Assembly: GCA_017456665.1 (NCBI GenBank)
Contig: JAFTIY010000018.1
Location: forward strand, 8,887 to 72,886
DNA from: Clostridia bacterium
GTDB lineage: Bacteria > Bacillota > Clostridia > Christensenellales > Borkfalkiaceae
DNA: 64,000 nucleotides
Reading direction: 5' to 3'
Shown: positions 1-64,000 of the stretch, piece by piece
Layout: the number at the start of each line of letters is the position of its first letter
Numbering within the stretch: position 1 is the first letter of the stretch
Program-made: the position numbers and the translations under genes
Notes under the pieces: generated by a model
The model's input: only the letters and a program-made list of their open reading frames with translations
Database searches by the model: none
Told to the model about the DNA's origin: nothing

Positions 1-12
1 TTGTAAAAATCC

Positions 13-41
13 TTGACAATTACTTTTGGTTGGGTTACAAT
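13..41 (+). promoter_or_regulatory. sigma-70-type promoter TTGACA-17-TACAAT
   Basis: TTGACA at 13-18 and TACAAT at 36-41, about 30 nt upstream of ORF 72..998. Confidence 0.6.
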
Positions 42-71
42 ATTAATACCTTTTGTTAATGGGAGTTATAC

Positions 72-998
72 ATGCAAACTAAATTAATCATTCATCCCGA
101 CGAAATGAGTAAGCAGTGGGTAGACGTAGCTAAAAAAAATAATATTGACGTAATTGGAATTCATTCGGTTGGTAACGTAAACGCACATATTAATTTGAAA
201 AACGATTTGGATTTGTTTCAAACTAAGCAGTATAAAAGCGCGGTTGATTACGCTAATTTAAGTGGAATAAAGGTAGAATATGAAATACACGCCGTAAGTT
301 ATTTGCTGCCTCGCGAGTTATTTTTAACTCATCCCGAATATTTTAGAGCAGATGAAAATGGTGTTCGTATGCAAAACTTAAACTTTTGCGCAAGCAACGC
401 AGAAGCGCTTGAGATTATTGCAAACAACGCCGTAACTCTTGCCGAAAAGCTTTACGGGAGCACGAATAATTACTTTTTTTGGACTGATGATATAAAAAAC
501 AGCTACTGTAAATGCGAAAAATGTAAAAATTTTTCTCCGTCTGATCAAAACTTGATTTTGATGAATGCTATAATAAAGAAAATGAGAGAAAAAGATAAAA
601 ATGCAAAAATAGCATTTTTAGCATATTACGATACCGTTAACTTGCCCAAAAAAGTAACCCCCGAAAAGGGAGTTTTTCTTGAATATGCTCCTTACGAAAG
701 AGATTTATACGCTCCTGCAAGTGCAGTGGGAGAAAAAGAGGTTGAGTTAATAAAAAAACTAATTGAATTTTTTGGTAAAGAAAATTCTTGTGTTTTAGAA
801 TATTGGTACGATAACTCTTATTTTTCAGGCTATAAAAAACCGCCTAAAAAACTTGTGGTAAACAACTCTATCATTAAAGAAGACGTGCAATTTTATTTAA
901 ACCTAGGCTTCGAAAACGTTTCTTCTTTTGCATGTTTTTTAGGCCAAGATTATAGGGAGTTGTATGGGGAGCCGGATTTTTCTGCTCTTAAAAAATAA
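72..998 (+). CDS. hypothetical protein, possibly DUF4838-like (glycoside-hydrolase-like fold); CxCxxC motif SYCKCEKC
   Basis: 308-aa ORF with a GGGAG RBS and an upstream promoter. The family assignment rests only on remembered motif similarity. Confidence 0.55.
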   Translation: MQTKLIIHPDEMSKQWVDVAKKNNIDVIGIHSVGNVNAHINLKNDLDLFQTKQYKSAVDYANLSGIKVEYEIHAVSYLLPRELFLTHPEYFRADENGVRMQNLNFCASNAEALEIIANNAVTLAEKLYGSTNNYFFWTDDIKNSYCKCEKCKNFSPSDQNLILMNAIIKKMREKDKNAKIAFLAYYDTVNLPKKVTPEKGVFLEYAPYERDLYAPASAVGEKEVELIKKLIEFFGKENSCVLEYWYDNSYFSGYKKPPKKLVVNNSIIKEDVQFYLNLGFENVSSFACFLGQDYRELYGEPDFSALKK

Positions 999-1020
999 GG
1001 CCTATATACATCGTTATTGT

Positions 1021-1123
1021 CACAAAAAGTGCGTTTTTTTCGGGTTGTTTACGCCATAGTAAACGTCCCCTCAAAAATACTCCTTGTTTGTGCCACTAAC
1101 TCGCATCTAGGCCTTATTTTAAA
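1021..1123. repeat. 103-bp direct repeat, copy 1
   Basis: Differs from 1149-1251 at 3 of 103 positions. Contains the hairpin GTTTAC-gccata-GTAAAC. It is bracketed by a 13-bp inverted repeat, AAAATAAGGCCTA (992-1004) and TAGGCCTTATTTT (1108-1120). Confidence 0.9.
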
Positions 1124-1148
1124 TAATAATGGCTTGAGTTGAATTATC

Positions 1149-1251
1149 CACAAAAAGTGTGTTTTTTTCTAGTTGTTTACGCCATAGTAAACGTCCCCTC
1201 AAAAATACTCCTTGTTTGTGCCACTAACTCGCATCTAGGCCTTATTTTAAA
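1149..1251. repeat. 103-bp direct repeat, copy 2
   Basis: Second copy, period 128 bp. Ends with the same TAGGCCTTATTTT (1236-1248). Confidence 0.9.
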
Positions 1252-1323
1252 CATTAAAAGGGCAGTTTATATAATTTGATATTTGTATATAAAAGTGAGA
1301 TAAGACTCTAATATGCTTGAGTT

Positions 1324-1359
1324 GAAAGTGCCGTTAATCCACTTATAACCCCACTTTTT
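1324..1359 (+). repeat. REP-like hairpin element, variant core
   Basis: gaaagtgccGTTAATCCACTTATAACCccacttttt; arms AAGTG/CACTT. Confidence 0.7.
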
Positions 1360-1387
1360 ATTAAATGGGTTAACTTGATATAAAGCG

Positions 1388-1416
1388 TTGACAAACGTTT
1401 ATGCGTATGATATAAT
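1388..1416 (+). promoter_or_regulatory. sigma-70-type promoter TTGACA-17-TATAAT
   Basis: TTGACA 1388-1393, TATAAT 1411-1416. Confidence 0.7.
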
Positions 1417-1437
1417 TAAATGCGGAGGGAATGGGAT

Positions 1438-2442
1438 ATGAAATTGATTGATGAAATTATGAACGAAAAAAACGCGCGTAGCGAAGCCGCGGCTGAAAAA
1501 GAGAGGCTTGAGCTTGAAAAAGAGCGCGTTGAAAAAGAGCTTGCCATAAAAGAAGCTGAAATTAAAAGAGAAAATAACAAAGTGAAGTTTGAAAATCTAA
1601 AAAAAGATCTTTCAAACGGCATAGTTCCAGAAGAATGGGAGGCTATTTATCAAAGATTTGCAGTAAGAATTAAGGATGAATTGATAAATAACGCAAAAAC
1701 TCGTTTTTATCTTGAGGAGGAAACTACTGAAGAATATTACAATTTAAAGGTAAGTGTTTGCAGCGAAGGTCAAAGCGAAAAAGAACTTATGAACGAATAC
1801 TTAACCAACCGCTTAAAAGAAGATGGGTTTTACGCTTGTTCATTTTGTTTATCTAAAATAGAAGAGAGATACGCTCTTCCTTCAGATTATGAAAAGCAAA
1901 AAAGTATTCAAGAAGAATATGATGAAGATGCGCGCAGAAAAAATGATGAAATCGAACTCGAATGGTTTTCTGATTATTTAGACGGGGAGGAACAAAGCCG
2001 TTATCCAAGATACGTTACAGCAAAAGTTGCACCTCTCATTTGTTCGGGCATAAAGTACGTTTATAAGATCGTATGCGAGGGCTCAACTGAATCCGATGCC
2101 GTTCTCGAATTAGACTACGTCAATATTAAACCGCCTAAAAAGCTTTTTTTAACCGCAATAATAACTTCTGTATTTTTTAACGTATTTGATATTATTTGTT
2201 TATTTTCAAACAAATTGCAATATCCCTTCTTTTTATTTCATCTTACGGGAATCGTAACGGCGATTGCCTTATGGCAGTTTATTTCTTTTATTTACTACGT
2301 AAAAAGAGTTTGTAAAAAATATCGCGGCTTTAAACGTGTTGCATATGCAGTTTTATTGTTGCTTTGTATGCTGATTTTTGCAGCAATAGTTGTATTTCAG
2401 TTTATTCTTTGTCTTGCGGCAGTAGATACGATGTTACAGTGA
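1438..2442 (+). CDS. hypothetical protein with a Glu/Lys-rich coiled-coil N-terminus and a multi-helix hydrophobic C-terminus
   Basis: ATG at 1438 preceded by GGAGGG; the ORF track extends it to 1420. No recognisable catalytic motif. Confidence 0.6.
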   Translation: MKLIDEIMNEKNARSEAAAEKERLELEKERVEKELAIKEAEIKRENNKVKFENLKKDLSNGIVPEEWEAIYQRFAVRIKDELINNAKTRFYLEEETTEEYYNLKVSVCSEGQSEKELMNEYLTNRLKEDGFYACSFCLSKIEERYALPSDYEKQKSIQEEYDEDARRKNDEIELEWFSDYLDGEEQSRYPRYVTAKVAPLICSGIKYVYKIVCEGSTESDAVLELDYVNIKPPKKLFLTAIITSVFFNVFDIICLFSNKLQYPFFLFHLTGIVTAIALWQFISFIYYVKRVCKKYRGFKRVAYAVLLLLCMLIFAAIVVFQFILCLAAVDTMLQ

Positions 2443-2449
2443 TTATAGC

Positions 2450-2487
2450 CTCTATAGCGCGTTAACTGTGCTATAGAGGTTTTTTTA
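2450..2487 (+). terminator. intrinsic terminator
   Basis: CCTCTATAGC-gcgttaactgt-GCTATAGAGG followed by TTTTTTT. The stem/loop contains CTATAGCGCGTTAAC, which resembles the reverse of the REP-like core. Confidence 0.8.
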
Positions 2488-2498
2488 TTTAATAATGA

Positions 2499-2527
2499 TT
2501 GACAATATAAATAAAAAAGAATATAAT
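2499..2527 (+). promoter_or_regulatory. sigma-70-type promoter TTGACA-17-TATAAT
   Basis: TTGACA 2499-2504, TATAAT 2522-2527. Confidence 0.65.
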
Positions 2528-2554
2528 TTGTGTATCAATAAGAGGAAAGTAGTT

Positions 2555-2779
2555 ATGTGTTTATTTTTTGGCAAAAAAAAATATCCCGAAAAGGCAAAGT
2601 ATAAAAAAGGGGATTACGTAAATTTTAGGTATCGCGATGATTTGTATTTTGGTTATATTTACGATGCGAGCGTAAATGCGCAAGGGGAGGTTTTATACGT
2701 AATTCAAATAGCAGGGCAGTGCCCGGCTTTTATACGCGACTATAAAGAAAAAGACGTTATCGGGCTAAAAACAAAATAA
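2555..2779 (+). CDS. small hypothetical protein (74 aa)
   Basis: ATG 2555 preceded by AAGAGGAAA. The longer ORF-track start at 2495 lies inside the promoter. Confidence 0.45.
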   Translation: MCLFFGKKKYPEKAKYKKGDYVNFRYRDDLYFGYIYDASVNAQGEVLYVIQIAGQCPAFIRDYKEKDVIGLKTK

Positions 2780-2783
2780 CTTT

Positions 2784-2816
2784 AAAAGCGCGTTAATCGC
2801 GTTATAGGCTACTTTT
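2784..2816 (+). repeat. REP-like hairpin element
   Basis: aaaagcgcGTTAATCGCGTTATAGGCtactttt. Confidence 0.85.
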
Positions 2817-2846
2817 TATTTAAATTTTGGAGAGTGAAAGCTAAAA

Positions 2847-4100
2847 ATGAGCAAGTGCAACCTAAACTATAAACGAACTAAATTTGCTTGCTATTCGGCA
2901 TATTTTACAATGTCGACGATATTTTGCGTACCTCCGTTGCTTTTTGTTACTTTTCGCGAAGAGTTCGGAATATCTTACACTTTACTTGGTACGCTAGTGT
3001 TAACTAATTTTTGTACGCAACTTGCCGTAGATTTAATTTTTACCTTTTTTTCAAAGTATTTTAACACGAAAAGGGTTGTAAAAACGATGCCTCTATTAAC
3101 TTCGTTGGGGCTTATGGTATACGCTCTTATTCCAACGTTTTTTTCAAAATACGCATATTTTGGTTTGCTTATAGGAACTGTTTTGTTTTCGGTTTCGGCA
3201 GGGCTATCGGAGGTTTTATTAAGTCCTACAATAGCGGCAATACCTTCTGATAATCCCCAGCGTGATATGAGCACCCTTCATTCTCTTTACGCCTTTGGCG
3301 TGTTTACAATGGTTGTAATAAGTACGTTGTTTTTAAAAATATTTGGAAATGATAACTGGGCGTATTTAATAATTTTTTTAGCGTTGCTTCCTATAATTTC
3401 GAGCGTGTTATTTGCTTTTTCACCAATGCCCAACGCTCTTAAAAGTCAAGGTATAGGTGGATTAACTGCTACTAGAAGCAGTTTAAAAGGGATTGCGCTT
3501 TGCGCTTTTTGTATATTTTTCGGAAGCTGTGCCGAAAACGTAATGAGTAACTGGATTTCAAGCTATATCGAAAATGCCTTGCAAATTGATAAGGCTTTAG
3601 GCGACGTTTTAGGGGTTGCGGGGTTTGCTGTGCTTTTAGGCATTGCCAGAATTACTTACGCAAAAATAGGTAAAAATATTATAGGTATTTTGCTTGTTGG
3701 AATGATTGGCGCTTCGGTGTGTTACCTCGTTGCAAGCCTTATCTTTAATACCTTTTTATCATTCATAGCGTGCGTTCTAACCGGACTGTTTACCGCTATG
3801 CTTTGGCCCGGAACACTTATAATGATGGAAGAAAAAGTGCCCGGAGTGGGCGTTGCGGCGTATGCGCTTATGGCGTCTAGCGGTGATTTGGGTGCGGCGA
3901 TTGCCCCTCAACTTACCGGGCTTGTTGTAGACGGCGTTTCGGCTAGTTCCTTTGCCACTTCACTTTCGCAAAAGATGGGTGTTTCGGTAGAACAAATAGG
4001 CTTAAGGGCGGGAATGTTGGTCAACTGTATCTTTCCGATTTTAGGTGCGGTTACCGTAGTGATTGCAATTAAATATTTTAAAAAAACGGTGCAAAGATAA
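2847..4100 (+). CDS. MFS-type transporter
   Basis: 417 aa with about 12 hydrophobic helices in two halves. Confidence 0.75.
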   Translation: MSKCNLNYKRTKFACYSAYFTMSTIFCVPPLLFVTFREEFGISYTLLGTLVLTNFCTQLAVDLIFTFFSKYFNTKRVVKTMPLLTSLGLMVYALIPTFFSKYAYFGLLIGTVLFSVSAGLSEVLLSPTIAAIPSDNPQRDMSTLHSLYAFGVFTMVVISTLFLKIFGNDNWAYLIIFLALLPIISSVLFAFSPMPNALKSQGIGGLTATRSSLKGIALCAFCIFFGSCAENVMSNWISSYIENALQIDKALGDVLGVAGFAVLLGIARITYAKIGKNIIGILLVGMIGASVCYLVASLIFNTFLSFIACVLTGLFTAMLWPGTLIMMEEKVPGVGVAAYALMASSGDLGAAIAPQLTGLVVDGVSASSFATSLSQKMGVSVEQIGLRAGMLVNCIFPILGAVTVVIAIKYFKKTVQR

Positions 4101-4139
4101 AAAAATAATCGAGTGTAAATTAAAAACAAAAAACAAATC

Positions 4140-4170
4140 AAAAGTGGTTTAATCGCGTTATAGGCCCACT
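4140..4170 (+). repeat. REP-like hairpin element
   Basis: aaaagtggTTTAATCGCGTTATAGGCccact. Confidence 0.85.
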
Positions 4171-4188
4171 AATTAAAGGAAAAATATT

Positions 4189-5196
4189 ATGAAAAAACAA
4201 AAAGGATTAAAAATTTTTGGTATTATAGTATTAGCAGTAGCGTTGTTTTTCGTTATAATAAACATAATACCGCCCAAACAGAACGTTGAAAATAATCCCT
4301 TTAGATTAAAAGAGGGGCAGAAAACGATGATTGCCGCTCATCGCGGTGGCAGTATAAACAATCCCGAAAATACTGTGCTTGCCTTTACCGAAGCGGTGAA
4401 AACCATTGAGGTTGACGTTTTAGAGGGGGATCTTTATCTTACCAAAGACGGATATTTAGTTTATAATCACGACAGCTATATTGATAGAACGTGCAACGTT
4501 AACGGAGATATAAGTTTGAATGAGGTTGAAACCCTTTGCGAAGATAAAAACAACCGACACTATATTGAAAATTATACACTTGCTGAGCTTAAGCAGTTTA
4601 ATTTTGGCTATTATTTTAAAGATGAAAAGGGCGAGCGCATCTATAAAAATGCACAAAACGTTGCCGAGCAGGGATTGCAAATTGCAACGGTTGACCAAGT
4701 TTTTGAGCTTTTTTATCAATCTCATCCAAATTTGCTGTTCATTATAGAAATTAAAAACAGTGGAGAAAGGGGTAGAGAGGCAAGCCGTATTTTAGCAAAT
4801 TTACTCGAGGAGTATCCAAATTATAAGGATCAGGTGGCTGTAAGTTCATTTAACGACGAGGTTGCCGACGAATTTAAAAGTGAATATCCTGAGCTTTTGC
4901 GAGGAGCTCCGCTAGGTACGGCCGCAAAATTTATTTTAACTCATTATTTAGGGGTGAATATTTTTTACAACAATGATTTTGCTTGCTTGCAAATTCCCAC
5001 CTCTTACGACGTTGGAGTAGAAATTCCGCTCGTAAGCAAAGGCATAATAAGGCGAGCTCACCGCCGAAATATAGCCGTTCAGTATTGGACTATTAACGAC
5101 GCGGACGAAATGCGTATGCTCATAGAACTAGGCGCCGACTGCATTATGACCGATAATCCAAAATTGTTAAAGGAAGTTTTAGAAGAATATAAATAA
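4189..5196 (+). CDS. glycerophosphodiester phosphodiesterase family protein with an N-terminal membrane anchor
   Basis: AAHRGGSINNPENT motif typical of the GDPD family; N-terminal hydrophobic helix. Confidence 0.8.
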   Translation: MKKQKGLKIFGIIVLAVALFFVIINIIPPKQNVENNPFRLKEGQKTMIAAHRGGSINNPENTVLAFTEAVKTIEVDVLEGDLYLTKDGYLVYNHDSYIDRTCNVNGDISLNEVETLCEDKNNRHYIENYTLAELKQFNFGYYFKDEKGERIYKNAQNVAEQGLQIATVDQVFELFYQSHPNLLFIIEIKNSGERGREASRILANLLEEYPNYKDQVAVSSFNDEVADEFKSEYPELLRGAPLGTAAKFILTHYLGVNIFYNNDFACLQIPTSYDVGVEIPLVSKGIIRRAHRRNIAVQYWTINDADEMRMLIELGADCIMTDNPKLLKEVLEEYK

Positions 5197-5320
5197 ACGA
5201 AAAATTAGAACATCGCTTTTGACTCTTTGAAAAATATAAATATTTGGTAAACTTTCGTTTACTAAAAAACAGAGAGAAGAATTATTTAGGCGGTAAAGAT
5301 ATAGATAACGGGAGATTTTT

Positions 5321-5773
5321 ATGGTTAACGGTTTACGGGAGGATGAAGTAAATCAAGCAAGTGTAAAAAAAGAAATTTGTGCAATGGCCGTGGTTTTATT
5401 TAACGACAAAATTTTAACTACTAATGAAATAATATACGAAAGAGAGATATTATCCTTACCAAAGGGGCATAAGGAAAAAAACGAGAATATAATCAAAACG
5501 GCAATAAGAGAATGCTTTGAAGAAACTAATATTGTACTTTGTGAAAGTGATCTTGTAAAAAAATTGCCCCCATATTCTTACGAATTTTTAGCGCCCAACA
5601 AAATTTTGATTAAAAAAACCGTTTATCCATTTCTTTTTAGAGTTTACAGCGGGGGAAACCCACTCAATAAAGAAAAAAGAATAACGATGGTTCAATGGAT
5701 GAACGTTGAGGAATTTTTAGAAAAATGCCCGCACGAAAGCGTAAAGAAAACTGTTAAAGAAGCTTTAAAATAA
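5321..5773 (+). CDS. NUDIX hydrolase
   Basis: Nudix box GHKEKNENIIKTAIRECFEETNI; GGGAGA RBS. Confidence 0.75.
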   Translation: MVNGLREDEVNQASVKKEICAMAVVLFNDKILTTNEIIYEREILSLPKGHKEKNENIIKTAIRECFEETNIVLCESDLVKKLPPYSYEFLAPNKILIKKTVYPFLFRVYSGGNPLNKEKRITMVQWMNVEEFLEKCPHESVKKTVKEALK

Positions 5774-5841
5774 GGCTAAAAACTGTTTTAAAGATTAATA
5801 AATAAACTAACAGAAAGTAAGTGGCTTTTTATGTGTAAATT

Positions 5842-5870
5842 GTGCTTTAATCGCGCTATACGCCGGTTTT
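5842..5870 (+). repeat. REP-like hairpin element
   Basis: gtgcTTTAATCGCGCTATACGCcggtttt. Confidence 0.75.
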
Positions 5871-5873
5871 TAA

Positions 5874-5908
5874 TAAAAAAAGTGTTGATTTTTATCAACA
5901 CTTTTTTG
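5874..5908. terminator. bidirectional intrinsic terminator between convergent genes
   Basis: AAAAAAA-AGTGTTGAT-tttt-ATCAACACT-TTTTT. Confidence 0.85.
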
Positions 5909-5936
5909 CATTTTTTGTAGTTGTAAATGGTTAAAC

Positions 5937-6551
5937 TTATTTTAAAAACACGCCGTTTTCTAAACAGGGCATTACCGAGTGCTCAATCATATCTTCTATT
6001 TGATCGTCGCTCATGTTTTCAAACATGGCTTTGAGCCCCAAAAAGTTAGAAATACCCATCAACATATACGCAACGGTAGAATAGTCGCTTGCGCGTACCT
6101 CTTCACCCTCGCCCGTTAGTGCGCGAATATAGCTTTTTGCGAACGATTCGTAATAGTCTGAAAACATTTTGTGGTCGATTGAAAGACTTCCCCAAATAAT
6201 ATTATATACGTTAGGGGTTTTTACAACGTAGCGAATAAAGCTTTTAATTCCTTCTTTTTCTTTTTCACGGCGGGTAGTGCAGCCCGCTATACTTGATGCA
6301 AGGTTTTGTTTGATTTCGCTTTTATATTTTGCCATTAAATACTTGTATATATCGGCCTTGCTATCGAAGTAAATATAAAAAGTACCAACTGCCGTTTTTG
6401 CCTTTTTGCAGATATCTGAAATAGACGTTTGATAAAATCCTTCTTTAACGAACAGCTCCACCGCCGCCTCTACGATGGTATTCATTTTCATCATTCCGTG
6501 GCTAGTTTTTGGATTGTTAACACCCTCAACCTTAAGCTGTTTACCAGACAT
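5937..6551 (-). CDS. TetR/AcrR-family transcriptional regulator (FadR/YsiA-like by context)
   Basis: N-terminal HTH FYQTSISDICKKAKTAVGTFYIYF; divergent from the acyl-CoA operon. Confidence 0.8.
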   Translation of the reverse strand: MSGKQLKVEGVNNPKTSHGMMKMNTIVEAAVELFVKEGFYQTSISDICKKAKTAVGTFYIYFDSKADIYKYLMAKYKSEIKQNLASSIAGCTTRREKEKEGIKSFIRYVVKTPNVYNIIWGSLSIDHKMFSDYYESFAKSYIRALTGEGEEVRASDYSTVAYMLMGISNFLGLKAMFENMSDDQIEDMIEHSVMPCLENGVFLK

Positions 6552-6709
6552 CGTTTTACTCCTAAAAAAATTATGTTACATTATATCATAAAAAAAAGCT
6601 CTTTGCAACAATTTTTTAAAAATAAAGTTTGAATTTGTATATTTTTTTAAATAACTGCAAAAATTTGAAATATTTGTATATTATTGGCAAATTTTTTTTC
6701 AAATACCTA

Positions 6710-6738
6710 TTGACAAGAGGTAAAAAATGGTATATAAT
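6710..6738 (+). promoter_or_regulatory. sigma-70-type promoter TTGACA-17-TATAAT of the acyl-CoA operon
   Basis: TTGACA 6710-6715, TATAAT 6733-6738. Confidence 0.75.
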
Positions 6739-6750
6739 GATTTTGTAATA

Positions 6751-6771
6751 AATATGAACATTATTCATATT
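6751..6771. promoter_or_regulatory. palindromic operator AATATGAA-CATTA-TTCATATT (candidate TetR/FadR-like box)
   Basis: Perfect 8-bp inverted arms starting 12 nt after the -10 element. An identical 21-mer occurs in inverted orientation at 31609-31629. Confidence 0.7.
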
Positions 6772-6962
6772 TATCAAAATCCCCAAAATTTCAAATATAA
6801 AATTAACGCAAACTTCTGCTTAATTAAGCTGTTTTTTTGAGGCAGAAGTTAAATTTATTCGCGTGCGAGTGCGCGATTGCGCGGCTGAAAAATTATAGTG
6901 ATTTTGTAATAGGGTAAAATTAAAAATTAGTTACAATTCAAGTTGTACACGGAGGATATATT

Positions 6963-7370
6963 ATGACGTTTAACGAGTTAAAAATCGGTCAAAAGGCCAG
7001 CGTTCAAAAAACCTTTACCGCTGCAGACGTAACTGCGTTTGCCGGCATAAGCACAGACGTAAATCCCATTCATATGAGTGACGGATACGCTAAAAATACT
7101 GTGTTTGGCAAAAGAATAGTACACGGCATATTGACTTCGGGCTTAATTTCTGCCGTACTTGCAAATAAGTTACCGGGCCCCGGAACAATTTATTTGGGGC
7201 AAGAGTTGCGTTTTACCGCTCCCGTATATTTGGGTGACGATATAACTGCTGAGGTAGAGGTTGCAGAATTGAGAGAGGATAAAAAGATCGTTAAATTGAA
7301 CACTACTTGTTACAATCAGGACGGAAAAACGGTTATTACCGGAATGGCAACCGTTAAGTTCGACTGTTAA
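6963..7370 (+). CDS. MaoC-like (R)-specific enoyl-CoA hydratase/dehydratase
   Basis: Hot-dog fold motif DVNPIHMSDGYAKNTVFGKRIVHG. Confidence 0.8.
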   Translation: MTFNELKIGQKASVQKTFTAADVTAFAGISTDVNPIHMSDGYAKNTVFGKRIVHGILTSGLISAVLANKLPGPGTIYLGQELRFTAPVYLGDDITAEVEVAELREDKKIVKLNTTCYNQDGKTVITGMATVKFDC

Positions 7371-7381
7371 TCGGAGGATAT

Positions 7382-8518
7382 ATGGCTAACTTTAAGCACA
7401 CTTTATTCGAACAAATGATTAAAGACTTTGCCGAAACCGAGGTTAAACCGTTGGCTCAAGAGGTTGACGAGCAAGAGGTTTTTCCCGCTGAAACGGTTGA
7501 AAAAATGGCAAAGAGCGGAATTATGGGAATTATCGTTCCCAAACAGTACGGCGGGGCAGGCGGAGATTACAATATGTATATTTACGCCGTTGAAGAGCTT
7601 TCAAAGCATTGCGCAACCACAGGCGTTATTTTATCTGCGCACACTTCCCTTTGCCAAGCTCCCATTTTAGAGTACGGCACAGAGGAGCAAAAGCAAAAAT
7701 ATTTACCCGATTTAGCATCCGGCAAAAAAATTGGTGCATTCGGCCTTACAGAACCCAATGCGGGAACTGATGCAAGCAATCAGCAAACCGTTGCAGTTGA
7801 AAAAGAGGATCACTACCTTTTAAACGGCAGCAAGATTTTTATAACCAACGCGGGCTATGCCTCAACGTATATAATAATCGCCGTAACCGGCAAAGGACCT
7901 AAAGGGCCCGAAATGTCGGCGTTTATAGTTGAAAGCGCTTTTGAAGGGTTTACCATCGGTAAAAAAGAGAAAAAGATGGGTATTCGCGGTTCTTCTACCT
8001 GCGAGCTTATATTTGAAAACGTAAAAGTTCCTAAAGAAAATTTACTTGGCAAGCGTGGCGATGGCTTTAAAATTGCAATGAAAACGTTAGACGGCGGTCG
8101 TATCGGTATTGCAGCGCAAGCACTTGGAATTGCGGAGGGTGCGTTAGACACTACGGTAGCCTACGTTAAGAGCAGAAAACAGTTCGGTAAGCCCATTTCG
8201 GCATTCCAAAACACACAATTCGTTCTTGCAGATCTTTCTACCAAGATTGCTGCGGCAAGACTTTTGGTTTATGCGGCGGTAGCTGCAAAGCAAAATAAAG
8301 AGCCCACGCTTTCTGTTAAAGCGGCGCAAGCAAAGCTGTTTGCTGCAGAAACGGCAATGGAGGTTACCACTAAGGCGGTTCAGCTTCACGGCGGATACGG
8401 ATACACGCGTGAGTACCCCGTAGAAAGAATGATGCGCGACGCTAAGATAACCGAAATTTACGAAGGCACGAGCGAAGTTCAAAGAATGGTAATTTCGGCC
8501 GCTCTTTTGAAGAAGTAA
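7382..8518 (+). CDS. bcd: butyryl-CoA (short-chain acyl-CoA) dehydrogenase
   Basis: 378 aa, recalled as close to clostridial Bcd along its length (GLTEPNAGTD, YEGTSE motifs); followed by etfBA. Confidence 0.9.
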   Translation: MANFKHTLFEQMIKDFAETEVKPLAQEVDEQEVFPAETVEKMAKSGIMGIIVPKQYGGAGGDYNMYIYAVEELSKHCATTGVILSAHTSLCQAPILEYGTEEQKQKYLPDLASGKKIGAFGLTEPNAGTDASNQQTVAVEKEDHYLLNGSKIFITNAGYASTYIIIAVTGKGPKGPEMSAFIVESAFEGFTIGKKEKKMGIRGSSTCELIFENVKVPKENLLGKRGDGFKIAMKTLDGGRIGIAAQALGIAEGALDTTVAYVKSRKQFGKPISAFQNTQFVLADLSTKIAAARLLVYAAVAAKQNKEPTLSVKAAQAKLFAAETAMEVTTKAVQLHGGYGYTREYPVERMMRDAKITEIYEGTSEVQRMVISAALLKK

Positions 8519-8530
8519 AGAGGTGCAAAT

Positions 8531-9316
8531 ATGAAAATTATCGTATGTATTAAACAAGTTCCGAACACTACTGAAATAAAAATAGATCCCGTAACTAACA
8601 CTTTAAAGCGTGACGGCGTACCCAGCATTATCAATCCAGATGATAAATCTGCAATAGAGGCCGCTCTTTCGCTTAAAGAAAAATGCGGTGCAACCGTAAC
8701 GGTATTAACAATGGGGCCCATGCAGGCAGAAAAGGCTCTTCGCGAGGCTCTTGCGATGGGAGCAGACGAAGCCTTCTTGCTTACCGACAGGGCTTTTGCT
8801 GGAAGCGACACCTTGGCTACCTCAACCATTATCGCTGCGGCTATTAAAAAATTGGGTGCAGACCTCGTATTTTGCGGCAGACAAGCTATCGACGGCGATA
8901 CCGCGCAGGTTGGCCCGCAAATTGCAGAGCATTTAGATATTCCGCAAATAACCTATGCTGCCGCAATCGATTACGACTGCGAGCGCGACGTATTAAGGGT
9001 TAAACGCCAATTTGAAGACAGATATCAGGTTTTAGAGGTAAAAGGTAAGTGCCTCGTAACTGTTCTTTCTTCTATGACCAAGCCCAGATATATGAACGTT
9101 TGGGATATAGTTGAGCAAGACGAAAAGGAAATTTCGTTTATTACCTTTGCAGATCTTGAGTTAAATCGCGAAGATATAGGTCTTAACGGTTCTCCCACTA
9201 AGGTTAAATCTACTGCAACCAAGCAGTTTGATAAAACTATTGAAACTGTTGAGCTCGATCCCGAAAGCGCGGCTCAAACTATAGTAGACGCATTAAAAGC
9301 GCGTCATCTGATTTAA
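8531..9316 (+). CDS. etfB: electron transfer flavoprotein subunit beta
   Basis: MKIIVCIKQVPNT start typical of EtfB; position between bcd and etfA. Confidence 0.9.
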   Translation: MKIIVCIKQVPNTTEIKIDPVTNTLKRDGVPSIINPDDKSAIEAALSLKEKCGATVTVLTMGPMQAEKALREALAMGADEAFLLTDRAFAGSDTLATSTIIAAAIKKLGADLVFCGRQAIDGDTAQVGPQIAEHLDIPQITYAAAIDYDCERDVLRVKRQFEDRYQVLEVKGKCLVTVLSSMTKPRYMNVWDIVEQDEKEISFITFADLELNREDIGLNGSPTKVKSTATKQFDKTIETVELDPESAAQTIVDALKARHLI

Positions 9317-9328
9317 GGAGGCCTTACT

Positions 9329-10312
9329 ATGAACAATAAAAATATATGGGTATTCTGCGAACAGCGTGACGGCGTTATTCAAGACGTAGCGTTAGAGCTT
9401 TTAGGAGTTGCAAGCGAGCTAGCAAAAACCACTAATGAAAAGGTTTGTGCTTTATTGCTCGGAAGCAAGATTAAAAAGCAGGCTAAGGAGCTTATAGCTT
9501 ACGGGGCCGATCAGGTTTTAGTGGTAGATCATAAAAATCTTGAAACCTTCGTTACAGAGCCTTACGCACAGGCTGTAACACAGCTTGCAAAACAGTACGA
9601 ACCCTCTATAATATTATTTGGGGCAACGAGTATCGGCAGAGATTTAGCTCCAAGACTTTCGGCAAGATTAAAAACAGGCTTAACGGCAGACTGCACCAAG
9701 CTTGAGGCTGATGAAAATGGCAATCTTTTTATGACCCGTCCTGCGTTTGGCGGCAATCTTTTTGCAACGATTATTTGCCCCGATCACCGTCCTCAAATGT
9801 CAACGGTGCGCCCCGGCGTTATGAAGAAAATGGAACGCGACGGTAAGCGCAAGGGAGAGATTATCGAGTGCGAAATAAATTTTGACCAGTCAAAATTTGC
9901 AGTAAGCGTAATTGAAGAGGTTAAGGCGTGTAGTAACGTTGCAAAAATAGAAGATGCTAAAATATTGGTATCTTGCGGTAGGGGAATAAAAGACATAACT
10001 CCCGCGTTTGAGGTAGCAGGCAAGTTAAAGGGTACTGTTTCTGCCTCTCGCGCGCTGGTTGATGCAGGCGTTACAGCGCACGATCGCCAGGTAGGGCAAA
10101 CGGGTAAAACGGTACGCCCCGATGCATATCTTGCATTCGGCATAAGCGGAGCTATTCAGCACCTTGCCGGTATGGAAGAATCTGAATTTATCGTTGCTGT
10201 AAACACCGATAAAAACGCACCTATTTTCAAGATTGCAAATCTCGGAATAGTTTCCGACGCTGCTGCCGTATTAAAGCAGCTTAACAAAATAATCGAAAAC
10301 AAACCATGTTAA
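9329..10312 (+). CDS. etfA: electron transfer flavoprotein subunit alpha
   Basis: C-terminal FAD-binding region SGAIQHLAGM typical of EtfA. Confidence 0.9.
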   Translation: MNNKNIWVFCEQRDGVIQDVALELLGVASELAKTTNEKVCALLLGSKIKKQAKELIAYGADQVLVVDHKNLETFVTEPYAQAVTQLAKQYEPSIILFGATSIGRDLAPRLSARLKTGLTADCTKLEADENGNLFMTRPAFGGNLFATIICPDHRPQMSTVRPGVMKKMERDGKRKGEIIECEINFDQSKFAVSVIEEVKACSNVAKIEDAKILVSCGRGIKDITPAFEVAGKLKGTVSASRALVDAGVTAHDRQVGQTGKTVRPDAYLAFGISGAIQHLAGMEESEFIVAVNTDKNAPIFKIANLGIVSDAAAVLKQLNKIIENKPC

Positions 10313-10373
10313 AACAGACCGCGTAAACGGCTAAGCATATAATATTATATTTTTAAGGAAAAGGAGAAAACTC

Positions 10374-11579
10374 GTGAAAAAGGTATATTTAGTAAGCGCA
10401 AAGCGTAGTGCAATCGGATCTATGCTCGGTACTTTAAAGGATGTAGCTCCCACCTATCTCGGAGCGCAAGTTTTAAAAGCAGCTTTAGAGGATGCAAAGG
10501 TTAAGCCCGAATGGCTTGACGAAGTAGTAGTGGGTAACGTTTTACCTGCAGGCATTAAGCAAGGTCCGGCAAGACAGGTTGCAATCGGAGCAGGCGTTCC
10601 CGTAGAAGTTCCCGCATATTCAATCAATATGGTTTGCGGCAGCGGTATGAAGGCAGTTATGAACGCAGTAATTTCTATTCAGGCAGGCATGAACGATTTA
10701 GTTGCTGCAGGCGGCACGGAGGTTATGAGCGGCGCTCCCTATTTGGTAAGCGGAAAGGTTCGTTCGGGTAATAAAATGGGCGAAATGAAGATGGCTGACC
10801 ATATGCTGTTAGATTCGCTTACCGATGCTTTTAGCAACGTTCATATGGGTATTACCGCAGAAAACGTAGCAGAGCAGTACGGAATTACCCGTCAAGCTCA
10901 AGACGAGTTTGCTATTAAATCTCAACAAAAGGCTATTGCAGCACAAGATGCAGGCAAGTTTAAAGACGAAATAGTTCCTTTAACGGTTAAAATGGGTAAA
11001 AAAGAAGTAGTGTTTGATCAAGACGAATATATCAACCGCACCACTACTTTAGAAAAACTTTCAACCTTAAGAACTGCGTTTAAACCTGACGGAACGGTTA
11101 CTGCAGGTAACGCTTCAGGTATTAACGACGGCGCAAGCTTCGTTATAGTAGCAAGCGAAGAAGCAGTTGCAAAATATAACCTCACTCCCATGGCTGAAAT
11201 CGTTGGAATAGGCCAAGGCGGCGTTGATCCTTCAGTTATGGGGCTTGGTCCTGTTCCCGCAGTAGGCAACGCACTCGAAAACGCAGGTATGAAGCTTGAA
11301 CAGATGGAAGTTTTAGAGCTTAACGAAGCGTTTGCGGCTCAATCTCTCGGCGTTGTTAAGCTATTAAGCGAAAACCACGGCGTATCACAAGAATGGATTA
11401 TGGAAAGATGTAACGTAAACGGCGGCGCTATAGCTCTCGGTCACCCCGTAGGCGCAAGCGGTAACAGAATTATCGTTACGTTAGCACACGAGCTTAAGCA
11501 CAGCGGAAAAACTTACGGCGTAGCATCTCTCTGCATCGGTGGCGGTATGGGAACTGCAGTCGTACTCAAAAACTTATAA
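10374..11579 (+). CDS. thl: acetyl-CoA acetyltransferase (thiolase)
   Basis: GTG start with an AAGGAG RBS. Thiolase motifs: NMVCGSGMKAV (active-site Cys), NVNGGAIALGHP, CIGGGMG. Confidence 0.9.
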   Translation: MKKVYLVSAKRSAIGSMLGTLKDVAPTYLGAQVLKAALEDAKVKPEWLDEVVVGNVLPAGIKQGPARQVAIGAGVPVEVPAYSINMVCGSGMKAVMNAVISIQAGMNDLVAAGGTEVMSGAPYLVSGKVRSGNKMGEMKMADHMLLDSLTDAFSNVHMGITAENVAEQYGITRQAQDEFAIKSQQKAIAAQDAGKFKDEIVPLTVKMGKKEVVFDQDEYINRTTTLEKLSTLRTAFKPDGTVTAGNASGINDGASFVIVASEEAVAKYNLTPMAEIVGIGQGGVDPSVMGLGPVPAVGNALENAGMKLEQMEVLELNEAFAAQSLGVVKLLSENHGVSQEWIMERCNVNGGAIALGHPVGASGNRIIVTLAHELKHSGKTYGVASLCIGGGMGTAVVLKNL

Positions 11580-11619
11580 AAAATAAAAAAAATATATAAA
11601 TTTAAGGAGAAAAAACATT

Positions 11620-12339
11620 ATGAGATTACAAGGAAAAGTAGCAATAGTAACAGGTGGCGCAAAAGGTCTTGGCGGCGAAATGGCTCAAACTTTCTCTAAC
11701 GAAGGTGCAAAGGTTATAGCCGTAGATATGGCTCCCTTAACCTATGAAAACGCAAACGTTGAATACTATCAGTTAAACGTTACCGACGGCGAGGCTTGCA
11801 AGGCTTTATTCGAATACGCTAAAGAAAAATATGGCAGAATCGATATTTTAGTTAACAATGCAGGTATTACCCGTGACGCTATGACCAGAAAGATGACCGA
11901 TGAACAATGGGATCTCGTTATCGATATCAACCTCAAAGGCGTATTTAACCTTACCCGTTTCGTAGGTCCTCATATGGAAGAAATGGGTGGCGGCTCAATC
12001 ATTAACATCGCATCGGTAGTTGGCGAATACGGCAACATCGGTCAAGCAAACTACGCTGCATCTAAAGCGGGCGTTATCGGCCTTAGCAAAACTTGGGCAA
12101 AGGAATTTGCAAGAAAGGGCGTTCCCGTAAGAGTAAACGCAATCGCTCCCGGATATATCATGACCGATATGATGAAAACCGTTCCCGAAGAACTTCTTAA
12201 AAAATTCGCAGGACTTACCATGCTTGGCAGATTAGGTCAACCCGAAGAAATCGCTAAAGCTGCATTATTCTTAGCAAGCGACGATGCTTCTTACGTAACC
12301 GGTCACGTTCTTTCTGTAAACGGCGGTATGAGATTATAA
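11620..12339 (+). CDS. short-chain dehydrogenase/reductase, FabG/PhaB-like 3-oxoacyl (acetoacetyl-CoA) reductase
   Basis: TGGAKGLG, NNAG and YAASKAG motifs. Confidence 0.85.
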   Translation: MRLQGKVAIVTGGAKGLGGEMAQTFSNEGAKVIAVDMAPLTYENANVEYYQLNVTDGEACKALFEYAKEKYGRIDILVNNAGITRDAMTRKMTDEQWDLVIDINLKGVFNLTRFVGPHMEEMGGGSIINIASVVGEYGNIGQANYAASKAGVIGLSKTWAKEFARKGVPVRVNAIAPGYIMTDMMKTVPEELLKKFAGLTMLGRLGQPEEIAKAALFLASDDASYVTGHVLSVNGGMRL

Positions 12340-12364
12340 TAATCGCTTTACGAGGAGAAAAAAT

Positions 12365-13381
12365 ATGGTAAACGTTGGAATAGTTGGGATTGGCACTTAC
12401 CTTCCCGAAAAAATTATGACCGCTAAAGAAATTTCAGATGCTACTAACGGCGTTTGGAGTGAAGATGCGGTAAGAGCAAAACTTGGTATTAACCAAAAAT
12501 ATATTCCTTCTGAAAACGCTTGCGACGGCACTCAAGAAATGGGTGCTTTAGCAGCTCTTAAATGCCTCGAAAATACCGGTGTTGATCCTCTCGAAATCGA
12601 TGCTATTATTTGTATTACCGAGGAATGGAAGGAATATCCGTTAACCACCTCTGCTTGCTACGTTCAAGATAGAATTGGGGCTAAAAACGCTTGGGGTATC
12701 GACGTTCAAAACAGATGCTGCACATGCGTTTCAGCTATGAAAATGGCAAAAGATATGCTTATTGCCGATGAAGAAATGAACACCGTTTTAATTTGTGGCG
12801 GTTACCGTAACTGCGATATGATAGATTATACCGATAGCGGCGTATCGTTTATGTTTAACCTCGGTGCAGGTGGCGGTGCAATTCTTCTTAAAAAGAATTA
12901 CGGCAAAAACCTCCTTTTAGGCACTCACCTTATGAGCGACGGTTCTGTAGTTCATACCTGCGGTGTAAAGGTAGGCGGTATTAACGAACCCTTAACCTGT
13001 GAAAATATTGGCGAAATGAACAAGCTTCGCCTTATGGATTCACCCAAAATGAAGGGCCTTTTAAACACCGTTTCTATGCCTAACTGGTATCACTGTATCG
13101 ACGAAGCTCTTCGCAAGTCAGGCAAAACCCGCGCTGATATCGATTATTTAGATATTTTACACATTAAGCGTTCAGGGCACAAGGCTATGCTTGCAGACCT
13201 CGGCCTTACCGAAGAACAGTCTATTTATCTCGAAAACTACGGCCATATCGGTCAGATAGACCAAATTCTTTCACTCGAGCTCGCTCTTAAAGAGGGCAAG
13301 GTTAAAGATGGAAGCGTTGTTTGTATGATAGCTGCGGGCATCGGTTACACTTGGGCTGCTAATATCATTCAGTGGGGATAA
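12365..13381 (+). CDS. 3-oxoacyl-ACP synthase III (FabH)-like family protein
   Basis: 338 aa with thiolase-fold KAS-III-like N- and C-terminal regions. Substrate unknown. Confidence 0.65.
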   Translation: MVNVGIVGIGTYLPEKIMTAKEISDATNGVWSEDAVRAKLGINQKYIPSENACDGTQEMGALAALKCLENTGVDPLEIDAIICITEEWKEYPLTTSACYVQDRIGAKNAWGIDVQNRCCTCVSAMKMAKDMLIADEEMNTVLICGGYRNCDMIDYTDSGVSFMFNLGAGGGAILLKKNYGKNLLLGTHLMSDGSVVHTCGVKVGGINEPLTCENIGEMNKLRLMDSPKMKGLLNTVSMPNWYHCIDEALRKSGKTRADIDYLDILHIKRSGHKAMLADLGLTEEQSIYLENYGHIGQIDQILSLELALKEGKVKDGSVVCMIAAGIGYTWAANIIQWG

Positions 13382-13384
13382 TAT

Positions 13385-14317
13385 ATGGGGTATTTCCTTG
13401 ATACGGTGTTAGATTCTACCACCGCGATGTGTGTTACTGCATTGGTAACAATGGCTATAACACTGATATTTAAAACGTCGTTTACAACCAACTTCGCACA
13501 AGGTGTAATTTCTGCATTCGGTGCGTTTGTTGCTTCAACGTTTTTTAATAAAATGGGTTGGCCGATTTGGTGTGCAGTACCGATTAGTATAATAGTATCT
13601 GCAGCGATAGCAGTTCTTGTTGACGTAGGAATTTTCCGAAGGGGAAGATACGTTAATGCTGTAGGCAAACAAATAATAACGATGGGTTTAATTTCGGTAA
13701 TAGTAAGTATAACCCCACTTATTTTTCCCGACCTTAAATACTTTGCAACTAATTTTCTTTCAGGTAATATTTCCTTCGTAATAGATGGATACAACGTAAC
13801 TTTAGCAAAAAACGCACTCGTTAGCGTTATTATTACAACAATTGTCCTTGCCACTATATTTATAACTCTTCGATATAGTAAATGGGGGCTTTCTGTTCGC
13901 GCTACTGCATCAAACGAATACGTAGCGGGTATGATGGGTATTAATACACACATCGTAACGGCTATTTCTTGGGGTATTGCGGGCGGACTTGGAGCATTAG
14001 CTGCATCAATAAACGCTACAAGTGCTGAAATCGGGGTATATTTTATGACCGAATATCAGGTAACGGCTTTCCTTGCCGGTATCGTTGGCGGTTTTGCAAC
14101 CTTCCACGGGCCGGTTATAGTTGCTATGTTGATACCGTTTTGTACGAACATGATAATTTGGTTTGGAAACGGTGTAATTTCGAAGCTCACTGGAGATGCA
14201 ACGCTCGGCGCGTCAATAGGTAACTGGGCAACGACCATAATTTATATCATAGCACTTATTATTATTTTCTTCAAGCCCAACGGAATATTTGGTAAGAAGA
14301 TAGAAAAGAAGGTGTAG
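13385..14317 (+). CDS. branched-chain-type ABC transporter permease (LivH-like)
   Basis: 310-aa polytopic membrane protein, first of a LivHMGF-order set. Confidence 0.8.
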   Translation: MGYFLDTVLDSTTAMCVTALVTMAITLIFKTSFTTNFAQGVISAFGAFVASTFFNKMGWPIWCAVPISIIVSAAIAVLVDVGIFRRGRYVNAVGKQIITMGLISVIVSITPLIFPDLKYFATNFLSGNISFVIDGYNVTLAKNALVSVIITTIVLATIFITLRYSKWGLSVRATASNEYVAGMMGINTHIVTAISWGIAGGLGALAASINATSAEIGVYFMTEYQVTAFLAGIVGGFATFHGPVIVAMLIPFCTNMIIWFGNGVISKLTGDATLGASIGNWATTIIYIIALIIIFFKPNGIFGKKIEKKV

Positions 14318-14320
14318 AGT

Positions 14321-15418
14321 ATGGACAAAAGGTTAAAACAACAATATTCTTTTGATAGTTTAAACGTTCAGTCAAAAACCTCTAAACCTATTGCTAAAAA
14401 CGTAAGAGGGATTTTTAAGAATTCCACTTTTCAATATTTGCTTTTTGGCGCAATATTAATCGTGTTACTTCTAGTAAGTGTAAAAACTCCTTATCTTCCT
14501 TATAGCTGGTATGGTGGCTTGATTTCTACAGCTTGTTTCAGTATTGCATCAATCGGTTTTTGTTTGCTGATGGGCTATTCGGGAATGGCTTCGCTCGGTA
14601 CAGGTGGGTTTATCGGTATAGGATGTTATTCCGTTTATTACGTTATGACGCTTTCGGGCTTATCCTTTTTCCTAGCTATTTTAGTAGCAATACTTATAGC
14701 CATAATTATAGGCGTAATAGTTGGATTTATTTCATTAAGGATAGAAAGCATTTATCTTGTAATTTTAACGTTAGGTTTATCTGAAATTTTACGTAACGTT
14801 TATCGCGTTTTAAGCGATAGCATCAATATTGGCAGGGTTGAAATTTTCGGAATGAAAATACTTACTGCCGATACGATGTATATTATAGTTCCTATTTTGG
14901 TAATTATAATGATCGTAACAAAAAATCTTATTTCCAGCCCAACGGGTAGGGCAATGCTCGCGATGAAAAATTCTACAGCGGCAGCTCAAGCAATGGGTAT
15001 AAGCGTATTAAAATATAGATTAATGGCTTTTATCATTTGTACTGTTTACGCTTCAATTAGCGGAACTATGTTAATCTTAAGAAACGGTTCTGCAACAGCT
15101 TCATCTGGAACGAGCTTTTATGCGTTAATAACCTCACTTAATATTCTTGCCGCTGTAATTATAGGCGGATACAAGTCTATTTGGGGTGCAATATTCGGTA
15201 CTTTCGTTATGTACGGTATGAATACTACTATATTGCAAAATATATCCTTTTTATCCGAACACCCCGAACTTGTTACCATAATTAGCGGTGTATTGGTTAT
15301 CGTGGTTGTTATGTTCTATCCCGGTGGTCTTGCACAACTATTGCAAGGATTTAAGGGTAAAATAAGCAAGCTTTTATTAAAGATAAGGGAGGCGAAATAT
15401 GGCAAAGACCTCGGTTAA
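14321..15418 (+). CDS. branched-chain-type ABC transporter permease (LivM-like)
   Basis: 365-aa polytopic membrane protein; AAGGTG RBS. Confidence 0.8.
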   Translation: MDKRLKQQYSFDSLNVQSKTSKPIAKNVRGIFKNSTFQYLLFGAILIVLLLVSVKTPYLPYSWYGGLISTACFSIASIGFCLLMGYSGMASLGTGGFIGIGCYSVYYVMTLSGLSFFLAILVAILIAIIIGVIVGFISLRIESIYLVILTLGLSEILRNVYRVLSDSINIGRVEIFGMKILTADTMYIIVPILVIIMIVTKNLISSPTGRAMLAMKNSTAAAQAMGISVLKYRLMAFIICTVYASISGTMLILRNGSATASSGTSFYALITSLNILAAVIIGGYKSIWGAIFGTFVMYGMNTTILQNISFLSEHPELVTIISGVLVIVVVMFYPGGLAQLLQGFKGKISKLLLKIREAKYGKDLG

Positions 15419-16835
15419 TAGTAAAATTGGAGAGTTCTTTTATTCACCAGCCTCTCACCTTATAAAGCTTCGTAAAGAACTGCAATGGGCGATAGCTGAA
15501 AAGCAAACGCTTAAAGACGTATATGAAGAAGAAAAATACAAAAAATTAACTGCGATTAAATCAAAGTATGATAACTTGCTTGCAAAGCCTGCGTTTAAGG
15601 CGTGCGACAAAGTAGAGTATGCCGACAAAGTTATGGCAGATAAGCTTCAGGCGTTTGATTTAAAGCAATATATGCAGCACCGTGCCGTAAACCACGCTTT
15701 AACGAAAGCAATATTTAAAGCAATTAAAAAAGGCGAAAGCTATCAATCGGCTATTGAAAAACATCAGTTGCAATTTAAAAAGGTTGTTGCACAAAGAGAA
15801 GAATTTGTAAAAAAATTACAAAAAGAAAAACAAGACTTTCTTTTAAAGTATAATACAAAGGATTGCACCGAATACGATCAATTACTTGCAAAGCTGAAAG
15901 ACGATTATCAGCAAAAGGAAAAAGAGATCAACTTAAAAATAAATGAAAAGATAAGTGCAAGATCTAAAAAGCTTGATGATAAGATTGCTTGTTTAGAACA
16001 AAAAATTGCAAACGTTAAAACTAAAATTAAGCATACTGTAACTTTAGAAAAAGACGTTTTGCTTTCAGTTAAAGGGCTGAAACAGTATTTCGGCGGCCTT
16101 AAGGCTGTTGACGATTTAACCTTTAACGTTAAAAAGGGCGAAATATTTGGCCTTATCGGACCTAACGGTGCAGGTAAAACCACGGTATTTAACTGTATTA
16201 CCCGCTTTTACGATGCAACGGGTGGCGATATGTACTTCGAAAATAAGTATGGCGAAGTGGTTAATATGCGCGATTTTAAGGTGCACGACGTAATACTTCA
16301 AGGCATTTCGCGTACCTTCCAAAACGTAGAGCTTGTAAAAGAAGTTTCCGTTTTAGAAAACCTGCTCGTAGCTTGCACGCGCGAATATCAATCTAATTTT
16401 TGGATTCACGCACTCGGCCTTCCTATAGTTCAAAAGGAAGATAAAATTCTCAAAGCAAAAGCTATGAATATTCTCAAATTTATGGGGATTGAAAATTATG
16501 CGGGTTGGTATGCAATGGGATTGCCTTACGGTATTTTGAAAAAGGTAGAAATTGCCCGTGCATTAATGTCTGACGCAAAACTTATTATTATGGATGAACC
16601 TGCTGCAGGTCTTAACGATTCTGAAACGGCAGAGCTTACAGAAATAATAAAGAAGATAAGAGATCAGTTTAACGTTACTATATTACTTGTAGAGCACGAC
16701 ATGGGCTTAGTTATGAACGTTTGCGATACGGTATGTGCAATATCCTTTGGTCAATTGTTGGCTATTGGAACGCCTGAAGAAGTTCAAAAGAACAAGGCCG
16801 TACAAGAAGCGTACCTTGGTGTAGAGGAGGAATAA
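15399..16835 (+). CDS. LivG-like ABC ATPase with a ~218-aa N-terminal Lys/Glu-rich coiled-coil extension
   Basis: Strong GGGAGG RBS before ATG 15399. The ABC domain begins near residue 219 (Walker [10 protein letters not shown] at 254-262, Walker [12 protein letters not shown]). No stop codon separates the extension from the ATPase. Confidence 0.8.
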
Positions 16836-16837
16836 AA

Positions 16838-17551
16838 ATGAGCGAGATTTTAAAAATCGAAGGTCTTAAACTCAATTATGGCCCAATCGCTGCACTAAAA
16901 GGGGTTGATCTCACGGTAGAAAAGGGAAATATAGTCGCAATACTAGGCTCAAACGGTGCAGGAAAAACGTCTACGTTAAAGGTTATTTCAGGATTACTTA
17001 AACCTAGTGGCGGAAAGATTTTATTCGAAGGCAATTCTATCGGCGGCAAAACCGCTCATAAAATAGCAAAATCCGGAATTATGCAATCTCCAGAAGGTAG
17101 GCACGTATTAGTAGGTCTTACCGTTGAAGAAAATCTTAGAGTTGGCGGTTATAATATTAAGAATAAGCAAGAGTTGGAAAGTAATTTTGAAAGGGTGTAT
17201 ACGTTGTTTCCGCGTCTTAAAGAGAGGGCAAAGCAACAGGCTTCAACTCTTTCGGGCGGGGAACAGCAAATGCTAGCAATAGGAAGAGCGTTAATGGGTA
17301 GCCCCAAACTTTTAATACTCGACGAGCCTTCGCTTGGGCTTGCACCTCTTTTAATTAAAGATATTTTTGATACTTTAAAAAAGATTAAGCAAGAAGGCAC
17401 TACTATTCTTATCGTAGAACAAAATGCGTTACAAACTTTAAAAATAGCAGATTATGCTTACGTTTTAGAGCTTGGAAAAATCAGTATGCACGGAAAAGCA
17501 GAAGATCTTATTAAAGATCAAAGGCTTATTTCGGCATATCTTGGTGGATAA
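16838..17551 (+). CDS. LivF-like ABC ATPase
   Basis: GSNGAGKTS, LSGGEQQMLAIGRAL, LLILDEPSLGL. Confidence 0.9.
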   Translation: MSEILKIEGLKLNYGPIAALKGVDLTVEKGNIVAILGSNGAGKTSTLKVISGLLKPSGGKILFEGNSIGGKTAHKIAKSGIMQSPEGRHVLVGLTVEENLRVGGYNIKNKQELESNFERVYTLFPRLKERAKQQASTLSGGEQQMLAIGRALMGSPKLLILDEPSLGLAPLLIKDIFDTLKKIKQEGTTILIVEQNALQTLKIADYAYVLELGKISMHGKAEDLIKDQRLISAYLGG

Positions 17552-17672
17552 AAAGCTGGCAAACAAGAAGTTTGCCGCCAGGCGTTTAAAAACGCCGTAC
17601 TAAACTGAAACATTTGCATCATTTTGTGAGAATGGCAAAAGTTAATTTATATTATTTTAAAGGAGAAAATTA

Positions 17673-19145
17673 ATGAGAAAAATTCTTTTTAAACTTTTAG
17701 CGATGCTAATCGTTGCAACACTTACTGTTAGTGCAGTAGGCTGTATCGGAACTCCACCCGATAATACTATTTACGTTGGTAACACTGCCGGCACCACTGG
17801 TGCTCTTACTACTATCGGTGCACCGTTTAACTTTGGTATTGAAGCTGCTTTTGCTGCTTATAACAAAGCAGGCGGTTATACCGGTTTAAATGCTGAAGGT
17901 AAACCTTTTGGAGCTGCTCAAAACGTTAAATTAAAACACTACGATGATGGCGGTATTCCTGATCAATCTAAAACTTTAACCGAAAAACTCATTCACGACG
18001 ATCAAGTATTTGCAATCGTTGGTAACTTCGCTGCAATTTGCGTAGAAGCAAACCTCGACGTTATTAAAGAAGCAAATGTTCCCATGATTTACGCAGCTGC
18101 AGGTAACGATATCCTTCACAACGATAACGCTATTACTCTTGCAGATAGAGGTATTTTCCCCGTTCAACCTTTAAATAAAACCGAAGGTAGAATGCTCGTT
18201 CTTCGTGCTTTTGCTCCCGTTGAAGCTGGTGGCCTTGCTGCAACTAAAGTTGGCGTTCTTTCTGACGCTGCAAACGAAGCATCAATCACTATGTTAAGAG
18301 GTATTAATGCTGAATTAGAAACTATGCCCGAAGCTCAAAAGACCAACGTTATCGTTCAAGAAGTTTCAGGCACAAACTATTCTGGCGCTGTTAACGCATT
18401 AAAGAACGCTAAATGTGACGTAATTGTTATAACCTCAACCGGCGAAAACTATTTAGTTGCTCTTAAAGAACTTGCTAAAGCAGAATACGCTTGTAAAGTT
18501 TTAACTACTTACAACAACGCTTCTACTGCTGCTTTCAACCAAGGTACTGCTCTTGCTGAAGAATATGCTAACGTATTTAAATACGTAAATTTATATTCAC
18601 AAGCTTGGTTAGATCTCACTTCTACTACCGAATTCTATAAAAATACTGAACACGCACTTTACAATATTTATTACAATACCTATCTTGCTTTATATCAAAC
18701 TTCTTTTGGTATGACGGAAGAAGTTGCTAAAGCAACTTTAGATACTTTAGGTATCCCCGGCTTTAAAAATGAATATTGGACTGTTGCAGAAAATCTTTAT
18801 GATTATGCGCTTGAAAGTGGAAAAGATGCAGCTGCTGCATACACTATGAGCTACGATGCTTACGCTCTCGCTGGCTACATTGCAGGTGATTTATTCTGTC
18901 AAGGTCTTGAAGCTTTAGAAGAAAGTGAATTAGCATTAACCAGAGAAAATTACGTAGACATTATGGAAAGCAAGGAATACAAGATTGTAACCGCTAACAA
19001 TATTTCATTTGCAAACGGATTACGTCAAGGCGTAGACTCTTTTGCTTTAACTCAAATCACTTCTCTTAACGGTGGTGCTGCAACTGCTGCTACCGTTCAT
19101 ACCTTAACCACTCTTGACGCATATAGAGCTCTTATTGCTGGCTAA
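17673..19145 (+). CDS. ABC transporter substrate-binding lipoprotein (type-I periplasmic-binding fold, LivK-like, unusually long)
   Basis: Signal peptide with lipobox LTVSAVGC; 490 aa. Confidence 0.7.
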   Translation: MRKILFKLLAMLIVATLTVSAVGCIGTPPDNTIYVGNTAGTTGALTTIGAPFNFGIEAAFAAYNKAGGYTGLNAEGKPFGAAQNVKLKHYDDGGIPDQSKTLTEKLIHDDQVFAIVGNFAAICVEANLDVIKEANVPMIYAAAGNDILHNDNAITLADRGIFPVQPLNKTEGRMLVLRAFAPVEAGGLAATKVGVLSDAANEASITMLRGINAELETMPEAQKTNVIVQEVSGTNYSGAVNALKNAKCDVIVITSTGENYLVALKELAKAEYACKVLTTYNNASTAAFNQGTALAEEYANVFKYVNLYSQAWLDLTSTTEFYKNTEHALYNIYYNTYLALYQTSFGMTEEVAKATLDTLGIPGFKNEYWTVAENLYDYALESGKDAAAAYTMSYDAYALAGYIAGDLFCQGLEALEESELALTRENYVDIMESKEYKIVTANNISFANGLRQGVDSFALTQITSLNGGAATAATVHTLTTLDAYRALIAG

Positions 19146-19262
19146 TTTTTAACTAGCAATATTTGGAATTTAGGTAAAACAATTAAATGCGCGCCGTAAT
19201 TTTAATTACGGCGCAAAATTCTCACATTAAATGTATGCTTTGTTTAAGCGCTTAAACAAGGG

Positions 19263-19290
19263 CCGCCCCTTTTTAAGGGGCGGTGCAAGT
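19263..19290 (+). terminator. GC-rich hairpin, probable terminator of the transporter operon
   Basis: CCGCCCCT-tttta-AGGGGCGG. The downstream T-tract is weak. Confidence 0.5.
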
Positions 19291-19525
19291 TTAAAAAAAT
19301 AATACTCATTTTTTAAAAACGTTAATAAACGGGTTTTATCTTCCACATACGGGTTGTTTGTTTGTAAATTTTTTAATATCCGTGCGGTAAAATGTTTTAT
19401 TAAACAGTAAACCATTCGTTATTTTTAACTTTGAATAAAATGCAAAAGTATAGCGTAAATCAATAGATATAACTTTTGCTTTATTATATAAAACCATTAT
19501 AAAATATATCATAAGGAGATAAATT

Positions 19526-20830
19526 ATGGCAAAATACGTTACCGTTCAACAGGCGTTAGAGCTTGTAAATTCAGGGGATTATATCGTTACCGGTCTTGGT
19601 TCTGCAGAGGGCAGAGAATTTATGACCAATTTACACACTATAGCAGATAGGGTTAAAGACGTTATGGTTACCAACTGCTTGCCTATGAACGCATACGAGT
19701 TTATGGTTAACCCCGAATATAAAAACAGCTTTTCAACCGAAAGCTGGTTCTATACCCCAGCTATACGTAAGGCGCAGGTAAACGGCAACGTTACCTTTAT
19801 ACCTAACCATTTACATCTTGCGGCAACAAAGAGATTATTCTATCGCACTCCCGATATTTACGTAGGCATTGCAACCATGCCCGATAAGCACGGTTACGTT
19901 TCGTTATCTTTATCAAACACCTACGAAATGAAGATGATTAAGGCTGCAAAAACGGTTATTTTAGAAATTAACCCCAACGCGCCCAGAACCTTTGGCGACG
20001 TTCAGCTTCACGTAAACGATATCGATTACCTTGTAGAAGTTGATTATCCCATGCCCGAGCTTGCAGATGCAGAGCCCAACGAAAAGGATTTAATCATAGG
20101 TAAAACCATTGCTGGCATGATTAACGACGGCGATTGCATTCAGCTTGGTATCGGCGGTATTCCCAATGCGGTAGCGGCAAGCTTAATGGATAAAAAGGAT
20201 TTGGGTATTCATACCGAAATGCTTACCAGCGGTATGGTAAAGCTCGCTAAAGCAGGCGTTATTACCGGCAAAAAGAAACAAATTCATAACGGAAAAATGG
20301 TTGCAGCTTTTGCGATGGGTCCCAAGGAACTTTACGATTATTTAGACGATAACCCCGCAGTTGAAATTCTTGACGGCGGTTACGTAAACGATCCTTATAC
20401 CATTATGCAAAACGACAATCAAGTTTCGATTAACACTACTATTGAGGTAGATATAACCGGTCAATGCTGTTCAGAAAGTATCGGCTCACGCCAATTTTCT
20501 GGAACGGGCGGTCAGTCTGACACTGCCGTAGGAGCTCAAAAATCTAAAAACGGCCGTTCTATTATAGCGCTTTATTCAACCGCAATGGTTAAAAACCCCA
20601 AAACTGGCGAAAGAGAAGAAACTTCTAAAATCGTTTGCCAATTAAAGCCGGGTGCTGCCGTATCGCTTTCTCGCAACGACGTAGATTATTTAGTTACCGA
20701 ATACGGTTGTGTTTCACTTCGCGGAACGGGCCTTCAAGAACGCGCACGCCTTATAATTTCAGTTGCTCATCCTTCATTTAGGCAACAACTTACCGAAGAA
20801 GCTATTGCATTGGGCATTTTAAGCAAATAA
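19526..20830 (+). CDS. acetyl-CoA hydrolase/transferase family protein (butyryl-/4-hydroxybutyryl-CoA transferase-like)
   Basis: 434 aa; family-typical GIGGIPNAV and SGTGGQ regions. Confidence 0.8.
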   Translation: MAKYVTVQQALELVNSGDYIVTGLGSAEGREFMTNLHTIADRVKDVMVTNCLPMNAYEFMVNPEYKNSFSTESWFYTPAIRKAQVNGNVTFIPNHLHLAATKRLFYRTPDIYVGIATMPDKHGYVSLSLSNTYEMKMIKAAKTVILEINPNAPRTFGDVQLHVNDIDYLVEVDYPMPELADAEPNEKDLIIGKTIAGMINDGDCIQLGIGGIPNAVAASLMDKKDLGIHTEMLTSGMVKLAKAGVITGKKKQIHNGKMVAAFAMGPKELYDYLDDNPAVEILDGGYVNDPYTIMQNDNQVSINTTIEVDITGQCCSESIGSRQFSGTGGQSDTAVGAQKSKNGRSIIALYSTAMVKNPKTGEREETSKIVCQLKPGAAVSLSRNDVDYLVTEYGCVSLRGTGLQERARLIISVAHPSFRQQLTEEAIALGILSK

Positions 20831-20832
20831 TT

Positions 20833-21654
20833 ATGGCATATTTTGATTTTGAAGGTAAAAAGGTTTATTACGAAATTCACGGTGAGGTCGGCGAGCCTTT
20901 AGTTATTTTAAACGGCATAATGATGTCTACCAATAGCTGGAAGCCCTTTATTAACGATTTTTCTAAAAATAACGTAACCATTTTGGTGGATTTTTTAGAT
21001 CAGGGCAGAAGCGAAAGAATGACCGAAAGCTACAACCACGATATTCAGGTTCGCTTGCTCAATTCTCTTTTTGATCAGCTTCCTTACCAAAAATATGCAA
21101 TAATGGGCATTTCTTATGGTGGAGAGGTTGCAATTCAGTACGCTGTTAAGCATCCGCAAAGGGTAAGAAGGCTAATTTTGGCAAATACTTGCGCAAGAAC
21201 TTCTGATTGGCTTCGCAAAATAGGCGACGGTTGGAATGAGGTAGCAAAAACCTATAACGGCCTTGCGTACTATTTAACTACTATTCCCGTTATTTATTCA
21301 ACGGGCTTTTACGAAAAGCAGTCTGCTTGGATGCAAAACCGCGAGGGCACTTTAACGGAGTATTTTTCTAATCCGCAGGTTTTAGAAGCTTTAATCCGCT
21401 TAACCGATAGCTCGCGCGATTACGATTATACCGATAGACTTGGCGAAATTACTTGCCCCACTCTAATTATATCCGGTTCTGAAGACGGATTAGTTCCTCC
21501 TACCGAGCAGGTTATTTTGCATCAAGGAATAAAAGGCAGCGTTTACGTTACGATTAACGGGTCGGGGCACGCAAGCATGTATGAAGATCCAGCATCTTTT
21601 TGTGCGTTAGTGCTCGGATTTGCCAATCTTTCAGATAAACCTATTAAAATTTAA
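20833..21654 (+). CDS. alpha/beta-fold hydrolase
   Basis: Nucleophile elbow GISYGG; C-terminal GSGH. Confidence 0.75.
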   Translation: MAYFDFEGKKVYYEIHGEVGEPLVILNGIMMSTNSWKPFINDFSKNNVTILVDFLDQGRSERMTESYNHDIQVRLLNSLFDQLPYQKYAIMGISYGGEVAIQYAVKHPQRVRRLILANTCARTSDWLRKIGDGWNEVAKTYNGLAYYLTTIPVIYSTGFYEKQSAWMQNREGTLTEYFSNPQVLEALIRLTDSSRDYDYTDRLGEITCPTLIISGSEDGLVPPTEQVILHQGIKGSVYVTINGSGHASMYEDPASFCALVLGFANLSDKPIKI

Positions 21655-21665
21655 AGGGGAAATTT

Positions 21666-22544
21666 ATGGAAAAAAAGTATATTTCTATTGGGAATGAAAC
21701 TCTCGCTTATTTAGATGAGGGCGTTGGCGAAGTTGTAGTTATGGTTCACGGCAATATGTCGTCTTCAGTTCACTACGAACCGCTTATTACCCGCATTAAA
21801 GATAAATATAGATGTATCGCGGTAGATCTTCGCGGATTTGGCGATTCTACCTACAATAACCGCTTTGATACGTTAGAAGAACTTGCCGATGACGTAAATT
21901 TACTTACCGAGGCGTTGGGTATTGATAAATACTATCTCGTAGGTTGGTCTAACGGCGGTGGCGTTTCTCTTAAACTGTGCGCTAAATATCCTCAAAAAGT
22001 TATTAAATTTTTTGATATCGAGGGGGCAGGGTATAAGGGCTATCCTCTTTATCAAAAAGAAAATTATAAATCAACAGGCAAGCCCTATCCCAATAAAGAG
22101 GCTATGGCTAACGATCCCATGCAGGTTGCACCTATGCTCAAGGTTTTTGAAAAGGGTGATGCCACTATGATGACTTCGGTGTGGGATGCCACTATATATA
22201 CAGTTAATAAGCCCACCAAAGAGCAAAATGAGTTATGGATGAGCGAAACGCTTAAGCAACGCAACCTCGTTGATCTCGATTGGGCGCTTGCTACGCTAAA
22301 TATGTCTGACGAATATACTCCGTACGGCCTTGGCGACGGCACTATTAAAAATATCGTTTGCCCGGTAGCTTTAACTATGGCAGAAAAAGATATAGTCGTT
22401 CCCGATTATATGGTTTTAGATAACTATAACGCGCTTGGTGATAAAGCAACACTTCTTCCTTATCCTAACTGCGGTCACTCTCCTATGGTTGATTGCCCCG
22501 ATAAGCTCGCTCAAGACGTAGTGGATTTTTTTGCTAACAAATAA
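21666..22544 (+). CDS. alpha/beta-fold hydrolase
   Basis: HG oxyanion motif VHGN; nucleophile elbow GWSNGG; C-terminal CGHSP. Confidence 0.75.
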   Translation: MEKKYISIGNETLAYLDEGVGEVVVMVHGNMSSSVHYEPLITRIKDKYRCIAVDLRGFGDSTYNNRFDTLEELADDVNLLTEALGIDKYYLVGWSNGGGVSLKLCAKYPQKVIKFFDIEGAGYKGYPLYQKENYKSTGKPYPNKEAMANDPMQVAPMLKVFEKGDATMMTSVWDATIYTVNKPTKEQNELWMSETLKQRNLVDLDWALATLNMSDEYTPYGLGDGTIKNIVCPVALTMAEKDIVVPDYMVLDNYNALGDKATLLPYPNCGHSPMVDCPDKLAQDVVDFFANK

Positions 22545-22586
22545 AGCTCGTTGAAACAAAGGATAAATTCCCTTTGATAACTTATT

Positions 22587-23351
22587 ATGATATTAACAGT
22601 TGATATAGGTAACACTAATATTGCAATTGGCGGTTTTTTAAAAGATCAGTTGGCTTTCGTTGCTCGAATTTGTACCGATACCACAAAAACTGCCGACGAA
22701 TACGCCGATAAAATTTTAGGCATATTGCGTCTTTATAAAATAGAAAGTGATTTGGTTGAAGGTGCAATCATTGCATCTGTCGTTCCGCCTCTTACCGTCG
22801 TTTTAAAAGATGCGCTTAAGGTGGCTTACGGAGTAGATGCCGAAATAGTTAGCTGTGAGCGCGATTGTAAAATGCAATTGCTTTGTGATCAGCCATCTAC
22901 CGTTGGCGCTGATATTATTTGCGCTTGCGTTGCCGCTAAATACGTTTACGGTTACCCTTCGCTTATAGTAGACATGGGAACGGCAACCAAAATGATGGTA
23001 ATCGATAAAAACGGCGATTTTATAGGCGTTTCTATTATGCCAGGCGTGCTTATGGGGCTAAAAGCTCTTTCTTCTAACACGGCACAACTTCCTCAAGTCA
23101 GCTTAGAAGCTCCGTTATCAGTTATCGGTAAAAACACAGCCGATTGTATGAAGTCGGGTGCAGTTTACGGCAACGCTTGTATGGTCGACGGCATGATTGA
23201 CCGTTTTAATGAAGAATACGGCAAAAAGCTTAACGTTTACGCAACGGGTGGGCTTGCGCCTTATATAGTTAAGCATTTAAAGCACGAAGTTACTCTCGAC
23301 GAAAACTTGGTGCTAAAGGGGCTTAACTTACTTTATAGCAAAAACAGTTAA
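22587..23351 (+). CDS. coaX: type III pantothenate kinase
   Basis: LTVDIGNTN start and ATGG region typical of CoaX. Confidence 0.85.
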   Translation: MILTVDIGNTNIAIGGFLKDQLAFVARICTDTTKTADEYADKILGILRLYKIESDLVEGAIIASVVPPLTVVLKDALKVAYGVDAEIVSCERDCKMQLLCDQPSTVGADIICACVAAKYVYGYPSLIVDMGTATKMMVIDKNGDFIGVSIMPGVLMGLKALSSNTAQLPQVSLEAPLSVIGKNTADCMKSGAVYGNACMVDGMIDRFNEEYGKKLNVYATGGLAPYIVKHLKHEVTLDENLVLKGLNLLYSKNS

Positions 23352-23395
23352 CTTACTTGCCAAAAGTTAACTCCATGTTAATAACCTAACGCGAG

Positions 23396-23432
23396 CGGCG
23401 ATTTCTGTTAGAAATTGCCGTTTGTGTTTTTT
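23396..23432 (+). terminator. intrinsic terminator after coaX
   Basis: CGGCGATTTCT-gtt-AGAAATTGCCG followed by TTTGTGTTTTTT. Confidence 0.8.
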
Positions 23433-23441
23433 AGAGTGATT

Positions 23442-23476
23442 AAAAGTGTAGTTAATCGCGTTATAGCCCCACTTTT
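23442..23476 (+). repeat. REP-like hairpin element (near-consensus copy)
   Basis: AAAAGTGtaGTTAATCGCGTTATAGCCcCACTTTT. Confidence 0.9.
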
Positions 23477-23529
23477 GTTAATAACGGAGCAAACTGTATA
23501 AAAATAAAAAAGGTTTACGTAAAAAAGGA

Positions 23530-23558
23530 TTGACCTTAAGTTGCAGTGGTGGTATAAT
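23530..23558 (+). promoter_or_regulatory. sigma-70-type promoter TTGACC-17-TATAAT
   Basis: TTGACC 23530-23535, TATAAT 23553-23558; 233 nt upstream of the next ATG. Confidence 0.65.
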
Positions 23559-23791
23559 TAATACTATTAACAAACCAAACAGGTTAATTAAATTGACCAA
23601 TTGTATTAGGCAGCGTAAAAAATAACGATTATTAAGAAGCGTTTTATTACCTTAATTAAAATATATATGCTGGGTTTAATCAAGAGAAAAATGGAACTCT
23701 CGATAATAAGTTATACGTTAATATAATATCAAATGGTAAAAACGGCTAGTTTTTAACGGTATTTTACAAATAAAGCCAAAAGGGGTTTTGC

Positions 23792-24631
23792 ATGGATAAA
23801 CTTTTAATTGTAGACGGGCATAATTTGCTTTTTCAAATGTTTTTCGGAATGCCGTCGCGAATAGTAAATAAAAACGGGGTTGCCATTTGGGGAACTCTTG
23901 GCTTTGTGGGCGCTCTTTTAAAAATAATAAAGCAGGTAAATCCTACGCACGCGGTTGTAATTTTTGATGGCGAAACTCATAATGAGCGTACCGATATAAG
24001 TGCAGATTATAAGGCTAATCGCCCCGATTGGTCGGCTGTTGAGGCCGAAATGAATCCCTTTTCGCAGTTGCCCGACGTTATTAAGGCGTTAAATTACCTT
24101 AAAATTAAGTATTTTGAAACGGTTGATTGCGAGTGCGACGACGTTATTTCTTCGTACGTTTACGCCTATGGCAACGAGTGCGAAATAGTAATAAGCTCCT
24201 TCGATAGCGACTTTTTTCAACTTGTATCTGAAAAGGTAAGCGTTCTTCGTTACCGTGGTAAAAACAGCGTTATATGTACTCCCCAATACGTTTTACAAAA
24301 AACTGGAGTATCGCCAGAACTTTATCTCCACTTTAAATGTCTTACCGGCGACGGGTCGGATAATATTAAGGGCGTTTGTAAGATTGGCCAAAAAACGGCA
24401 GCACAGCTTATTAATAAATTTGGCACCGTTCAAAATTTAATTGCAAACGCCGACCTTATAGAAAGAGAGAGTATTAGGCTTTCGGTTAAGCAAAGTGAGC
24501 AAACCATTTTAACCAATTACAGGCTTATTAAGCTTGGCGATTGCGCGCGGTTGCCTTACGATTTATGCCAGCTTAATATATCTAAAATTAACGCTAGCAC
24601 TATGCAGGTTTTAAAGGCAATAGGGCTGTAA
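23792..24631 (+). CDS. 5'-3' exonuclease (FEN/Pol I N-terminal domain family)
   Basis: LLIVDGHNLLFQ PIN-like start; H3TH region GDGSDNIKGV. Confidence 0.85.
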   Translation: MDKLLIVDGHNLLFQMFFGMPSRIVNKNGVAIWGTLGFVGALLKIIKQVNPTHAVVIFDGETHNERTDISADYKANRPDWSAVEAEMNPFSQLPDVIKALNYLKIKYFETVDCECDDVISSYVYAYGNECEIVISSFDSDFFQLVSEKVSVLRYRGKNSVICTPQYVLQKTGVSPELYLHFKCLTGDGSDNIKGVCKIGQKTAAQLINKFGTVQNLIANADLIERESIRLSVKQSEQTILTNYRLIKLGDCARLPYDLCQLNISKINASTMQVLKAIGL

Positions 24632-24654
24632 AAGATTTTTTAAAAAATCGTTAA

Positions 24655-24686
24655 CGTGTGTTTAATCGCGTTATAGCCCCACTTTT
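24655..24686 (+). repeat. REP-like hairpin element
   Basis: cgtgtgTTTAATCGCGTTATAGCCccactttt. Confidence 0.85.
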
Positions 24687-24716
24687 GATTAAATTAATAA
24701 TTTTTGAGGATGAGTT

Positions 24717-25484
24717 ATGATTAAAAAAGCAGATTTTCCTATATTAGAATACGATAGCAAAAAAAAGGCTATAATAAATCCCGATCTTTTTGCCGAAAAA
24801 ATAGGCAAGGTTAATTGCGATAAGCTTATAGTTACCTTTTTTGGCGAAGAGATAAAAAGGCTTTTATCTGTTGGCGAGATTGAACAAATTAAATTTTTGC
24901 CGGGTGAAACGCCGAACACCGTTTATAAGTTCGTAAACGACGACGTTATGATAATGCAAGGTATAGTAGGTTGCCCCGCTACCTGCGGTCAGCTTGAAGA
25001 GGTTATAGCGTTGGGCGCTAAAAAGATTGTTTTTTGCGGCGGGGGAGGCGTGCTCGAAAGGGATATTACCGTGGGTAAATTTTTCGTTGTAGACGGTGCT
25101 ATTCGCGACGAGGGCTTTTCGTATCACTATTGCCCTCCATCTCGCATAATTTATACTGATGAAGGGGTAAAAAATAGGATAATAAGTTTTTTAACTGAGC
25201 AAAAAATCCCTTTTATTCAAGGCATTACGTGGACGACCGACGCCTTCTATCGCGAAACCGAAGATATGATAAAATATCGCAAGGAAGAGGGGGCAAAGAT
25301 GGTTGAAATGGAACAGGCCGGTTGTATTGCCGTTTGCAAATTTCGTAACGTAAAATACGGTGCTATTCTCTATGCCGGCGACGACGTTTCGGGTAAAGAA
25401 TGGGATAATCGCGATTGGGCGCAGAGGTATGGAATACGTTCTTTTTTACTGAAAACGTGTAAGGATATAGTTAAGCAATTATAA
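24717..25484 (+). CDS. nucleoside phosphorylase family protein (PNP/UDP-1 fold)
   Basis: 255 aa; VEMEQAG motif typical of the family. Confidence 0.7.
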   Translation: MIKKADFPILEYDSKKKAIINPDLFAEKIGKVNCDKLIVTFFGEEIKRLLSVGEIEQIKFLPGETPNTVYKFVNDDVMIMQGIVGCPATCGQLEEVIALGAKKIVFCGGGGVLERDITVGKFFVVDGAIRDEGFSYHYCPPSRIIYTDEGVKNRIISFLTEQKIPFIQGITWTTDAFYRETEDMIKYRKEEGAKMVEMEQAGCIAVCKFRNVKYGAILYAGDDVSGKEWDNRDWAQRYGIRSFLLKTCKDIVKQL

Positions 25485-25495
25485 AAAATAAAAGC

Positions 25496-25889
25496 TCCGC
25501 AAGAATAATGGGTGATGTTCATAGCGGAGAATTTGAAATCGCTCCAAATGCAAATGCGAGCATCGCATTTGACTGGTCAAACGCATTATGGGCTAAGCCC
25601 AAGCCTTTATAACAAGCAGAAAGAGAGAACAAATTGGGAAAACCGAAATGTCCTCTCTTTTTCTGTTGTTTAAACGAAATCGTGGTTGCACCACGATGAA
25701 ATCTTCGCTTCGCTCAGATGAAATCCAAGGCGTTGCCTTAGATGAAATCAAATCCGTCTTACTTCAACCCTGCGAAGCAGGATTTCATCGCGCAAGCGAT
25801 TTCATCCACCTAAGGTGGATTTCACCCGTCGAAGACGGATTTAACTGCGTGATACTCCGCTTGGAGTATCACGCTAAACTGCTTGCGGA
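25496..25889. repeat. ~394-bp foldback, multi-hairpin region (candidate large structured RNA or MITE-like element)
   Basis: The ends TCCGCAAG (25496-25503) and CTTGCGGA (25882-25889) are complementary, with A/T runs outside them. At least 9 local stem-loops lie inside. GATGAAATC occurs three times (25695, 25717, 25741), facing GATTTCATC twice (25781, 25798) plus degenerate copies at 25818 and 25838. Confidence 0.8.
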
Positions 25890-25913
25890 TTTTTTGTTGT
25901 TTTTTGTTTGCGT

Positions 25914-25948
25914 AAAAATGCCGTTAATCGCGTTATAGCCCAGCTTTT
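25914..25948 (+). repeat. REP-like hairpin element
   Basis: aaaaatgccGTTAATCGCGTTATAGCCcagctttt. Confidence 0.85.
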
Positions 25949-26057
25949 GCGGTTAATAAGCAGATAACGATCAATAAAGAAGCGTTCAAACGGCTAAAAA
26001 AGCTAACGCAGATAAAAGTGGGTCTTCAAAACTAACGCATTGTATTCTTTGCTTCAC

Positions 26058-26087
26058 TTGACAGAGTAGATGGTTGTATGATAAAAT
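26058..26087 (+). promoter_or_regulatory. sigma-70-type promoter TTGACA-18-TAAAAT with an extended -10 TG
   Basis: TTGACA 26058-26063, TGaTAAAAT 26079-26087. Confidence 0.6.
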
Positions 26088-26211
26088 ATATTCACGTTAA
26101 ATCAAAATTATTGGCCGCGCAACGTGCAGTATTGTGCAGTATAATAAGGCTTTTTGCCGATTGCGTGGCATAGCCATTTAACAGATGTAATAATATAAGA
26201 GGCTAAAAACT

Positions 26212-28149
26212 ATGCATTCTCAACTTGAAGTAAAGCTAATAAATAAAATGAATCAATTGCATAAAGATCTGATTAGGGGAATAATGATTCGCCACGATCT
26301 TTGGTACGATTGGAGCGATTTAACAGGTCGTTTATGCGTGATTATTACGCAAGATAGGCATATGTCGGTTAGCGAGGCGGCGAGCTATATCAACTATAGT
26401 ACTGGAGAGTTTAAACCCGGAAAATATATGCACGTTTGCGTTAACGATGAGGCTGCCCGTATGTATAACAACCTTAAACAGGTTGCAAGGTTGCAAAACG
26501 AGCTCAATCAACTTTCGGCTACGCAAATTTTGCTTCGACTAAACGAGCAAAAAAAAGAGATTAAACAAATTATTGATTCGATGAGAAGCGTTTGGGGCGA
26601 AAGCGTTGCAAATAAAAGACTTAAGCAACTGTTAGATGCCTATCCGCATTTAAAAAACACCTTTAGTATTAAGGGTGTTAACGAAATGAATTTTGATATG
26701 AGAATTTGCTATCTCGACGCTAATTCGGGTTATTTTCAGCTCGATCCCTATCTCGTTAACCGAAAAAAGACAGAGCGCGGTATTTGCGATGATATACTCT
26801 TTTCGTACACCCAAAGAAGAATAGAAAATGAAAAAGTTTCAAAGTATTTAATAAAGGAAAAATACAGCTACAACGTTGAATCGAACGGAAAATTTATTCA
26901 AGGCTGGAAAACGGAAGAAGTAAACAAATCAACTTCTTACCGCGGAGAATATTTAAACGGAATGAAAAATGCCTACGGAAGCCTCTTTGTGAAGGATAAC
27001 TATATCTATCACGGGTCGTTCGTTAACGAAGTAAAAGAGGGTTACGGCGTTTGTTTATATTTAAACGGCGATTGTTACGAGGGGTGGTGGCGTGCTAACG
27101 ACTGGCAGGGCGAAGGGCGCTTGTATAAAAAGGACGGAAGCGTTCAAACCGGAATGTGGAATCACGGTTTATTCGTAAGTTCTTGGGTTTCTAGCGAGCC
27201 CTTACGCGTTACTCCTATGCAGGTTGGAGTGCAAGAGCCTAAAAAAACGGCATCTTCTGTATCTTCAACCAATAGTTCGGGGGGTGCGCCTAAAAAGGCT
27301 GGCACAGAAATAGGTAAAACGCCGAGCAAGGTTGCCGAGAATAAAACCGTTTCACCTTCAAAAGTAGAGGCTACCACTTCGGCGTATAATAAACCTGTTT
27401 CTTCGGTGGGCTCGTATTCGTCAGCTCGCGTGGATTTAAATAAGCAAGCGGCCGCTCCATCGGGCAGCGTTAACCTCTCTATCTCTACGGCTACGTCTGC
27501 ATTAAAGCCCATATTTTTAGCAAAAGAAAGCGACATGGGGTATTGTTGCAAAGAAACATACGATGGCAAAACCGGGCTATTTGGAGTATATAAGTGGAAA
27601 ACCGGAGGCCATTACGCTTGCGAAAAAATCGGCAGGTTTTATAGAAAAGAGGGCATGTGCCTTGTTGAATATAAAGAGTATTTGCATTTGGGCTTTTTTA
27701 GCGATGGCAATCCAAACGGTTACGGGTTGATACTGCGCAGATCTGGCACTGCATACTTTGGAAAGTGGAAAGCAGGCGAATTAATACAAAAAATTAAAGA
27801 GTATTCTTCCATTAGAGATTTTAATTATTCTCTTGGTCGCCACGATGATTTAAAGGTTGATCTCAAAGAGTTTATAAACGGTTACGAGCGCAGTATTTGT
27901 ACCTATAACGAAAAGGGGCAAAAACACGGTTGCGGCTTATGCGAGTGGAGAGGCGGAAGCGAAAAGGGCAAAAGATATTTGGGCTATTTTAAAGATGATT
28001 TTCCGTATGGGGTTGGCATTTTTACCTATCCAAACGGTTGCATTTATATAGGAAGCGTTTCGATTAATTTCCGCTCGGGTGAGGGGTTGTTAATTAAAGA
28101 AAACGGCGAGTGCGTTTGCGGTAAGTGGTTTACCGATAATTTAGTTTAA
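26212..28149 (+). CDS. MORN-repeat protein with an unknown N-terminal domain and a Ser/Thr/Pro-rich linker
   Basis: 645 aa. YxGxxxxGxxxGxG-type MORN repeats occur in two blocks (residues ~240-320 and ~455-640), separated by a low-complexity linker. No signal peptide. Confidence 0.7.
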   Translation: MHSQLEVKLINKMNQLHKDLIRGIMIRHDLWYDWSDLTGRLCVIITQDRHMSVSEAASYINYSTGEFKPGKYMHVCVNDEAARMYNNLKQVARLQNELNQLSATQILLRLNEQKKEIKQIIDSMRSVWGESVANKRLKQLLDAYPHLKNTFSIKGVNEMNFDMRICYLDANSGYFQLDPYLVNRKKTERGICDDILFSYTQRRIENEKVSKYLIKEKYSYNVESNGKFIQGWKTEEVNKSTSYRGEYLNGMKNAYGSLFVKDNYIYHGSFVNEVKEGYGVCLYLNGDCYEGWWRANDWQGEGRLYKKDGSVQTGMWNHGLFVSSWVSSEPLRVTPMQVGVQEPKKTASSVSSTNSSGGAPKKAGTEIGKTPSKVAENKTVSPSKVEATTSAYNKPVSSVGSYSSARVDLNKQAAAPSGSVNLSISTATSALKPIFLAKESDMGYCCKETYDGKTGLFGVYKWKTGGHYACEKIGRFYRKEGMCLVEYKEYLHLGFFSDGNPNGYGLILRRSGTAYFGKWKAGELIQKIKEYSSIRDFNYSLGRHDDLKVDLKEFINGYERSICTYNEKGQKHGCGLCEWRGGSEKGKRYLGYFKDDFPYGVGIFTYPNGCIYIGSVSINFRSGEGLLIKENGECVCGKWFTDNLV

Positions 28150-28170
28150 GCGGTTTGCGTTTTTATTAAA

Positions 28171-28202
28171 TACCGCGTTAATCGCGTTATAGCCCAACTT
28201 TT
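28171..28202 (+). repeat. REP-like hairpin element
   Basis: taccgcGTTAATCGCGTTATAGCCcaactttt. Confidence 0.85.
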
Positions 28203-28223
28203 AGGTTAATTAAAACTATTAAT

Positions 28224-28266
28224 TAAAAAAACAACCCGCTTTCTGGCATTTTTTAGATAGCGGGTT
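28224..28266 (-). terminator. intrinsic terminator for the minus-strand small ORFs
   Basis: On the minus strand: AACCCGCT-18 nt loop-AGCGGGTT followed by GTTTTTTT. Confidence 0.6.
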
Positions 28267-28312
28267 ATATTTTTAGTTATAGCCGTTTGCGCTTAAATTA
28301 AGCGGGTAGCTA

Positions 28313-28462
28313 TTAAAGATCGTCTACGTCTTGTACGGGTTCTTCTAGTTCGCCTAAAAGATAAGTGCCGGTATAACTGCCGTAAACGTCAAACGCGGAA
28401 AAAAACTCCGGTTTAGAAATTTGGGAAACTTTTTTACTTTTCTTGTTAATGCGTTTGGTCAT
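28313..28462 (-). CDS. small hypothetical protein (49 aa: MTKRINKKSKKVSQISKPEFFSAFDVYGSYTGTYLLGELEEPVQDVDDL)
   Basis: Hand-translated; it is below the ORF-track length cutoff. It starts 5 nt after the stop of the upstream small ORF. It has no SD of its own, so coupling would be required. Confidence 0.35.
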   Translation of the reverse strand: MTKRINKKSKKVSQISKPEFFSAFDVYGSYTGTYLLGELEEPVQDVDDL

Positions 28463-28467
28463 AATAA

Positions 28468-28563
28468 TTATTTACAATTGTTAGTTTGGCTCTGCTTGTT
28501 GCTGCTTTTTTGCTTACTTGCAGAATTCTTGCTGTTGCTGGTTTTTTGAGTTTTATTATTCAT
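28468..28563 (-). CDS. small basic Ser/Asn/Lys/Gln-rich peptide (31 aa: MNNKTQKTSNSKNSASKQKSSNKQSQTNNCK)
   Basis: Strong RBS AAGGAGGA 7 nt before ATG 28563. The ORF-track version (to 28734) is an unsupported upstream extension. Confidence 0.5.
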   Translation of the reverse strand: MNNKTQKTSNSKNSASKQKSSNKQSQTNNCK

Positions 28564-28628
28564 AACAATTCCTCCTTGTAGTAGTATTATGTGTATTGGG
28601 TAAAAATTTATACAAAAATCGACATCGG

Positions 28629-28657
28629 TTGACATTATTTTTTTATTGGTGTAAAAT
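28629..28657 (+). promoter_or_regulatory. sigma-70-type promoter TTGACA-17-TAAAAT
   Basis: TTGACA 28629-28634, TAAAAT 28652-28657; upstream of ORF 28771. Confidence 0.55.
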
Positions 28658-28770
28658 AATAATAGTAATAACGTTTTGGCTTGGCTACAAAGTTGATTTA
28701 AGCATATTAAGCGGTTATTTAGCAATAACAGCATAACGGGTGGCTGGCTATATTTTTATACGGAAGTTTT

Positions 28771-30186
28771 ATGCAAGCAATTAATTTATATTTATTATCA
28801 TCTTTTTCTAATATGAGGCTATATGGCAAGTATTACGGCGCGCTTGCCCATACTCAAGCAAGGCCGTATAAGCCGCACGAGGCAAAAAGTTTAATTTCGC
28901 TGGTAAACAAAATGATGGAGCAGGGTGCTTTATTAAGCGAGTTAGACGGTTTTTTTTACGGGTATATAATTCCACAAATAGGTAAAGAGTTCGATATTTT
29001 AAAAATTGGACAAAACGCAATTTTAAACGTTGAGCTTAAAAGCTACATTTCAAAAACAGAAGACGCGCACGAGCAGCTTATTAAAAACAAATTTTACCTT
29101 TCGCACTTAGGTAAAAAGTGTTACTTTTTTACCTATAACAGCTTTGATCAAAAGCTTTATAAGTTAAATGCAAAAGGAGAATTTGAGCGCGCTTACTTTA
29201 GCGAGCTGTTAAGAATAAATAGAGGTATAAGAGGGGCTATAACTGCGCCAATCGATAGTTTGTTTGCTGCAAAGCAGTTTATTTTAGCGCCTGTTAAAAA
29301 CCCTGAGCGCTTTATTTTAGGCGAATATTTTTTAACTCAACAGCAACAAATGATTAAAAAGAAAACCGCATCTTTTTTAAAAGGAAAAAACAAGGCGTTA
29401 AAAATTTGCGGTAGCTTTGGCACAGGTAAAACCCTGCTTCTTTTAGATATGGCAGTTTTGGTTTGCTCAAACAAAAAAACTCTCATAGTGGTTTATGGTA
29501 GTTTAACCGAAGGGCATAGGCAAATTGAGCGTGCGTTTACAAATATTAAGTTTTTATCGGTAAACGATATTTTTAAAGCAAATTTAAGTGAGTATGATTA
29601 TATTTTTACTGACGAAACGCAAAAATATTCAAAAAAAGCCTTTGATGCAATATTGCAATATTTAAACAACAACGAGATTAAGTGCGTATTTTGCTTTGAA
29701 AAATTTGAGTTAGATCTAATCAACGAGCCAACTGAGCTAAATGCACGCCTTGCACAAATAGAAGGCAATACCTATTACTTATCTGGAAATATTAGGGTAA
29801 ACGAGCAAATCTCTTGCTTTATTAAGTATTTATTAGATAATGGCAAAGCAGCTAAAAAGTCGGGCTATAACTGCGTTAACGTGCATTTTGCTCAAAATGA
29901 AGAGCAAAAACTTAACTTTATTAATTTATATTCGGCAGGTGGGTTTGAGATTATTGATTGCGCTTATTTAAATGAAGAAGCACGCGCCGGAATTGAGTAT
30001 GATAAAATGCTTATAGTTATAGATGGCAACTACGGTTACGATGGGCGAGGTTATTTAACGTATAGAGGCAAGTTTCCTCAAAGGCTTTATTATTCGCTCA
30101 CGCGAGTACGCGAGCAGCTAACGGTTGTAGTAGTTAACAACATGCCTATTTTTGAAAGGCTGTTAAACGGAAAAATTAAAAAATAA
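28771..30186 (+). CDS. NERD-like nuclease domain fused to an SF1-like P-loop NTPase (DUF2075-like architecture)
   Basis: N-terminal EFDILKIGQNAILNVELKS fits a PD-(D/E)xK / NERD pattern. Walker A GSFGTGKT, Walker B YIFTDETQ. C-terminal YYSLTRVREQLTVVV resembles SF1 helicase motif VI. Confidence 0.6.
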   Translation: MQAINLYLLSSFSNMRLYGKYYGALAHTQARPYKPHEAKSLISLVNKMMEQGALLSELDGFFYGYIIPQIGKEFDILKIGQNAILNVELKSYISKTEDAHEQLIKNKFYLSHLGKKCYFFTYNSFDQKLYKLNAKGEFERAYFSELLRINRGIRGAITAPIDSLFAAKQFILAPVKNPERFILGEYFLTQQQQMIKKKTASFLKGKNKALKICGSFGTGKTLLLLDMAVLVCSNKKTLIVVYGSLTEGHRQIERAFTNIKFLSVNDIFKANLSEYDYIFTDETQKYSKKAFDAILQYLNNNEIKCVFCFEKFELDLINEPTELNARLAQIEGNTYYLSGNIRVNEQISCFIKYLLDNGKAAKKSGYNCVNVHFAQNEEQKLNFINLYSAGGFEIIDCAYLNEEARAGIEYDKMLIVIDGNYGYDGRGYLTYRGKFPQRLYYSLTRVREQLTVVVVNNMPIFERLLNGKIKK

Positions 30187-30194
30187 ATTTTAAA

Positions 30195-30229
30195 AGCGAA
30201 TTTACTAATAAAGGTAAACTCGCTTTTTG
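30195..30229 (+). terminator. intrinsic terminator
   Basis: GCGAaTTTAC-taataaag-GTAAAcTCGC followed by TTTTTG. Confidence 0.7.
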
Positions 30230-30233
30230 TTAT

Positions 30234-30269
30234 AAAATGGCTGTTAATCGCGTTATAGCCTACTTTTTT
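30234..30269 (+). repeat. REP-like hairpin element
   Basis: aaaatggctGTTAATCGCGTTATAGCCtacttttt; overlaps the VanW stop codon. Confidence 0.85.
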
Positions 30270-31380
30270 ATTGAGAAGATTGGTTAGAACTTTTAAATTT
30301 TATTCCGTTTTTTGCGGCATAAACGTCGTGGCGCAGCTTTTTAATTTCGATAAGATTTCCGTTTTTATAAATTTTTAAAAAGCCTTCGCTTATAAGTCCG
30401 TCGTGCGCAAGTGATTCCTTAAGCCCCTCTGCCCATTCCACTTCTTCAGTTGTGGCTTTAATAACCTCTAAGCAGTTCCAAACGCGCTCGTATTCGTATT
30501 CCCGTTTTAACCCGTAAATTTTTATAGTAAGTTGGCTACTTGATGCGGTTGCGCTTATATAAATAGGCGATTGGGTTGTGTTTTTAAACTTAAGGTCGCA
30601 CGCCCCGTACGAAACCATGGCGTCGAACGACGGTTCAATATAGTCGACCAGTAGCGAATGCCTATAGCTTTCGGTTACGGTAAGCCCGGCTGTTAAGGCG
30701 GCGTTATAAAGGGTGGAAGAAACTTGGCACACGCCCCCTCCAATTCCGCTTACAAACTCGCCGTTTACTATAATATTTGCAGGTAAAAACCCGCGATCTT
30801 CAGAGCGTTCGCCAACACGCTCGTTAAACGAAAAGCATTCGTTCGGCTCAACTATACATCCGTTTATAAGTGAGCAGGCAAGTGCTATATTATGCTTGCG
30901 CGCCGGTGATGAGTATGGAAATTGCGTTGTAAATTGCGAGCGCAAAGCCGTTTGCTTTAATAATTGTGCTTTTGTGTATTTAGGTTCGCATTTTATAAAA
31001 CGCGCGGTAACCGACGTAATTCCTGCGTTTAATGCGTGAGCGATATCTGCAATTAATTTTTGTTTGTCGATTTTTTTACCAAATTTTCCCGCTTGTACGG
31101 TAAAAGGATTATCGTTATTTGGATTAAATTGCAATATGGCGTCGATAGGATCAACGTCGCAATCGGCGCAAATGCGCTCTACAACCGAGCTTTGCCCTTT
31201 TAAAGTAGTGCCGTAAAGCCCGTAATCTATTTGCGGGTAATAAAAAACGTACCGTTTATCGCCTGCAGTTATCGTTAGCGCGGGCGAAAAAGCCCCCACT
31301 TTTAAAACGGTAGGGGTGAAAAATAGTAAGCATATAAAAATCAATGCCCAAGTTTTTAGTTTTAACCCGCTTTTTTTCAT
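30268..31380 (-). CDS. VanW-family protein with an N-terminal membrane anchor/signal
   Basis: GGGVCQVSSTLYNA motif typical of the VanW domain. Start placed at MKKSGLKL; uncertain because no clear SD precedes it. Confidence 0.75.
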   Translation of the reverse strand: MKKSGLKLKTWALIFICLLFFTPTVLKVGAFSPALTITAGDKRYVFYYPQIDYGLYGTTLKGQSSVVERICADCDVDPIDAILQFNPNNDNPFTVQAGKFGKKIDKQKLIADIAHALNAGITSVTARFIKCEPKYTKAQLLKQTALRSQFTTQFPYSSPARKHNIALACSLINGCIVEPNECFSFNERVGERSEDRGFLPANIIVNGEFVSGIGGGVCQVSSTLYNAALTAGLTVTESYRHSLLVDYIEPSFDAMVSYGACDLKFKNTTQSPIYISATASSSQLTIKIYGLKREYEYERVWNCLEVIKATTEEVEWAEGLKESLAHDGLISEGFLKIYKNGNLIEIKKLRHDVYAAKNGIKFKSSNQSSQ

Positions 31381-31567
31381 ATAAATATTATGCATATTTT
31401 TTTTACAGCGTATGCAAAATATTAAAAAGGATAAATTAAACGGTAACAAATATTATAAAAACTACACTTATTATTTGTATTAAGCATAAAAAAGGCTGGT
31501 TTATGGTTATTATTTGAACAAAATTAGCAATTTGCAATATTATTAAGCACTTTTTTTTGAATAACTA

Positions 31568-31596
31568 TTGACAAGTTATAAAAAATATAATATAAT
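31568..31596 (+). promoter_or_regulatory. sigma-70-type promoter TTGACA-17-TATAAT of ppa
   Basis: TTGACA 31568-31573, TATAAT 31591-31596. Confidence 0.75.
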
Positions 31597-31608
31597 GTAA
31601 TTATAGCG

Positions 31609-31629
31609 AATATGAATAATGTTCATATT
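31609..31629. promoter_or_regulatory. palindromic operator AATATGAA-TAATG-TTCATATT (second copy of the 6751 box)
   Basis: Its reverse complement is identical to 6751-6771 (21/21). It also starts 12 nt after the -10 element. Confidence 0.7.
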
Positions 31630-31657
31630 TTTAGTTTAACGGGAAAGGAGTATCAAT

Positions 31658-32191
31658 ATGATGAATATTTGGCATAACATTTCGCCCAAACGCATAACAC
31701 CCGAAGATTTTATTTGTGTTGTAGAAATTTCGAAGGGGAGCAAAAAAAAGTATGAGCTTGATAAAGAAACGGGGCTTATCATGTTAGATAGAATTTTATA
31801 TACGTCAACTCACTATCCTGCAAATTACGGATTTATTCCGCGCACCTTTGGCGACGATGGCGACCCGCTCGACGTTTTGCTCATTTGTGCTGAGCCCCTT
31901 GAGCCGCTTACCTTGGTTAGGGCGTATCCCATTGGAGTTATAACCATGATAGATAACGGCAAAAATGACGAAAAGATTATTGCAATTCCGTTTGAAGATC
32001 CTAACTACAATCATTTTAAAAACATTGAAGAACTTCCCGTTCACTTGTTTGAAGAAATGCGCCATTTCTTTAAAGTTTATAAAAATTTAGAGCATAAAGA
32101 TACGGCTGTAAACGAGGTTAGCCCCAGAGCAGAAGCAATTAAAGTTATTGCACATGGCATTGAAACGTATATCGAAAAATTTTGTAAGTAA
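31658..32191 (+). CDS. ppa: inorganic pyrophosphatase (family I)
   Basis: 177 aa; DGDPLDVL and YPANYGFIP motifs; AAGGAG RBS. Confidence 0.9.
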   Translation: MMNIWHNISPKRITPEDFICVVEISKGSKKKYELDKETGLIMLDRILYTSTHYPANYGFIPRTFGDDGDPLDVLLICAEPLEPLTLVRAYPIGVITMIDNGKNDEKIIAIPFEDPNYNHFKNIEELPVHLFEEMRHFFKVYKNLEHKDTAVNEVSPRAEAIKVIAHGIETYIEKFCK

Positions 32192-32296
32192 ATATATAAA
32201 ATAAGCCGCTTTAAACGAGGTGTATGATTTGGGGCGGTTTTTTTATAACTTTTATTTACAAAAGAGCTTTTTTTACCCATAACGGTTTTTTTATTT

Positions 32297-32330
32297 AATA
32301 TCGCGTTAATCGCGTTATAGGCATATTTTT
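32297..32330 (+). repeat. REP-like hairpin element
   Basis: aatatcgcGTTAATCGCGTTATAGGCatattttt. Confidence 0.85.
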
Positions 32331-32538
32331 TATGTTTAAAGAAGTGTATAATAAATATCAAAGGATAGTGTACGTAATTAATTTTGTGGTTTGAAATTTT
32401 TTAAAATATTGTTAAAAAATTTAGCAAAAAATAAGGAATTTGTTCTGATTGTGGTGTATAATATACAAAAGGCGTTAATTTAAGTAAATCTTTTAACAAA
32501 TGAGTTAACGTAAATTTCAAAAGTAAAGGGGATTGATT

Positions 32539-33276
32539 ATGAATAAAATAAAAAGGGCTGTACTAGTAATTTTTGCGATTTGTATGCTTTGCTCTATTTC
32601 ACTTTTCGTAGCTTGTTCTAATGCGGATTCAAACAAAGGGTTTGAAGATATATACAATAATTCAAATGTGCTTATTCAGCGCGAAATCGCTTATAACGCA
32701 AGCGTAGGCATAACTGTTAACGACGTAGAAAAGGCAAAAAATGCCGTAGATGATAAACTTAAAGAGTTTAGCGGCTTTATAGAAAGATCAAGCGAATCGT
32801 ATTCGGATAACGAAGTTTCGTATTATTACGTCGTTTACCGCATACCAACCGAAAGTTTTAACGAGTTTATAAGCTTTTTAAGCGAAAATAACAACGTTAC
32901 GAGTAAAAAGATTTCTACCGTAGATTATACCGATGAGTACGTAAACTTGCGCGCACAAAGGGAAGCGTTAGAAAGCAAAAAGGCTATGTTAAACGATCTG
33001 CTTTTAAATGAAAAAATTACCGCAAGCGATAAAATTGCCGTTATTAGCGAAATTTCAGACGTAGACGTTCAAATTAAAATTATAGATATAAGTTTATCTG
33101 ATTATCAAAAAGAGGTAAATTATTCTACTGTAACTTTATCTATTAATCCAAATCCCTCTTTTTTAGAAATATTTATGCCAATATTTGCGGTAATAATTGC
33201 GCCTATATTAATTCTTGCGGCAATATTCGTTCCCAAAATTATAAAGAGGCGAAAAGGTAAAAAATCTGAAGTGTAA
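32539..33276 (+). CDS. DUF4349-like lipoprotein with a C-terminal transmembrane helix
   Basis: Lipobox LFVACS, central coiled-coil, C-terminal hydrophobic helix plus a basic tail. Confidence 0.6.
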   Translation: MNKIKRAVLVIFAICMLCSISLFVACSNADSNKGFEDIYNNSNVLIQREIAYNASVGITVNDVEKAKNAVDDKLKEFSGFIERSSESYSDNEVSYYYVVYRIPTESFNEFISFLSENNNVTSKKISTVDYTDEYVNLRAQREALESKKAMLNDLLLNEKITASDKIAVISEISDVDVQIKIIDISLSDYQKEVNYSTVTLSINPNPSFLEIFMPIFAVIIAPILILAAIFVPKIIKRRKGKKSEV

Positions 33277-33332
33277 CATCGCCGTTTTATTAAAAAATCA
33301 ACAATTTATCGCGGCTATACGTTTAAAATAAA

Positions 33333-33368
33333 AAAAGTGTGTCTATCTAAAAAGGTAGGCACACTTTT
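33333..33368. terminator. bidirectional hairpin with REP-type arms but a different loop
   Basis: AAAAGTGTG-18 nt-CACACTTTT between convergent genes. Confidence 0.6.
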
Positions 33369-33381
33369 GTTATAATCAATT

Positions 33382-33420
33382 AAAAGAAAGGCTATAACGC
33401 GATTAACGTGGTTATAGCGC
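33382..33420 (-). repeat. REP-like hairpin element, long form
   Basis: Minus-strand reading: GCGCTATAACcacGTTAATCGCGTTATAGCCtttctttt. GCTATAAC pairs with GTTATAGC. Confidence 0.85.
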
Positions 33421-33426
33421 ATAAAT

Positions 33427-34164
33427 TTAATTTTGTAAGAAGCGTGAAAGAAACTCGCGCGTTCTGGGCATTTTTGGGTTTGCAAAAAATTCGTGAGGCT
33501 CGCCTTCTTCAACTATGTAACCTTCGTCCATAAAGATAACGCGTGAAGAAACGTCGCGAGCAAAACCCATTTCGTGAGTAACGACCAGCATTGTAAGACC
33601 AGATGATGCTAGGCTTTTCATAACGTCTAAAACCTCGCCAACCATTTCGGGGTCGAGTGCAGAGGTGGGCTCGTCGAATAAAACCACTTCGGGATTAGCG
33701 CAAAGTGCTCTTGCGATTGCAACTCTTTGCTTTTGCCCGCCCGAGAGCTGTGCCGGTTTAGCGTTGCGGTAAGCGCTCATTCCAACTTTTTCGAGGTTTT
33801 CGAGTGCAATTTGTGTGGCTTCTTGTTTATTTCTCTTTAAAACTACAACCTGTGGGCGTATACAGTTTTCGAGCGCAGTCATGTTATTAAATAGGTTAAA
33901 CTGCTGAAAAACCATGCACACTTTAGCTCTGTAAGCGCAAAGGTCAAATTTCTTTTGAGTAATATCTTGGCCGTGGAATAAAATTTTGCCGCCCGTGGGC
34001 TCTTCTAAAAGGTTGATGCAACGAAGCATGGTGCTTTTTCCCGAGCCGGAAGAGCCTATAATGCTCACTACCTCGCCTTTGTTAACGCAAAGGTTAATAT
34101 CGCGAAGCACTTCGTGATCGCCAAAGCTCTTTTTAAGATTTTCAAGTTTAATTACGCTATCCAT
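33427..34164 (-). CDS. amino-acid ABC transporter ATP-binding protein
   Basis: [36 protein letters not shown]. Confidence 0.9.
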
Positions 34165-34979
34165 CAGCCGTTACTCCTTATCTTTATTTCTGCGTTGGGA
34201 TCAGATTGCGAGCCGCAGATGGTATAATTTCCTTTACCTTCGAGCTTCTTTTCGAGAAGACGTAAAAGTCTAGTAATACTAAAGGTAAGAATAAAGTAAA
34301 TAACGCAAATAATTAAATAGGTTTCAAAAGTCATATAGTTGTCCCTAATAATATTACCGCCTATTGTATACAGCTCGTAAACACCTATTACGTTGAGAAC
34401 GGAGGTATCTTTAATATTGATAACGAACTCGTTGCTTATAGAGGGAAGAATGTTGCGGAACATTTGGGGAATAATTACGTTAAACATCGCTTGCGAATGG
34501 CTCATACCAACCGAGTATGCGCCCTCAAACTGACCTTTGTCAACCGAAATTATGCCTCCGCGCACGATTTCTGCCATGTAAGCGCCGGTGTTAATCGAAA
34601 CGATAACGATACCTGTAGTAACTACGGGCAGGGTGTTTCCGCCGGCAATTCCCGCATAGCCCCAGTATATTACCATTGCTTGTACCATCATTGGAGTTCC
34701 CCTAAAAATTTCTACGTAAGCAGAAATAACGGCGTTTATCCCCTTTTGAAGCCCTCTTACGAATGAGTTTTTAGAATATGGAGTGGTGCGGATAAGCCCG
34801 GTAAGCACGCCGATAACAAGGCCTATTACCGTGCCGACTAAAGCGATTAGTAGGGTGTTTCCTACGCCGATTAAAATGATGGGGTAGTTCTTTTCAATTA
34901 TGCTCCAAACCCTTTCGAAAAAGTTCATTTCGGAGGTGGACTTTGCAAGCAAATTGCTTGCTAAACTGTTTAAGTGCAT
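34164..34979 (-). CDS. amino-acid ABC transporter permease
   Basis: Polytopic membrane protein of the His/Glu/Gln/Arg permease type. Its stop overlaps the ATPase start. The start codon is uncertain. Confidence 0.8.
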
Positions 34980-35051
34980 TTTAATTTACTATCCTTAAAA
35001 TATCTTTTTAAATTTTAGGCAAATACCAGATAATCAACTTATAGGCCGCTA

Positions 35052-35933
35052 TTAGTTAGCTTTTTTGTAAATAATAACGAGGTTTGAAACGTAGTAACAA
35101 TCGGTAAAATCAACCATTTGCTCACGTTCTTCGGTGGGGCTCATGCCGGCGATAATGCCGTCTACTGCGTTAGATTGAACTGCGGGGATAAGAGCGTCCC
35201 ATTCGTATTGGTAAACTTCAAGAGCCATTCCGAGTTCAGCTGCAATGTATTTAGCAACTTGAACGTCGTATCCGTTGGCGTAAAGGGTTGAGCCCGTAGG
35301 ACCGTTTGCGATAACAACTGCATCGTTTGCAGGTGTTGTTTGAGTCCAGTTAAAAGGATCGTAACCGCATTCCATAGCGATTTTTAAAGTGCCGTTAGAG
35401 GTATTTGTGTTGTTAGAAACGAGAACGATGTCTTCACCGCTATCGGTATCTTTATCTAAGCTTAAGGCAACCATCTGTTCCATAAGTTCAATTTTAGTTT
35501 GGAGTGAAATGGTGGCGATAACTTCGTTTACGCTTTCAACTAAAGGATTGCCCGTCGTAAACGCTACTGCAATACCAGTTTCTGCTTCGGTTGCGGTAAA
35601 GCCGGTTTGGTTGTTAACGAAGGGGAGATATGCAAGCGAGCTATCTTTTAAGCATTCTGCATATGCCGTGGGCTCTTCTGCTACGTAACCGTCGATTACG
35701 CCTTGTTTAAGAGCGATTAAAAGAGTGGGGAAGTCGGGATAATCTTTAACGGTAATATCGCTAATTTGTTCAAGTGCATCATAGTGGAAGGTGCCCGATT
35801 GAGCTGCTATGGTTGCGCCGCTTAATTCGCTTATGTTTTTAGCGTTTGAAAGGTCAACCTTGTTTCTTCCGCCGCAAGCGGTAAAGCTGAGTGTGAGTAG
35901 TGCTGCTGCTAAGATTGCAATAATCTTTTTCAT
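35052..35933 (-). CDS. amino-acid ABC transporter substrate-binding lipoprotein
   Basis: MKKIIAILAAALLTLSFTACGG lipobox; AGGAGA RBS before ATG 35933. Confidence 0.8.
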   Translation of the reverse strand: MKKIIAILAAALLTLSFTACGGRNKVDLSNAKNISELSGATIAAQSGTFHYDALEQISDITVKDYPDFPTLLIALKQGVIDGYVAEEPTAYAECLKDSSLAYLPFVNNQTGFTATEAETGIAVAFTTGNPLVESVNEVIATISLQTKIELMEQMVALSLDKDTDSGEDIVLVSNNTNTSNGTLKIAMECGYDPFNWTQTTPANDAVVIANGPTGSTLYANGYDVQVAKYIAAELGMALEVYQYEWDALIPAVQSNAVDGIIAGMSPTEEREQMVDFTDCYYVSNLVIIYKKAN

Positions 35934-35965
35934 AGTTCTTCTCCTATAACTATATAATATGGTTT

Positions 35966-36205
35966 TTGCAAAACAAAAAGGTCGAAGCAAAGTGCCACGA
36001 CCTTATTACGCAAAGTAAGTGTAATTAAATCGAACGAAAGCACTCCACAATATAATTGTGACAGTTGCAAAGATATTATCCTTGCACCCAACGTATAACC
36101 GCTCAAACAGTTATGCATTTCGGCAGCCGTACCTTTCTGCTTTAGGTCTTAAACGTTTGAGCGTCTACCTAAAGTTACTTTTTACAAACTGCGCCTCTAA
36201 TCATT
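35966..36205 (-). promoter_or_regulatory. lysine riboswitch (L-box) with terminator
   Basis: The minus strand carries AGAGGCGC, AGTAA, GCTGCCGAA, CTGTCA and TGGAGTGCT in L-box order. These are followed by the terminator AAGGTCG-13 nt-CGACCTT-TTTGTTTTG, just upstream of the substrate-binding protein gene. Confidence 0.7.
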
Positions 36206-36236
36206 CTATGATTCGACTATTAAGTTTTACCACGAT

Positions 36237-36265
36237 ATGTTAGCACACTTTTTTAAAGATGTCAA
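36237..36265 (-). promoter_or_regulatory. promoter TTGACA-17-TAACAT driving the riboswitch leader
   Basis: Reverse complements at 36260-36265 and 36237-36242. Confidence 0.55.
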
Positions 36266-36316
36266 CGCTTTTGCCCCCACTTTAAAAAAATATATGTTTT
36301 TTTGCTTATTAATCGT

Positions 36317-36345
36317 TTGACAACAGCCGTCTTTTGGCGTATAAT
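36317..36345 (+). promoter_or_regulatory. sigma-70-type promoter TTGACA-17-TATAAT
   Basis: TTGACA 36317-36322, TATAAT 36340-36345. Confidence 0.75.
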
Positions 36346-36348
36346 ATC

Positions 36349-36373
36349 AATTGCTACCAAAATAGTAGCAATT
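36349..36373. promoter_or_regulatory. inverted repeat AATTGCTAC-7-GTAGCAATT (candidate Rrf2 autoregulatory operator)
   Basis: Perfect 9-bp arms starting 4 nt after the -10 element. Confidence 0.55.
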
Positions 36374-36381
36374 AGGTGATT

Positions 36382-36855
36382 ATGAAAATTTCTTCAAAGG
36401 CCCATTACGGATTGCAAGCGGCGTATATTTTAGCAAAGCGCGGTACAACCGTTTCGGCAAAAGAGCTCGAAAAAGAAATAGGCGTTTCGTGCAAGTATTT
36501 AGAAAGGATAATGCGCATTTTAACGGGCGCGGGCGTGGTTTTAACCGCGCGCGGAGCGGCCGGTGGCTATTACCTTGCAAAAAGCGCGGAGCAAACCACC
36601 GCGGGTGAGATAGTGCGCGCGTTAGAGGATGAATTAGAAATTATCGGCTGTGTAAAAAACACCGCTTGCTCTAAATGCTCGTCAAGCTTGGTGTGGAAAA
36701 AGCTTTATTCGGGCATTAATCAAATTTTAAACGGAATAACTTTGGCTGATATGATCTCGGCAAGTGAAGAGAGTAACGGCGTAAAAAATATGCCCGTTCA
36801 GCCATGCACAACGTGCGCGCAAAAGGGTAAGGAGGGCTGCTCTTGCAAGCAGTAA
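36382..36855 (+). CDS. Rrf2-family transcriptional regulator (IscR/CymR-like) with a Cys-rich C-terminal tail
   Basis: HTH SAKELEKEIGVSCKYLERIMRIL. Cysteines at CVKNTACSKC and CTTCAQKGKEGCSC. Confidence 0.8.
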   Translation: MKISSKAHYGLQAAYILAKRGTTVSAKELEKEIGVSCKYLERIMRILTGAGVVLTARGAAGGYYLAKSAEQTTAGEIVRALEDELEIIGCVKNTACSKCSSSLVWKKLYSGINQILNGITLADMISASEESNGVKNMPVQPCTTCAQKGKEGCSCKQ

Positions 36856-36887
36856 AATGCGCGTTAATCGCGCTATAGCCCCATTTT
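36854..36887 (+). repeat. REP-like hairpin element
   Basis: AAAATGcgcGTTAATCGCGCTATAGCCcCATTTT. Confidence 0.85.
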
Positions 36888-36939
36888 TATATAAAATTGT
36901 TATAAATATAGCCTAATTTTGTTAGGCTTAAGGTGATAT

Positions 36940-38124
36940 ATGCAAAGAAGTATTTATTTAGACCACGCGGCAACTACAAAGGTAGACGAGCGCGTAATTC
37001 AAAAGATGCTTCCGTATTTTTCAGATATATACGGAAATGCAAATAGCCAGCACTTTTACGGGCGTAAAGCTCAAAAGGCGTTGGATGAGGCGCGCGACCA
37101 AATTGCTCAAATAATCGGCGCAAATCCATCGGAGGTTTATTTTACCTCTGGCGGTACAGAGGCAGATAACTGGGCTGTATGCGGGCTTGCTCGAGCAAAC
37201 AGCACAAAGGGTAAACATATAATAACAACAAAAATAGAACACGCAGCAATTTTCGGCGCTTGCAAAACTTTAGAAAAAGAGGGCTACGAGGTAACCTACG
37301 TCGACGTAAACGAGGATGGAATAGTAGATCTTGCTAAGTTAGAGAGTGCAATTAGGCAGGATACGGTTTTAATTACCTGTATGTACGCAAACAACGAGAT
37401 AGGCACTATTCAGCCCATCGAGCGTATAGTTGAAATTGCTAAAAAGCACAAGGTAATTTTCTTTACCGACGCGGTGCAGGCTATACCCGTTATGAATATT
37501 AACGTTAAGCAGGTTGGGGTAGACGCAATGGCTTTTTCATCGCACAAGTTTAACGGGCCCAAGGGTGTAGGCGTTTTATATTTACGTAACGGAGTTAAAA
37601 TAAGCAATATTATATCGGGCGGTCACCAAGAGCGTACTCGTAGGGGTGGAACGTCGAACGTTGCAGGTGCGGTTGGTATGGCCGAGGCTTTAAGACTTAA
37701 CCGCTTAACCTTGGAGCAAGACGTTGAGTATATTCGCTCGCTTCGCGATTTGTTCGTAAGCAGAGTTCAAAACGAAATTCCATTTGCCAAATATAACGGA
37801 CACCCGCAGTTGCGCGTTCCGGGTAATGCAGATTTTTCGTTTGAATTTATAGAAGGCGAGTCAATACTCTTTTCGTTAGACCTTGAGGGAATTGCCGTTT
37901 CTTCAGGCTCGGCATGTTCTTCCGGCTCGTTAGAGCCATCGCACGTGCTATTGGCAATCGGTGTTGAAGAGGCTGTGGCTCACGGCTCTATACGCTTTTC
38001 GTTCGGCAAAGAAAATACCGTTGAAGAGGTTAATTACGTTGTAGACAAGCTTAAGCAAATAGTTGAAAGATTGCGCATGATGTCGCCTTTATATAAGGTT
38101 GAAAGTAAAACTACAAAATGCTAA
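36940..38124 (+). CDS. nifS: cysteine desulfurase
   Basis: PLP-lysine region SSHKFNGPKG; catalytic loop SSGSACSSG. Confidence 0.9.
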   Translation: MQRSIYLDHAATTKVDERVIQKMLPYFSDIYGNANSQHFYGRKAQKALDEARDQIAQIIGANPSEVYFTSGGTEADNWAVCGLARANSTKGKHIITTKIEHAAIFGACKTLEKEGYEVTYVDVNEDGIVDLAKLESAIRQDTVLITCMYANNEIGTIQPIERIVEIAKKHKVIFFTDAVQAIPVMNINVKQVGVDAMAFSSHKFNGPKGVGVLYLRNGVKISNIISGGHQERTRRGGTSNVAGAVGMAEALRLNRLTLEQDVEYIRSLRDLFVSRVQNEIPFAKYNGHPQLRVPGNADFSFEFIEGESILFSLDLEGIAVSSGSACSSGSLEPSHVLLAIGVEEAVAHGSIRFSFGKENTVEEVNYVVDKLKQIVERLRMMSPLYKVESKTTKC

Positions 38125-38159
38125 AAGTCGGCATATAAGTCGATTAATCGCACATTTTT
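38123..38159 (-). repeat. REP-like hairpin element, variant core, opposite to operon direction
   Basis: Plus strand: aaaagtcGGCATATAAGTCGATTAATcgcacattttt. Confidence 0.7.
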
Positions 38160-38190
38160 AATAAAAAGTTAACAAAGGAGTTTAATATAT

Positions 38191-38556
38191 ATGTATAACG
38201 ATAAAGTAATGGAAGCATTTAAAAATCCCAAAAACGTAGGCGAAATAGAAAATTACGATGGTATAGGCGTAGTGGGCAACGCCTCTTGCGGCGATATAAT
38301 GCAAATTACCATTAAAGTAGAAAACGGTATTATAGTAGATGCAAAGTTTAAAACTTTTGGCTGTGCGGCTGCAGTAGCAACCTCTTCAACTGCAACGCAA
38401 ATGGTTATCGGCATGACTTTAGAGGAGGCTTTAGCGCTTACCAATAAAAAAGTAGTAGAAGAACTCGAGGGCTTACCCCCTCAAAAAATTCACTGCTCGG
38501 TGCTTGCTGAAGAGGCAATCAAAAAGGCAATTGAAGATTACAAATCAAAGCAGTAA
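38191..38556 (+). CDS. nifU: Fe-S cluster assembly scaffold protein
   Basis: Three conserved Cys regions: SCGD, FGCAAA and HCSVLAEEA. Confidence 0.9.
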   Translation: MYNDKVMEAFKNPKNVGEIENYDGIGVVGNASCGDIMQITIKVENGIIVDAKFKTFGCAAAVATSSTATQMVIGMTLEEALALTNKKVVEELEGLPPQKIHCSVLAEEAIKKAIEDYKSKQ

Positions 38557-38561
38557 TTTAT

Positions 38562-38591
38562 AAGGTCGCTTATTTAGCGGCCTTGTTTTTT
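38562..38591 (+). terminator. intrinsic terminator after nifU
   Basis: AAGGTCGC-ttattta-GCGGCCTT followed by GTTTTTT. Confidence 0.8.
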
Positions 38592-38630
38592 ACCTTTTAA
38601 AAAAGTGATAGATAAAATTTGATTAAATTA

Positions 38631-38659
38631 TTGCAATAAAGTTAACAATGTGGTATAAT
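38631..38659 (+). promoter_or_regulatory. sigma-70-type promoter TTGCAA-17-TATAAT of the deo operon
   Basis: TTGCAA 38631-38636, TATAAT 38654-38659. Confidence 0.65.
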
Positions 38660-38799
38660 GTATAAAAAGATATATAAGCATTGCGCTTTTACTTTAAAAA
38701 ACACAAACTTTTAGTGATCACGCTTTTAAAAAATAGCGTTTCCGTTTTAGCTTCGTGCGCGCAAGCTTAATAATTATAGTATGGTTTTAGGAGAATTTT

Positions 38800-39489
38800 A
38801 TGGATATTAATCAAATTTTGGCAAAATGCGATCATACCTTACTCGGTCAAACGGCAACGTGGGCAGATATTAAAAAAATATGCGACGAGGGAATGAAATA
38901 TAAAACGGCATCAGTTTGCATTCCGCCTAGTTTTGTTAAGCGTGCTAAAGAATACGTTGGCAACAACCTCGCAATTTGTACGGTTATAGGCTTTCCTAAC
39001 GGATATAGCACTACGTCGGTTAAAATTTTTGAAACGCTTGACGCGATAAAAAACGGTGCTGACGAAATTGATATGGTTATAAACGTTGGCGAACTTAAGG
39101 CCGGAAATTACGATTACGTTCGCAAAGAAATTTACGGTATTAAGGCCATGTGTGGCGATAAAATTTTAAAAGTTATTATTGAAGCTTGCCTTTTAACTGA
39201 TGAAGAAAAAAAGGTTTGCTGCCGTTTGGTTACCGAAGCGGGTGCCGATTATATTAAAACCTCAACCGGATTTTCAACCGGTGGTGCTACTCGCGAAGAC
39301 GTTGCGCTTATGGTTGCAAACGTAGGTCCGGGCGTAAAAACTAAAGCGGCCGGCGGTATTTCGGGTATTAGCGACGCTGAAGATTTTATTAATTTAGGCG
39401 CAGATAGGCTTGGCACGAGTAGGGTTGTTAAGGCTGTTATCGCAGCCGAAAACGATAAACCCGAAGATAACAACGGCGGAACTTATTAA
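38800..39489 (+). CDS. deoC: deoxyribose-phosphate aldolase
   Basis: YIKTSTGF Schiff-base lysine region; 229 aa. Confidence 0.9.
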
Positions 39490-39494
39490 TTGGC

Positions 39495-39529
39495 AAAACG
39501 TGCGTTAATCGCACTATAGGCACACTTTT
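39495..39529 (+). repeat. REP-like hairpin element
   Basis: aaaacGTGCGTTAATCGCACTATAGGCACactttt. Confidence 0.8.
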
Positions 39530-39562
39530 TATAAGAATTTAAACAAGGGAGATATAAATATT

Positions 39563-40270
39563 ATGGCAGTACCAACCCCACATATCACGGCTAAAGAGGG
39601 CGATTTTGCAAAAACCGTTTTAATGCCGGGTGATCCTTTAAGAGCAAAATTTATTGCAGAAAATTATCTTGAAAACGCAGTTTTAGTTAACAACGTACGC
39701 GGGGTTAACGGTTATACGGGCTATTATAAAGGCAAAAGAGTTTCGGTAATGGCTTCGGGTATGGGGCAACCCTCTATTGGAATTTATTCGTACGAATTAT
39801 TTAATTTTTACGGTGTAGAAAATATTATTCGCGTAGGCTCTTGCGGAAGCTTTCATAAAGATTTGCACGCGCGTGATATAATAATTGCGATGGGCGCTTG
39901 CACTAACGGCAATTACGCTATGCAATACAATTTACCGGGTACGTTTTGCCCCATAGCAAGTTTTGATCTCGTTAAAAGAGCGGCCAAGCTTTGCGAAAAG
40001 GCGGGCGTTAATTACATGGTAGGAAACATCTTTTCATCAGACACCTTCTACGATGACGCCAACAGCGGTATGCAGTGGGCTAAAATGGGTGTTTTGGGTG
40101 TTGAAATGGAATCTGCGGCTCTTTATTGCAATGCGGCACGCGCAGGTAAAAACGCACTTTGTATTTGTACCGTTTCTGATTCGTTTATTTATCCGGAAGA
40201 AAATACAACCGCTGAAGAAAGGCAAAATTCTTTTACTAAAATGATGGAAATTGCGCTTGAACTTGCTTAA
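39563..40270 (+). CDS. deoD: purine nucleoside phosphorylase
   Basis: GMGQPSIGIYSYEL and VEMESAAL motifs; 235 aa. Confidence 0.9.
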   Translation: MAVPTPHITAKEGDFAKTVLMPGDPLRAKFIAENYLENAVLVNNVRGVNGYTGYYKGKRVSVMASGMGQPSIGIYSYELFNFYGVENIIRVGSCGSFHKDLHARDIIIAMGACTNGNYAMQYNLPGTFCPIASFDLVKRAAKLCEKAGVNYMVGNIFSSDTFYDDANSGMQWAKMGVLGVEMESAALYCNAARAGKNALCICTVSDSFIYPEENTTAEERQNSFTKMMEIALELA

Positions 40271-40289
40271 CAAATAAAAATAAAATTTT

Positions 40290-40329
40290 ACAAAAGTGCC
40301 GTTAATCAACTTATATGGGCACTTTTTGT
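40290..40329 (+). repeat. REP-like hairpin element, long perfect arms, CAACTTATA core variant
   Basis: ACAAAAGTGCCgttaatcaacttatatgGGCACTTTTTGT. Confidence 0.85.
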
Positions 40330-40349
40330 AACTATGTAAGGAATTATTA

Positions 40350-41513
40350 ATGAATAAAAGAGTATTTTTAATAGTATTAGATAGCGTTGGAATAGGGGCT
40401 TTACCTGATGCCGCCGATTGGGGGGATGAGGGAAGCAATACCTTGGGCGCTATAAAAAATCATCCCAAATTTAACTGCCCAAATCTTGAAAAGATGGGGC
40501 TTATGAATATCGACGGTGTGGGCGGTGGTGTAAAAAATCCTACTGCGAGCTTTGCAAAAATGGCCGAGCTTTCTTTGGGTAAAGATACCACTATAGGTCA
40601 TTGGGAAATAGCCGGCGTGGTTTCGCCAAACCCTCTGCCCGTATATCCGAACGGATTCCCGCAAGAAGTTATTGAGCAGTTTGAAAAGCTTACCGGCAGA
40701 AAAACTTTGTGTAATAAGCCGTACTCCGGCACAGACGTTATTCGCGATTACGGCGAAGAGCATCTAAAAACGGGTGCTTTAATAGTGTACACCTCGGCAG
40801 ATAGCGTGTTTCAGGTTGCCGCACACGAAAGTATAGTTCCCGTTGAACAGCTTTATGAATATTGCGAAATTGCCCGTTCAATTTTAGTGGGTAAGCACGG
40901 AGTGGGTAGGGTAATTGCTCGCCCGTTTGAGGGAGAATACCCCTTTAAGCGCACGTCGCGCCGCCACGATTATTCATTGCTTCCCCCCTCGAACACCATG
41001 CTTGACCTTATAAAAGAAAGCGGAAAAGAGGTTATTTCGGTAGGTAAAATTTACGATATTTTTGCAGGGCGTGGGCTAACGGCTTCAAACCGTATTAAAA
41101 ACAACGAAGACGGAATGGAAAAGACCATTCAAATTGCTAAAGAGCAATTTAACGGCCTTTGCTTTGTTAATTTGGTTGATTTTGATATGGTTTACGGCCA
41201 CCGTAACGATATAGAGGGATACGCAAACGCTATGACCGTTTTTGATAAACAGCTTGAGCAGCTTTTGCCATTACTTAAAGAAGAAGATATTTTAATAATA
41301 ACTGCAGACCACGGTTGCGACCCCAAAACCCCCTCTACCGATCATTCTCGCGAGTATACGCCAATGATTATTTTCGGCAATAAAATTAAAGCGGGCGTAA
41401 ACCTAAAAACGCGCAAAAGCTTTTCAGATATTTCGGCAACGGTGCTTGAGTATTTAGAAATAAATCAAGGCGATACGGCGGGCGAAAGCTTTTTAAGTGA
41501 AGTACAAAAGTAG
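40350..41513 (+). CDS. deoB: phosphopentomutase
   Basis: LDSVGIG and TADHGCDP motifs; 387 aa. Confidence 0.9.
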   Translation: MNKRVFLIVLDSVGIGALPDAADWGDEGSNTLGAIKNHPKFNCPNLEKMGLMNIDGVGGGVKNPTASFAKMAELSLGKDTTIGHWEIAGVVSPNPLPVYPNGFPQEVIEQFEKLTGRKTLCNKPYSGTDVIRDYGEEHLKTGALIVYTSADSVFQVAAHESIVPVEQLYEYCEIARSILVGKHGVGRVIARPFEGEYPFKRTSRRHDYSLLPPSNTMLDLIKESGKEVISVGKIYDIFAGRGLTASNRIKNNEDGMEKTIQIAKEQFNGLCFVNLVDFDMVYGHRNDIEGYANAMTVFDKQLEQLLPLLKEEDILIITADHGCDPKTPSTDHSREYTPMIIFGNKIKAGVNLKTRKSFSDISATVLEYLEINQGDTAGESFLSEVQK

Positions 41514-41541
41514 GCCTATAACGCGATTAGCGCAGGTTTTT
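41505..41541 (-). repeat. REP-like hairpin element, opposite to operon direction; overlaps the deoB stop
   Basis: Plus strand: caaaagtaGGCCTATAACGCGATTAGCgcaggttttt. Confidence 0.8.
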
Positions 41542-41573
41542 ATATAAACTAACCTTTTTTGAGGAGAAAAATT

Positions 41574-41975
41574 ATGACCGATAAACAACTTATGGAACTT
41601 GCAGTTGAGGCAAGAAAAAGGGCGTATACTCCATACTCAGGCTTTAAGGTAGGGGCAGCCCTTTTGGCAAAAAGCGGCAAGGTGTATTTGGGCTGCAATA
41701 TCGAAAACGCTGCCTATACTCCCACCAACTGCGCTGAACGTACCGCGTTTTTTAAAGCGGTAAGCGAGGGAGAAATGCAGTTTGAAAAAATTGCAATAGT
41801 AGGCGGAAAGGAAGAACTTTTACCCCTTTGTGCTCCTTGCGGCGTTTGTAGGCAGGTTATGGCGGAGTTTTGTGACGATCAGTTTGAGGTAATACTTGGC
41901 ACGCCCGATAATTTTAAAGGGTATAAGCTAAACGAGGTTTTACCGTTTGCGTTTACTCCCGTGCATTTAAATTAG
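41574..41975 (+). CDS. cdd: cytidine deaminase
   Basis: Zinc motifs CAERTA and PCGVCRQ; GAGGAG RBS before ATG 41574. Confidence 0.9.
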   Translation: MTDKQLMELAVEARKRAYTPYSGFKVGAALLAKSGKVYLGCNIENAAYTPTNCAERTAFFKAVSEGEMQFEKIAIVGGKEELLPLCAPCGVCRQVMAEFCDDQFEVILGTPDNFKGYKLNEVLPFAFTPVHLN

Positions 41976-42054
41976 TCAAACTTTTTATTGATTAATAATC
42001 AAGCTTTTAATTAACTAAACTTTTTTAAAGTGACTTTACCGCTAAAATCAAAGG

Positions 42055-42096
42055 GCACGTTGACTGTGGCAAAAGCTATAGCCAGTGTGCTTTTTT
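42055..42096 (+). terminator. intrinsic terminator after cdd (loop contains GCTATAGCC, REP-like remnant)
   Basis: GCAC..ACTG-16 nt-CAGTGTGC followed by TTTTTT. Confidence 0.6.
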
Positions 42097-42244
42097 ACGT
42101 GTCGCACAAAAACCTGACAAAAAATGTGGTAAAACGCTTGTAAAATGGCAATAAATGCCTAAAATCGGTTTACTTATAAATAAAAATAAAGTATAATGTA
42201 TAAGCGCTATTATAGTTATTATTCATAATGGAGATATATACAAT

Positions 42245-44926
42245 ATGGGATTAATTAGGTACATTCTAAATTCCGATTCACGCCGCAGCTTGCGCAAAAT
42301 CAGCGCTACCGCCGATAAGATTATGGCTATGTCGCCAAAATATGAGGCAATGAGCGATGAAGAGCTTCGCAATCAAACGGTAATTTTAAAAGAAAAATTG
42401 GCAAAGGGCGCAACTCTCGACAGTATTTTACCCGAAGCGTTTGCTACTGTAAGAGAGGCATCTTACCGCGTTCTCAATATGCGTCACTATCACGTTCAGC
42501 TAATGGGCGGTATCTGCGTACACCAAGGCCGTGTTGCAGAGCTTAAAACGGGTGAAGGTAAAACGCTTATGGCAACCTTGCCCGCATACCTTAACGCTCT
42601 TACCGGTAAGGGCGTACACATCGTTACGGTAAACGATTACCTTGCAAAGCGTGACGCTGACTGGATGGGCAAAGTTCACCGCTTTTTAGGTTTAACTGTA
42701 GGCGTAAACGTTCACGAGCTTACCGATGACGATAAGCGCGCCGCTTATGCGTGCGATATTACCTATGGCACGAATAACGAGTTTGGTTTTGACTATTTGA
42801 GAGATAACTTAAAAGTTCACTTAAAGCAAATGGTACAGCGTGGCTTAAACTTTGCTATCGTAGACGAGGTTGACTCCATTTTAATTGACGAAGCGAGAAC
42901 TCCGCTTATTATTTCGGGCAGAGGTAACAAATCTTCTGAAATGTATGCTTCGGCAGACAGATTCGTTCGTTCTTTAAAGATTGATCAAGATTTTACCATT
43001 GATATTAAAGAAAAATCTGTGCAAATTACCGAAAGTGGCTCGAGAAAGGCAGAGAACTTTTTCGGCGTAGGCAATATTGCCGATATAGAAAACGCAGAGC
43101 TCAACCACCACATTCAACAGGCTCTTAAAGCACACCATATTTTCAAACGTGATAACGATTATATCGTTCAGGATAACGAAATTATTATCGTAGATGAATT
43201 TACCGGTCGTTTAATGATTGGTCGTAGATATTCAGAGGGTTTACACCAGGCTATCGAGGCAAAAGAAAGGGTTATAATTCGCAACGAAAACCAAACTCAA
43301 GCTACTATAACCTTTCAAAACTACTTCCGTTTATATAGCAAGCTCTCGGGCATGACGGGTACTGCAAAAACGGAAGAAGAGGAATTTAAAACCATTTACG
43401 GCCTTGACGTATTAGAAATTCCCACCAATAAGCCGGTTATCAGAAAGGATCAGCACGACGTAGTTTATTCAACTCAAAAGGGCAAGCTTCGCGCTATAGT
43501 AGACGAAATAGTTCGCTTAAACGAAAAGGGCCAGCCCGTGCTCGTAGGTACCGTTACCGTTGAAAAATCAGAAGAAATTTCACGCGAGCTGTTAAAACGC
43601 CGCGTTCGTCACCAAATATTAAACGCTAAAAACCACCGCCGTGAAGCAGAAATTATTGCGCAAGCGGGCAAGCTTGGCGCGGTTACGATTGCAACCAACA
43701 TGGCGGGCCGTGGTACGGATATTTTGCTGGGCGGAAACCCCGAGTTTTTGGCTAAGCAAGATTTAAGAAATCACGGCGTTGAAGAAGACGTTATCGAAAT
43801 GGCTATTTCTTACGTACAAAACGTACCCGATGAGGTAGAAGAGGTGCGTAAGGAATACCGCAGACTTCTTGCAGAGCATCAAGCGGTAACCGATAAAGAA
43901 AAAGAAAAGGTTACCGAAGTTGGCGGCTTGTTTATTTTAGGTACTGAGCGTCATGAATCGCGCCGTATCGATAACCAGCTTCGCGGTCGTGCAGGCCGTC
44001 AGGGCGACCCCGGTGAGTCGAGATTTTATATTTCGCTTGAAGATGATCTTGCAACCCGCTTTGGCGGAGAGCGCTTACAAAAGATTTACTCGATGTTCAA
44101 GGTTGACGAGAATACGCCTATCGAGGCAAAAATGCTTTCAAAGAGTATTGAAAACGCCCAACGCACCATTGAGGGTAAAAACTTTGGTATAAGAAAGCAC
44201 ATTTTAGGTTACGACGACGTTATGAACCGTCAGCGTATGGTAATGTACGAAGAAAGAATGAAGGTTCTTCGCGGTGAAAACGTTCACCAAGACGTATTAA
44301 ACCTTATTCCCGATTACGTAACCGGTTTATTCCATTCTACCGTTAACGTTTCTAACGAGCCCTCTTCGTGGGATGAACAAGCGCTTAACAAAATTTTACA
44401 AGAAAGGGTTTTACCTGTTGGCGTTGAATTTATAACTCGCGAAAAGCTTATCAATTGGGATAGCAAAACCATTATCGAAAAAACTATAGATAAAGTTATT
44501 GAGTGCTACGAAGAAAAAATTGAATTATATAAAGAAAAGGGTATCGATTACCACGAGGTAGAAAGAATTATTCTTTTAAGAAACGTAGATACCAAGTGGA
44601 TTGAACACATCGACTCGATGGATAGATTAAAACGCGGTATTTCTTTGCGTGCATACGCTAATGAAGATCCGTTGATTTCTTACAAGCGTGAAGGTCTTGA
44701 AATGTTTGAAGAAATGACTGCTAGCATTCAAGAGGATACCATTAAATATCTTCTTAAAATCGAGGTAGAAAAAGTTCCGCAAAGAACTGAAAAGAAAAAC
44801 TTCGTAGAAAGCGGCGGTTCGTTAGAATCTCCCCAGCGCACGGTGGTTAATAAGCAAAACGTGGGCAGAAACGATCCTTGTCCATGCGGAAGCGGTAAAA
44901 AATATAAAAACTGTTGTGGCAGATAA
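42245..44926 (+). CDS. secA: preprotein translocase ATPase SecA
   Basis: LKTGEGKTL Walker A, DEVDSILIDEARTPLIIS, C-terminal zinc finger CPCGSGKKYKNCCG. Confidence 0.95.
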   Translation: MGLIRYILNSDSRRSLRKISATADKIMAMSPKYEAMSDEELRNQTVILKEKLAKGATLDSILPEAFATVREASYRVLNMRHYHVQLMGGICVHQGRVAELKTGEGKTLMATLPAYLNALTGKGVHIVTVNDYLAKRDADWMGKVHRFLGLTVGVNVHELTDDDKRAAYACDITYGTNNEFGFDYLRDNLKVHLKQMVQRGLNFAIVDEVDSILIDEARTPLIISGRGNKSSEMYASADRFVRSLKIDQDFTIDIKEKSVQITESGSRKAENFFGVGNIADIENAELNHHIQQALKAHHIFKRDNDYIVQDNEIIIVDEFTGRLMIGRRYSEGLHQAIEAKERVIIRNENQTQATITFQNYFRLYSKLSGMTGTAKTEEEEFKTIYGLDVLEIPTNKPVIRKDQHDVVYSTQKGKLRAIVDEIVRLNEKGQPVLVGTVTVEKSEEISRELLKRRVRHQILNAKNHRREAEIIAQAGKLGAVTIATNMAGRGTDILLGGNPEFLAKQDLRNHGVEEDVIEMAISYVQNVPDEVEEVRKEYRRLLAEHQAVTDKEKEKVTEVGGLFILGTERHESRRIDNQLRGRAGRQGDPGESRFYISLEDDLATRFGGERLQKIYSMFKVDENTPIEAKMLSKSIENAQRTIEGKNFGIRKHILGYDDVMNRQRMVMYEERMKVLRGENVHQDVLNLIPDYVTGLFHSTVNVSNEPSSWDEQALNKILQERVLPVGVEFITREKLINWDSKTIIEKTIDKVIECYEEKIELYKEKGIDYHEVERIILLRNVDTKWIEHIDSMDRLKRGISLRAYANEDPLISYKREGLEMFEEMTASIQEDTIKYLLKIEVEKVPQRTEKKNFVESGGSLESPQRTVVNKQNVGRNDPCPCGSGKKYKNCCGR

Positions 44927-44934
44927 TAATTTAT

Positions 44935-44979
44935 AAAAGTAGCCTATAACCATTGTTAATCGCGTTATAGGCCAACTTT
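44935..44979 (+). repeat. REP-like hairpin element, long form with full inverted arms
   Basis: AAAAGTaGCCTATAACcattgttaatcgcGTTATAGGCcaACTTTT. Confidence 0.9.
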
Positions 44980-45060
44980 TTGTAAAAAAAATTAATTGAT
45001 TTTTTATAAAACGAGTAAAACGTTAACTTTTACCGTTAAACAATTTAGGAATTAACAGTT

Positions 45061-46159
45061 ATGATTAGAACAGATATTTATACCCAAAAAATTCGTCAGC
45101 TGCGTGACACCCTGAAAGAGGCAGGGTACTCTCTTTGACACGGATAAATTAAGAGAGGAGCAAAAACAGTTAGAGGCAGAGCTAGAGCTTCCCGAGGTAT
45201 GGGCAGATCTTGAAAGATCGGCAAAGGTATCGAAAAAGCTTCAGCAAATCAAAAACAAACTTTCAGTTTATGATAGAACGGCAAAGTCGGTAGACGATAT
45301 TGAAGAGCTTTTAGCTTTAGCCGAGGAAGAAAACGACGAAAGTTTGGTTCCCGAAATAGAAGGCGATCTTGCCCGCGCAGAAGAGGATATTGAGCAGCTT
45401 CGCTTACAAACCTTACTTCGCGGAAAATACGATGGGTTAGACGCTATTCTCACCTTACACGCAGGCGCGGGTGGAACGGAAGCGTGCGATTGGACTGAGA
45501 TGCTTTATCGCATGTATATATGTTACGCCGAAAAGCACGGCTATAAGCTTACCGAATATGATAGAGTAGACGGCGACGGAGCGGGCTTAAAGAGCGTAAC
45601 CTTTAAAGTAGAAGGGGATAACGCTTACGGATATTTAAAGAGCGAAAAGGGGGTGCACCGTTTAGTGCGCATCTCTCCTTTTGATGCAAACGCCAGAAGG
45701 CATACTTCATTTTCATCTGTTGAGGTTATGCCCGAAATCGAAGACTCGGGCGAAATAGTAATCAAACCCGAAGAGCTTAAGGTTGACACCTACCGTTCTA
45801 GCGGTGCAGGTGGTCAGCACGTTAATAAAACTGAATCGGCAATACGAATTACTCACCTTCCTACCGGAATAATAGTGGCTTGCCAAAACGAGCGAAGTCA
45901 GGTTCAAAACCGCGAGCGCGCTATGAAAATGCTTATGAGTAAGCTTATTGAAAAGCGTGAAAGCGAGCGAATGGAGGAGGCTGCGTCCATTAAGGGCGAA
46001 ATGAAAAAAATCGAGTGGGGTAGCCAAATTCGTTCATACGTATTTTGCCCCTATACTATGGTTAAAGATCACCGAACGGGGTGTGAAACGGGCAACGTAA
46101 ACGCCGTTATGGATGGCGAAATCGACGCTTTTATTATTGACTATTTAAAAAAATCTTAA
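45061..46159 (+). CDS. prfB: peptide chain release factor 2, requires a programmed +1 frameshift
   Basis: Frame 0 runs from ATG 45061 to CTT TGA (45133-45138). The +1 frame from 45137 continues into ORF 45344..46159, which carries the SPF and GGQ motifs. A GAGGCAGGG SD-like element lies upstream of the shift site. Confidence 0.9.
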
Positions 46160-46169
46160 GGCAAAGCAA

Positions 46170-47216
46170 ATGAGTTATATCGACGATATAAAAAAGCGCC
46201 CTATAAAAGAGGACGCCATAATTTTGGCTATAGAATCCTCTTGTGATGAAACGGCGTGCGCCATACTTCGCGGGCGAACGGAATTGCTTTCTTCAGAGAT
46301 AGAAAGCTCTATGACCGAGCATATAAAATTTGGGGGAGTAGTGCCCGAAATTGCTTCGCGCGCACATACTGCCGCAATATCTATCGTTGTAGAAAGGGCG
46401 TTAAAAAATGCAAACGTACAGTTAAATCAAATAGATGCGGTAGCCGTAACGTACGGTTCGGGCTTACTTGGTGCACTGTTGGTAGGCGTATCTTACGCAA
46501 AGGCGCTAGCTTACGCATTAAAAGTTCCGCTTATACCCGTAAGCCATATTCGCGGGCATCTTGCGGCTATTTATCTTGCCGACGATAAGCTTCAGCCCCC
46601 CTTTATATCGCTGCTTGCAAGCGGTGGACATACCGCAATTATCGACGTTAAGAGTTATTCTGAATTTGAAATTTTGGGCGGTACGCTCGACGACGCGGTA
46701 GGCGAGGCGTTTGATAAGGTTGCAAGGGTGTTGGGGCTTTCTTATCCGGGTGGGCCTAACGTAGAAAGGCTTGCGCTTGAGGGAGCTAACAGCATAGAGC
46801 TTCCAAAAATGTTAAAGGGCAAAGAGGGATACGATTTTTCATACAGCGGATTAAAAACCGCAGTAATAAATTACGTTCATAACTGTGAGCAGAAGGCAAT
46901 TGAGGTAAATAAGGCAGACGTTGCAAGGTCATTTCAGCACGCAGCCGTGGAGGTGCTCGTTAAAAAGAGTGTAAAGGCGGCTATTGAGCGCGGGAGAACG
47001 GTTGTAACGGCAGGCGGTGGAGTTGTTGCGAACGGCTATTTACGCTTTTTGCTCGAAAAAACTTGTGAAAAAAAGGGTATACGTGCAGTGTTGCCGCCTA
47101 AAAAGCTGTGCACCGATAACGCCGCAATGATAGCAGCAGAGGGGTATATACAGTATTTGAAAGGTAATTTTGCAGACCTCGATTTAAACGCGGTTGCTCG
47201 CGTTAAGTTTGAATAA
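46170..47216 (+). CDS. tsaD: tRNA N6-adenosine threonylcarbamoyltransferase
   Basis: Kae1/TsaD motifs SCDETA and GGVVPEIASRAH. Confidence 0.9.
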   Translation: MSYIDDIKKRPIKEDAIILAIESSCDETACAILRGRTELLSSEIESSMTEHIKFGGVVPEIASRAHTAAISIVVERALKNANVQLNQIDAVAVTYGSGLLGALLVGVSYAKALAYALKVPLIPVSHIRGHLAAIYLADDKLQPPFISLLASGGHTAIIDVKSYSEFEILGGTLDDAVGEAFDKVARVLGLSYPGGPNVERLALEGANSIELPKMLKGKEGYDFSYSGLKTAVINYVHNCEQKAIEVNKADVARSFQHAAVEVLVKKSVKAAIERGRTVVTAGGGVVANGYLRFLLEKTCEKKGIRAVLPPKKLCTDNAAMIAAEGYIQYLKGNFADLDLNAVARVKFE

Positions 47217-47302
47217 AGTCAATATTTTTACTAAACAATTGCTAAATTAGCCTAAAAGCGGGCAAAACTAATTTTTTTTAGAATAAATATTGCATAAAAG
47301 TA

Positions 47303-47331
47303 TTGACAAAACAACTTATTATTTGTATAAT
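47303..47331 (+). promoter_or_regulatory. sigma-70-type promoter TTGACA-17-TATAAT
   Basis: TTGACA 47303-47308, TATAAT 47326-47331. Confidence 0.7.
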
Positions 47332-47432
47332 AAGTATATAATACTACGTGCGAGTGCTTTTGGCGTGCAATTTTTTGCCTCGCCCAACAGTATTTGTATA
47401 TAATTTTGTATATAATAAGGTAGGAGTATGTT

Positions 47433-48104
47433 ATGAAATTATTTAAAAACATATTACTTTCGGTCGTTGTTTTAGCATTAGTAGCAGGCTTTGCCGCTTG
47501 TGATTTTGCACCTAAGGGCTACGAGGCAACCGGCGGCGAATATTTTACTTACATCTTGCTTGAAGACGGAACTTACGAGGTTGCCGCAAATGCAGAGGCA
47601 GAGCTTCCCGCTCTTTTATGCTTACCCACCGAATATAACGGTGCAAGCGTAACCGCAGTTGCTGCAAACGGCTTTAAAGATGCAACTTCCGTTACCGAAG
47701 TACGCATCCCCGAAAATATCGCAGTTATTGGCGAAAATGCATTTAGAGGCTGCACTGCGTTAGCAACTCTCTATTTTTATAAGGGCGTAACCGAAATTAA
47801 GGCTGGTGCTTTTTACGGCTGCACCGCTTTAGAAAAGCTTGAACTTCCCAAATCACTCGTTGTTTTAGGCGATTCTGCTTTTGGTATGTGCACGGGGCTT
47901 ACTAAAGTTACCCTTTCTGATAAGGTAACCACCGTTGGCGAATACTGCTTTGCATATTGCACTAACGTTAGCAAGGTATATATTCCTCATAACGTTCAAA
48001 ATCTTGCCGCAACCGCATTTGCCGGTGTAGAGGCTGAGTTTGAAATTTCTGCAAGCAATCCTTATTATAAATTAGACGAAAACGGATTACCCATTGCAAA
48101 ATAA
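47433..48104 (+). CDS. leucine-rich-repeat (BspA-type) lipoprotein
   Basis: Lipobox LVAGFAAC; repeated IxxxAFxxCxxL units. Confidence 0.75.
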   Translation: MKLFKNILLSVVVLALVAGFAACDFAPKGYEATGGEYFTYILLEDGTYEVAANAEAELPALLCLPTEYNGASVTAVAANGFKDATSVTEVRIPENIAVIGENAFRGCTALATLYFYKGVTEIKAGAFYGCTALEKLELPKSLVVLGDSAFGMCTGLTKVTLSDKVTTVGEYCFAYCTNVSKVYIPHNVQNLAATAFAGVEAEFEISASNPYYKLDENGLPIAK

Positions 48105-48121
48105 TTTTTAGCAAATTATAA

Positions 48122-48156
48122 AGCCGATTGCGGCGTGTTGTTGCAATCGGCTTTTT
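48122..48156 (+). terminator. intrinsic terminator
   Basis: GCCGATTGC-ggcgtgttgt-GCAATCGGC followed by TTTTTT. Confidence 0.85.
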
Positions 48157-48175
48157 TGTATAATTTTATTTAAAC

Positions 48176-48205
48176 TACGGTTAATCGCGCTATAGGCTTA
48201 TTTAT
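48176..48205 (+). repeat. REP-like hairpin element (core intact, arms degenerate)
   Basis: tacgGTTAATCGCGCTATAGGCttatttat. Confidence 0.75.
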
Positions 48206-48257
48206 TTAGTTAATACTTATTTAAAATCAATAAATTTTTACTGCACGGGTGATCATT

Positions 48258-48869
48258 ATGAACAGTTTGTTAATAGGAATTTGCGGTGGTACGGGTAGCG
48301 GAAAAACAACGCTTGCTCAAAAGGTTTCTACCTATTTTGGTGATGACGTTTTGCTCTTTAGTATGGATAATTATTATAAATCAAACAGCCACCTATCGTA
48401 CGAGCAAAGGGTAAAAATTAATTACGATCACCCAAACGCATTCGATAAAGAGCTTTTGTTAAGCCACGTAAAGGCGTTAAAGCAAGGGCAAAGCGTTGAT
48501 ATGCCTACTTACGACTTTTCACAGCATACCCGCTCTAACAAAATTTGCAAAGTTCAGGCAAAAAGCGTAATTATTATAGAGGGAATATTGCTTTTTGCCA
48601 TCAGCGAGCTCGTTGAACTGTTAGATATTAAAATATTCGTAGATACCGACGCCGACGTTAGAATTTTGCGCAGAATTTTACGCGACGTAAAAGATAGAGG
48701 TAGAAGTTTAGATAGTGTAATAGATCAATATTTGCAAACAGTAAAGCCCATGCACGAAAGTTTTATTGAGCCATCTAAAAAGCATGCCGATATAATCGTT
48801 CCAGAAGGGGGCTTTAATCAAAACGCTTTTGAAATGATAACCAGCTTAATAACAAAAAAACTAAATTGA
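48258..48869 (+). CDS. udk: uridine kinase
   Basis: ICGGTGSGKTT P-loop; 203 aa counted from ATG 48258. Confidence 0.85.
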   Translation: MNSLLIGICGGTGSGKTTLAQKVSTYFGDDVLLFSMDNYYKSNSHLSYEQRVKINYDHPNAFDKELLLSHVKALKQGQSVDMPTYDFSQHTRSNKICKVQAKSVIIIEGILLFAISELVELLDIKIFVDTDADVRILRRILRDVKDRGRSLDSVIDQYLQTVKPMHESFIEPSKKHADIIVPEGGFNQNAFEMITSLITKKLN

Positions 48870-48887
48870 TAAAGTATTATAAAAACT

Positions 48888-48925
48888 AAAAAGTGCCGCT
48901 ATATATTGATTAGCGGCACTTTTTT
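48888..48925 (-). repeat. REP-like hairpin element doubling as a bidirectional terminator
   Basis: AAAAAGTGCCGCtatatattgattaGCGGCACTTTTT; 12-bp perfect arms. Confidence 0.85.
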
Positions 48926-49055
48926 GATATAATAAATTCATAACGTTATACGTTGTTTAGCTTTTTTAACTGTTTAAAAAACTATGCGTTGTTCTTAGAA
49001 GTCAAAGGGTTAAGGGCTATGCGTAAATAAAGCAGCCAAATTTATATAAAGCCTT

Positions 49056-49631
49056 TTAAAAGGGTAAAAGATTAAGGTGTTCTAACAGTATTTTTAATCC
49101 AATCAAAATTAAAACGATACCGCCAATTAATTCCGCTTTATTTTTAAGCTTATCGCCAAATTTAAAGCCCACGTAGCCGCCTACGTAGCAAAATGCAAAG
49201 GTAATTGCCGCTATAATTAAAACTGCGGTATAAATAGAGGTTTTTACGGGTAAAAAAGCAAACGTTATTCCAACGGCCAAAGCATCTATGCTGGTGGCAA
49301 CTGCCATAATAATGAGCTCTTTTATTTTAAAGTCGTTACACTCGTTTTGTTCTTTTTCTTGATTTAAGCTTTCGATTATCATTTTTACGCCGATAAAAGC
49401 GAGCAAACCAAATGCAATCCAATGATCAAACGCGGTAATATAGCTTTCAAATTGCTTGCCTACAAGCCAGCCGATAAGTGGCATTAAGCCTTGAGCCAAT
49501 CCAAACGCAAGGGCTGTAATTGCCGCTTGTTTTTTATTAAATGGGCGCATTTTTATGCCTCTGCAAATGGAAACGGCAAATGCGTCCATCGAAAGCCCTA
49601 CGGCAATAATTATTACTTCAGTAATGCTCAT
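49056..49631 (-). CDS. mntP: manganese efflux pump MntP
   Basis: 191 aa, six hydrophobic helices with an internal duplication, SMDAFAVS and SIDALAVG motifs. Confidence 0.85.
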   Translation of the reverse strand: MSITEVIIIAVGLSMDAFAVSICRGIKMRPFNKKQAAITALAFGLAQGLMPLIGWLVGKQFESYITAFDHWIAFGLLAFIGVKMIIESLNQEKEQNECNDFKIKELIIMAVATSIDALAVGITFAFLPVKTSIYTAVLIIAAITFAFCYVGGYVGFKFGDKLKNKAELIGGIVLILIGLKILLEHLNLLPF

Positions 49632-49658
49632 TTGTGCTTCTCCAAAAATATACTAATA

Positions 49659-49688
49659 GTGAGTTAATCGCGCTATATACCGATATTT
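49659..49688 (+). repeat. REP-like hairpin element, opposite to local transcription
   Basis: gtgaGTTAATCGCGCTATATACcgatattt, lying between the MATE stop and the mntP start. Confidence 0.75.
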
Positions 49689-49706
49689 ATATTTTTTTAC
49701 TTTAGT

Positions 49707-51113
49707 TTAAGCGTTTAATGGATCGGTTGGTTGTTTAACCAAGTTGTTTAGCCAAACTCCTTTTTTTATTAAAATTAGGCCTATAACCGCCTTAATTATA
49801 TCGACTGATAGAACACAGGCGTAAATTACAACGGCGTTCATTTGGGTAAAGTTTGCAAGCACGTAAGCTATCGGAACAGAAACGAATGCGGCAAAAAAGC
49901 TATCGAATAAAAAGGTTAAAAGAGCCTTTCCGCCTGAGCGAAGGGTAAAGTAACTGTTGTGAACTAACGAATGTACGGGCATAAACGCCGAACAAATAAG
50001 AAGCATGCTTACGGCAAGGGCTTTAACCTCGTTGGTGGTTTTATAAAGGTGAACCAATAGTGGCGAAAATGCCGCCATTAGCCCGCCCAAAATTATGCAA
50101 CTTGCTAAAGATAGAGCCATAATTTTGTTATCGGTGTCGCGCGCTTTTTCAATTTCGCCTGCACCGAGAAGATTGCCTACCATAATTCCGATAGCGCTCC
50201 CGAGCGACATAAACACTATGCTGAACAGGTTGCTAAAGGTAATGTTTATATTCATTGCTGCAACTACTGCTAATCCGCGTATAGAGTAGCAATAAAGTAA
50301 AAGCGTTTGAGAAATAGACCAAAGTGCTTCGTTAAACATAAGGCTTGCGCCCTTTTTAACGAGTTTAATGCAAATTTCTTTTGGTATTTTTAAACTGCTG
50401 AACAAATGCTTAAAAAATACAAATCTATTTAAGTGAGTATGCGTGTAAATTACTATAACCGCACATTCAACGCATCTGGCAATAACGGTTGCTATAGCCG
50501 CGCCCTCAACGCCTAGTGCGGGCAGACCTAATTTTCCAAAAATAAGCAGGTAGTTTAAAAGTACGTTAACAGCTACCGAGCAAAGGCTAGCAACCATAGG
50601 CATTACCGTTTCGCCCGTTTCGCGCAAGGTGCTTGCGTAAATAATGGTAATGGTGTTGGGAATTTGAGCAAAAATTACTATTTTTAAATATTGCTGTGCG
50701 TAAAACAGAGCAAGCTCTAAATCTCCGCTTTCGCTGCCGTCGTGCAAGAATAAATTGATTAACGGAGTAGAAAAAAAGGCCAAAATTAAGCCTATAACTA
50801 GGGCGGTAACCGCGCTTATATAAATTTTAAAGCGCACGGTATATCGAATACCATCTTGATTTTTGCTGCCATGGTACTGCGCGGTGAAAATACCAGCGCC
50901 GGCCGTTCCGCCAAAAATACACAAAACGTAAATAAAAATCAGTTGGTTTACAATCGCCGTTCCGCTCATTTGCTCCGTGCCAAGCGCTCCAACCATAACG
51001 TTATCCAGCAGGTTGACGAGATTGTTTAAGCCGTTTTGCAGTACTATGGGCAAAACTATAGCAATAACAGATTTATAAAATGCTTTATCTCCTATGAACT
51101 TTTTAATGCCCAT
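49707..51113 (-). CDS. MATE-family efflux transporter
   Basis: About 12 hydrophobic helices; AAGGAGA RBS before ATG 51113. Confidence 0.85.
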   Translation of the reverse strand: MGIKKFIGDKAFYKSVIAIVLPIVLQNGLNNLVNLLDNVMVGALGTEQMSGTAIVNQLIFIYVLCIFGGTAGAGIFTAQYHGSKNQDGIRYTVRFKIYISAVTALVIGLILAFFSTPLINLFLHDGSESGDLELALFYAQQYLKIVIFAQIPNTITIIYASTLRETGETVMPMVASLCSVAVNVLLNYLLIFGKLGLPALGVEGAAIATVIARCVECAVIVIYTHTHLNRFVFFKHLFSSLKIPKEICIKLVKKGASLMFNEALWSISQTLLLYCYSIRGLAVVAAMNINITFSNLFSIVFMSLGSAIGIMVGNLLGAGEIEKARDTDNKIMALSLASCIILGGLMAAFSPLLVHLYKTTNEVKALAVSMLLICSAFMPVHSLVHNSYFTLRSGGKALLTFLFDSFFAAFVSVPIAYVLANFTQMNAVVIYACVLSVDIIKAVIGLILIKKGVWLNNLVKQPTDPLNA

Positions 51114-51212
51114 ATGCTTCTCCTTATTTTTACTACCCGTACATTTTAACACAATCAAGTGTTTAAAGCAAACGTAAAATAAGCGTTTACCTATTTTATG
51201 GTGGGTAAAAGC

Positions 51213-51253
51213 AAAAAAAAGCGGGAAAACGGTGAAGGTATCCGTTTTCCCGC
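51213..51253 (-). terminator. strong orphan minus-strand terminator upstream of the MATE promoter
   Basis: GCGGGAAAACGG-9 nt-CCGTTTTCCCGC, followed on the minus strand by TTTTTTTT. Confidence 0.7.
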
Positions 51254-51591
51254 TGTAAACGCTTTCGCGCCTACAAAAAAAGAAGGAGATGGGTTGGTTA
51301 TTTTTAATGAGGAAACACGTTACTTATTTCCTACTGCACGATAATGGTAACATTTTAAAAGTAACATTGCGGTTAACTATCGGTTTAATTTTGGTAAATA
51401 TTAGAACAATTAATAAGTTTTTATATTATTTTGCGACCTTTTTTAAAATACCGGGAAACTATTTTTTAATATAAAGCTAATAAAAATCACCTATTTTTTA
51501 TAAAAATTGTTTTAAAAAGCCTATTTTTTTCAGTCGTTTTGCGTTGCTCAGCTTACTTAAAGCAAAAAACTTATAAAATTAAAATATTAAC

Positions 51592-51620
51592 TTGTAAATT
51601 AGTTTGTAATGTGATATACT
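51592..51620 (+). promoter_or_regulatory. promoter TTGTAA-17-TATACT with an extended -10 TG
   Basis: TTGTAA 51592-51597, TGaTATACT 51612-51620. Confidence 0.55.
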
Positions 51621-51696
51621 TTGTTTGGTAAATTAACCGCTATTTTACCGTAAATTAGCTATAATAAGGTTGTAAAAAAGAAAGGCGAGGCTTAAT

Positions 51697-52374
51697 ATGT
51701 ATAACGTATTAGTTGTTGAAGACGATGTTAATATTTTAAAGCTTATGAGTATAAGGCTTACCAAATCGGGATTTAACGTGTTAAGCGCTACTAACGGTAA
51801 AGAAGGTCTTGAAGTTTTAAAAAAGAATGACGTAGATATTGCCGTAGTAGATATTATGATGCCCGTAATGGATGGGTTTGAAATGGTTGAGCATATGCGA
51901 GCAGATGGTAAATCTTTGCCCATTATTTTCGTTACCGCCAAAGAGGGTATAGACGATAAGCGAACGGGCTTTAACGTTGGCGCAGATGACTATATGGTTA
52001 AGCCAATCGATCACGAGGAGTTGGTGCTTCGAATTAACGCACTGCTAAAACGAGTTCACGTAAGCAAAGAAAAAAAACTGGTGGTGGGCGATTGTACACT
52101 TGATTATGAAAGCCTTTCTGTTTTTAACAGCAAGGGAGACGTGGAGCTTCTTTCTAAAAAAGAATTTTTAATTTTGTATAAGCTTTTAAATTATCCCGAG
52201 CGCATTTTTACCAAAAATCAGTTAATGGATGAGTTTTGGGGGTACGAAAGCGATACCTTTTCTGATACCGTAAAGGTACACATTAACCGAATACGCAATA
52301 AAATAGCGCGATTTCCCGAAATAGACGTAATTACCGTTCGCGGATTGGGATATAGAGGGGTAAAAAATGTTTAA
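51697..52374 (+). CDS. OmpR-family response regulator
   Basis: Receiver domain (VVDIMMPVMDG) plus a winged-helix C-terminus. Confidence 0.9.
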   Translation: MYNVLVVEDDVNILKLMSIRLTKSGFNVLSATNGKEGLEVLKKNDVDIAVVDIMMPVMDGFEMVEHMRADGKSLPIIFVTAKEGIDDKRTGFNVGADDYMVKPIDHEELVLRINALLKRVHVSKEKKLVVGDCTLDYESLSVFNSKGDVELLSKKEFLILYKLLNYPERIFTKNQLMDEFWGYESDTFSDTVKVHINRIRNKIARFPEIDVITVRGLGYRGVKNV

Positions 52375-53401
52375 TAACAGTAAGCATAGGTTTGCTTGGC
52401 AAATTACCTCTATTATATTTTTGTGCTTAATGTCGTCTAGCGCACTCACTATTACCATAACTTTAATAATGGTAAGAATGGGTTTTGAGGTTCATCCTTA
52501 TACCTTTAGAACGTACGTCATTATCGCCTTTTTGGCTTCAAGCTTTTTAGGAACGGTTATTGCGGCATTTGCTACTAGAAAGTTAAGCGAGGAGTACGCT
52601 ACCTTTAAAGATACTATAAATCAGGTTGCCAACGGAAATTTCGACGTAGCCTTCCCGGAGGACAACGGAATGATAGATCAAATAGGGAGCGATCTCAATA
52701 TGATGGTAAAAGAGCTTAAAGGAGTGCAAATTTTGCGCCAAGAGTTCGTTGCCAACTTTTCACACGAGCTAAAAACTCCTATGATATCTATTAACGGTTT
52801 TTCGGAACTATTGCTTGCCGATGAAATTTCGGATGAAGAGCGCAAAGAATATGCAAAAATAATTTACGATGAAAGCTCTCGCCTTTTAACTCTTGCTCAA
52901 AATACTTTGCTTTTAAGCAAGCTCGAAGGGCAGGCCTTAGTTACCGAGCGCACCTCATTTTATATAGACGAGCTTATTGATAACAGCTTGTTGCTTATGG
53001 CAAAGCAAATAGAAGGTAAAAATCTTACTGTAAACAGCGAAATAGCAAAAATTAACTATTATTGGGATTCTAATCTTTTATCGCAAGTTTTTATAAACTT
53101 AATAAATAACGCTATTAAATACAGCAACGAAGGGGGCGAAATTACCCTTAAATTGTATTCTACAGAAGAACACGTTGTTTTCGTAATTTCCGATAACGGC
53201 GTTGGGATGAACGAGCAAACAATTGAAAGAATTTTTGATCGCTACTATCAAGCCGATAGCTCGCATAAAACGGAGGGCAACGGATTGGGGCTTGCTATAG
53301 TAGAAAAAATAATAAAGCTTGCAGGCGGAAAAATTACGGTTAAAAGTAAAATCGGCGAGGGTTCTACCTTTACCGTATACTTACCCGAGTTAAGTAACTA
53401 A
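52367..53401 (+). CDS. sensor histidine kinase
   Basis: Two N-terminal TM helices; H-box FSHELKTP, N-box NLINNAIKYS, G-boxes DNGVGM and GNGLGLAIV. Confidence 0.9.
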   Translation: MFNNSKHRFAWQITSIIFLCLMSSSALTITITLIMVRMGFEVHPYTFRTYVIIAFLASSFLGTVIAAFATRKLSEEYATFKDTINQVANGNFDVAFPEDNGMIDQIGSDLNMMVKELKGVQILRQEFVANFSHELKTPMISINGFSELLLADEISDEERKEYAKIIYDESSRLLTLAQNTLLLSKLEGQALVTERTSFYIDELIDNSLLLMAKQIEGKNLTVNSEIAKINYYWDSNLLSQVFINLINNAIKYSNEGGEITLKLYSTEEHVVFVISDNGVGMNEQTIERIFDRYYQADSSHKTEGNGLGLAIVEKIIKLAGGKITVKSKIGEGSTFTVYLPELSN

Positions 53402-53406
53402 ATAAC

Positions 53407-53442
53407 AAAAAGTGGGGCTATAAGTTGATTAGCTCCACTTTT
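53407..53442 (-). repeat. REP-like hairpin element, CAACTTATA core variant
   Basis: AAAAAGTGGggctataagttgattagctCCACTTTT. Confidence 0.85.
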
Positions 53443-53465
53443 CGTTTAATAAGGTAAACACAAAG

Positions 53466-53490
53466 AAGCGGAATATTAATTCCGCTTTTT
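53466..53490. terminator. bidirectional intrinsic terminator
   Basis: AAGCGGAAT-atta-ATTCCGCTT followed by TTT. Confidence 0.75.
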
Positions 53491-53508
53491 AATTATGACC
53501 AAAAATAA

Positions 53509-53787
53509 TTATTTTGTTATTACGTTTTTATATCCGCCTTCGCCGTAGCGCACGCATTTAGACACGCGCGATAGTGTTGCACTCGAAATTTCAGTTTTTT
53601 CAATAATTTCGTTATAGGTTTTTCCCTCTATAAGCATTTGTGCAGCTACTATTCTTTGGCTCATTGATTCAAGCTCTTTAATGGTGCAAAGATCTTCAAA
53701 AAATGCTGCACATTCTTCTACCGATTGTATTTTTATTATTTGAGTGTAAAGTTCGGTAAGCATTTTTTCGTAGTTTTTGTTTGCCAT
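53509..53787 (-). CDS. TrpR-like YerC/YecD-family DNA-binding protein
   Basis: 92 aa; SMSQRIVAAQMLIEGKTYNEIIEKTEISSATLSRV resembles the TrpR-fold HTH; AAGGAGA RBS. Confidence 0.7.
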   Translation of the reverse strand: MANKNYEKMLTELYTQIIKIQSVEECAAFFEDLCTIKELESMSQRIVAAQMLIEGKTYNEIIEKTEISSATLSRVSKCVRYGEGGYKNVITK

Positions 53788-53826
53788 AATTATCTCCTTT
53801 ATCAACGCTTGGTATTTATGTAACCG

Positions 53827-54609
53827 TTAAAATTCACCCTTGCTCAAAAAAGCCTTTGTTTTTTCGCTCAATGGATTATCGAAAACTTGGATTGGTGTGC
53901 CTTCTTCCTCTATAACGCCGTCTGCCATAAAAATAACCTTGTCTGAAACGTTTTTGGCAAAATCCATTTCGTGAGTAACGATAATCATTGTGCGCCCCTC
54001 TTCTTTAAGCGATTTAATAACCTTTAAAACTTCGCCGGTAAGCTCGGGATCTAATGCCGACGTGGGTTCGTCAAAGCATAAAATGTCTGGCGAAAGGGCA
54101 AGCGCCCTTGCTATTGCAACTCTTTGCTGCTGACCGCCCGAAAGCTCGCACGGATAATTTTGCATTTTGTCGGCAAGGCCAACCCGCTCAAGCAGTTGTT
54201 TTGCGGTTATATCGTTAATTGCCTTGTTTTCTTTTACCGCCTTTTTAAATGCAAAACCGCGAATCTTTTTTTCTTTTAGGGAGTTTTGAAAGGTTAAATC
54301 CATTGCCAGCGTTACGTTTTGTAGGGCGGTGTATTGCGGAAAAAGATTAAAGCTTTGAAAAACAAGCCCAAACGTTAAATTGTTTTTCATTTGTTTTTTC
54401 GCGGGGAATATAACCTCTCCGTTTACCAAAATTTTTCCGCCCGATGCAACCTCTAAAAAGTTTAAGCAACGAAGAAGGGTTGTTTTTCCACTTCCGGAGC
54501 TTCCGATGATGGTGAGCACTTCGCCTTTTTCAAGCTCGAAGCTAACCCCTTTTAAAACTTGTGTATCGTTAAAATTTTTAGTTAAATTTTCAACCTGTAA
54601 TAACGCCAT
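53827..54609 (-). CDS. amino-acid ABC transporter ATP-binding protein
   Basis: [36 protein letters not shown]. Confidence 0.9.
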
Positions 54610-54612
54610 AAA

Positions 54613-55305
54613 TTATACCTTATAGTAAGAAAGTTTCTTTTCGATAAAGTTGAACAGCACGGTAATAATTCCAACGAAAATTAAATAAAACGCGCCTGCG
54701 TAAAAGAGTGGCCAAATCAATCCGTCTACAACCATAAATTCCTTTGCCGAAAATATGAGTTCCACTATGCCTATAGAGGTTGCTAGCGCCGTGTCTTTAA
54801 TAAGGGTAACTATTTCGTTGCTCATCGGTGGAAGTATGCGCTTTATTACCTGCATAAATACTACTTTAAAAAATACTTGGCTTTGATTTAGCCCTAAAAC
54901 CTTACCCGCCTCGTACTGGCCGTAGGGGATAGACTGTATTCCCCCTCTATAAATTTCTGAAAAATAGGCGGCGTAGTTTATAGAAAAGGCTACGAGAGCG
55001 GCTATAAATCTTGTTGAAAAGGTGCTGTCAAACCATTTCCAACCGGTGTTCATTTGTGGCCAAGTAAACCATTTAAGAAGCCCCGGCAGATAAAAGATTG
55101 CAAAAATTTGAAGCATTAGCGGAGTGCCGCGAAGTATCCATACCACTATTTTGCTAAACGCGCGTACCGGTGTAAATTTTGAGGTGGTTAAAAAACAAAT
55201 TATAAGCCCCAGCGGCAGTGAAAAAACTAAGGTAAATATAAATAGCATTACCGATACCGAAAAGCCGTTTAGCAACTCGCCGCTTATTTGTAAAAAGGTT
55301 TCCAT
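54613..55305 (-). CDS. amino-acid ABC transporter permease
   Basis: 230-aa polytopic membrane protein. Confidence 0.85.
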   Translation of the reverse strand: METFLQISGELLNGFSVSVMLFIFTLVFSLPLGLIICFLTTSKFTPVRAFSKIVVWILRGTPLMLQIFAIFYLPGLLKWFTWPQMNTGWKWFDSTFSTRFIAALVAFSINYAAYFSEIYRGGIQSIPYGQYEAGKVLGLNQSQVFFKVVFMQVIKRILPPMSNEIVTLIKDTALATSIGIVELIFSAKEFMVVDGLIWPLFYAGAFYLIFVGIITVLFNFIEKKLSYYKV

Positions 55306-55324
55306 TTAAAAAAGCTCCAATTTA

Positions 55325-55370
55325 AAAAGTACAAAAACCGCGCTATAAGTCGATTAACTGCATAAAAGGC
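55325..55370 (-). repeat. REP-like hairpin element, GTCGATTAA variant, intercistronic
   Basis: Plus strand: aaaagtacaaaaaccgcGCTATAAGTCGATTAACtgcataaaaggc. Confidence 0.7.
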
Positions 55371-55398
55371 TTATTTCGCGGCTTTATATTGAGTTGTT

Positions 55399-56214
55399 TT
55401 AACCTTCTAAAGCTGCTGTGTTTAAAACTACGCTTTGATATTTTTCAGCGAGCTGTTGAAGGGTATTGTCTGCATATTTTGCTTTTAAAAACGCATCGAG
55501 CGTAGCTTTTACGTCGCTGTTTTTACGAAGGCCAACGGCAAATACTTCACGTTCAAAGCTTACGGTGTTTACGTCTACTATACAAAGGCTTTCGTATTGG
55601 TTTTTACCAACTAGGCTTGCCGCCATAGTATAGTCGATAATTGCAACGTTGCTAGTTCCTGCTAAAACCTCGTTAAGTGCGTCTACCTGTGCGGTAACTT
55701 TGGTGTGAGCTGCGTTTAAAATTGATTGGGTAACGATAGCGCCTGCCGATCCGTTTTCTACCGCAATGCTGGCATTTTTAATTTTGTCTACTGAGTTGTA
55801 AAGTTCAAGGTTTTGAGATTGAACTACTGCAACCTGCCTATTTTCTGCGTACGAAACCGAAAAATCTATGCTTCCTGCAATCTTTTCGCCTGCGGTCATT
55901 CCGTTCCATATAAGGTCTATTTGCTTGGTATTAATTTCTGCAACCTTATTGTTCCAGTCGATAACAACGAACTGACATTCAACGCCTATTTCTTCAGCGA
56001 ATAATTTTGCTAGTTCTGCGTCAAATCCAACCCATTCGCCATTTTCATCTTGCCAATCCATTGGCTTGTATACGGTTACGCCAACCACCAGCTTGCCCTT
56101 TTGTTGTATATACTCAAGGTCTGACTGGGTATCGGTAACTTGGCAGGCAGTAAACGAAAATGCGGTAATAAAAGTAAGTAATAGGGTAATTGCAAAAATT
56201 AACGTTTTTTTCAT
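55399..56214 (-). CDS. amino-acid ABC transporter substrate-binding lipoprotein
   Basis: Lipobox AFSFTAC; GGAGA RBS before ATG 56214. Confidence 0.8.
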   Translation of the reverse strand: MKKTLIFAITLLLTFITAFSFTACQVTDTQSDLEYIQQKGKLVVGVTVYKPMDWQDENGEWVGFDAELAKLFAEEIGVECQFVVIDWNNKVAEINTKQIDLIWNGMTAGEKIAGSIDFSVSYAENRQVAVVQSQNLELYNSVDKIKNASIAVENGSAGAIVTQSILNAAHTKVTAQVDALNEVLAGTSNVAIIDYTMAASLVGKNQYESLCIVDVNTVSFEREVFAVGLRKNSDVKATLDAFLKAKYADNTLQQLAEKYQSVVLNTAALEG

Positions 56215-56554
56215 GACTTTCAATCTCCAACAATTTAACACTTTAGTGCGCTAAAGCAATCTTACGTATATATAATACTTTATCTCGCTAAAGAAGTAAA
56301 GCGTTTTAACCCGAGTTTTGAAAAATAATTAAAAATTTTTTTAAATTAACTATTATCATAAATTTTTAGTTGCAATATTAACGCAATTTTAAGCTGAGTA
56401 ACGCGGCTATTACGTAAAATTAGATAATAATGCCGCATGCGCGCGTGAAAAAAATTAAAAAAAATAAAAAAAGAAGGTAATAAATTTATCTTTTTAATAG
56501 GGTAATATGTTATAATATATATAAACTATATAAATTAACTTGAGCGAGGAGTTT

Positions 56555-59500
56555 ATGAAGGTATTTACAGCACCCGCTACTTGTATGTTGCCGCAAATAG
56601 TTGCCAAGCAGGTAGAGGGTAATCCCTTGCAAAACAGAATAATCTTTTGCGAAGATAAGTTTACCTTAGCAATAGAATTGGCCGTAGCCAAACACTTGGG
56701 CGGCACTTTTTGCACGCACGTTTTTTCATTTAACCGCTTTATGCATAAGTACTTGCCAAAGCAAGAAAAGGTGCTTTCTCCCGAAGGGTGCTCCCTTTTA
56801 GTAAAGAGCGTTTTGTTGCAACTTAAAAAGCAGCTTATCTGCTTTAAAAACGTATACGATCCAAACCTCGCAAGTACCGTTTACGAGCTTATAGCCCAAC
56901 TTAAGAGTGCAAAGGTTACTCCTAACGATATATATACTGCATACCAAGCTTCTAGCGGAAATTTAAAAAATAAGCTTCACGACATTCACCTTATTTTTGC
57001 CCAGTACGAGCAGTATATTGCTAGCAATAGTTTAACGGACGGAAATAACAGATTATATGCGCTTCCCGCATTTTTTGAAGCAGATGAAAACATAAAAAAT
57101 ACCGACGTTATAGTTGCGGGGTTTTCTTCTCTAAATAGAACCCTATGCGAAATTTTTAAATCACTTTATAAAAATGCTAAAAGTTTATCCTTCGTGGTGG
57201 TTGCGGGTGACAACGGTGGGGTTTATACCAACGAGATATATAATTTCGTTACCCGTGAGTTTGATGTTGAAAGTGTAATTAAACAAGATTGCTTTTACGA
57301 AAGAGAGGGGCTTTTAAAGGGACTATTCAATCCCGCAGTTAAAAGCGCAGATGGAAAATATAGCTCTAAAATACATCTTTATAGGGCTAAAACGGCTGAA
57401 GAAGAAATTATCCACGTTGCTCAACTTATAAAAACGGGTGTAATGCACGGAGCAAGATACAACGATTATTCAGTTTGCGCCGAAAATATTAGTGGGTACG
57501 AGCTTTTGCTTCGCCGAGTTTTTGGCGATTATCAAATACCTTTGTTCGTAGACGTAACTAAAAACTTGGGCAAGCATCCGTTAACCCGCTTGGTTTTAAG
57601 CTATTTAGATTTGGTAAGGCGTAATTTTGATAGCGCCGATCTTTTGGCCTTTGTTAAAAATCCGCTGTTCGAGCCCAATAAAAATTTTAGCGACGCATTT
57701 GAAAACTATTTTATTAAGTTTGCAATAAACAGAAAAACGGTGCAACAGCCATTTATTTATCCCGACGAAAATTTGCCTATTTACGAAGATATTCGCAAAA
57801 AGGCGGTTGACGTTTGCTCTTTTATGCCTAAAAATCCCACCTTTTTACAGGCAGTAGATGCTATAAATAAAATGCTCGAGGCTGTTAACGCATATCAAAA
57901 TTTAGAGCAGGTAGGGCAAAGGCTTTACGATATCGGTCAAGAGGAGTTATTTTCGCTAAACGGTCAAACGGTAGAAAAGTTTAGCGGAGTATTATCAGAC
58001 GCAGTAAATTTATTAGGCGAAAAAGTTTTGCCTTTAAGCGAGGTAAAAAATATAATTTTTTCGGGCATGACCGCTTGTAAGGTAAGCCTTATTCCCGAAT
58101 ATAGCGACAGCGTTTTTGCTGGTGATTTTCGCGCTGTAAAATACGAGGGTGCAAAAAACGTTTTTGCAATTGGTTTAAACGACGGCGTGCCTGCATGTAA
58201 GTTAGATAGCGCTCTGCTTTGCGATCGCGATATAGCAAAAATGGAAAAGGCCGCCGTTTTGGTAGAGCCTAAAATTAAAGAGGTTAACCGCCGCTCTAGA
58301 GAAACTTGCTGTATGGCTTTAGCTAGTTTTACCGACCACTTATATCTTTCGTATTCGGTTAAAAACGAAAGTGGAGCAGAGGCTACACAGTCAGAAATTT
58401 TTGACTACGTTACCGCAATTTTTAGCCAAAACGGTTCAAAAGGTAGGGTAACGCGCATATACGACAGGGATGATTACGACGCGCTTTCTCAGCAGGTAGA
58501 AAAGAGTAGGCAAAACGCATACGCTGCGCGCGAGTACTTAAGCTCGCGCAGTGCTTTTTTTGCTTTTGCGGGCGGAATAAGTAATTATAAAGAGGGTATT
58601 AAAAAGGATTTTTCTACTCCGTCGGCATACTATAAGGCGGTTGAGGGTAGTTGCGACTACGACGTTGCAAGCAGTATATTAACGGGTGCAAATTCACAAA
58701 TAGGCTATTATACCGAGGGCGTAAACTATGCCGGGGGCGGGCTTTCGGCTACCGCAATCGAAGGGTATTTTTCATGCCCTTACAAAAACTTTTTATCGCG
58801 CGGGGTTAAGCTCAACGAGCGTGAACAGTCGTCTATTAAAGCTAACGACTTGGGCACGATGGTTCACACCGTTGCAGAAGCATTCGTTAAAAAAGTAGAT
58901 TGGTCTGCTTCTGCTAGTCAAGCCGAAATTTTGGCAAAACGCATATTTGAGGAAGTGTCGGCCCTTCCCGAATACGCCCGCTATAAGCAAAGCGAGGGCG
59001 GAAGGCGTGCTTTTAGCTATATTGGTGCCGAATGCGTAAACTTTTGTATATATTTATACGATAGCTGTAAAAACAGTTGTTTAAAGCCCCGTCATCTCGA
59101 GGTTTCTTTTGGTATGGGTGGATATCCGGCCATTTCCGTTCAAACGCGTGCGGGTAAAATGAGCGTTCGCGGTAAGGTTGATAGGGTAGACGTAGATAAC
59201 GACTGCATGCGCATAATAGACTATAAAACGGGCTCAGTTACCACTGGTAAAGATGAGGAGCTTTTTTATACCGGCAATAAATTACAGCTTTATCTATACG
59301 CAAAAGCCTTTTCGGCAAAATATAAGCCACTTGGCTTGTATTATTTTCCTATAACGGCAGATTTTTCAACGGATGAAAATCCAAACGTTATGCAATTAAA
59401 GGGAAAAACTATAGCCGACGTTGAGCGTGCTTCGCTTATAGATAATACCATTTCGGCTCAATCGGTAAAGGGTACTTATATCGATTGCAATCTAAAAATG

Positions 59501-59803
59501 GGAAAGGACGGAAGTTTTACTTACGGCCAAAAGCTTTTAAACGATCAAGAGTTTGAAAAATTTATGGATTACGCAAAGCTTATTGCGGGCGAAGGGCTTT
59601 CTGAAATTAGCGAAGGGGTTATTATTCCATCTCCCTACGATAACAGTTGCGATTATTGCAAATATATGGGTATTTGCGGATACGACGGCTCGCTAGACGG
59701 GCGTACCCGTTCATTTGAAAGGGTAGATAAGAGTGCTATTTTGCGCGCGCTTGATCCTATGATTGAACAAAAAGATGTAAATAACGAAGGGGAGGATGAG
59801 TAG
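56555..59803 (+). CDS. addB: ATP-dependent helicase/deoxyribonuclease subunit B
   Basis: About 1080 aa. C-terminal RecB-type nuclease (IIDYKTG) and an Fe-S cysteine cluster (CDYCKYMGICG). Overlaps addA. Start is either ATG 56555 or TTG 56540. Confidence 0.85.
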   Translation: MKVFTAPATCMLPQIVAKQVEGNPLQNRIIFCEDKFTLAIELAVAKHLGGTFCTHVFSFNRFMHKYLPKQEKVLSPEGCSLLVKSVLLQLKKQLICFKNVYDPNLASTVYELIAQLKSAKVTPNDIYTAYQASSGNLKNKLHDIHLIFAQYEQYIASNSLTDGNNRLYALPAFFEADENIKNTDVIVAGFSSLNRTLCEIFKSLYKNAKSLSFVVVAGDNGGVYTNEIYNFVTREFDVESVIKQDCFYEREGLLKGLFNPAVKSADGKYSSKIHLYRAKTAEEEIIHVAQLIKTGVMHGARYNDYSVCAENISGYELLLRRVFGDYQIPLFVDVTKNLGKHPLTRLVLSYLDLVRRNFDSADLLAFVKNPLFEPNKNFSDAFENYFIKFAINRKTVQQPFIYPDENLPIYEDIRKKAVDVCSFMPKNPTFLQAVDAINKMLEAVNAYQNLEQVGQRLYDIGQEELFSLNGQTVEKFSGVLSDAVNLLGEKVLPLSEVKNIIFSGMTACKVSLIPEYSDSVFAGDFRAVKYEGAKNVFAIGLNDGVPACKLDSALLCDRDIAKMEKAAVLVEPKIKEVNRRSRETCCMALASFTDHLYLSYSVKNESGAEATQSEIFDYVTAIFSQNGSKGRVTRIYDRDDYDALSQQVEKSRQNAYAAREYLSSRSAFFAFAGGISNYKEGIKKDFSTPSAYYKAVEGSCDYDVASSILTGANSQIGYYTEGVNYAGGGLSATAIEGYFSCPYKNFLSRGVKLNEREQSSIKANDLGTMVHTVAEAFVKKVDWSASASQAEILAKRIFEEVSALPEYARYKQSEGGRRAFSYIGAECVNFCIYLYDSCKNSCLKPRHLEVSFGMGGYPAISVQTRAGKMSVRGKVDRVDVDNDCMRIIDYKTGSVTTGKDEELFYTGNKLQLYLYAKAFSAKYKPLGLYYFPITADFSTDENPNVMQLKGKTIADVERASLIDNTISAQSVKGTYIDCNLKMGKDGSFTYGQKLLNDQEFEKFMDYAKLIAGEGLSEISEGVIIPSPYDNSCDYCKYMGICGYDGSLDGRTRSFERVDKSAILRALDPMIEQKDVNNEGEDE

Positions 59804-62800
59804 TATGGCGCTTACGGTAGAGCAAAAAAGAGCAATACAATTAAACGAAGGCAACATACTCGTTTCGGCTTCGGCTGGGAGCGGAAAAACCTTCGTTATG
59901 ATAGAGAGAGTTGCAAGGCTTTTGCTCGAGGGCAAAGCCAACGTAGACGAGCTTTTGTGCGTTACCTTTACCGTTTTAGCGGCTAAAGAAATGAAGCAAA
60001 AGCTTGCTAAAAAACTTACCGATGAGTTAAAAAACGGCGGTGATAAACAGCTTATAGAAAGGCAGTTAGATCTTTTGCCTATAAGTAATATTTCTACTAT
60101 TCACTCGTTTTGCAATAGACTGTTAACCGAATATTTTTACGAGGTAGGTCTTGACCCCGCTTTTAAAATTTTAGATGATAAAGAGAGTGAAATATTAGCT
60201 AATCGCGCTATAGACCGACTTTTTGAAGATTTATACGAAAAGAACGATAGCAATTTAAACACATTGTTGCCATACTTTTTTAAATATAGAAGTGATAAAT
60301 ATTTAAAAAGTACTATAATGGATCTTTACTTTTCGTTTATATCTGAGGCTAGTCCGTTTGATATTTTAAAAAATAACGAGTTTTACTACTCCAAAGAGGG
60401 AGTTGATAAAATTTACGCCTATTATTTAAGCTATTTTAAAAATCAGGCGCAGGGAATTTTAAACGAGATTGAAAAGATAGAAGAAAGGGTAAGCGATTAT
60501 CAAAAATTATATGAATATATATGCGTATTAAGAGGGCATTTAAACAAAATTATAAAATGCACCTCTGCCGATGAGCTTGCAGTTTTTACCAAAGCGGATT
60601 TGCCTCGTAAGCCGAATAAACCCAAAACAGACGACCCGTTTGCAATAGAGGTAGATAACGAGGTAAAGGCCGTTAAAGAGCTTATAGACGCACTTTATAA
60701 AGAAAAAGAGAGTAAGGTTTTTGTTAATTCATATCAAACCGAGGTTAAATGGGCTGAAGAAATGCTGCCCGTTTATAAGGCGCTTTGCGCTTTAATTGAA
60801 GAGTTTTCGTTGCGCTTTGAAAAGGAAAAGCGAGAGGAAAATGGGGTTGATTATTCAGACCTTGAGCATCTTACTCTAAAGCTTTTGCAAAACGAGCAAA
60901 TAAGAAGTGAAATTAAGGGTAGATTTAAATATATTTTTACCGATGAATATCAAGACACGAGCGGCGTTCAAGAGAGTATTTTAACCGCAATAGCTAGCGA
61001 TAACTTATTTATGGTTGGCGATCCCAAACAGAGTATATACGATTTTAGAGGGTGCAACCCGGGCATCTTCTCGAAAAAATTTGCCCTTTACGAAAAAGGC
61101 TTGGGTGGAACGGCAATTAGTCTTGACAAAAACTTTAGAAGCACTAAAACGGTTATTGCAAGCGTAAACAACCTATTTAAAGAGATAATGACTATTGATT
61201 GCGGAAAGGTTGATTATGCAAAATATCCTATGGTGGCGCAAGCTGAATACCCTGAAGACGAGGGTGAGTGCAAAATGCTTTTAACTTTAAAGAGCAAGGC
61301 CGAAAACGCTTTTCCGCAAGGGGTATATTCAGTCGTTAAACATTTAAAGCTTTTGGGCGAAAATAAATGTTTTGAAGAGGGCAGGCAAATTGCCGAGCTC
61401 ATTAGCAAAATTTACGGCACGAGTTATTATTGCATTAAGGAAAAAAGATGGAAGAGTGTTGATTACGGCGATATAGTAATTTTATTGCGCAGTGCAAACG
61501 CCGATTGCGATAAATACGCTCAAGAACTTATTAGGGCGGGTATTCCCGTTTCGGCAAACTCTAAAAGAAGTATAGCTGAATACGCAGAAATTGCGCTCGC
61601 CGTTAATATTTTACAGCTTATTGATTGTTACAACCAAGATATTGCTCTCGCAGCGGTGCTTAAAAGCCCGATAGGCAATTTAACCGATAGCGATTTTATG
61701 CAAATAAGAAGGGCTTATGCAAAGGGTACGTTTGTAGAAATTACCGAAAAATACGCACTCGAATACGATGATGAAATAAGTAAAAAACTGCATGCGTTTA
61801 AAAAATATTTCGACGATATACGGCTTATTGCGGAGTTTATTCCGTGCGATGAACTTCTTGCAAAAATCGTTCGCGATAAGGGCATAGATATAAGCTTGCT
61901 TTCGTCGCGTATGGGCAAGGTTAAGCTAGCAAGGCTAAATAGGTTTATTCAAGCAGCGGGCGCAAAAAAGCAAACCGCCAGCGAGTTTTTGCAGGGAATA
62001 GATAAAACCTTGCAGTCTATAACGGTTAGCTTTGCAGATCAAAACGCCGTTAAAATTATGAGCATTCACGCTTCAAAGGGGCTTGAATTTTCCATCGTAA
62101 TAATGGGTGGAATAAATAAAAAATTTATAAACGCCGATTATTCGGGAGAGATTATATCCGATCGCTCATTCGGCATAGCTTTAAGTCATAAGGATCTTGA
62201 AAGCAGAAGGGTAAATAAAAACATCTTTTTAAGATACGCCTCTCGCATTAACAAAAATAAAATGCTTGAGGGCGAAATGAACCTTTTATACGTGGCGATG
62301 ACTCGAGCTAAAAACAACTTGTATTTAATTGGCGAATTTGCAAGCGAAAAATCAATGCAATTAAAACCAAATCATTTGTTTAACGACGTTTATGGAGCTT
62401 CTGGCTTTTTTGCGATGTTCGCTCAAAGCGATATGCCTTGCGAAATTTGCAGTAGCGAGCAAAATAAAGGCTTTGTTGAACAAGAGGTAAGGCAGGTAAT
62501 AGTAAGCAAGCCAGATCCCGAACTCGTTTCGCTCATTAAAAACAATTTGCAGTTTGAATATGGGTATCAAAATCAAGTTAATCTTTCGGTAAAGCGTTCG
62601 GTTACCTCGGCTGCGCATTACGATGAGCAAGAGGGTATAACCTACGAAAAAAGCGCAATTTACGGCGAATCAGATAGCGATATAGGTAATGCTTATCACC
62701 GCTTTTTAGAGTTGTGCGATTTTTCGCGCGATGCCGAAAGTGAGTTTAATCGACTTATAGGCGGCCTTTTGCTTACTGAAGATGAGGTAAAATTAATAGA

Positions 62801-63167
62801 AAAACAAAAAATTGAGCGAATTTTTGCTTTGAGTATTTTTAAAGAGCTAAACGGGTTTACGCTGTACAAGGAGCAACCGTTTACCTGTTATATGCCCGCA
62901 CGCATAGTTGAGGGCGATAACAAAGAGGGCGAAATATTAGTTCAAGGAATTATCGACCTTTTGGCAATAAAGGGCAACGAAGCAATTATTATCGATTACA
63001 AGCACAGCAAAATTAAAGATGACCAAATGCTTATAAAAAGGTATCAAAAACAGCTTGAGCTTTATGCTTATGCTGTGCAAAAAGTGCTTGATAAACGTGT
63101 TATAGGCGCATATCTTGTTAATTTATATAGTGCAAAGGTTATAAAAACACAGCTTAACAACGTTTAA
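59796..63167 (+). CDS. addA: ATP-dependent helicase/nuclease subunit A
   Basis: UvrD-type motifs ASAGSGKT, TDEYQDT and VMTRAK-like YVAMTRAK; C-terminal nuclease IIDYKHS. Confidence 0.9.
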   Translation: MSSMALTVEQKRAIQLNEGNILVSASAGSGKTFVMIERVARLLLEGKANVDELLCVTFTVLAAKEMKQKLAKKLTDELKNGGDKQLIERQLDLLPISNISTIHSFCNRLLTEYFYEVGLDPAFKILDDKESEILANRAIDRLFEDLYEKNDSNLNTLLPYFFKYRSDKYLKSTIMDLYFSFISEASPFDILKNNEFYYSKEGVDKIYAYYLSYFKNQAQGILNEIEKIEERVSDYQKLYEYICVLRGHLNKIIKCTSADELAVFTKADLPRKPNKPKTDDPFAIEVDNEVKAVKELIDALYKEKESKVFVNSYQTEVKWAEEMLPVYKALCALIEEFSLRFEKEKREENGVDYSDLEHLTLKLLQNEQIRSEIKGRFKYIFTDEYQDTSGVQESILTAIASDNLFMVGDPKQSIYDFRGCNPGIFSKKFALYEKGLGGTAISLDKNFRSTKTVIASVNNLFKEIMTIDCGKVDYAKYPMVAQAEYPEDEGECKMLLTLKSKAENAFPQGVYSVVKHLKLLGENKCFEEGRQIAELISKIYGTSYYCIKEKRWKSVDYGDIVILLRSANADCDKYAQELIRAGIPVSANSKRSIAEYAEIALAVNILQLIDCYNQDIALAAVLKSPIGNLTDSDFMQIRRAYAKGTFVEITEKYALEYDDEISKKLHAFKKYFDDIRLIAEFIPCDELLAKIVRDKGIDISLLSSRMGKVKLARLNRFIQAAGAKKQTASEFLQGIDKTLQSITVSFADQNAVKIMSIHASKGLEFSIVIMGGINKKFINADYSGEIISDRSFGIALSHKDLESRRVNKNIFLRYASRINKNKMLEGEMNLLYVAMTRAKNNLYLIGEFASEKSMQLKPNHLFNDVYGASGFFAMFAQSDMPCEICSSEQNKGFVEQEVRQVIVSKPDPELVSLIKNNLQFEYGYQNQVNLSVKRSVTSAAHYDEQEGITYEKSAIYGESDSDIGNAYHRFLELCDFSRDAESEFNRLIGGLLLTEDEVKLIEKQKIERIFALSIFKELNGFTLYKEQPFTCYMPARIVEGDNKEGEILVQGIIDLLAIKGNEAIIIDYKHSKIKDDQMLIKRYQKQLELYAYAVQKVLDKRVIGAYLVNLYSAKVIKTQLNNV

Positions 63168-63208
63168 AAAATAAAAATAGCGGGCATAATTACCACGAGG
63201 TGTTTTTT

Positions 63209-63934
63209 ATGTCTGCTTTTTATTTTGCTGTTTATAATATTTTAATAAAAATTGCTGCAAGCGGATTACTTAGTAAGCTTTCGCTTATAAATTTTACTAT
63301 TGCATTAACAATAGGTACGGTTTATCTATTTATATGCGTGCTGGTAAAAAAAGTAAGAGAGAAAAATTGCGTTTGGTGTTTTTATTGCTTTGCAAGCGTA
63401 TATATTAGTGACCTTACCTTATGTTATTTACAGTATAAGTTTTTTGGTGGTATTTATCAAAGCATAACCAAAGTTTTGCTGTTATGCACGACGCGTTATA
63501 TGCTGTTAATCGCGTTATACGCGGCCATTTTGCTTGTTTGCAAGCTTTTTGATTTTAAAATTCAGTTGCAAAACAAAGGCATTTGCAGCAGTTTTTCTGC
63601 CGACAAAACCGAAGAAAAAAAGCAGGTCATACGCCTTAAAGAAAGCGTTTGCTCTAAAAACGGAGTAGAGTGCCCGCTATCCATTGATTTAATAGGTAAG
63701 GTTATGGAGCAAAAGCGCACCGTTCACCCGTGCGACGTAAATCTTTCTTACGTTAAAGGTGTGTTAAATGCTCTTAACCAAAAGAATTTAACGCAAGAAG
63801 AGCGTGAATTTACCTCTGACTTAAATTTTATTCTTTCATCTAGTATTCCGGCAGGTGGAGAAGAGCAAAGGGATTTGAATAAAAAGCTTTGTGTTTTAAT
63901 AAAAAAAATAACTGAATACCAAGTTGATATATAG
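63209..63934 (+). CDS. hypothetical membrane protein (hydrophobic N-terminal half, soluble C-terminal half)
   Basis: 241-aa ORF from ATG 63209. It carries an in-frame REP-like core at 63505-63522. Confidence 0.45.
   Translation: MSAFYFAVYNILIKIAASGLLSKLSLINFTIALTIGTVYLFICVLVKKVREKNCVWCFYCFASVYISDLTLCYLQYKFFGGIYQSITKVLLLCTTRYMLLIALYAAILLVCKLFDFKIQLQNKGICSSFSADKTEEKKQVIRLKESVCSKNGVECPLSIDLIGKVMEQKRTVHPCDVNLSYVKGVLNALNQKNLTQEEREFTSDLNFILSSSIPAGGEEQRDLNKKLCVLIKKITEYQVDI
63500..63531 (+). repeat. REP-like core inside a predicted coding region
   Basis: atgctGTTAATCGCGTTATACGCggccatttt, encoding ..MLLIALYAAIL.. Confidence 0.7.
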
Positions 63935-64000
63935 CTAAAAACAAGCAAAAAGGTTTGCGCATAAACTGTTTATATGGTATAATATAAAAGATAAAATAGG

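Follow-up and report, generated by a model that had tools for sequence, protein, structure and literature searches.

Within the window, the 64,000-nt stretch analyzed here from a genome of an uncultured gut Firmicutes lineage (Borkfalkiaceae), we found a dense family of copies of a short DNA word located just 3' of stop codons. On our best reading, this word is closer in character to DNA-uptake signals than to a mobile repeat or a hairpin-forming RNA. Judged from sequence, the chance that the copies represent a lineage-specific DNA-level signal read by a protein appears about even; DNA uptake as the specific job of the word, argued by analogy, is a tentative and, on balance, doubtful proposal.

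The repeat family noticed in a preliminary description of this DNA is real: the core GTTAATCGCGTTATAGSC had 22 matches at ≤3 mismatches in the 64-kb window versus 0.17 expected from shuffles. An HMM built from the copies retrieved 25 copies at E<1e-3 and 3–5 weaker ones, spanning positions 1322–63536, giving ~28–30 in 64 kb. The conserved unit was a ~27-bp word, TAATCG-N3-YTATAG-SC-N3-CTTTT (in full, aaaa-N5-GTTAATCGCGTTATAGSC-NNN-CTTTT), in which the blocks TAATCG, TATAG, and TTTT were near-invariant and spaced by roughly one helical turn. Numbers were drawn from the 64 kb and ~0.5 Mb of relatives, part of which was selected for exact core matches; across 79 copies, core positions T3, A5, T12, A13, and T14 were invariant, and A4, T6, C7, G8, and A15, together with TTTT at +5 to +8, were conserved at ≥90%. 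Homology between copies in the window extended over ~29–35 nt only. The three sub-variants described earlier were recovered, with TCAAC cores at 40301, 53416 (minus strand), and 48898 (minus strand), minus-strand TCGAC cores at 38131 and 55341, and long forms at 44955 and 33390, as was the strand split of intergenic copies (about 18 plus and 6 minus). The copies in the window were as follows.

1322..1365, plus: intergenic copy, variant core GTTAATCCACTTATAAC (nhmmer E=1.5e-4, sequence read)
2445..2494, plus: degenerate copy, terminator-shaped hairpin AGCCTCTATAG...CTATAGAGGTT and T-run, 3 nt past stop codon
2774..2825, plus: intergenic copy, perfect core, 13 nt past stop of small ORF 2556–2779
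4138..4175, plus: intergenic copy, 1 mismatch, without T-run, between two co-directional genes
5831..5881, plus: intergenic copy, convergent gap, followed by canonical terminator 5876–5907
14798..14815, plus: coding copy, 3 mismatches, branched-chain amino-acid permease gene, sense frame
23436..23485, plus: intergenic copy, perfect core, followed by 11/12 consensus promoter 23530–23558
24643..24696, plus: intergenic copy, 12 nt past stop codon
25907..25958, plus: intergenic copy, perfect core, 3' of Gut-1 RNA region, followed by promoter 26058–26087
28162..28213, plus: intergenic copy, perfect core, 13 nt past stop in 621-nt gap, followed by promoter 28629–28657
29850..29897, minus: coding copy, antisense, AAA-type ATPase-like gene, peptide GYNCVN
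30232..30276, plus: intergenic copy, perfect core, convergent gap, right after hairpin 30192–30227
32293..32340, plus: intergenic copy, perfect core
33374..33423, minus: long-form copy, stem GCTATAAC...GTTATAGC, 4 nt past 3' end of minus-strand gene
35021..35053, plus: weak copy TAATCAACTTATAGGC, gap within minus-strand operon
36850..36898, plus: intergenic copy, internal GCGCG-TTAAT-CGCGC hairpin, abuts stop codon
38119..38157, minus: intergenic copy, opposed to flanking genes, overlaps nifS stop codon
39487..39538, plus: intergenic copy, 2 mismatches, abuts stop codon
40284..40331, plus: variant copy GTTAATCAACTTATAT, good outer stem
41500..41547, minus: intergenic copy, opposed to flanking genes, overlaps deoB stop codon
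44940..44988, plus: long-form copy GCCTATAAC...GTTATAGGC, 14 nt past secA stop
48165..48214, plus: copy without arms, past canonical terminator 48120–48154; core kept in a relative's orthologous gap, flanks diverged
48882..48926, minus: fully palindromic variant, 13-bp stem, 9-nt loop, after udk; same gap of a relative holds a plus-orientation copy
49649..49695, plus: intergenic copy, opposed to flanking minus-strand genes
53401..53449, minus: variant copy GCTAATCAACTTATAGCC, strong stem, directly past stop codon, convergent gap
55323..55375, minus: intergenic copy, co-oriented with minus-strand genes
60195..60232, plus: coding copy in addA, ANRAIDRLF, no indel versus B. subtilis AddA
62737..62773, plus: coding copy in addA, FNRLIGGLL, no indel; weaker copy at orthologous site in relative L042
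63081..63121, plus: weak coding copy near addA C-terminus, DKRVIGAYL
63496..63536, plus: coding copy, 1 mismatch, ORF 63200–63934

Conservation acts on the sequence word, not on structure. The earlier characterization of the family as hairpins applies to a subset of copies; in general, arm pairing across the 79 copies was at the shuffled level (with the register fixed, pairing involved 62.6% of arm cells versus 61.6% in shuffles, and the observed value was reached by 53 of 500 shuffles). Copies followed one of three hairpin designs or none, with weak minimum free energies and folds that varied from copy to copy. The core had been described as an unpaired large loop whose conservation exceeds that of the arms. 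The point on conservation holds, but both ends of the core are able to pair, and when a copy is well formed, GUUA and UAGC form a stem (including one G·U pair) that leaves a 9-nt loop; the alternative stems GSCTATAAC/GTTATAGSC or GCGCG-TTAAT-CGCGC occur in other copies. Moreover, a separate canonical terminator often adjoined a copy, both in the window (48120–48154 with the copy at 48180, 30192–30227 with that at 30243, and 5876–5907 with that at 5846) and in relatives (loci L151, L153, and L155), so that there is no need for the copy to be part of the transcript or to fold.

Most copies were intergenic, as first reported, but at least six lay inside genes, at 14798, 29861 (minus strand), 60198, 62745, 63090, and 63505. 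Five coding copies at ≤3 mismatches were observed versus 0.30 expected under synonymous recoding, a count reached in none of 300 simulations. There was no excess at 4–5 mismatches; a gradual drive is therefore not directly visible, which counts against the favored reading. The core and the downstream CTTTT were kept in 24 independent coding copies. Exact 18-mers were found inside MiaA and alanine racemase (Alr) without altering protein length in comparison with homologues of solved structure, and the AddA coding copies were likewise free of indels. Coding copies were confined to stop-free frames (sense, VNRVIG; antisense, AYNAIN), and the sole mismatch of the core at 63505, TAG to TAC, takes away an in-frame stop. 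Antisense coding copies outnumbered sense copies in relatives (16 versus 5), and the coding share of all copies was only ~20–25%.

The preliminary description placed a copy in almost every gap longer than about 60 bp, which is an overstatement: a copy was present in 23 of 30 co-directional or convergent gaps of ≥45 bp and in 0 of 5 divergent gaps (Fisher p=0.002). Among strong intergenic copies in the window, 15 were co-oriented with the upstream gene versus 2 opposed (p=0.002), which hints that in this genome they also serve an RNA or terminator function. Orientation relative to genes was random in relatives (22 co-oriented versus 23 opposed). In 24 of 26 long gaps in relatives, the copy was closer to the upstream stop than to the following start; tolerance alone would not predict so tight a placement, which again counts against the favored reading. 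A strand-polar architecture role, suggested earlier, was not supported, since intergenic and coding copies favored opposite strands.

The word showed sequence dialects across related Borkfalkiaceae (Christensenellales) genomes, whose relatedness was expressed as SecA identity. The form GTTAATCGCG... changed to GATAATCGAC... at 84% identity and to ATTWATCG... at 77%; essentially no copies were present at 73%, and none were found in 1.08 Mb of loci at ≤62%. The core outlasted its flanks in orthologous gaps, and orthologous copies were stable across species at 86–95% DNA identity. Copy position and orientation within the same gap could differ between species. The relative JAZOCA01 carried at least six near-identical units of ~45–50 nt that take in the arms and some flanking sequence, at unrelated loci; these resemble copy-and-paste, an outcome that uptake drive does not predict. 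In agreement with the preliminary description, no transposase was encoded in the window, nor was one listed in the gene tables for loci from eight relatives, and no named family was matched, an Rfam search giving nothing. The core was near-absent from viral, plasmid, and phage collections, no literature match was found for the word, and the repeat copies contained no GTAG-type REP signature.

Four roles had been offered without a choice among them; the evidence favors a protein-binding or DNA-uptake-type signal, because the conserved unit is a word that also occurs in genes without indels and with codon choice bent towards it. A sequence-specific protein would read this word as double-stranded DNA. 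The word would arise and persist wherever tolerated, chiefly in the brief interval that follows a stop codon, and its T-run and upstream A-run would ease the building of a terminator hairpin around or beside it; inside genes, it would be tolerated less often, in stop-free reading frames and with protein length unchanged. It may serve as a self-DNA tag for the uptake and recombination machinery, accumulating by biased uptake followed by homologous replacement. We regard this as the most likely job because DNA uptake signal sequences (USS/DUS) are, to our knowledge, the only systems that combine these features. Counting against this reading, we know of no Gram-positive bacterium with uptake specificity, the word is richer in information than DUS or USS cores, and its coding share is smaller than that of USS.

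A REP/SPRITE-like interspersed repeat, which we consider rather unlikely, would be a small terminator-shaped element, possibly immobile now, copied just past genes, either targeted to gene ends or surviving only there, and now partly co-opted as a terminator; its conserved core would be the recognition site of a mobilizing enzyme. Consistent with such an element are the high copy density, the presence at 3' ends and in convergent but not divergent gaps, as published for SPRITE (PMC3049150), the near-identical ~50-nt units at unrelated loci in JAZOCA01, and the variation of position and orientation between species within one gap. Folding was also stronger for real arm pairs, at a mean minimum free energy of −8.1, than for chimeric pairs, at −6.75 ± 0.29. 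The selfish REP/MITE-like role raised earlier retains the JAZOCA01 units in its favor; it is weakened by the ~30-nt limit of shared homology in the window, by coding copies that are not insertions and exceed the synonymous-recoding null, by the lack of a consistent hairpin, of the GTAG-type signature, and of a transposase in any locus examined, and by the persistence of orthologous copies.

An architectural site, at which a nucleoid or topology protein would bind and bend the DNA past the ends of transcription units, a place where positive supercoils build up, is an improbable explanation; it can be likened to the IHF site of E. coli BIME-1/RIP. The three conserved blocks about one helical turn apart, flanked by A- and T-tracts over a ~35-bp span, the asymmetric core between inverted arms at 3' ends, and the immaterial orientation in relatives would suit it. 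The core matches WATCAANNNNTTR, which we take to be the IHF consensus, at 7 of 9 specified positions (8 of 9 in TCAAC variants), but it has G and C at the two A positions that matter most, and, as far as we know, classical IHF is not expected in Firmicutes. Exact copies in the enzyme genes miaA and alr are hard to square with a site-specific need, and no candidate protein emerged. Less probable still is an RNA-level element, that is, a transcribed hairpin and U-run acting as an intrinsic, possibly factor-assisted, terminator or 3'-end stabilizer, with its conserved loop read by an RNA-binding protein. The co-orientation of 15 of 17 strong intergenic copies in this genome, positions 0–20 nt past stop codons and ahead of consensus promoters, and well-formed copies that fold at −17 to −22 kcal/mol, with a U-run, a 9-nt loop, and a 13-bp stem whose G·U pair is present on the forward strand only, point to such a function. 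However, covariation was absent, most copies folded weakly and about equally on the reverse strand (mean −10.6 versus −9.7 kcal/mol), and no Rfam family matched; the random orientation in relatives, their antisense excess among coding copies, and the copies past separate terminators further weaken an RNA 3'-end role as the primary function.

Four known systems come closest to the word. Rickettsia palindromic elements are likewise interspersed repeats found in frame in protein-coding genes, but they are insertions of ~100–150 bp that add residues, whereas the coding copies here add none. REP/BIME of enterobacteria and pseudomonads share the extragenic location at 3' ends of transcription units and within operons, and reach hundreds of copies; in BIME-1/RIP, an asymmetric protein-binding segment (the IHF site between inverted REPs) is similarly flanked by inverted arms. 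Unlike REP/BIME, the present family, from a different phylum, has no stable conserved palindrome, no GTAG signature, and no RAYT seen, and it also occurs within genes. SPRITE, an interspersed repeat of Firmicutes that is shaped like a terminator and bounded by AAAA/TTTT, lies near CDS 3' ends, is strongly enriched in convergent gaps, and has no matching transposase (PMC3049150), all of which is paralleled here. SPRITE differs in its 18-bp duplex, its long U-rich tract, and a copy number of ~30 per genome, and it has been regarded as an insertion, whereas the present stem is inconsistent, the asymmetric core is conserved, copies are far denser, and coding copies lack indels. Of published uptake sequences, 34.5% to 65% lie in ORFs, where certain frames and codons are preferred and the residues affected are poorly conserved (PMC2817400); they also show orientation and gene-terminus biases (PMC2346458). 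The word here differs from USS/DUS in having ~14 fixed positions versus 9–12, in usually being a single copy with flanking arms rather than an inverted pair, in its co-orientation bias in this genome, and in its uncultured Gram-positive host; with ~75–80% of copies intergenic, its coding share is lower than that for USS. Like Pasteurellaceae USS and Neisseriaceae DUS, it is a short, dense, lineage-specific word that varies in dialect between related genera, is concentrated at gene ends and terminators, and is not accompanied by a transposase; it likewise occurs within genes, where it brings no indels, keeps to preferred frames, and is accommodated by codon and residue choice, and its extended motif carries phased A/T tracts (PMC2817400, PMC2346458).

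The word, a unit of approximately 27 bp (TAATCG-N3-YTATAG-SC-N3-CTTTT), was found repeatedly in the window. Its 18-nt core, GTTAATCGCGTTATAGSC, matched 22 sites with ≤3 mismatches, where dinucleotide shuffles predict 0.17; the statistics of this analysis rest on one 64-kb window and approximately 0.5 Mb of relatives' loci, partly picked by exact core matches. A profile HMM trained on 18 copies recovered 25 copies with E<1e-3 and several more that were weaker, spanning positions 1322 to 63536. An independent repeat finder clustered the same sites, with the homology common to the copies limited to about 29–35 nt, and the three sub-variants of the preliminary description were present in the sequence. 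Among 79 aligned intergenic copies, T3, A5, T12, A13, and T14 of the core were invariant, and A4, T6, C7, G8, A15, and the TTTT at +5 to +8 were at least 90% conserved; approximately one helical turn lay between the three conserved blocks of the word. Orthologous copies were kept between species with 86–95% DNA identity, and in orthologous pairs not picked by the core, the core differed at 1–3 of 18 positions and the flanks were often unalignable.

A known RNA family is ruled out by the Rfam search, in which no match overlapped any copy in the window, whether at the gathering threshold or with E relaxed to 5. The core string did not occur in any paper of the searched literature, and the titles and abstracts on Borkfalkia mentioned no such repeat. 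A tRNA search of the window found none, and its sole Rfam RNA matches were as follows.

25777–25847, minus strand: Gut-1 RNA (RF01706, 57.6 bits), within a run (25700–25880) of repeated short hairpins of the GGATTTCA type
36030–36207, minus strand: lysine riboswitch (100.5 bits), preceding an operon for an amino-acid ABC transporter (35990 to 33427)

A run of AACATCATTT hairpins comparable to that around the Gut-1 match was located 3' of secA in a related genome (locus L150, 12800–12890).

The preliminary description had treated the element as a hairpin. In well-formed copies, the core ends pair (GUUA with UAGC, including one G.U pair), and together with the arms they form a 13-bp stem and a 9-nt loop at −17 to −22 kcal/mol. 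In other copies, an upstream GSCTATAAC pairs with GTTATAGSC instead, or a small GCGCG-TTAAT-CGCGC hairpin takes the place of the stem, and many copies have no stable fold. Across the 79 intergenic copies, the 13-pair stem had 62.6% of its cells paired, compared with 61.6% after shuffling, and the observed value was reached by 53 of 500 shuffles; since stem pairing equals the shuffled level, these aligned copies carry no covariation signal. Real arm pairs folded better than chimeric ones (−8.1 vs −6.75 ± 0.29), for which shared descent of sub-families could be the source. The terminator form, with a GC-rich stem, a short loop, and a U-run, was seen in some copies (40301, 48898, 53416, and those of JAZOCA01, locus L153), and most copies had a weak stem or a separate terminator alongside. 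With pairing at the shuffle level and folds heterogeneous and weak, a hairpin does not hold as the basis of the element; the word is not primarily a hairpin, and what is invariant is its sequence.

Copies were concentrated at gene 3' ends. Of the 30 window gaps that were co-directional or convergent and spanned 45 bp or more, 23 contained a copy, compared with none of five divergent gaps (Fisher p=0.002), and the copy typically started 0–20 nt 3' of the upstream stop codon. The copy at 2792, seemingly remote from genes, actually lies 3' of a small, unannotated-looking ORF (2556–2779; 74 aa) that has a ribosome-binding site, its own 12/12 consensus promoter (2499–2527), and this perfect word copy next to it. 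Based on crude longest-ORF gene calls, the copy in 24 of 26 long gaps of relatives was closer to the upstream stop than to the following start (p=1e-5), and divergent gaps were under-used (5/29 with a copy vs 58/144 for other gap types). Consensus sigma-70 promoters, where present in the window, were downstream of the copy (1388, 23530, 26058, and 28629); together with the 0/5 divergent gaps and a core devoid of usable −35/−10 geometry, this placement rules out a promoter. Several copies adjoin an ordinary terminator instead of taking its place, as also seen in related loci L151, L153, and L155. The pairs in the window were as follows.

48120–48154: terminator, with the copy at 48180
30192–30227: terminator, with the copy at 30243
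5876–5907: terminator, with the copy at 5846

The gap preceding the copy at 1322 contains two tandem 109-nt units, 95% identical, at 1021–1257. A 16-kb block (6963–23351) has genes for beta-oxidation-type enzymes of fatty acids, an ABC transporter for branched-chain amino acids, and a CoA transferase; the block has elevated GC (up to 0.44) and no intergenic word copies despite gaps of 61, 121, and 380 nt, and may have been acquired later. A perfect 22-nt inverted match, AAATATGAACATTATTCATATT, occurs at 6750–6771 and 31609–31630, each just 3' of a 12/12 consensus promoter; the first precedes an acyl-CoA dehydrogenase/ETF/thiolase operon, and the second a pyrophosphatase gene. AAATATGAACATTATTCATATT is probably an operator for a common repressor, and a TetR-family gene (5937–6551, minus strand) is divergent from the first of these promoters. 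The same-species contig L152 was 99.99% identical to the window, with three SNPs, one of which (45126 G/T) falls in the SD-like stretch of prfB. This gene appears to start at 45062 and to contain the +1 frameshift site typical of RF2, CTT TGA C (region 45062–45160), with the SD-like GGCAGGG just before it; the ORF list shows the downstream frame alone (45344–46159).

The orientation of the copies differed between the window and the relatives. In the window, 15 of 17 strong intergenic copies were co-oriented with the upstream gene (15 vs 2; p=0.002), which suggests that many copies were co-opted as terminators in this genome, whereas relatives had 22 co-oriented and 23 opposed copies. Orthologous gaps may hold the copy in reverse orientation or at a shifted position, as in the following comparisons.

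udk gap, window against L153
secA gap
L039 against L004, both loci of related genomes

With replication direction approximated from GC skew and gene strand, intergenic copies of the relatives were divided into 26 on the leading and 15 on the lagging strand, which was not significant, and coding copies into 3 and 13, respectively. Intergenic copies thus lean to the leading strand and coding copies to the lagging strand, and therefore a uniform polar signal of the Chi or KOPS/SRS type is ruled out, and with it the strand-polar chromosome architecture suggested earlier. Such polar sequences are 5–8-mers, far shorter than the word.

Copies also occurred inside genes. Five coding sites in the window matched the core at ≤3 mismatches against 0.30 expected, and none of 300 simulations with every gene rewritten in synonymous codons, sampled according to codon usage in the window, reached five, which rules out chance or a codon artefact; matches at 4–5 mismatches showed no excess over this null in the window. 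The window held at least six coding copies, and the overall tally was 24 independent ones. Three of the five sites were in addA, with two further, weaker ones in addAB; alignment to B. subtilis AddA showed no insertion at the addA copies, for one of which a relative had a weaker copy at the orthologous site. In relatives, exact 18-mers were found within miaA and the alanine racemase gene, where alignments to solved structures were ungapped or even shorter at the site. These alignments to solved homologues rule out in-frame insertion of the RPE type. Coding copies were confined to stop-free frames (sense VNRVIG, antisense AYNAIN), and the lone mismatch of the copy at 63505 converts TAG to TAC. 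The downstream CTTTT was also kept across the 24 independent coding copies, and therefore the T-run is part of the DNA word and more than a terminator U-run.

The window genes are Firmicutes-type housekeeping genes, and the closest source-named SecA relatives were MAGs labelled Clostridia, Clostridiales, or Candidatus Borkfalkiaceae. In a scan of one genome per species, exact-core matches were mainly in gut or rumen MAGs labelled Christensenellaceae or Clostridia, with approximately 15 scattered further matches that we read as chance. The core was essentially missing from the viral contigs, plasmids, and phage records searched, and a phage or plasmid origin was rejected. Across loci picked via SecA, and hence independently of the motif, the word showed sequence dialects and a gradient with relatedness.

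Dialects of the word in loci picked via SecA (locus; SecA identity to the window; copies; core)
Window; reference; ~28 in 64 kb; GTTAATCGCGTTATAGSC
JAZOCA01 (L153); 87%; 14 in 18.5 kb; G(T/A)TAATCGCGYTATAGSC
SIG378 (L150); 86%; 6 in 22.7 kb; resembling JAZOCA01
L154; 84%; 8 in 22.7 kb; GATAATCGACYTATAGSC
L155; 77%; 5 in 22.7 kb; ATTWATCG...TATAGGS
L156; 73%; ~0; no typical core
Metagenome relatives recovered by SecA (80 loci, 1.08 Mb); all ≤62%; 0; no typical core

Near secA, two of the related loci contained type II-A CRISPR-Cas9 loci with cas9, cas1, cas2, and csn2 (L151, 3469–9374; L155, 17659–22685), which are not in the window.

The word is constrained in sequence, not structure, and sited where tolerated. 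In most genomes it seems to function whichever way it points; its genic copies involve no indels, and it diverges into dialects. We regard it as an even call that the word is a DNA-level signal read by a putative protein, and a self-DNA tag for uptake and recombination is, at clearly less than even odds, its most likely job; we take this view because DNA uptake signal sequences (USS/DUS) alone among known systems combine the word's traits. The uptake or recombination machinery of Borkfalkiaceae would prefer DNA bearing the word, and we infer both the reader protein and the uptake bias. Molecular drive would have carried the word into terminators and genes, followed by genus-level dialects. The T-run of the word and the flanking A-run make a bidirectional terminator simple to assemble around a copy. 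The broader proposition, that Borkfalkiaceae label their own DNA with a 27-bp word as the first uptake-signal-type self-DNA tag outside Proteobacteria, is rather unlikely on present evidence.

A REP/SPRITE-like mobile repeat, also a doubtful explanation, would account for the 3'-end and convergent-gap distribution, which is the same as that of SPRITE (PMC3049150), and for the near-identical JAZOCA01 units, each about 50 nt long, but it leaves the indel-free coding copies unexplained, and neither a consistent palindrome nor a transposase was found in the loci covered. The phased blocks and 3'-end placement agree with an architectural protein site akin to the IHF site of BIME-1/RIP; this explanation depends on a loose consensus match, and we consider it improbable. 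A primary RNA role agrees with the orientation bias in the window genome but is very improbable, given that the relatives' orientation disagrees, covariation is missing, and copies lie behind separate terminators.

To our knowledge, two families of Proteobacteria are the only ones with sequence-specific DNA uptake, and how uptake sequences originated is still under debate. If the uptake tag is correct, a USS-like word in a Gram-positive gut lineage would provide an independent test of molecular drive versus selection and would point to a DNA-recognizing protein not yet known. The word would also be of practical use as a marker in these uncultured genomes, helping to bin them, detect recombination, and tell native DNA from recent acquisitions. 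Were it instead architectural or REP-like, the word would still be a previously undescribed element occupying the majority of gene 3' ends across a common gut clade, for which genome annotators and terminator predictors must allow.

The word was also compared with known classes of elements. REP/REPIN are 20–40-nt imperfect palindromes with a stable hairpin in each copy and are strictly extragenic; the word differs in its pairing (62.6% vs 61.6%) and its coding copies, and resembles them in occupying transcribed gaps at gene 3' ends (23/30 vs 0/5 gaps; 24/26 in relatives). No cognate RAYT (Y1 HUH transposase) flanked by inverted copies was present in the gene tables of the window or related loci L149–L156. 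SPRITE and terminator-like MITEs are inserted DNA with a conserved stem of about 18 bp and a long U-rich tract, whereas the stem of the word is inconsistent, its common unit is about 30 nt, and its coding copies are not insertions. Integron attC sites are 57–141-bp imperfect palindromes with RYYYAAC...GTTRRRY ends, located 3' of promoterless cassettes with an integrase present; they are ruled out by a unit of about 30–45 nt, housekeeping neighbors with their own consensus promoters, and a window that has no integrase. By eye against consensus sequences, attC, dif/Xer, parS/Noc-type sites, DnaA boxes, Fur boxes, cre sites, and sigma-28 −10 boxes gave no fit.

The 5' arm and core start read AAAGTGCCGT at 1325–1340, 40293–40308, and the 48898 region of the window, agreeing at 8 of 9 positions with AAGTGCGGT, the USS core of Haemophilus, which is probably a coincidence given the phylogenetic distance. 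The sole uptake-type gene seen in the loci covered was a ComFC-like gene beside secA in L155 and L156. Like USS/DUS, the word is an over-represented, lineage-specific sequence with dialects (22 vs 0.17 in the window, with loss at phylogenetic distance). Uptake sequences have 34.5–65% of their copies in ORFs with frame and codon preferences, favor poorly conserved residues, and show a gene-terminus bias (PMC2817400, PMC2346458). An uptake signal is also expected to use both orientations and to lack replication polarity; on this point, the relatives had 22 co-oriented and 23 opposed copies and 26 leading- vs 15 lagging-strand intergenic ones, and the window had 15 vs 2 for orientation. The word likewise agrees with USS/DUS in its indel-free genic copies, its preferred frames, and a codon bias toward the word.

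Follow-up and report, generated by a model that had tools for sequence, protein, structure and literature searches.

A Gut-1 family element with two inverted hairpin arrays behind a nucleoside phosphorylase gene of a Clostridia bacterium

Directly behind a nucleoside phosphorylase gene (PNP_UDP_1; PF01048, E = 2.5e-28; 24717..25484, plus strand), the 64-kb stretch of Clostridia DNA analyzed here (hereafter the window) contains a region densely packed with hairpins and repeats, and we asked what kind of element this is. A preliminary description, made from the letters alone, had offered a structured RNA, a foldback MITE or an array of opposed iterons. The repeats, hairpins and inverted arms that it listed were all recovered, far above chance. 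A 421-nt region folds far better than shuffled sequences on both strands (z = -9.1 and -10.1). The 9-mer GATGAAATC occurs six times in the window, five of these copies lying within 25695-25806, of which three are plus-strand and two minus-strand copies; 0.25 copies would be expected, and none of 100 shuffles reached six. The same sequence is present in three independent assemblies, and the window contains a single copy of the unit described below. Its neighbors in the window are housekeeping genes, with no rep or par gene nearby (Pfam).

The region is a member of the Gut-1 family

The preliminary description had not recognized any known RNA family, but the Rfam search that it proposed gave a match above the curated threshold. 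The Gut-1 RNA model (RF01706) matches 25777-25847 on the minus strand from end to end (model positions 1-77 of 77) with 57.6 bits, compared to a gathering cut-off of 50. The features that define the family are all found, that is, three tandem hairpins flanked by (G/A)UGAAAU with covarying stems, and the region thus belongs to Gut-1. Gut-1 was classed as an sRNA on covariation grounds (Weinberg 2010, PMC2864571; Rfam). As published, it is a 77-nt motif of uncultured bacteria, from the human gut only and without assigned function (PMC2864571), and it has been an orphan in Rfam since 2010, seen only in human gut reads. In the literature on Gut-1, PF05635 or terminator-lodged repeats in Clostridia, the 2010 description was the only report found.

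Read on the plus strand, the left half of the region is itself a weaker, second Gut-1 array (33.5 bits, E = 1.6e-4, sub-threshold). The 77-nt motif as published therefore covers just a portion of a larger element. The flanks of the original Gut-1 alignment also contain a second, inverted array. Together with its relatives, the window shows that what was published corresponds to one half of a larger, oriented unit with two arrays and defined ends. Further copies, which the preliminary description had suggested looking for, are numerous: we found 64 full-length homologues in gut and rumen Clostridia, scoring ~90-160 bits on one strand and ~25 on the other (window copy by nhmmer: 152.5 bits on the minus versus 25 on the plus strand), and homologues also occur in ruminant, horse and other gut metagenomes. 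Counts based on the 20-mer TGAAATCCTGCTTCGCAGGG have to be read with care, as about two-thirds of its 47 metagenome matches are an unrelated GC-rich palindromic repeat. In a scan of related loci, array 1 matched Gut-1 at or above the cut-off on the canonical strand in 22 element copies, at 16 of 17 loci; no match was obtained in L135, L223 and two of five second copies.

Subfamily 1, of which the window copy is a member, consists of ~360-nt units (340-424 nt) that are 70-86% identical at unrelated loci; the window copy falls in the same range relative to the other members. The units of a sister subfamily immediately follow tRNA or tmRNA genes, and a gene for a PF05635 four-helix-bundle protein often lies downstream of them. 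In this subfamily, the canonical strand coincides with the sense strand of the tRNA or tmRNA gene next to it in all 27 co-oriented cases, identical hairpin-T modules follow five different tRNA genes, and the last position of the array is precisely at the -35 box of the promoter that serves the PF05635 gene. In another lineage, heptamer and linker have changed in concert in both arrays (GTGATAT/ATATCAC, with GAU/AUC in place of the GAA/UUC found here).

Architecture and covariation of the unit

All 64 homologues have one oriented architecture in common, namely eight AUC...GAU-closed hairpins joined first by GAA and then by UUC linkers, with a long-range helix around array 1 (Table 1). Subfamily 1 adds hairpin A, hairpin B and a 3' extension. 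The unit boundaries are sharp, and their TIR-like ends, written GCGTGATAC...GAACATCAC, are conserved family-wide. Hairpin A is kept in all subfamily-1 copies and was located at unit ends only, at all loci fetched. The canonical 3' end is conserved in the family as AATTCTCCGCTAAGAACATCAC.

Table 1. Features of the region behind the phosphorylase gene (window coordinates)
Feature	Position	Strand	Remarks
Left half of the apparent split bidirectional intrinsic terminator	25483..25503	.	A-rich run, then GC-rich arm (GC)TCCGCAAG
Left remnant of the apparent terminator loop	25504..25509	.	AATAAT
Conserved subfamily-1 Gut-1 unit, 365 nt	25510..25874	-	From homologue alignments; canonical 5' end 25874, 3' end 25510
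Canonical 3' end	25510..25532	-	...AAUUCUCCGCUAUGAACAUCACCC; degenerate inverted copy of hairpin A, right TIR-like end
TIR-like arms	25512-25532 vs 25852-25872		76% complementary over 21 nt
3' extension domain	25533..25615	-	GGGC-uua-GCCC (25590-25600) and two further stems
Hairpin B	25616..25668	-	Long purine/pyrimidine-rich stem with nested apical hairpin; conserved across subfamily 1
Array 2, hairpins P5-P7	25672..25753	-	UUC linkers on canonical strand; plus-strand reading is the sub-threshold Gut-1 array
Long-range helix, strand X'	25750..25760	-	AAGACGGAUUU on minus strand, at inter-array junction
Central hairpin P4	25768..25780	-	CCUGC-uuc-GCAGG, then U-rich sequence on both strands
Array 1 (Gut-1, RF01706)	25777..25847	-	P1-P3 and start of P4, GAA linkers
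Long-range helix, strand X	25832..25842	-	AAAUCCGUCUU on minus strand, overlaps 5' arm of P1
Hairpin A	25847..25874	-	Perfect 12-bp stem, 4-nt loop; canonical 5' end, left TIR-like end
Right remnant of the apparent terminator loop	25875..25881	.	TAAACTG
Right half of the apparent split terminator	25882..25902	.	Arm CTTGCGGA, then T-run (TTTTTTGTTGTTT)
Local hairpins	25551-25571, 25590-25600, 25620-25660, 25679-25697, 25804-25820		
Spurious 96-aa ORF	25648..25938	+	Produced by the repeats

The repeat units of array 1 read UUAAAU, GUGAAAU, AUGAAAU and AUGAAAU. The long-range helix that brackets this array (X:X', 11 bp, 100% complementary) is predicted by RNAalifold, with compensatory changes at five pairs. 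Array 2 has a tandem G.A pair in P6 in the window, and in ~20 of 50 aligned homologues in P5 as well; overall, its mismatches comprise 89 G.A versus 3 U.C. Hairpin B is terminator-like on both strands. In the extension, the stem CAAAUGCGA/UCGCAUUUG lies at 25551-25571 and the stem GCGUUUGAC/GUCAAAUGC at 25565-25585, the latter containing a G.U pair when read as the minus strand but not as the plus strand.

The hairpins covary. Arms pair with their own partner at 0.81-0.95, compared to 0.42-0.58 with arms from other copies (P2 and P3: 0.90-0.95 versus 0.42-0.45; array 2: 0.81-0.89 versus 0.53-0.58). In array 1, the canonical strand gives the more stable fold in 58 of 61 homologues and G.U outnumbers A.C (39 versus 10), whereas array 2 shows no strand preference (33/61). 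The repeat units are spaced by 17-24 nt, and by more where nested hairpins of at least 20 nt are inserted; the insertions in the P7 loop are such nested hairpins themselves. The preliminary description had proposed that GATGAAATC and its reverse complement GATTTCATC zip into a ladder of 9-bp helices. RNAalifold does not predict this ladder, the number of units varies independently between the two arrays, and the 9-mer contributes its three outermost nucleotides at either end to the AUC...GAU closing pairs of the neighboring hairpins. We therefore do not retain it.

Flanking terminator arms and dispersal of the unit

The stop codon of the phosphorylase gene directly adjoins the left arm of an outer helix, which is present in the MFE and centroid structures of both strands of the window. 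Its arms (25483-25503 and 25882-25902) are 81% complementary over 21 nt, with the core TCCGCAAG/CTTGCGGA. The preliminary description had treated this helix and its A and T runs as part of the element, but they differ completely between loci, and copies with ~80% identical interiors have no closing-helix sequence in common. At 7 of 12 loci, a perfect GC-containing helix of 8-12 bp, preceded by an A-run and followed by a T-run, lies 0-7 nt from the unit ends. None of 132 mismatched flank pairs reached 8 bp; this control required at least 50% G+C, because complementarity between A-runs and T-runs otherwise confounds it. When the unit was deleted in silico, the window site folded as an 8-bp stem followed by a U-tract, and the same result was obtained at six other loci. 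The flanking stems with their A and T runs are thus locus-specific, and removal of the unit restores textbook bidirectional terminators. The outer helix looks like a host bidirectional terminator that has been split by the unit. An upstream stop codon adjoins the terminator arm at ~10 loci. We found no predicted promoter inside the unit and no conserved one in or upstream of it; many loci leave no room.

Non-syntenic copies occur in many Clostridia genomes, with unrelated flanks around units that are 70-86% identical. Their orientation relative to neighboring genes is mixed (9 same, 8 opposite), several genomes have multiple or tandem copies, and some contigs carry two or three. A 3-bp match, no more than suggestive of a target-site duplication, was observed at 5 of 13 loci (TTA in the window, minus strand), compared to a rate of 14% in mismatched controls. 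Among 73 neighboring ORFs there was no transposase, integrase, tyrosine recombinase or HUH transposase. An autonomous partner with the same ends was absent from the loci fetched, and none of the occupied loci yielded an empty counterpart. The host of the window locus has no close relatives in the protein collection searched, where the next best phosphorylase is 58% identical. Hence both the foldback MITE and the structured RNA of the preliminary description stand in part: sharp TIR-like ends, non-syntenic copies and the lack of coding capacity agree with the former, for which an autonomous partner is missing, and covariation-supported Gut-1 membership agrees with the latter.

Copies of the unit bracket small variable cassettes that contain a PF05635 gene together with a WapI-like, DMP19 or nucleotidyltransferase gene. 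Several explanations were tried and rejected. An att-flanked island at tRNA genes was ruled out by the lack of both direct repeats and an integrase; no repeat of at least 11 nt of the tRNA 3' end was found within 4 kb downstream. A tRNA-primed retro-insertion had been suggested by the CCA|GAAAA at every junction. This junction is not diagnostic, since element-free tRNA genes also have terminators composed of CCA, an A-run, a hairpin and a T-run. A plasmid or phage origin was dismissed as neither collection gave a blastn match. A type III toxin-antitoxin RNA array was discarded as well, because of the sequence differences between the units and the lack of a ToxN, CptN or AbiE-like gene behind them.

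Origin and possible function of the unit

The reading that we prefer, with about as much doubt as conviction, is a non-autonomous dispersed structured repeat that is lodged in terminators and passively transcribed. The Gut-1 unit (25510-25874, canonical strand minus) would occupy the apical loop of the bidirectional intrinsic terminator of the phosphorylase gene, as one of a class of MITE/REP/ERIC-type repeats that colonize terminator loops; the sister subfamily would have colonized the 3' flank of tRNA and tmRNA genes instead. Presumably lacking its own promoter, the unit would be transcribed as the 3' tail of whichever neighbor reads into the terminator, and in the window the phosphorylase mRNA would bear the reverse-strand version. 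Its tight local folding may hold the terminator arms close together, so that termination could still occur in both directions and the site could serve as a safe harbor. The conserved GAUGAAAUC junctions between the hairpins are likely recognition sites for a putative trans-acting protein that moves or binds the unit. Some observations weigh against this reading. The copies have diverged with compensatory changes and are not near-identical; together with the strand bias of array 1 (58/61), this is what one would sooner expect of a functional RNA than of a young MITE. The safe-harbor idea does not account for the covariation of heptamer and linker between the arrays (GAA/UUC versus GAU/AUC). There is also the single copy in the 64-kb window, the 3-bp target-site duplication is no more than suggestive, and neither an autonomous partner near any copy nor an empty site was found.

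Known repeat families fit this dispersed-repeat reading to different degrees. The REP/BIME and ERIC (IRU) elements of enterobacteria and the BOX elements of Streptococcus pneumoniae are non-coding, modular, palindromic intergenic repeats, found at gene 3' ends and co-transcribed, with a variable number of modules, and ERIC is highly conserved between species at non-syntenic sites. Our unit does not resemble them in sequence and has no known RAYT-type transposase; its hairpins differ from each other, only the junction 9-mer being conserved, and it lies within the terminator loop and not beside it. MITEs such as Correia (Neisseria) and RUP (pneumococcus) are small, non-coding, dispersed and non-autonomous, with TIRs, sharp boundaries and AT-rich targets. 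In our case, the TIRs are only ~70-76% matched, a target-site duplication is at most suggested, no parent transposon was found, and the copies are old and covarying, with no recent burst. Relative to Gut-1 itself, array 1 fits the covariance model end to end, with three tandem hairpins separated by (G/A)UGAAAU. In contrast to the published 77-nt motif, it is one module of a 180-365 nt unit with a second, inverted-linker array, a long-range helix and TIR-like ends, and its position relative to terminators and to tRNA and tmRNA genes is fixed. In uncultured Clostridia, the unit is found within terminators or as the immediate downstream neighbor of tRNA and tmRNA genes, often paired with a very abundant PF05635 gene. 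Gut-1 now poses concrete questions about mobility into terminator safe harbors, a binder of the GAUGAAAUC junctions and the fate of mRNA 3' ends.

The strongest competitor, a possibility that we take seriously but consider doubtful, is a dedicated structured ncRNA gene, that is, an extended Gut-1 RNA of ~365-400 nt on the minus strand, either trans-acting or a 3'-UTR module. Such an RNA could serve as a scaffold or sponge, its GAUGAAAUC junctions and tandem-G.A hairpins possibly binding several protein copies, and it would terminate at its own closing helix and U-tract. All hairpins and the long-range helix covary, in line with the sRNA class given in Rfam and by Weinberg (2010). Its strand-specific traits also fit an RNA: the excess of G.U over A.C in array 1 and the greater stability of its canonical strand, the tandem G.A conserved in P5 and P6, and the G.U pairs of the extension on the canonical strand only. 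Furthermore, the fold is preserved despite loop insertions, and interspecies identity is high. On the other side, a conserved promoter in or upstream of the unit is missing, often with no room for it. Orientation to transcribed neighbors is mixed, the phosphorylase gene of the window feeds only the reverse strand, array 2 has no strand preference and synteny is lacking. The closing helix, unlike the other stems, shares no sequence among otherwise similar copies.

Rather unlikely, in our view, is the more far-reaching proposal that Gut-1 units are an unrecognized mobile structured class that homes to hairpins, namely to terminator loops and, in the other subfamily, to the position just behind a tRNA or tmRNA gene. 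The units' own loops would in turn take up further small hairpins. Since either strand of the quasi-palindrome has a GAA-linked array, the transcribed tail would be functional in whichever direction the terminator is read. Members of the PF05635 family are also encoded inside hairpin-loop intervening sequences of 23S rRNA, and by analogy the partnership with PF05635 could point to a common loop-insertion or RNA-binding mechanism.

We further considered an ssDNA element that folds on the lagging-strand template and acts as a recombination site, cassette boundary or priming site, similar to integron attC, IS200/IS605 and REP ends or rolling-circle single-strand origins. This appears unlikely. 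The fold is strand-specific, G.T and G.A pairs are tolerated in DNA as well, the canonical strand is the sense strand of tRNA and tmRNA genes (27/27), and copies bracket PF05635-containing cassettes, form tandem arrays and have hairpins inserted in hairpin loops. Integron attC sites and cassette arrays are likewise folded, strand-specific non-coding sites, arranged in tandem between small promoterless or variable genes. However, none of the 73 neighboring ORFs encodes a tyrosine recombinase, an HUH transposase or a replication protein, there are no att-type direct repeats and no blastn matches in plasmid or phage collections, and the array-1 loops resemble the RNA-type UUCG and UACG loops. In addition, we found no integrase and no R''/L''-L'/R' boxes, and the unit has many hairpins compared to the single imperfect one of attC.

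A duplex protein-binding array comparable to a centromere or operator, in which opposed GTGAAAT/ATTTCAC boxes bind a ParB-type or other helix-turn-helix protein, is highly unlikely. Its attraction is that the heptamer is identical, in both orientations, to the annotated ParB A-boxes of phage P1 parS, that the boxes recur every 17-24 bp in two opposed sets, that the heptamer changed in concert in both arrays of another lineage and that the tRNA-linked array ends at the -35 box of the PF05635 promoter. But P1 parS consists of four A-boxes plus B-boxes and an IHF site beside parAB and acts as duplex DNA, whereas here eight to nine boxes are interleaved with covarying hairpins, which a duplex-binding site does not need. 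The spacing is unphased and tolerates nested insertions of at least 20 nt, and both ends of the 9-mer (3 nt each) are taken up by stem-closing pairs. There are no par or rep genes nearby and no blastn matches to plasmids or phages. The opposed iterons of the preliminary description fit poorly. Finally, a local palindromic oddity or assembly artefact without homologues, for which only the single copy in the window could speak, is refuted by the three independent assemblies, the 64 homologues elsewhere and the Rfam match.

The 96-aa ORF called across the repeats, which public assemblies annotate as a gene, had already been suspected to be an artefact of the repeats. Pfam gives no match for it, and conservation is lacking: in 12 homologous units, the same strand is free of stop codons over at most 42-69 aa. 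These two results confirm the suspicion and rule out a protein-coding reading, and we flag such calls as a recurrent annotation error in public assemblies.

Identity and relatives of the element

The region between the phosphorylase and MORN-repeat genes contains all of the repeats, hairpins and arms listed in the preliminary description. There are six copies of the repeated 9-mer, GATGAAATC, in the 64-kb window, five of these within 25695-25806 (0.25 expected from shuffles), and a 421-nt stretch folds well above shuffles on both strands (z = -9.1 and -10.1). It had recognised no known RNA family, but the Rfam model of Gut-1 (RF01706) matches the region end to end with 57.6 bits (cut-off, 50). 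A second match of 33.5 bits remained sub-threshold, and no other Rfam family was matched in the region. The element is a new member of Gut-1, a known but uncharacterised family. The 96-aa gene that public assemblies call over the repeat array, here and in L121 and L122, had already been called an artefact; it lacks both a Pfam match and conservation in homologous units, and is very likely a mis-annotation. The phosphorylase of the window, from an uncultured Clostridia MAG, is at most 58% identical to its closest relative.

Gut-1 was presented as a candidate sRNA, found in human gut reads only, without function or context (Weinberg et al. 2010; PMC2864571). In the flanks contained in the corresponding Stockholm file, the original members also have a downstream, inverted second array (GUGAAAU four times followed by AUUUCAC four times, or GUGAUAU three times followed by AUAUCAC three to four times), and some of their contigs carry several or tandem copies. 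This indicates that the two-array layout is a family trait that was missed by the 77-nt model. Heptamer and linker switch together in both arrays from lineage to lineage. In the searchable literature, we found no description of this composite architecture, of defined unit ends, of residence in terminator loops, of linkage to tRNA and tmRNA genes, or of an association with PF05635.

A motif scan of species-representative genomes returned at least 120 loci; those among the matches listed were mostly gut or rumen Clostridia MAGs (Oscillospiraceae, Acutalibacteraceae, Ruminiclostridium, "Eubacteriales"), plus chance matches in other phyla. Further copies of subfamily 1, the kind found in the window, came from a 20-mer metagenome scan. 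The same 20-mer also occurs, apparently by chance, in an unrelated repeat that is GC-rich, palindromic and intergenic (...CCGGTGAAATCCTGCTTCGCAGGGCCGGC...GCCGGCATTTCACCGGG...) and found on many contigs of two metagenomes. A core-profile search yielded 64 full-length elements among the matches listed, with scores per element of ~90-160 bits on one strand and ~25 on the other. This strong asymmetry indicates that the element is oriented, its canonical strand in the window being the minus strand. When 17 related loci were scanned with Rfam, array 1 reached or exceeded the Gut-1 cut-off in 22 element copies from 16 of these loci; no match was obtained in loci L135 and L223 and in two of five second copies. 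The element had no blastn match in plasmid and phage collections.

Coordinates of the element, its neighbours and other features (window positions, unless another locus, L, is named)
Feature	Location	Strand	Remark
PNP_UDP_1 phosphorylase gene	24717-25484	+	left neighbour of region
MORN-repeat gene	26212-28149	+	645 aa; right neighbour of region
Terminator arms	25483-25503 and 25882-25902	both	helix in predicted structures; unit 25510-25874 between
Gut-1 match, end to end	25777-25847	-	
Gut-1 match, sub-threshold	25672-25753	+	
Weak predicted promoter	26105-26078	-	
96-aa gene calls	25648-25938; L121:3932-4222; L122:2774-3064	+ (window)	
Lysine riboswitch aptamer, RF00168	36030-36207	-	100.5 bits; upstream of 312-aa ORF 35052-35990 (-)
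PF05635 genes, examples	L178:3125-3487; L176:4019-4372; L225:995-1351; L292:8001-8345	- (L178)	11 further loci
Tandem elements behind tRNA-Leu(caa)	L292:7411-7959		
tRNA-Leu gene with three elements	L172:1182-1770		
Direct repeat around element	L140:2980-3300		
Recurring-apex terminators	L131, L152, L214		without element
Recurring-apex terminators	L140, L170, L177, L200, L209		with element
GC-rich palindromic repeat	L245, L246, L248, L249, L253-L257, L259-L261, L272, L274, L275, L277, L278, L282-L286, L288, L289		

Fold and strand preference of the two arrays

On the canonical strand, eight hairpins follow each other, each closed by A-U, U-A and C-G pairs (AUC...GAU). GAA linkers separate the first four hairpins (P1-P4, array 1), and four UUC linkers flank and join the last three (P5-P7, array 2). 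The 9-mer therefore reads GAU-GAA-AUC, a 3-nt linker between the last bases of one stem and the first bases of the next. Stem arms pair at 0.81-0.95 with their own partner, compared to 0.42-0.58 with arms of other copies. The sequence AAAUCC together with the 5' arm of P1 has two alternative partners, the local one (P1) or a distal xxxGGAUUU at the array junction, and both covary (CCGUC, CCACCC, CCGCC, CCGUCC); RNAalifold predicted the long-range helix, five pairs of which show compensatory changes. Covariation was observed for the stems as well as for this helix. The suggested ladder of 9-bp helices between the arrays is unsupported, since the numbers of repeat units vary independently (L273 lacks P5; L269 and L271 lack P2 or P3). 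Each of three independent insertions into the P7 loop is a nested hairpin.

In array 1, G.U pairs outnumber A.C pairs (39 vs 10), and the canonical strand is the stabler one in 58 of 61 copies (mean difference, 3.2 kcal/mol). Array 2 has no energetic preference (33/61) and more A.C than G.U pairs (20 vs 9). On its canonical strand, tandem G.A pairs are conserved (89 vs 3 U.C). Together, pair biases and energies indicate that the fold is selected as a single strand, the identity of which is clear for array 1 only.

Terminator loops and tRNA 3' flanks

Units of subfamily 1 (340-424 nt) extend from GCGTGAT..., the start of the 12-bp hairpin A, to ...AATTCTCCGCTAAGAACATCAC, and additionally contain the long stem of hairpin B and a 3' extension of ~110 nt. 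In the loci retrieved, hairpin A is confined to unit ends. Identities between the window copy and the other copies range from 70 to 86%, while the flanks are unrelated. At 7 of the 12 loci with both flanks available, these form a perfect GC-containing helix of 8-12 bp, located 0-7 nt from the unit ends, with an A-run before and a T-run after it; none of 132 mismatched flank pairs reached 8 bp. The helix sequences are unrelated across loci (TCCGCAAG in the window; GGCACACTCA, GGCGCGGAG, ACGCGGACG, ACGCTCGC, ATCCACCGCA and CCGCGGCA elsewhere), and in silico deletion of the unit resulted in textbook bidirectional intrinsic terminators. Units face the same way as the nearest genes in nine cases and the opposite way in eight. 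In about ten loci, the upstream stop codon adjoins the arm, so that a promoter would not fit; none was predicted inside the window's unit. A 3-bp target duplication at 5 of 13 loci, compared to a chance rate of 14%, is suggestive only. The 73 neighbouring ORFs, all ordinary chromosomal genes, include no integrase or transposase, and no att-type repeats were found.

In subfamily 2, 27 of 52 copies follow a tRNA or tmRNA gene at a distance of 29-42 nt and are co-oriented with it; at least ten different tRNA types are represented. The layout is CCA/GAAAAA-hairpin-TTTTTCAACTAAATCC, and the same hairpin variants occur behind different tRNA genes in different genomes. At 15 tRNA-linked loci, a gene for a four-helix-bundle protein (PF05635, 23S_rRNA_IVP) starts ~34 nt past the element, its -35 box adjoining the last repeat. 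It is followed by a variable small gene (WapI-like, DMP19 or nucleotidyltransferase) and sometimes by a second element copy. The lineage is highly abundant, with more than 7,800 proteins at E <= 1e-20 among 8,000 candidates scored; each of the best 120 shares at least 86% identity with the query. Many of the proteins are encoded on contigs below 2 kb, as one would expect for a repeat. No PF05635 homologue was found in the window.

Individual loci showed further peculiarities. In L292, tRNA-Leu(caa) is followed by a tandem array of two to three sequence-identical elements that contains an N run; assemblies appear to break at this repeat. In L172, a tRNA-Leu gene is surrounded by three elements, one of which is inverted, lacks hairpin T and stops 9 nt short of the 5' end of the tRNA. 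This position implies either a tRNA promoter inside or beyond that element or a leader that comprises the whole reverse-strand element. The same apex, (C)GACAAGTTTCGACTTGTC(G) or TTGTCGAAAGACAA, recurs in terminator hairpins behind tRNA genes, with or without an element behind them; these terminators may be a repeat family of their own. In L140 only, an imperfect direct repeat (AATCCGTT.T....T..TACCAGAAAAA) with hairpin and T-run on either side of the element is reminiscent of a tRNA-like 3' fragment duplicated along with its terminator.

Possible roles of the element

The best-supported explanation is a non-autonomous, dispersed structured repeat that resides in terminator loops and, in the sister subfamily, in tRNA 3' flanks. 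Its transcription would be passive, the element forming the tail of transcripts from its neighbours. For the copy in the window, this would place the reverse-strand element on the phosphorylase mRNA, which may end at hairpin B or the outer helix, and a canonical-strand RNA would require the weak predicted minus-strand promoter. Compact folding may preserve termination, and the conserved junctions may bind a trans-acting protein.

The main rival, a genuine RNA gene or 3'-UTR module, would account for the deep covariation and for the bias of array 1 towards one strand, but is difficult to reconcile with the missing promoter, the mixed orientation and closing stems that differ by locus. Co-orientation with tRNA genes, variable genes bracketed by copies, and tandem arrays would all fit a role as single-stranded DNA, either as cassette boundary or as recombination site, but no enzyme accompanies the element. 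Least convincing is a duplex protein-binding array: the Gut-1 heptamer is identical to the annotated ParB A-type boxes of phage P1 parS (L291:3913-3995; ATTTCAC, ATTTCAA, GTGAAAT), but the spacers of Gut-1 covary as hairpins and its spacing is unphased. P1 parS itself contains a hairpin-forming inverted repeat, AAGGTGAAATCG-CCA-CGATTTCACCTT.
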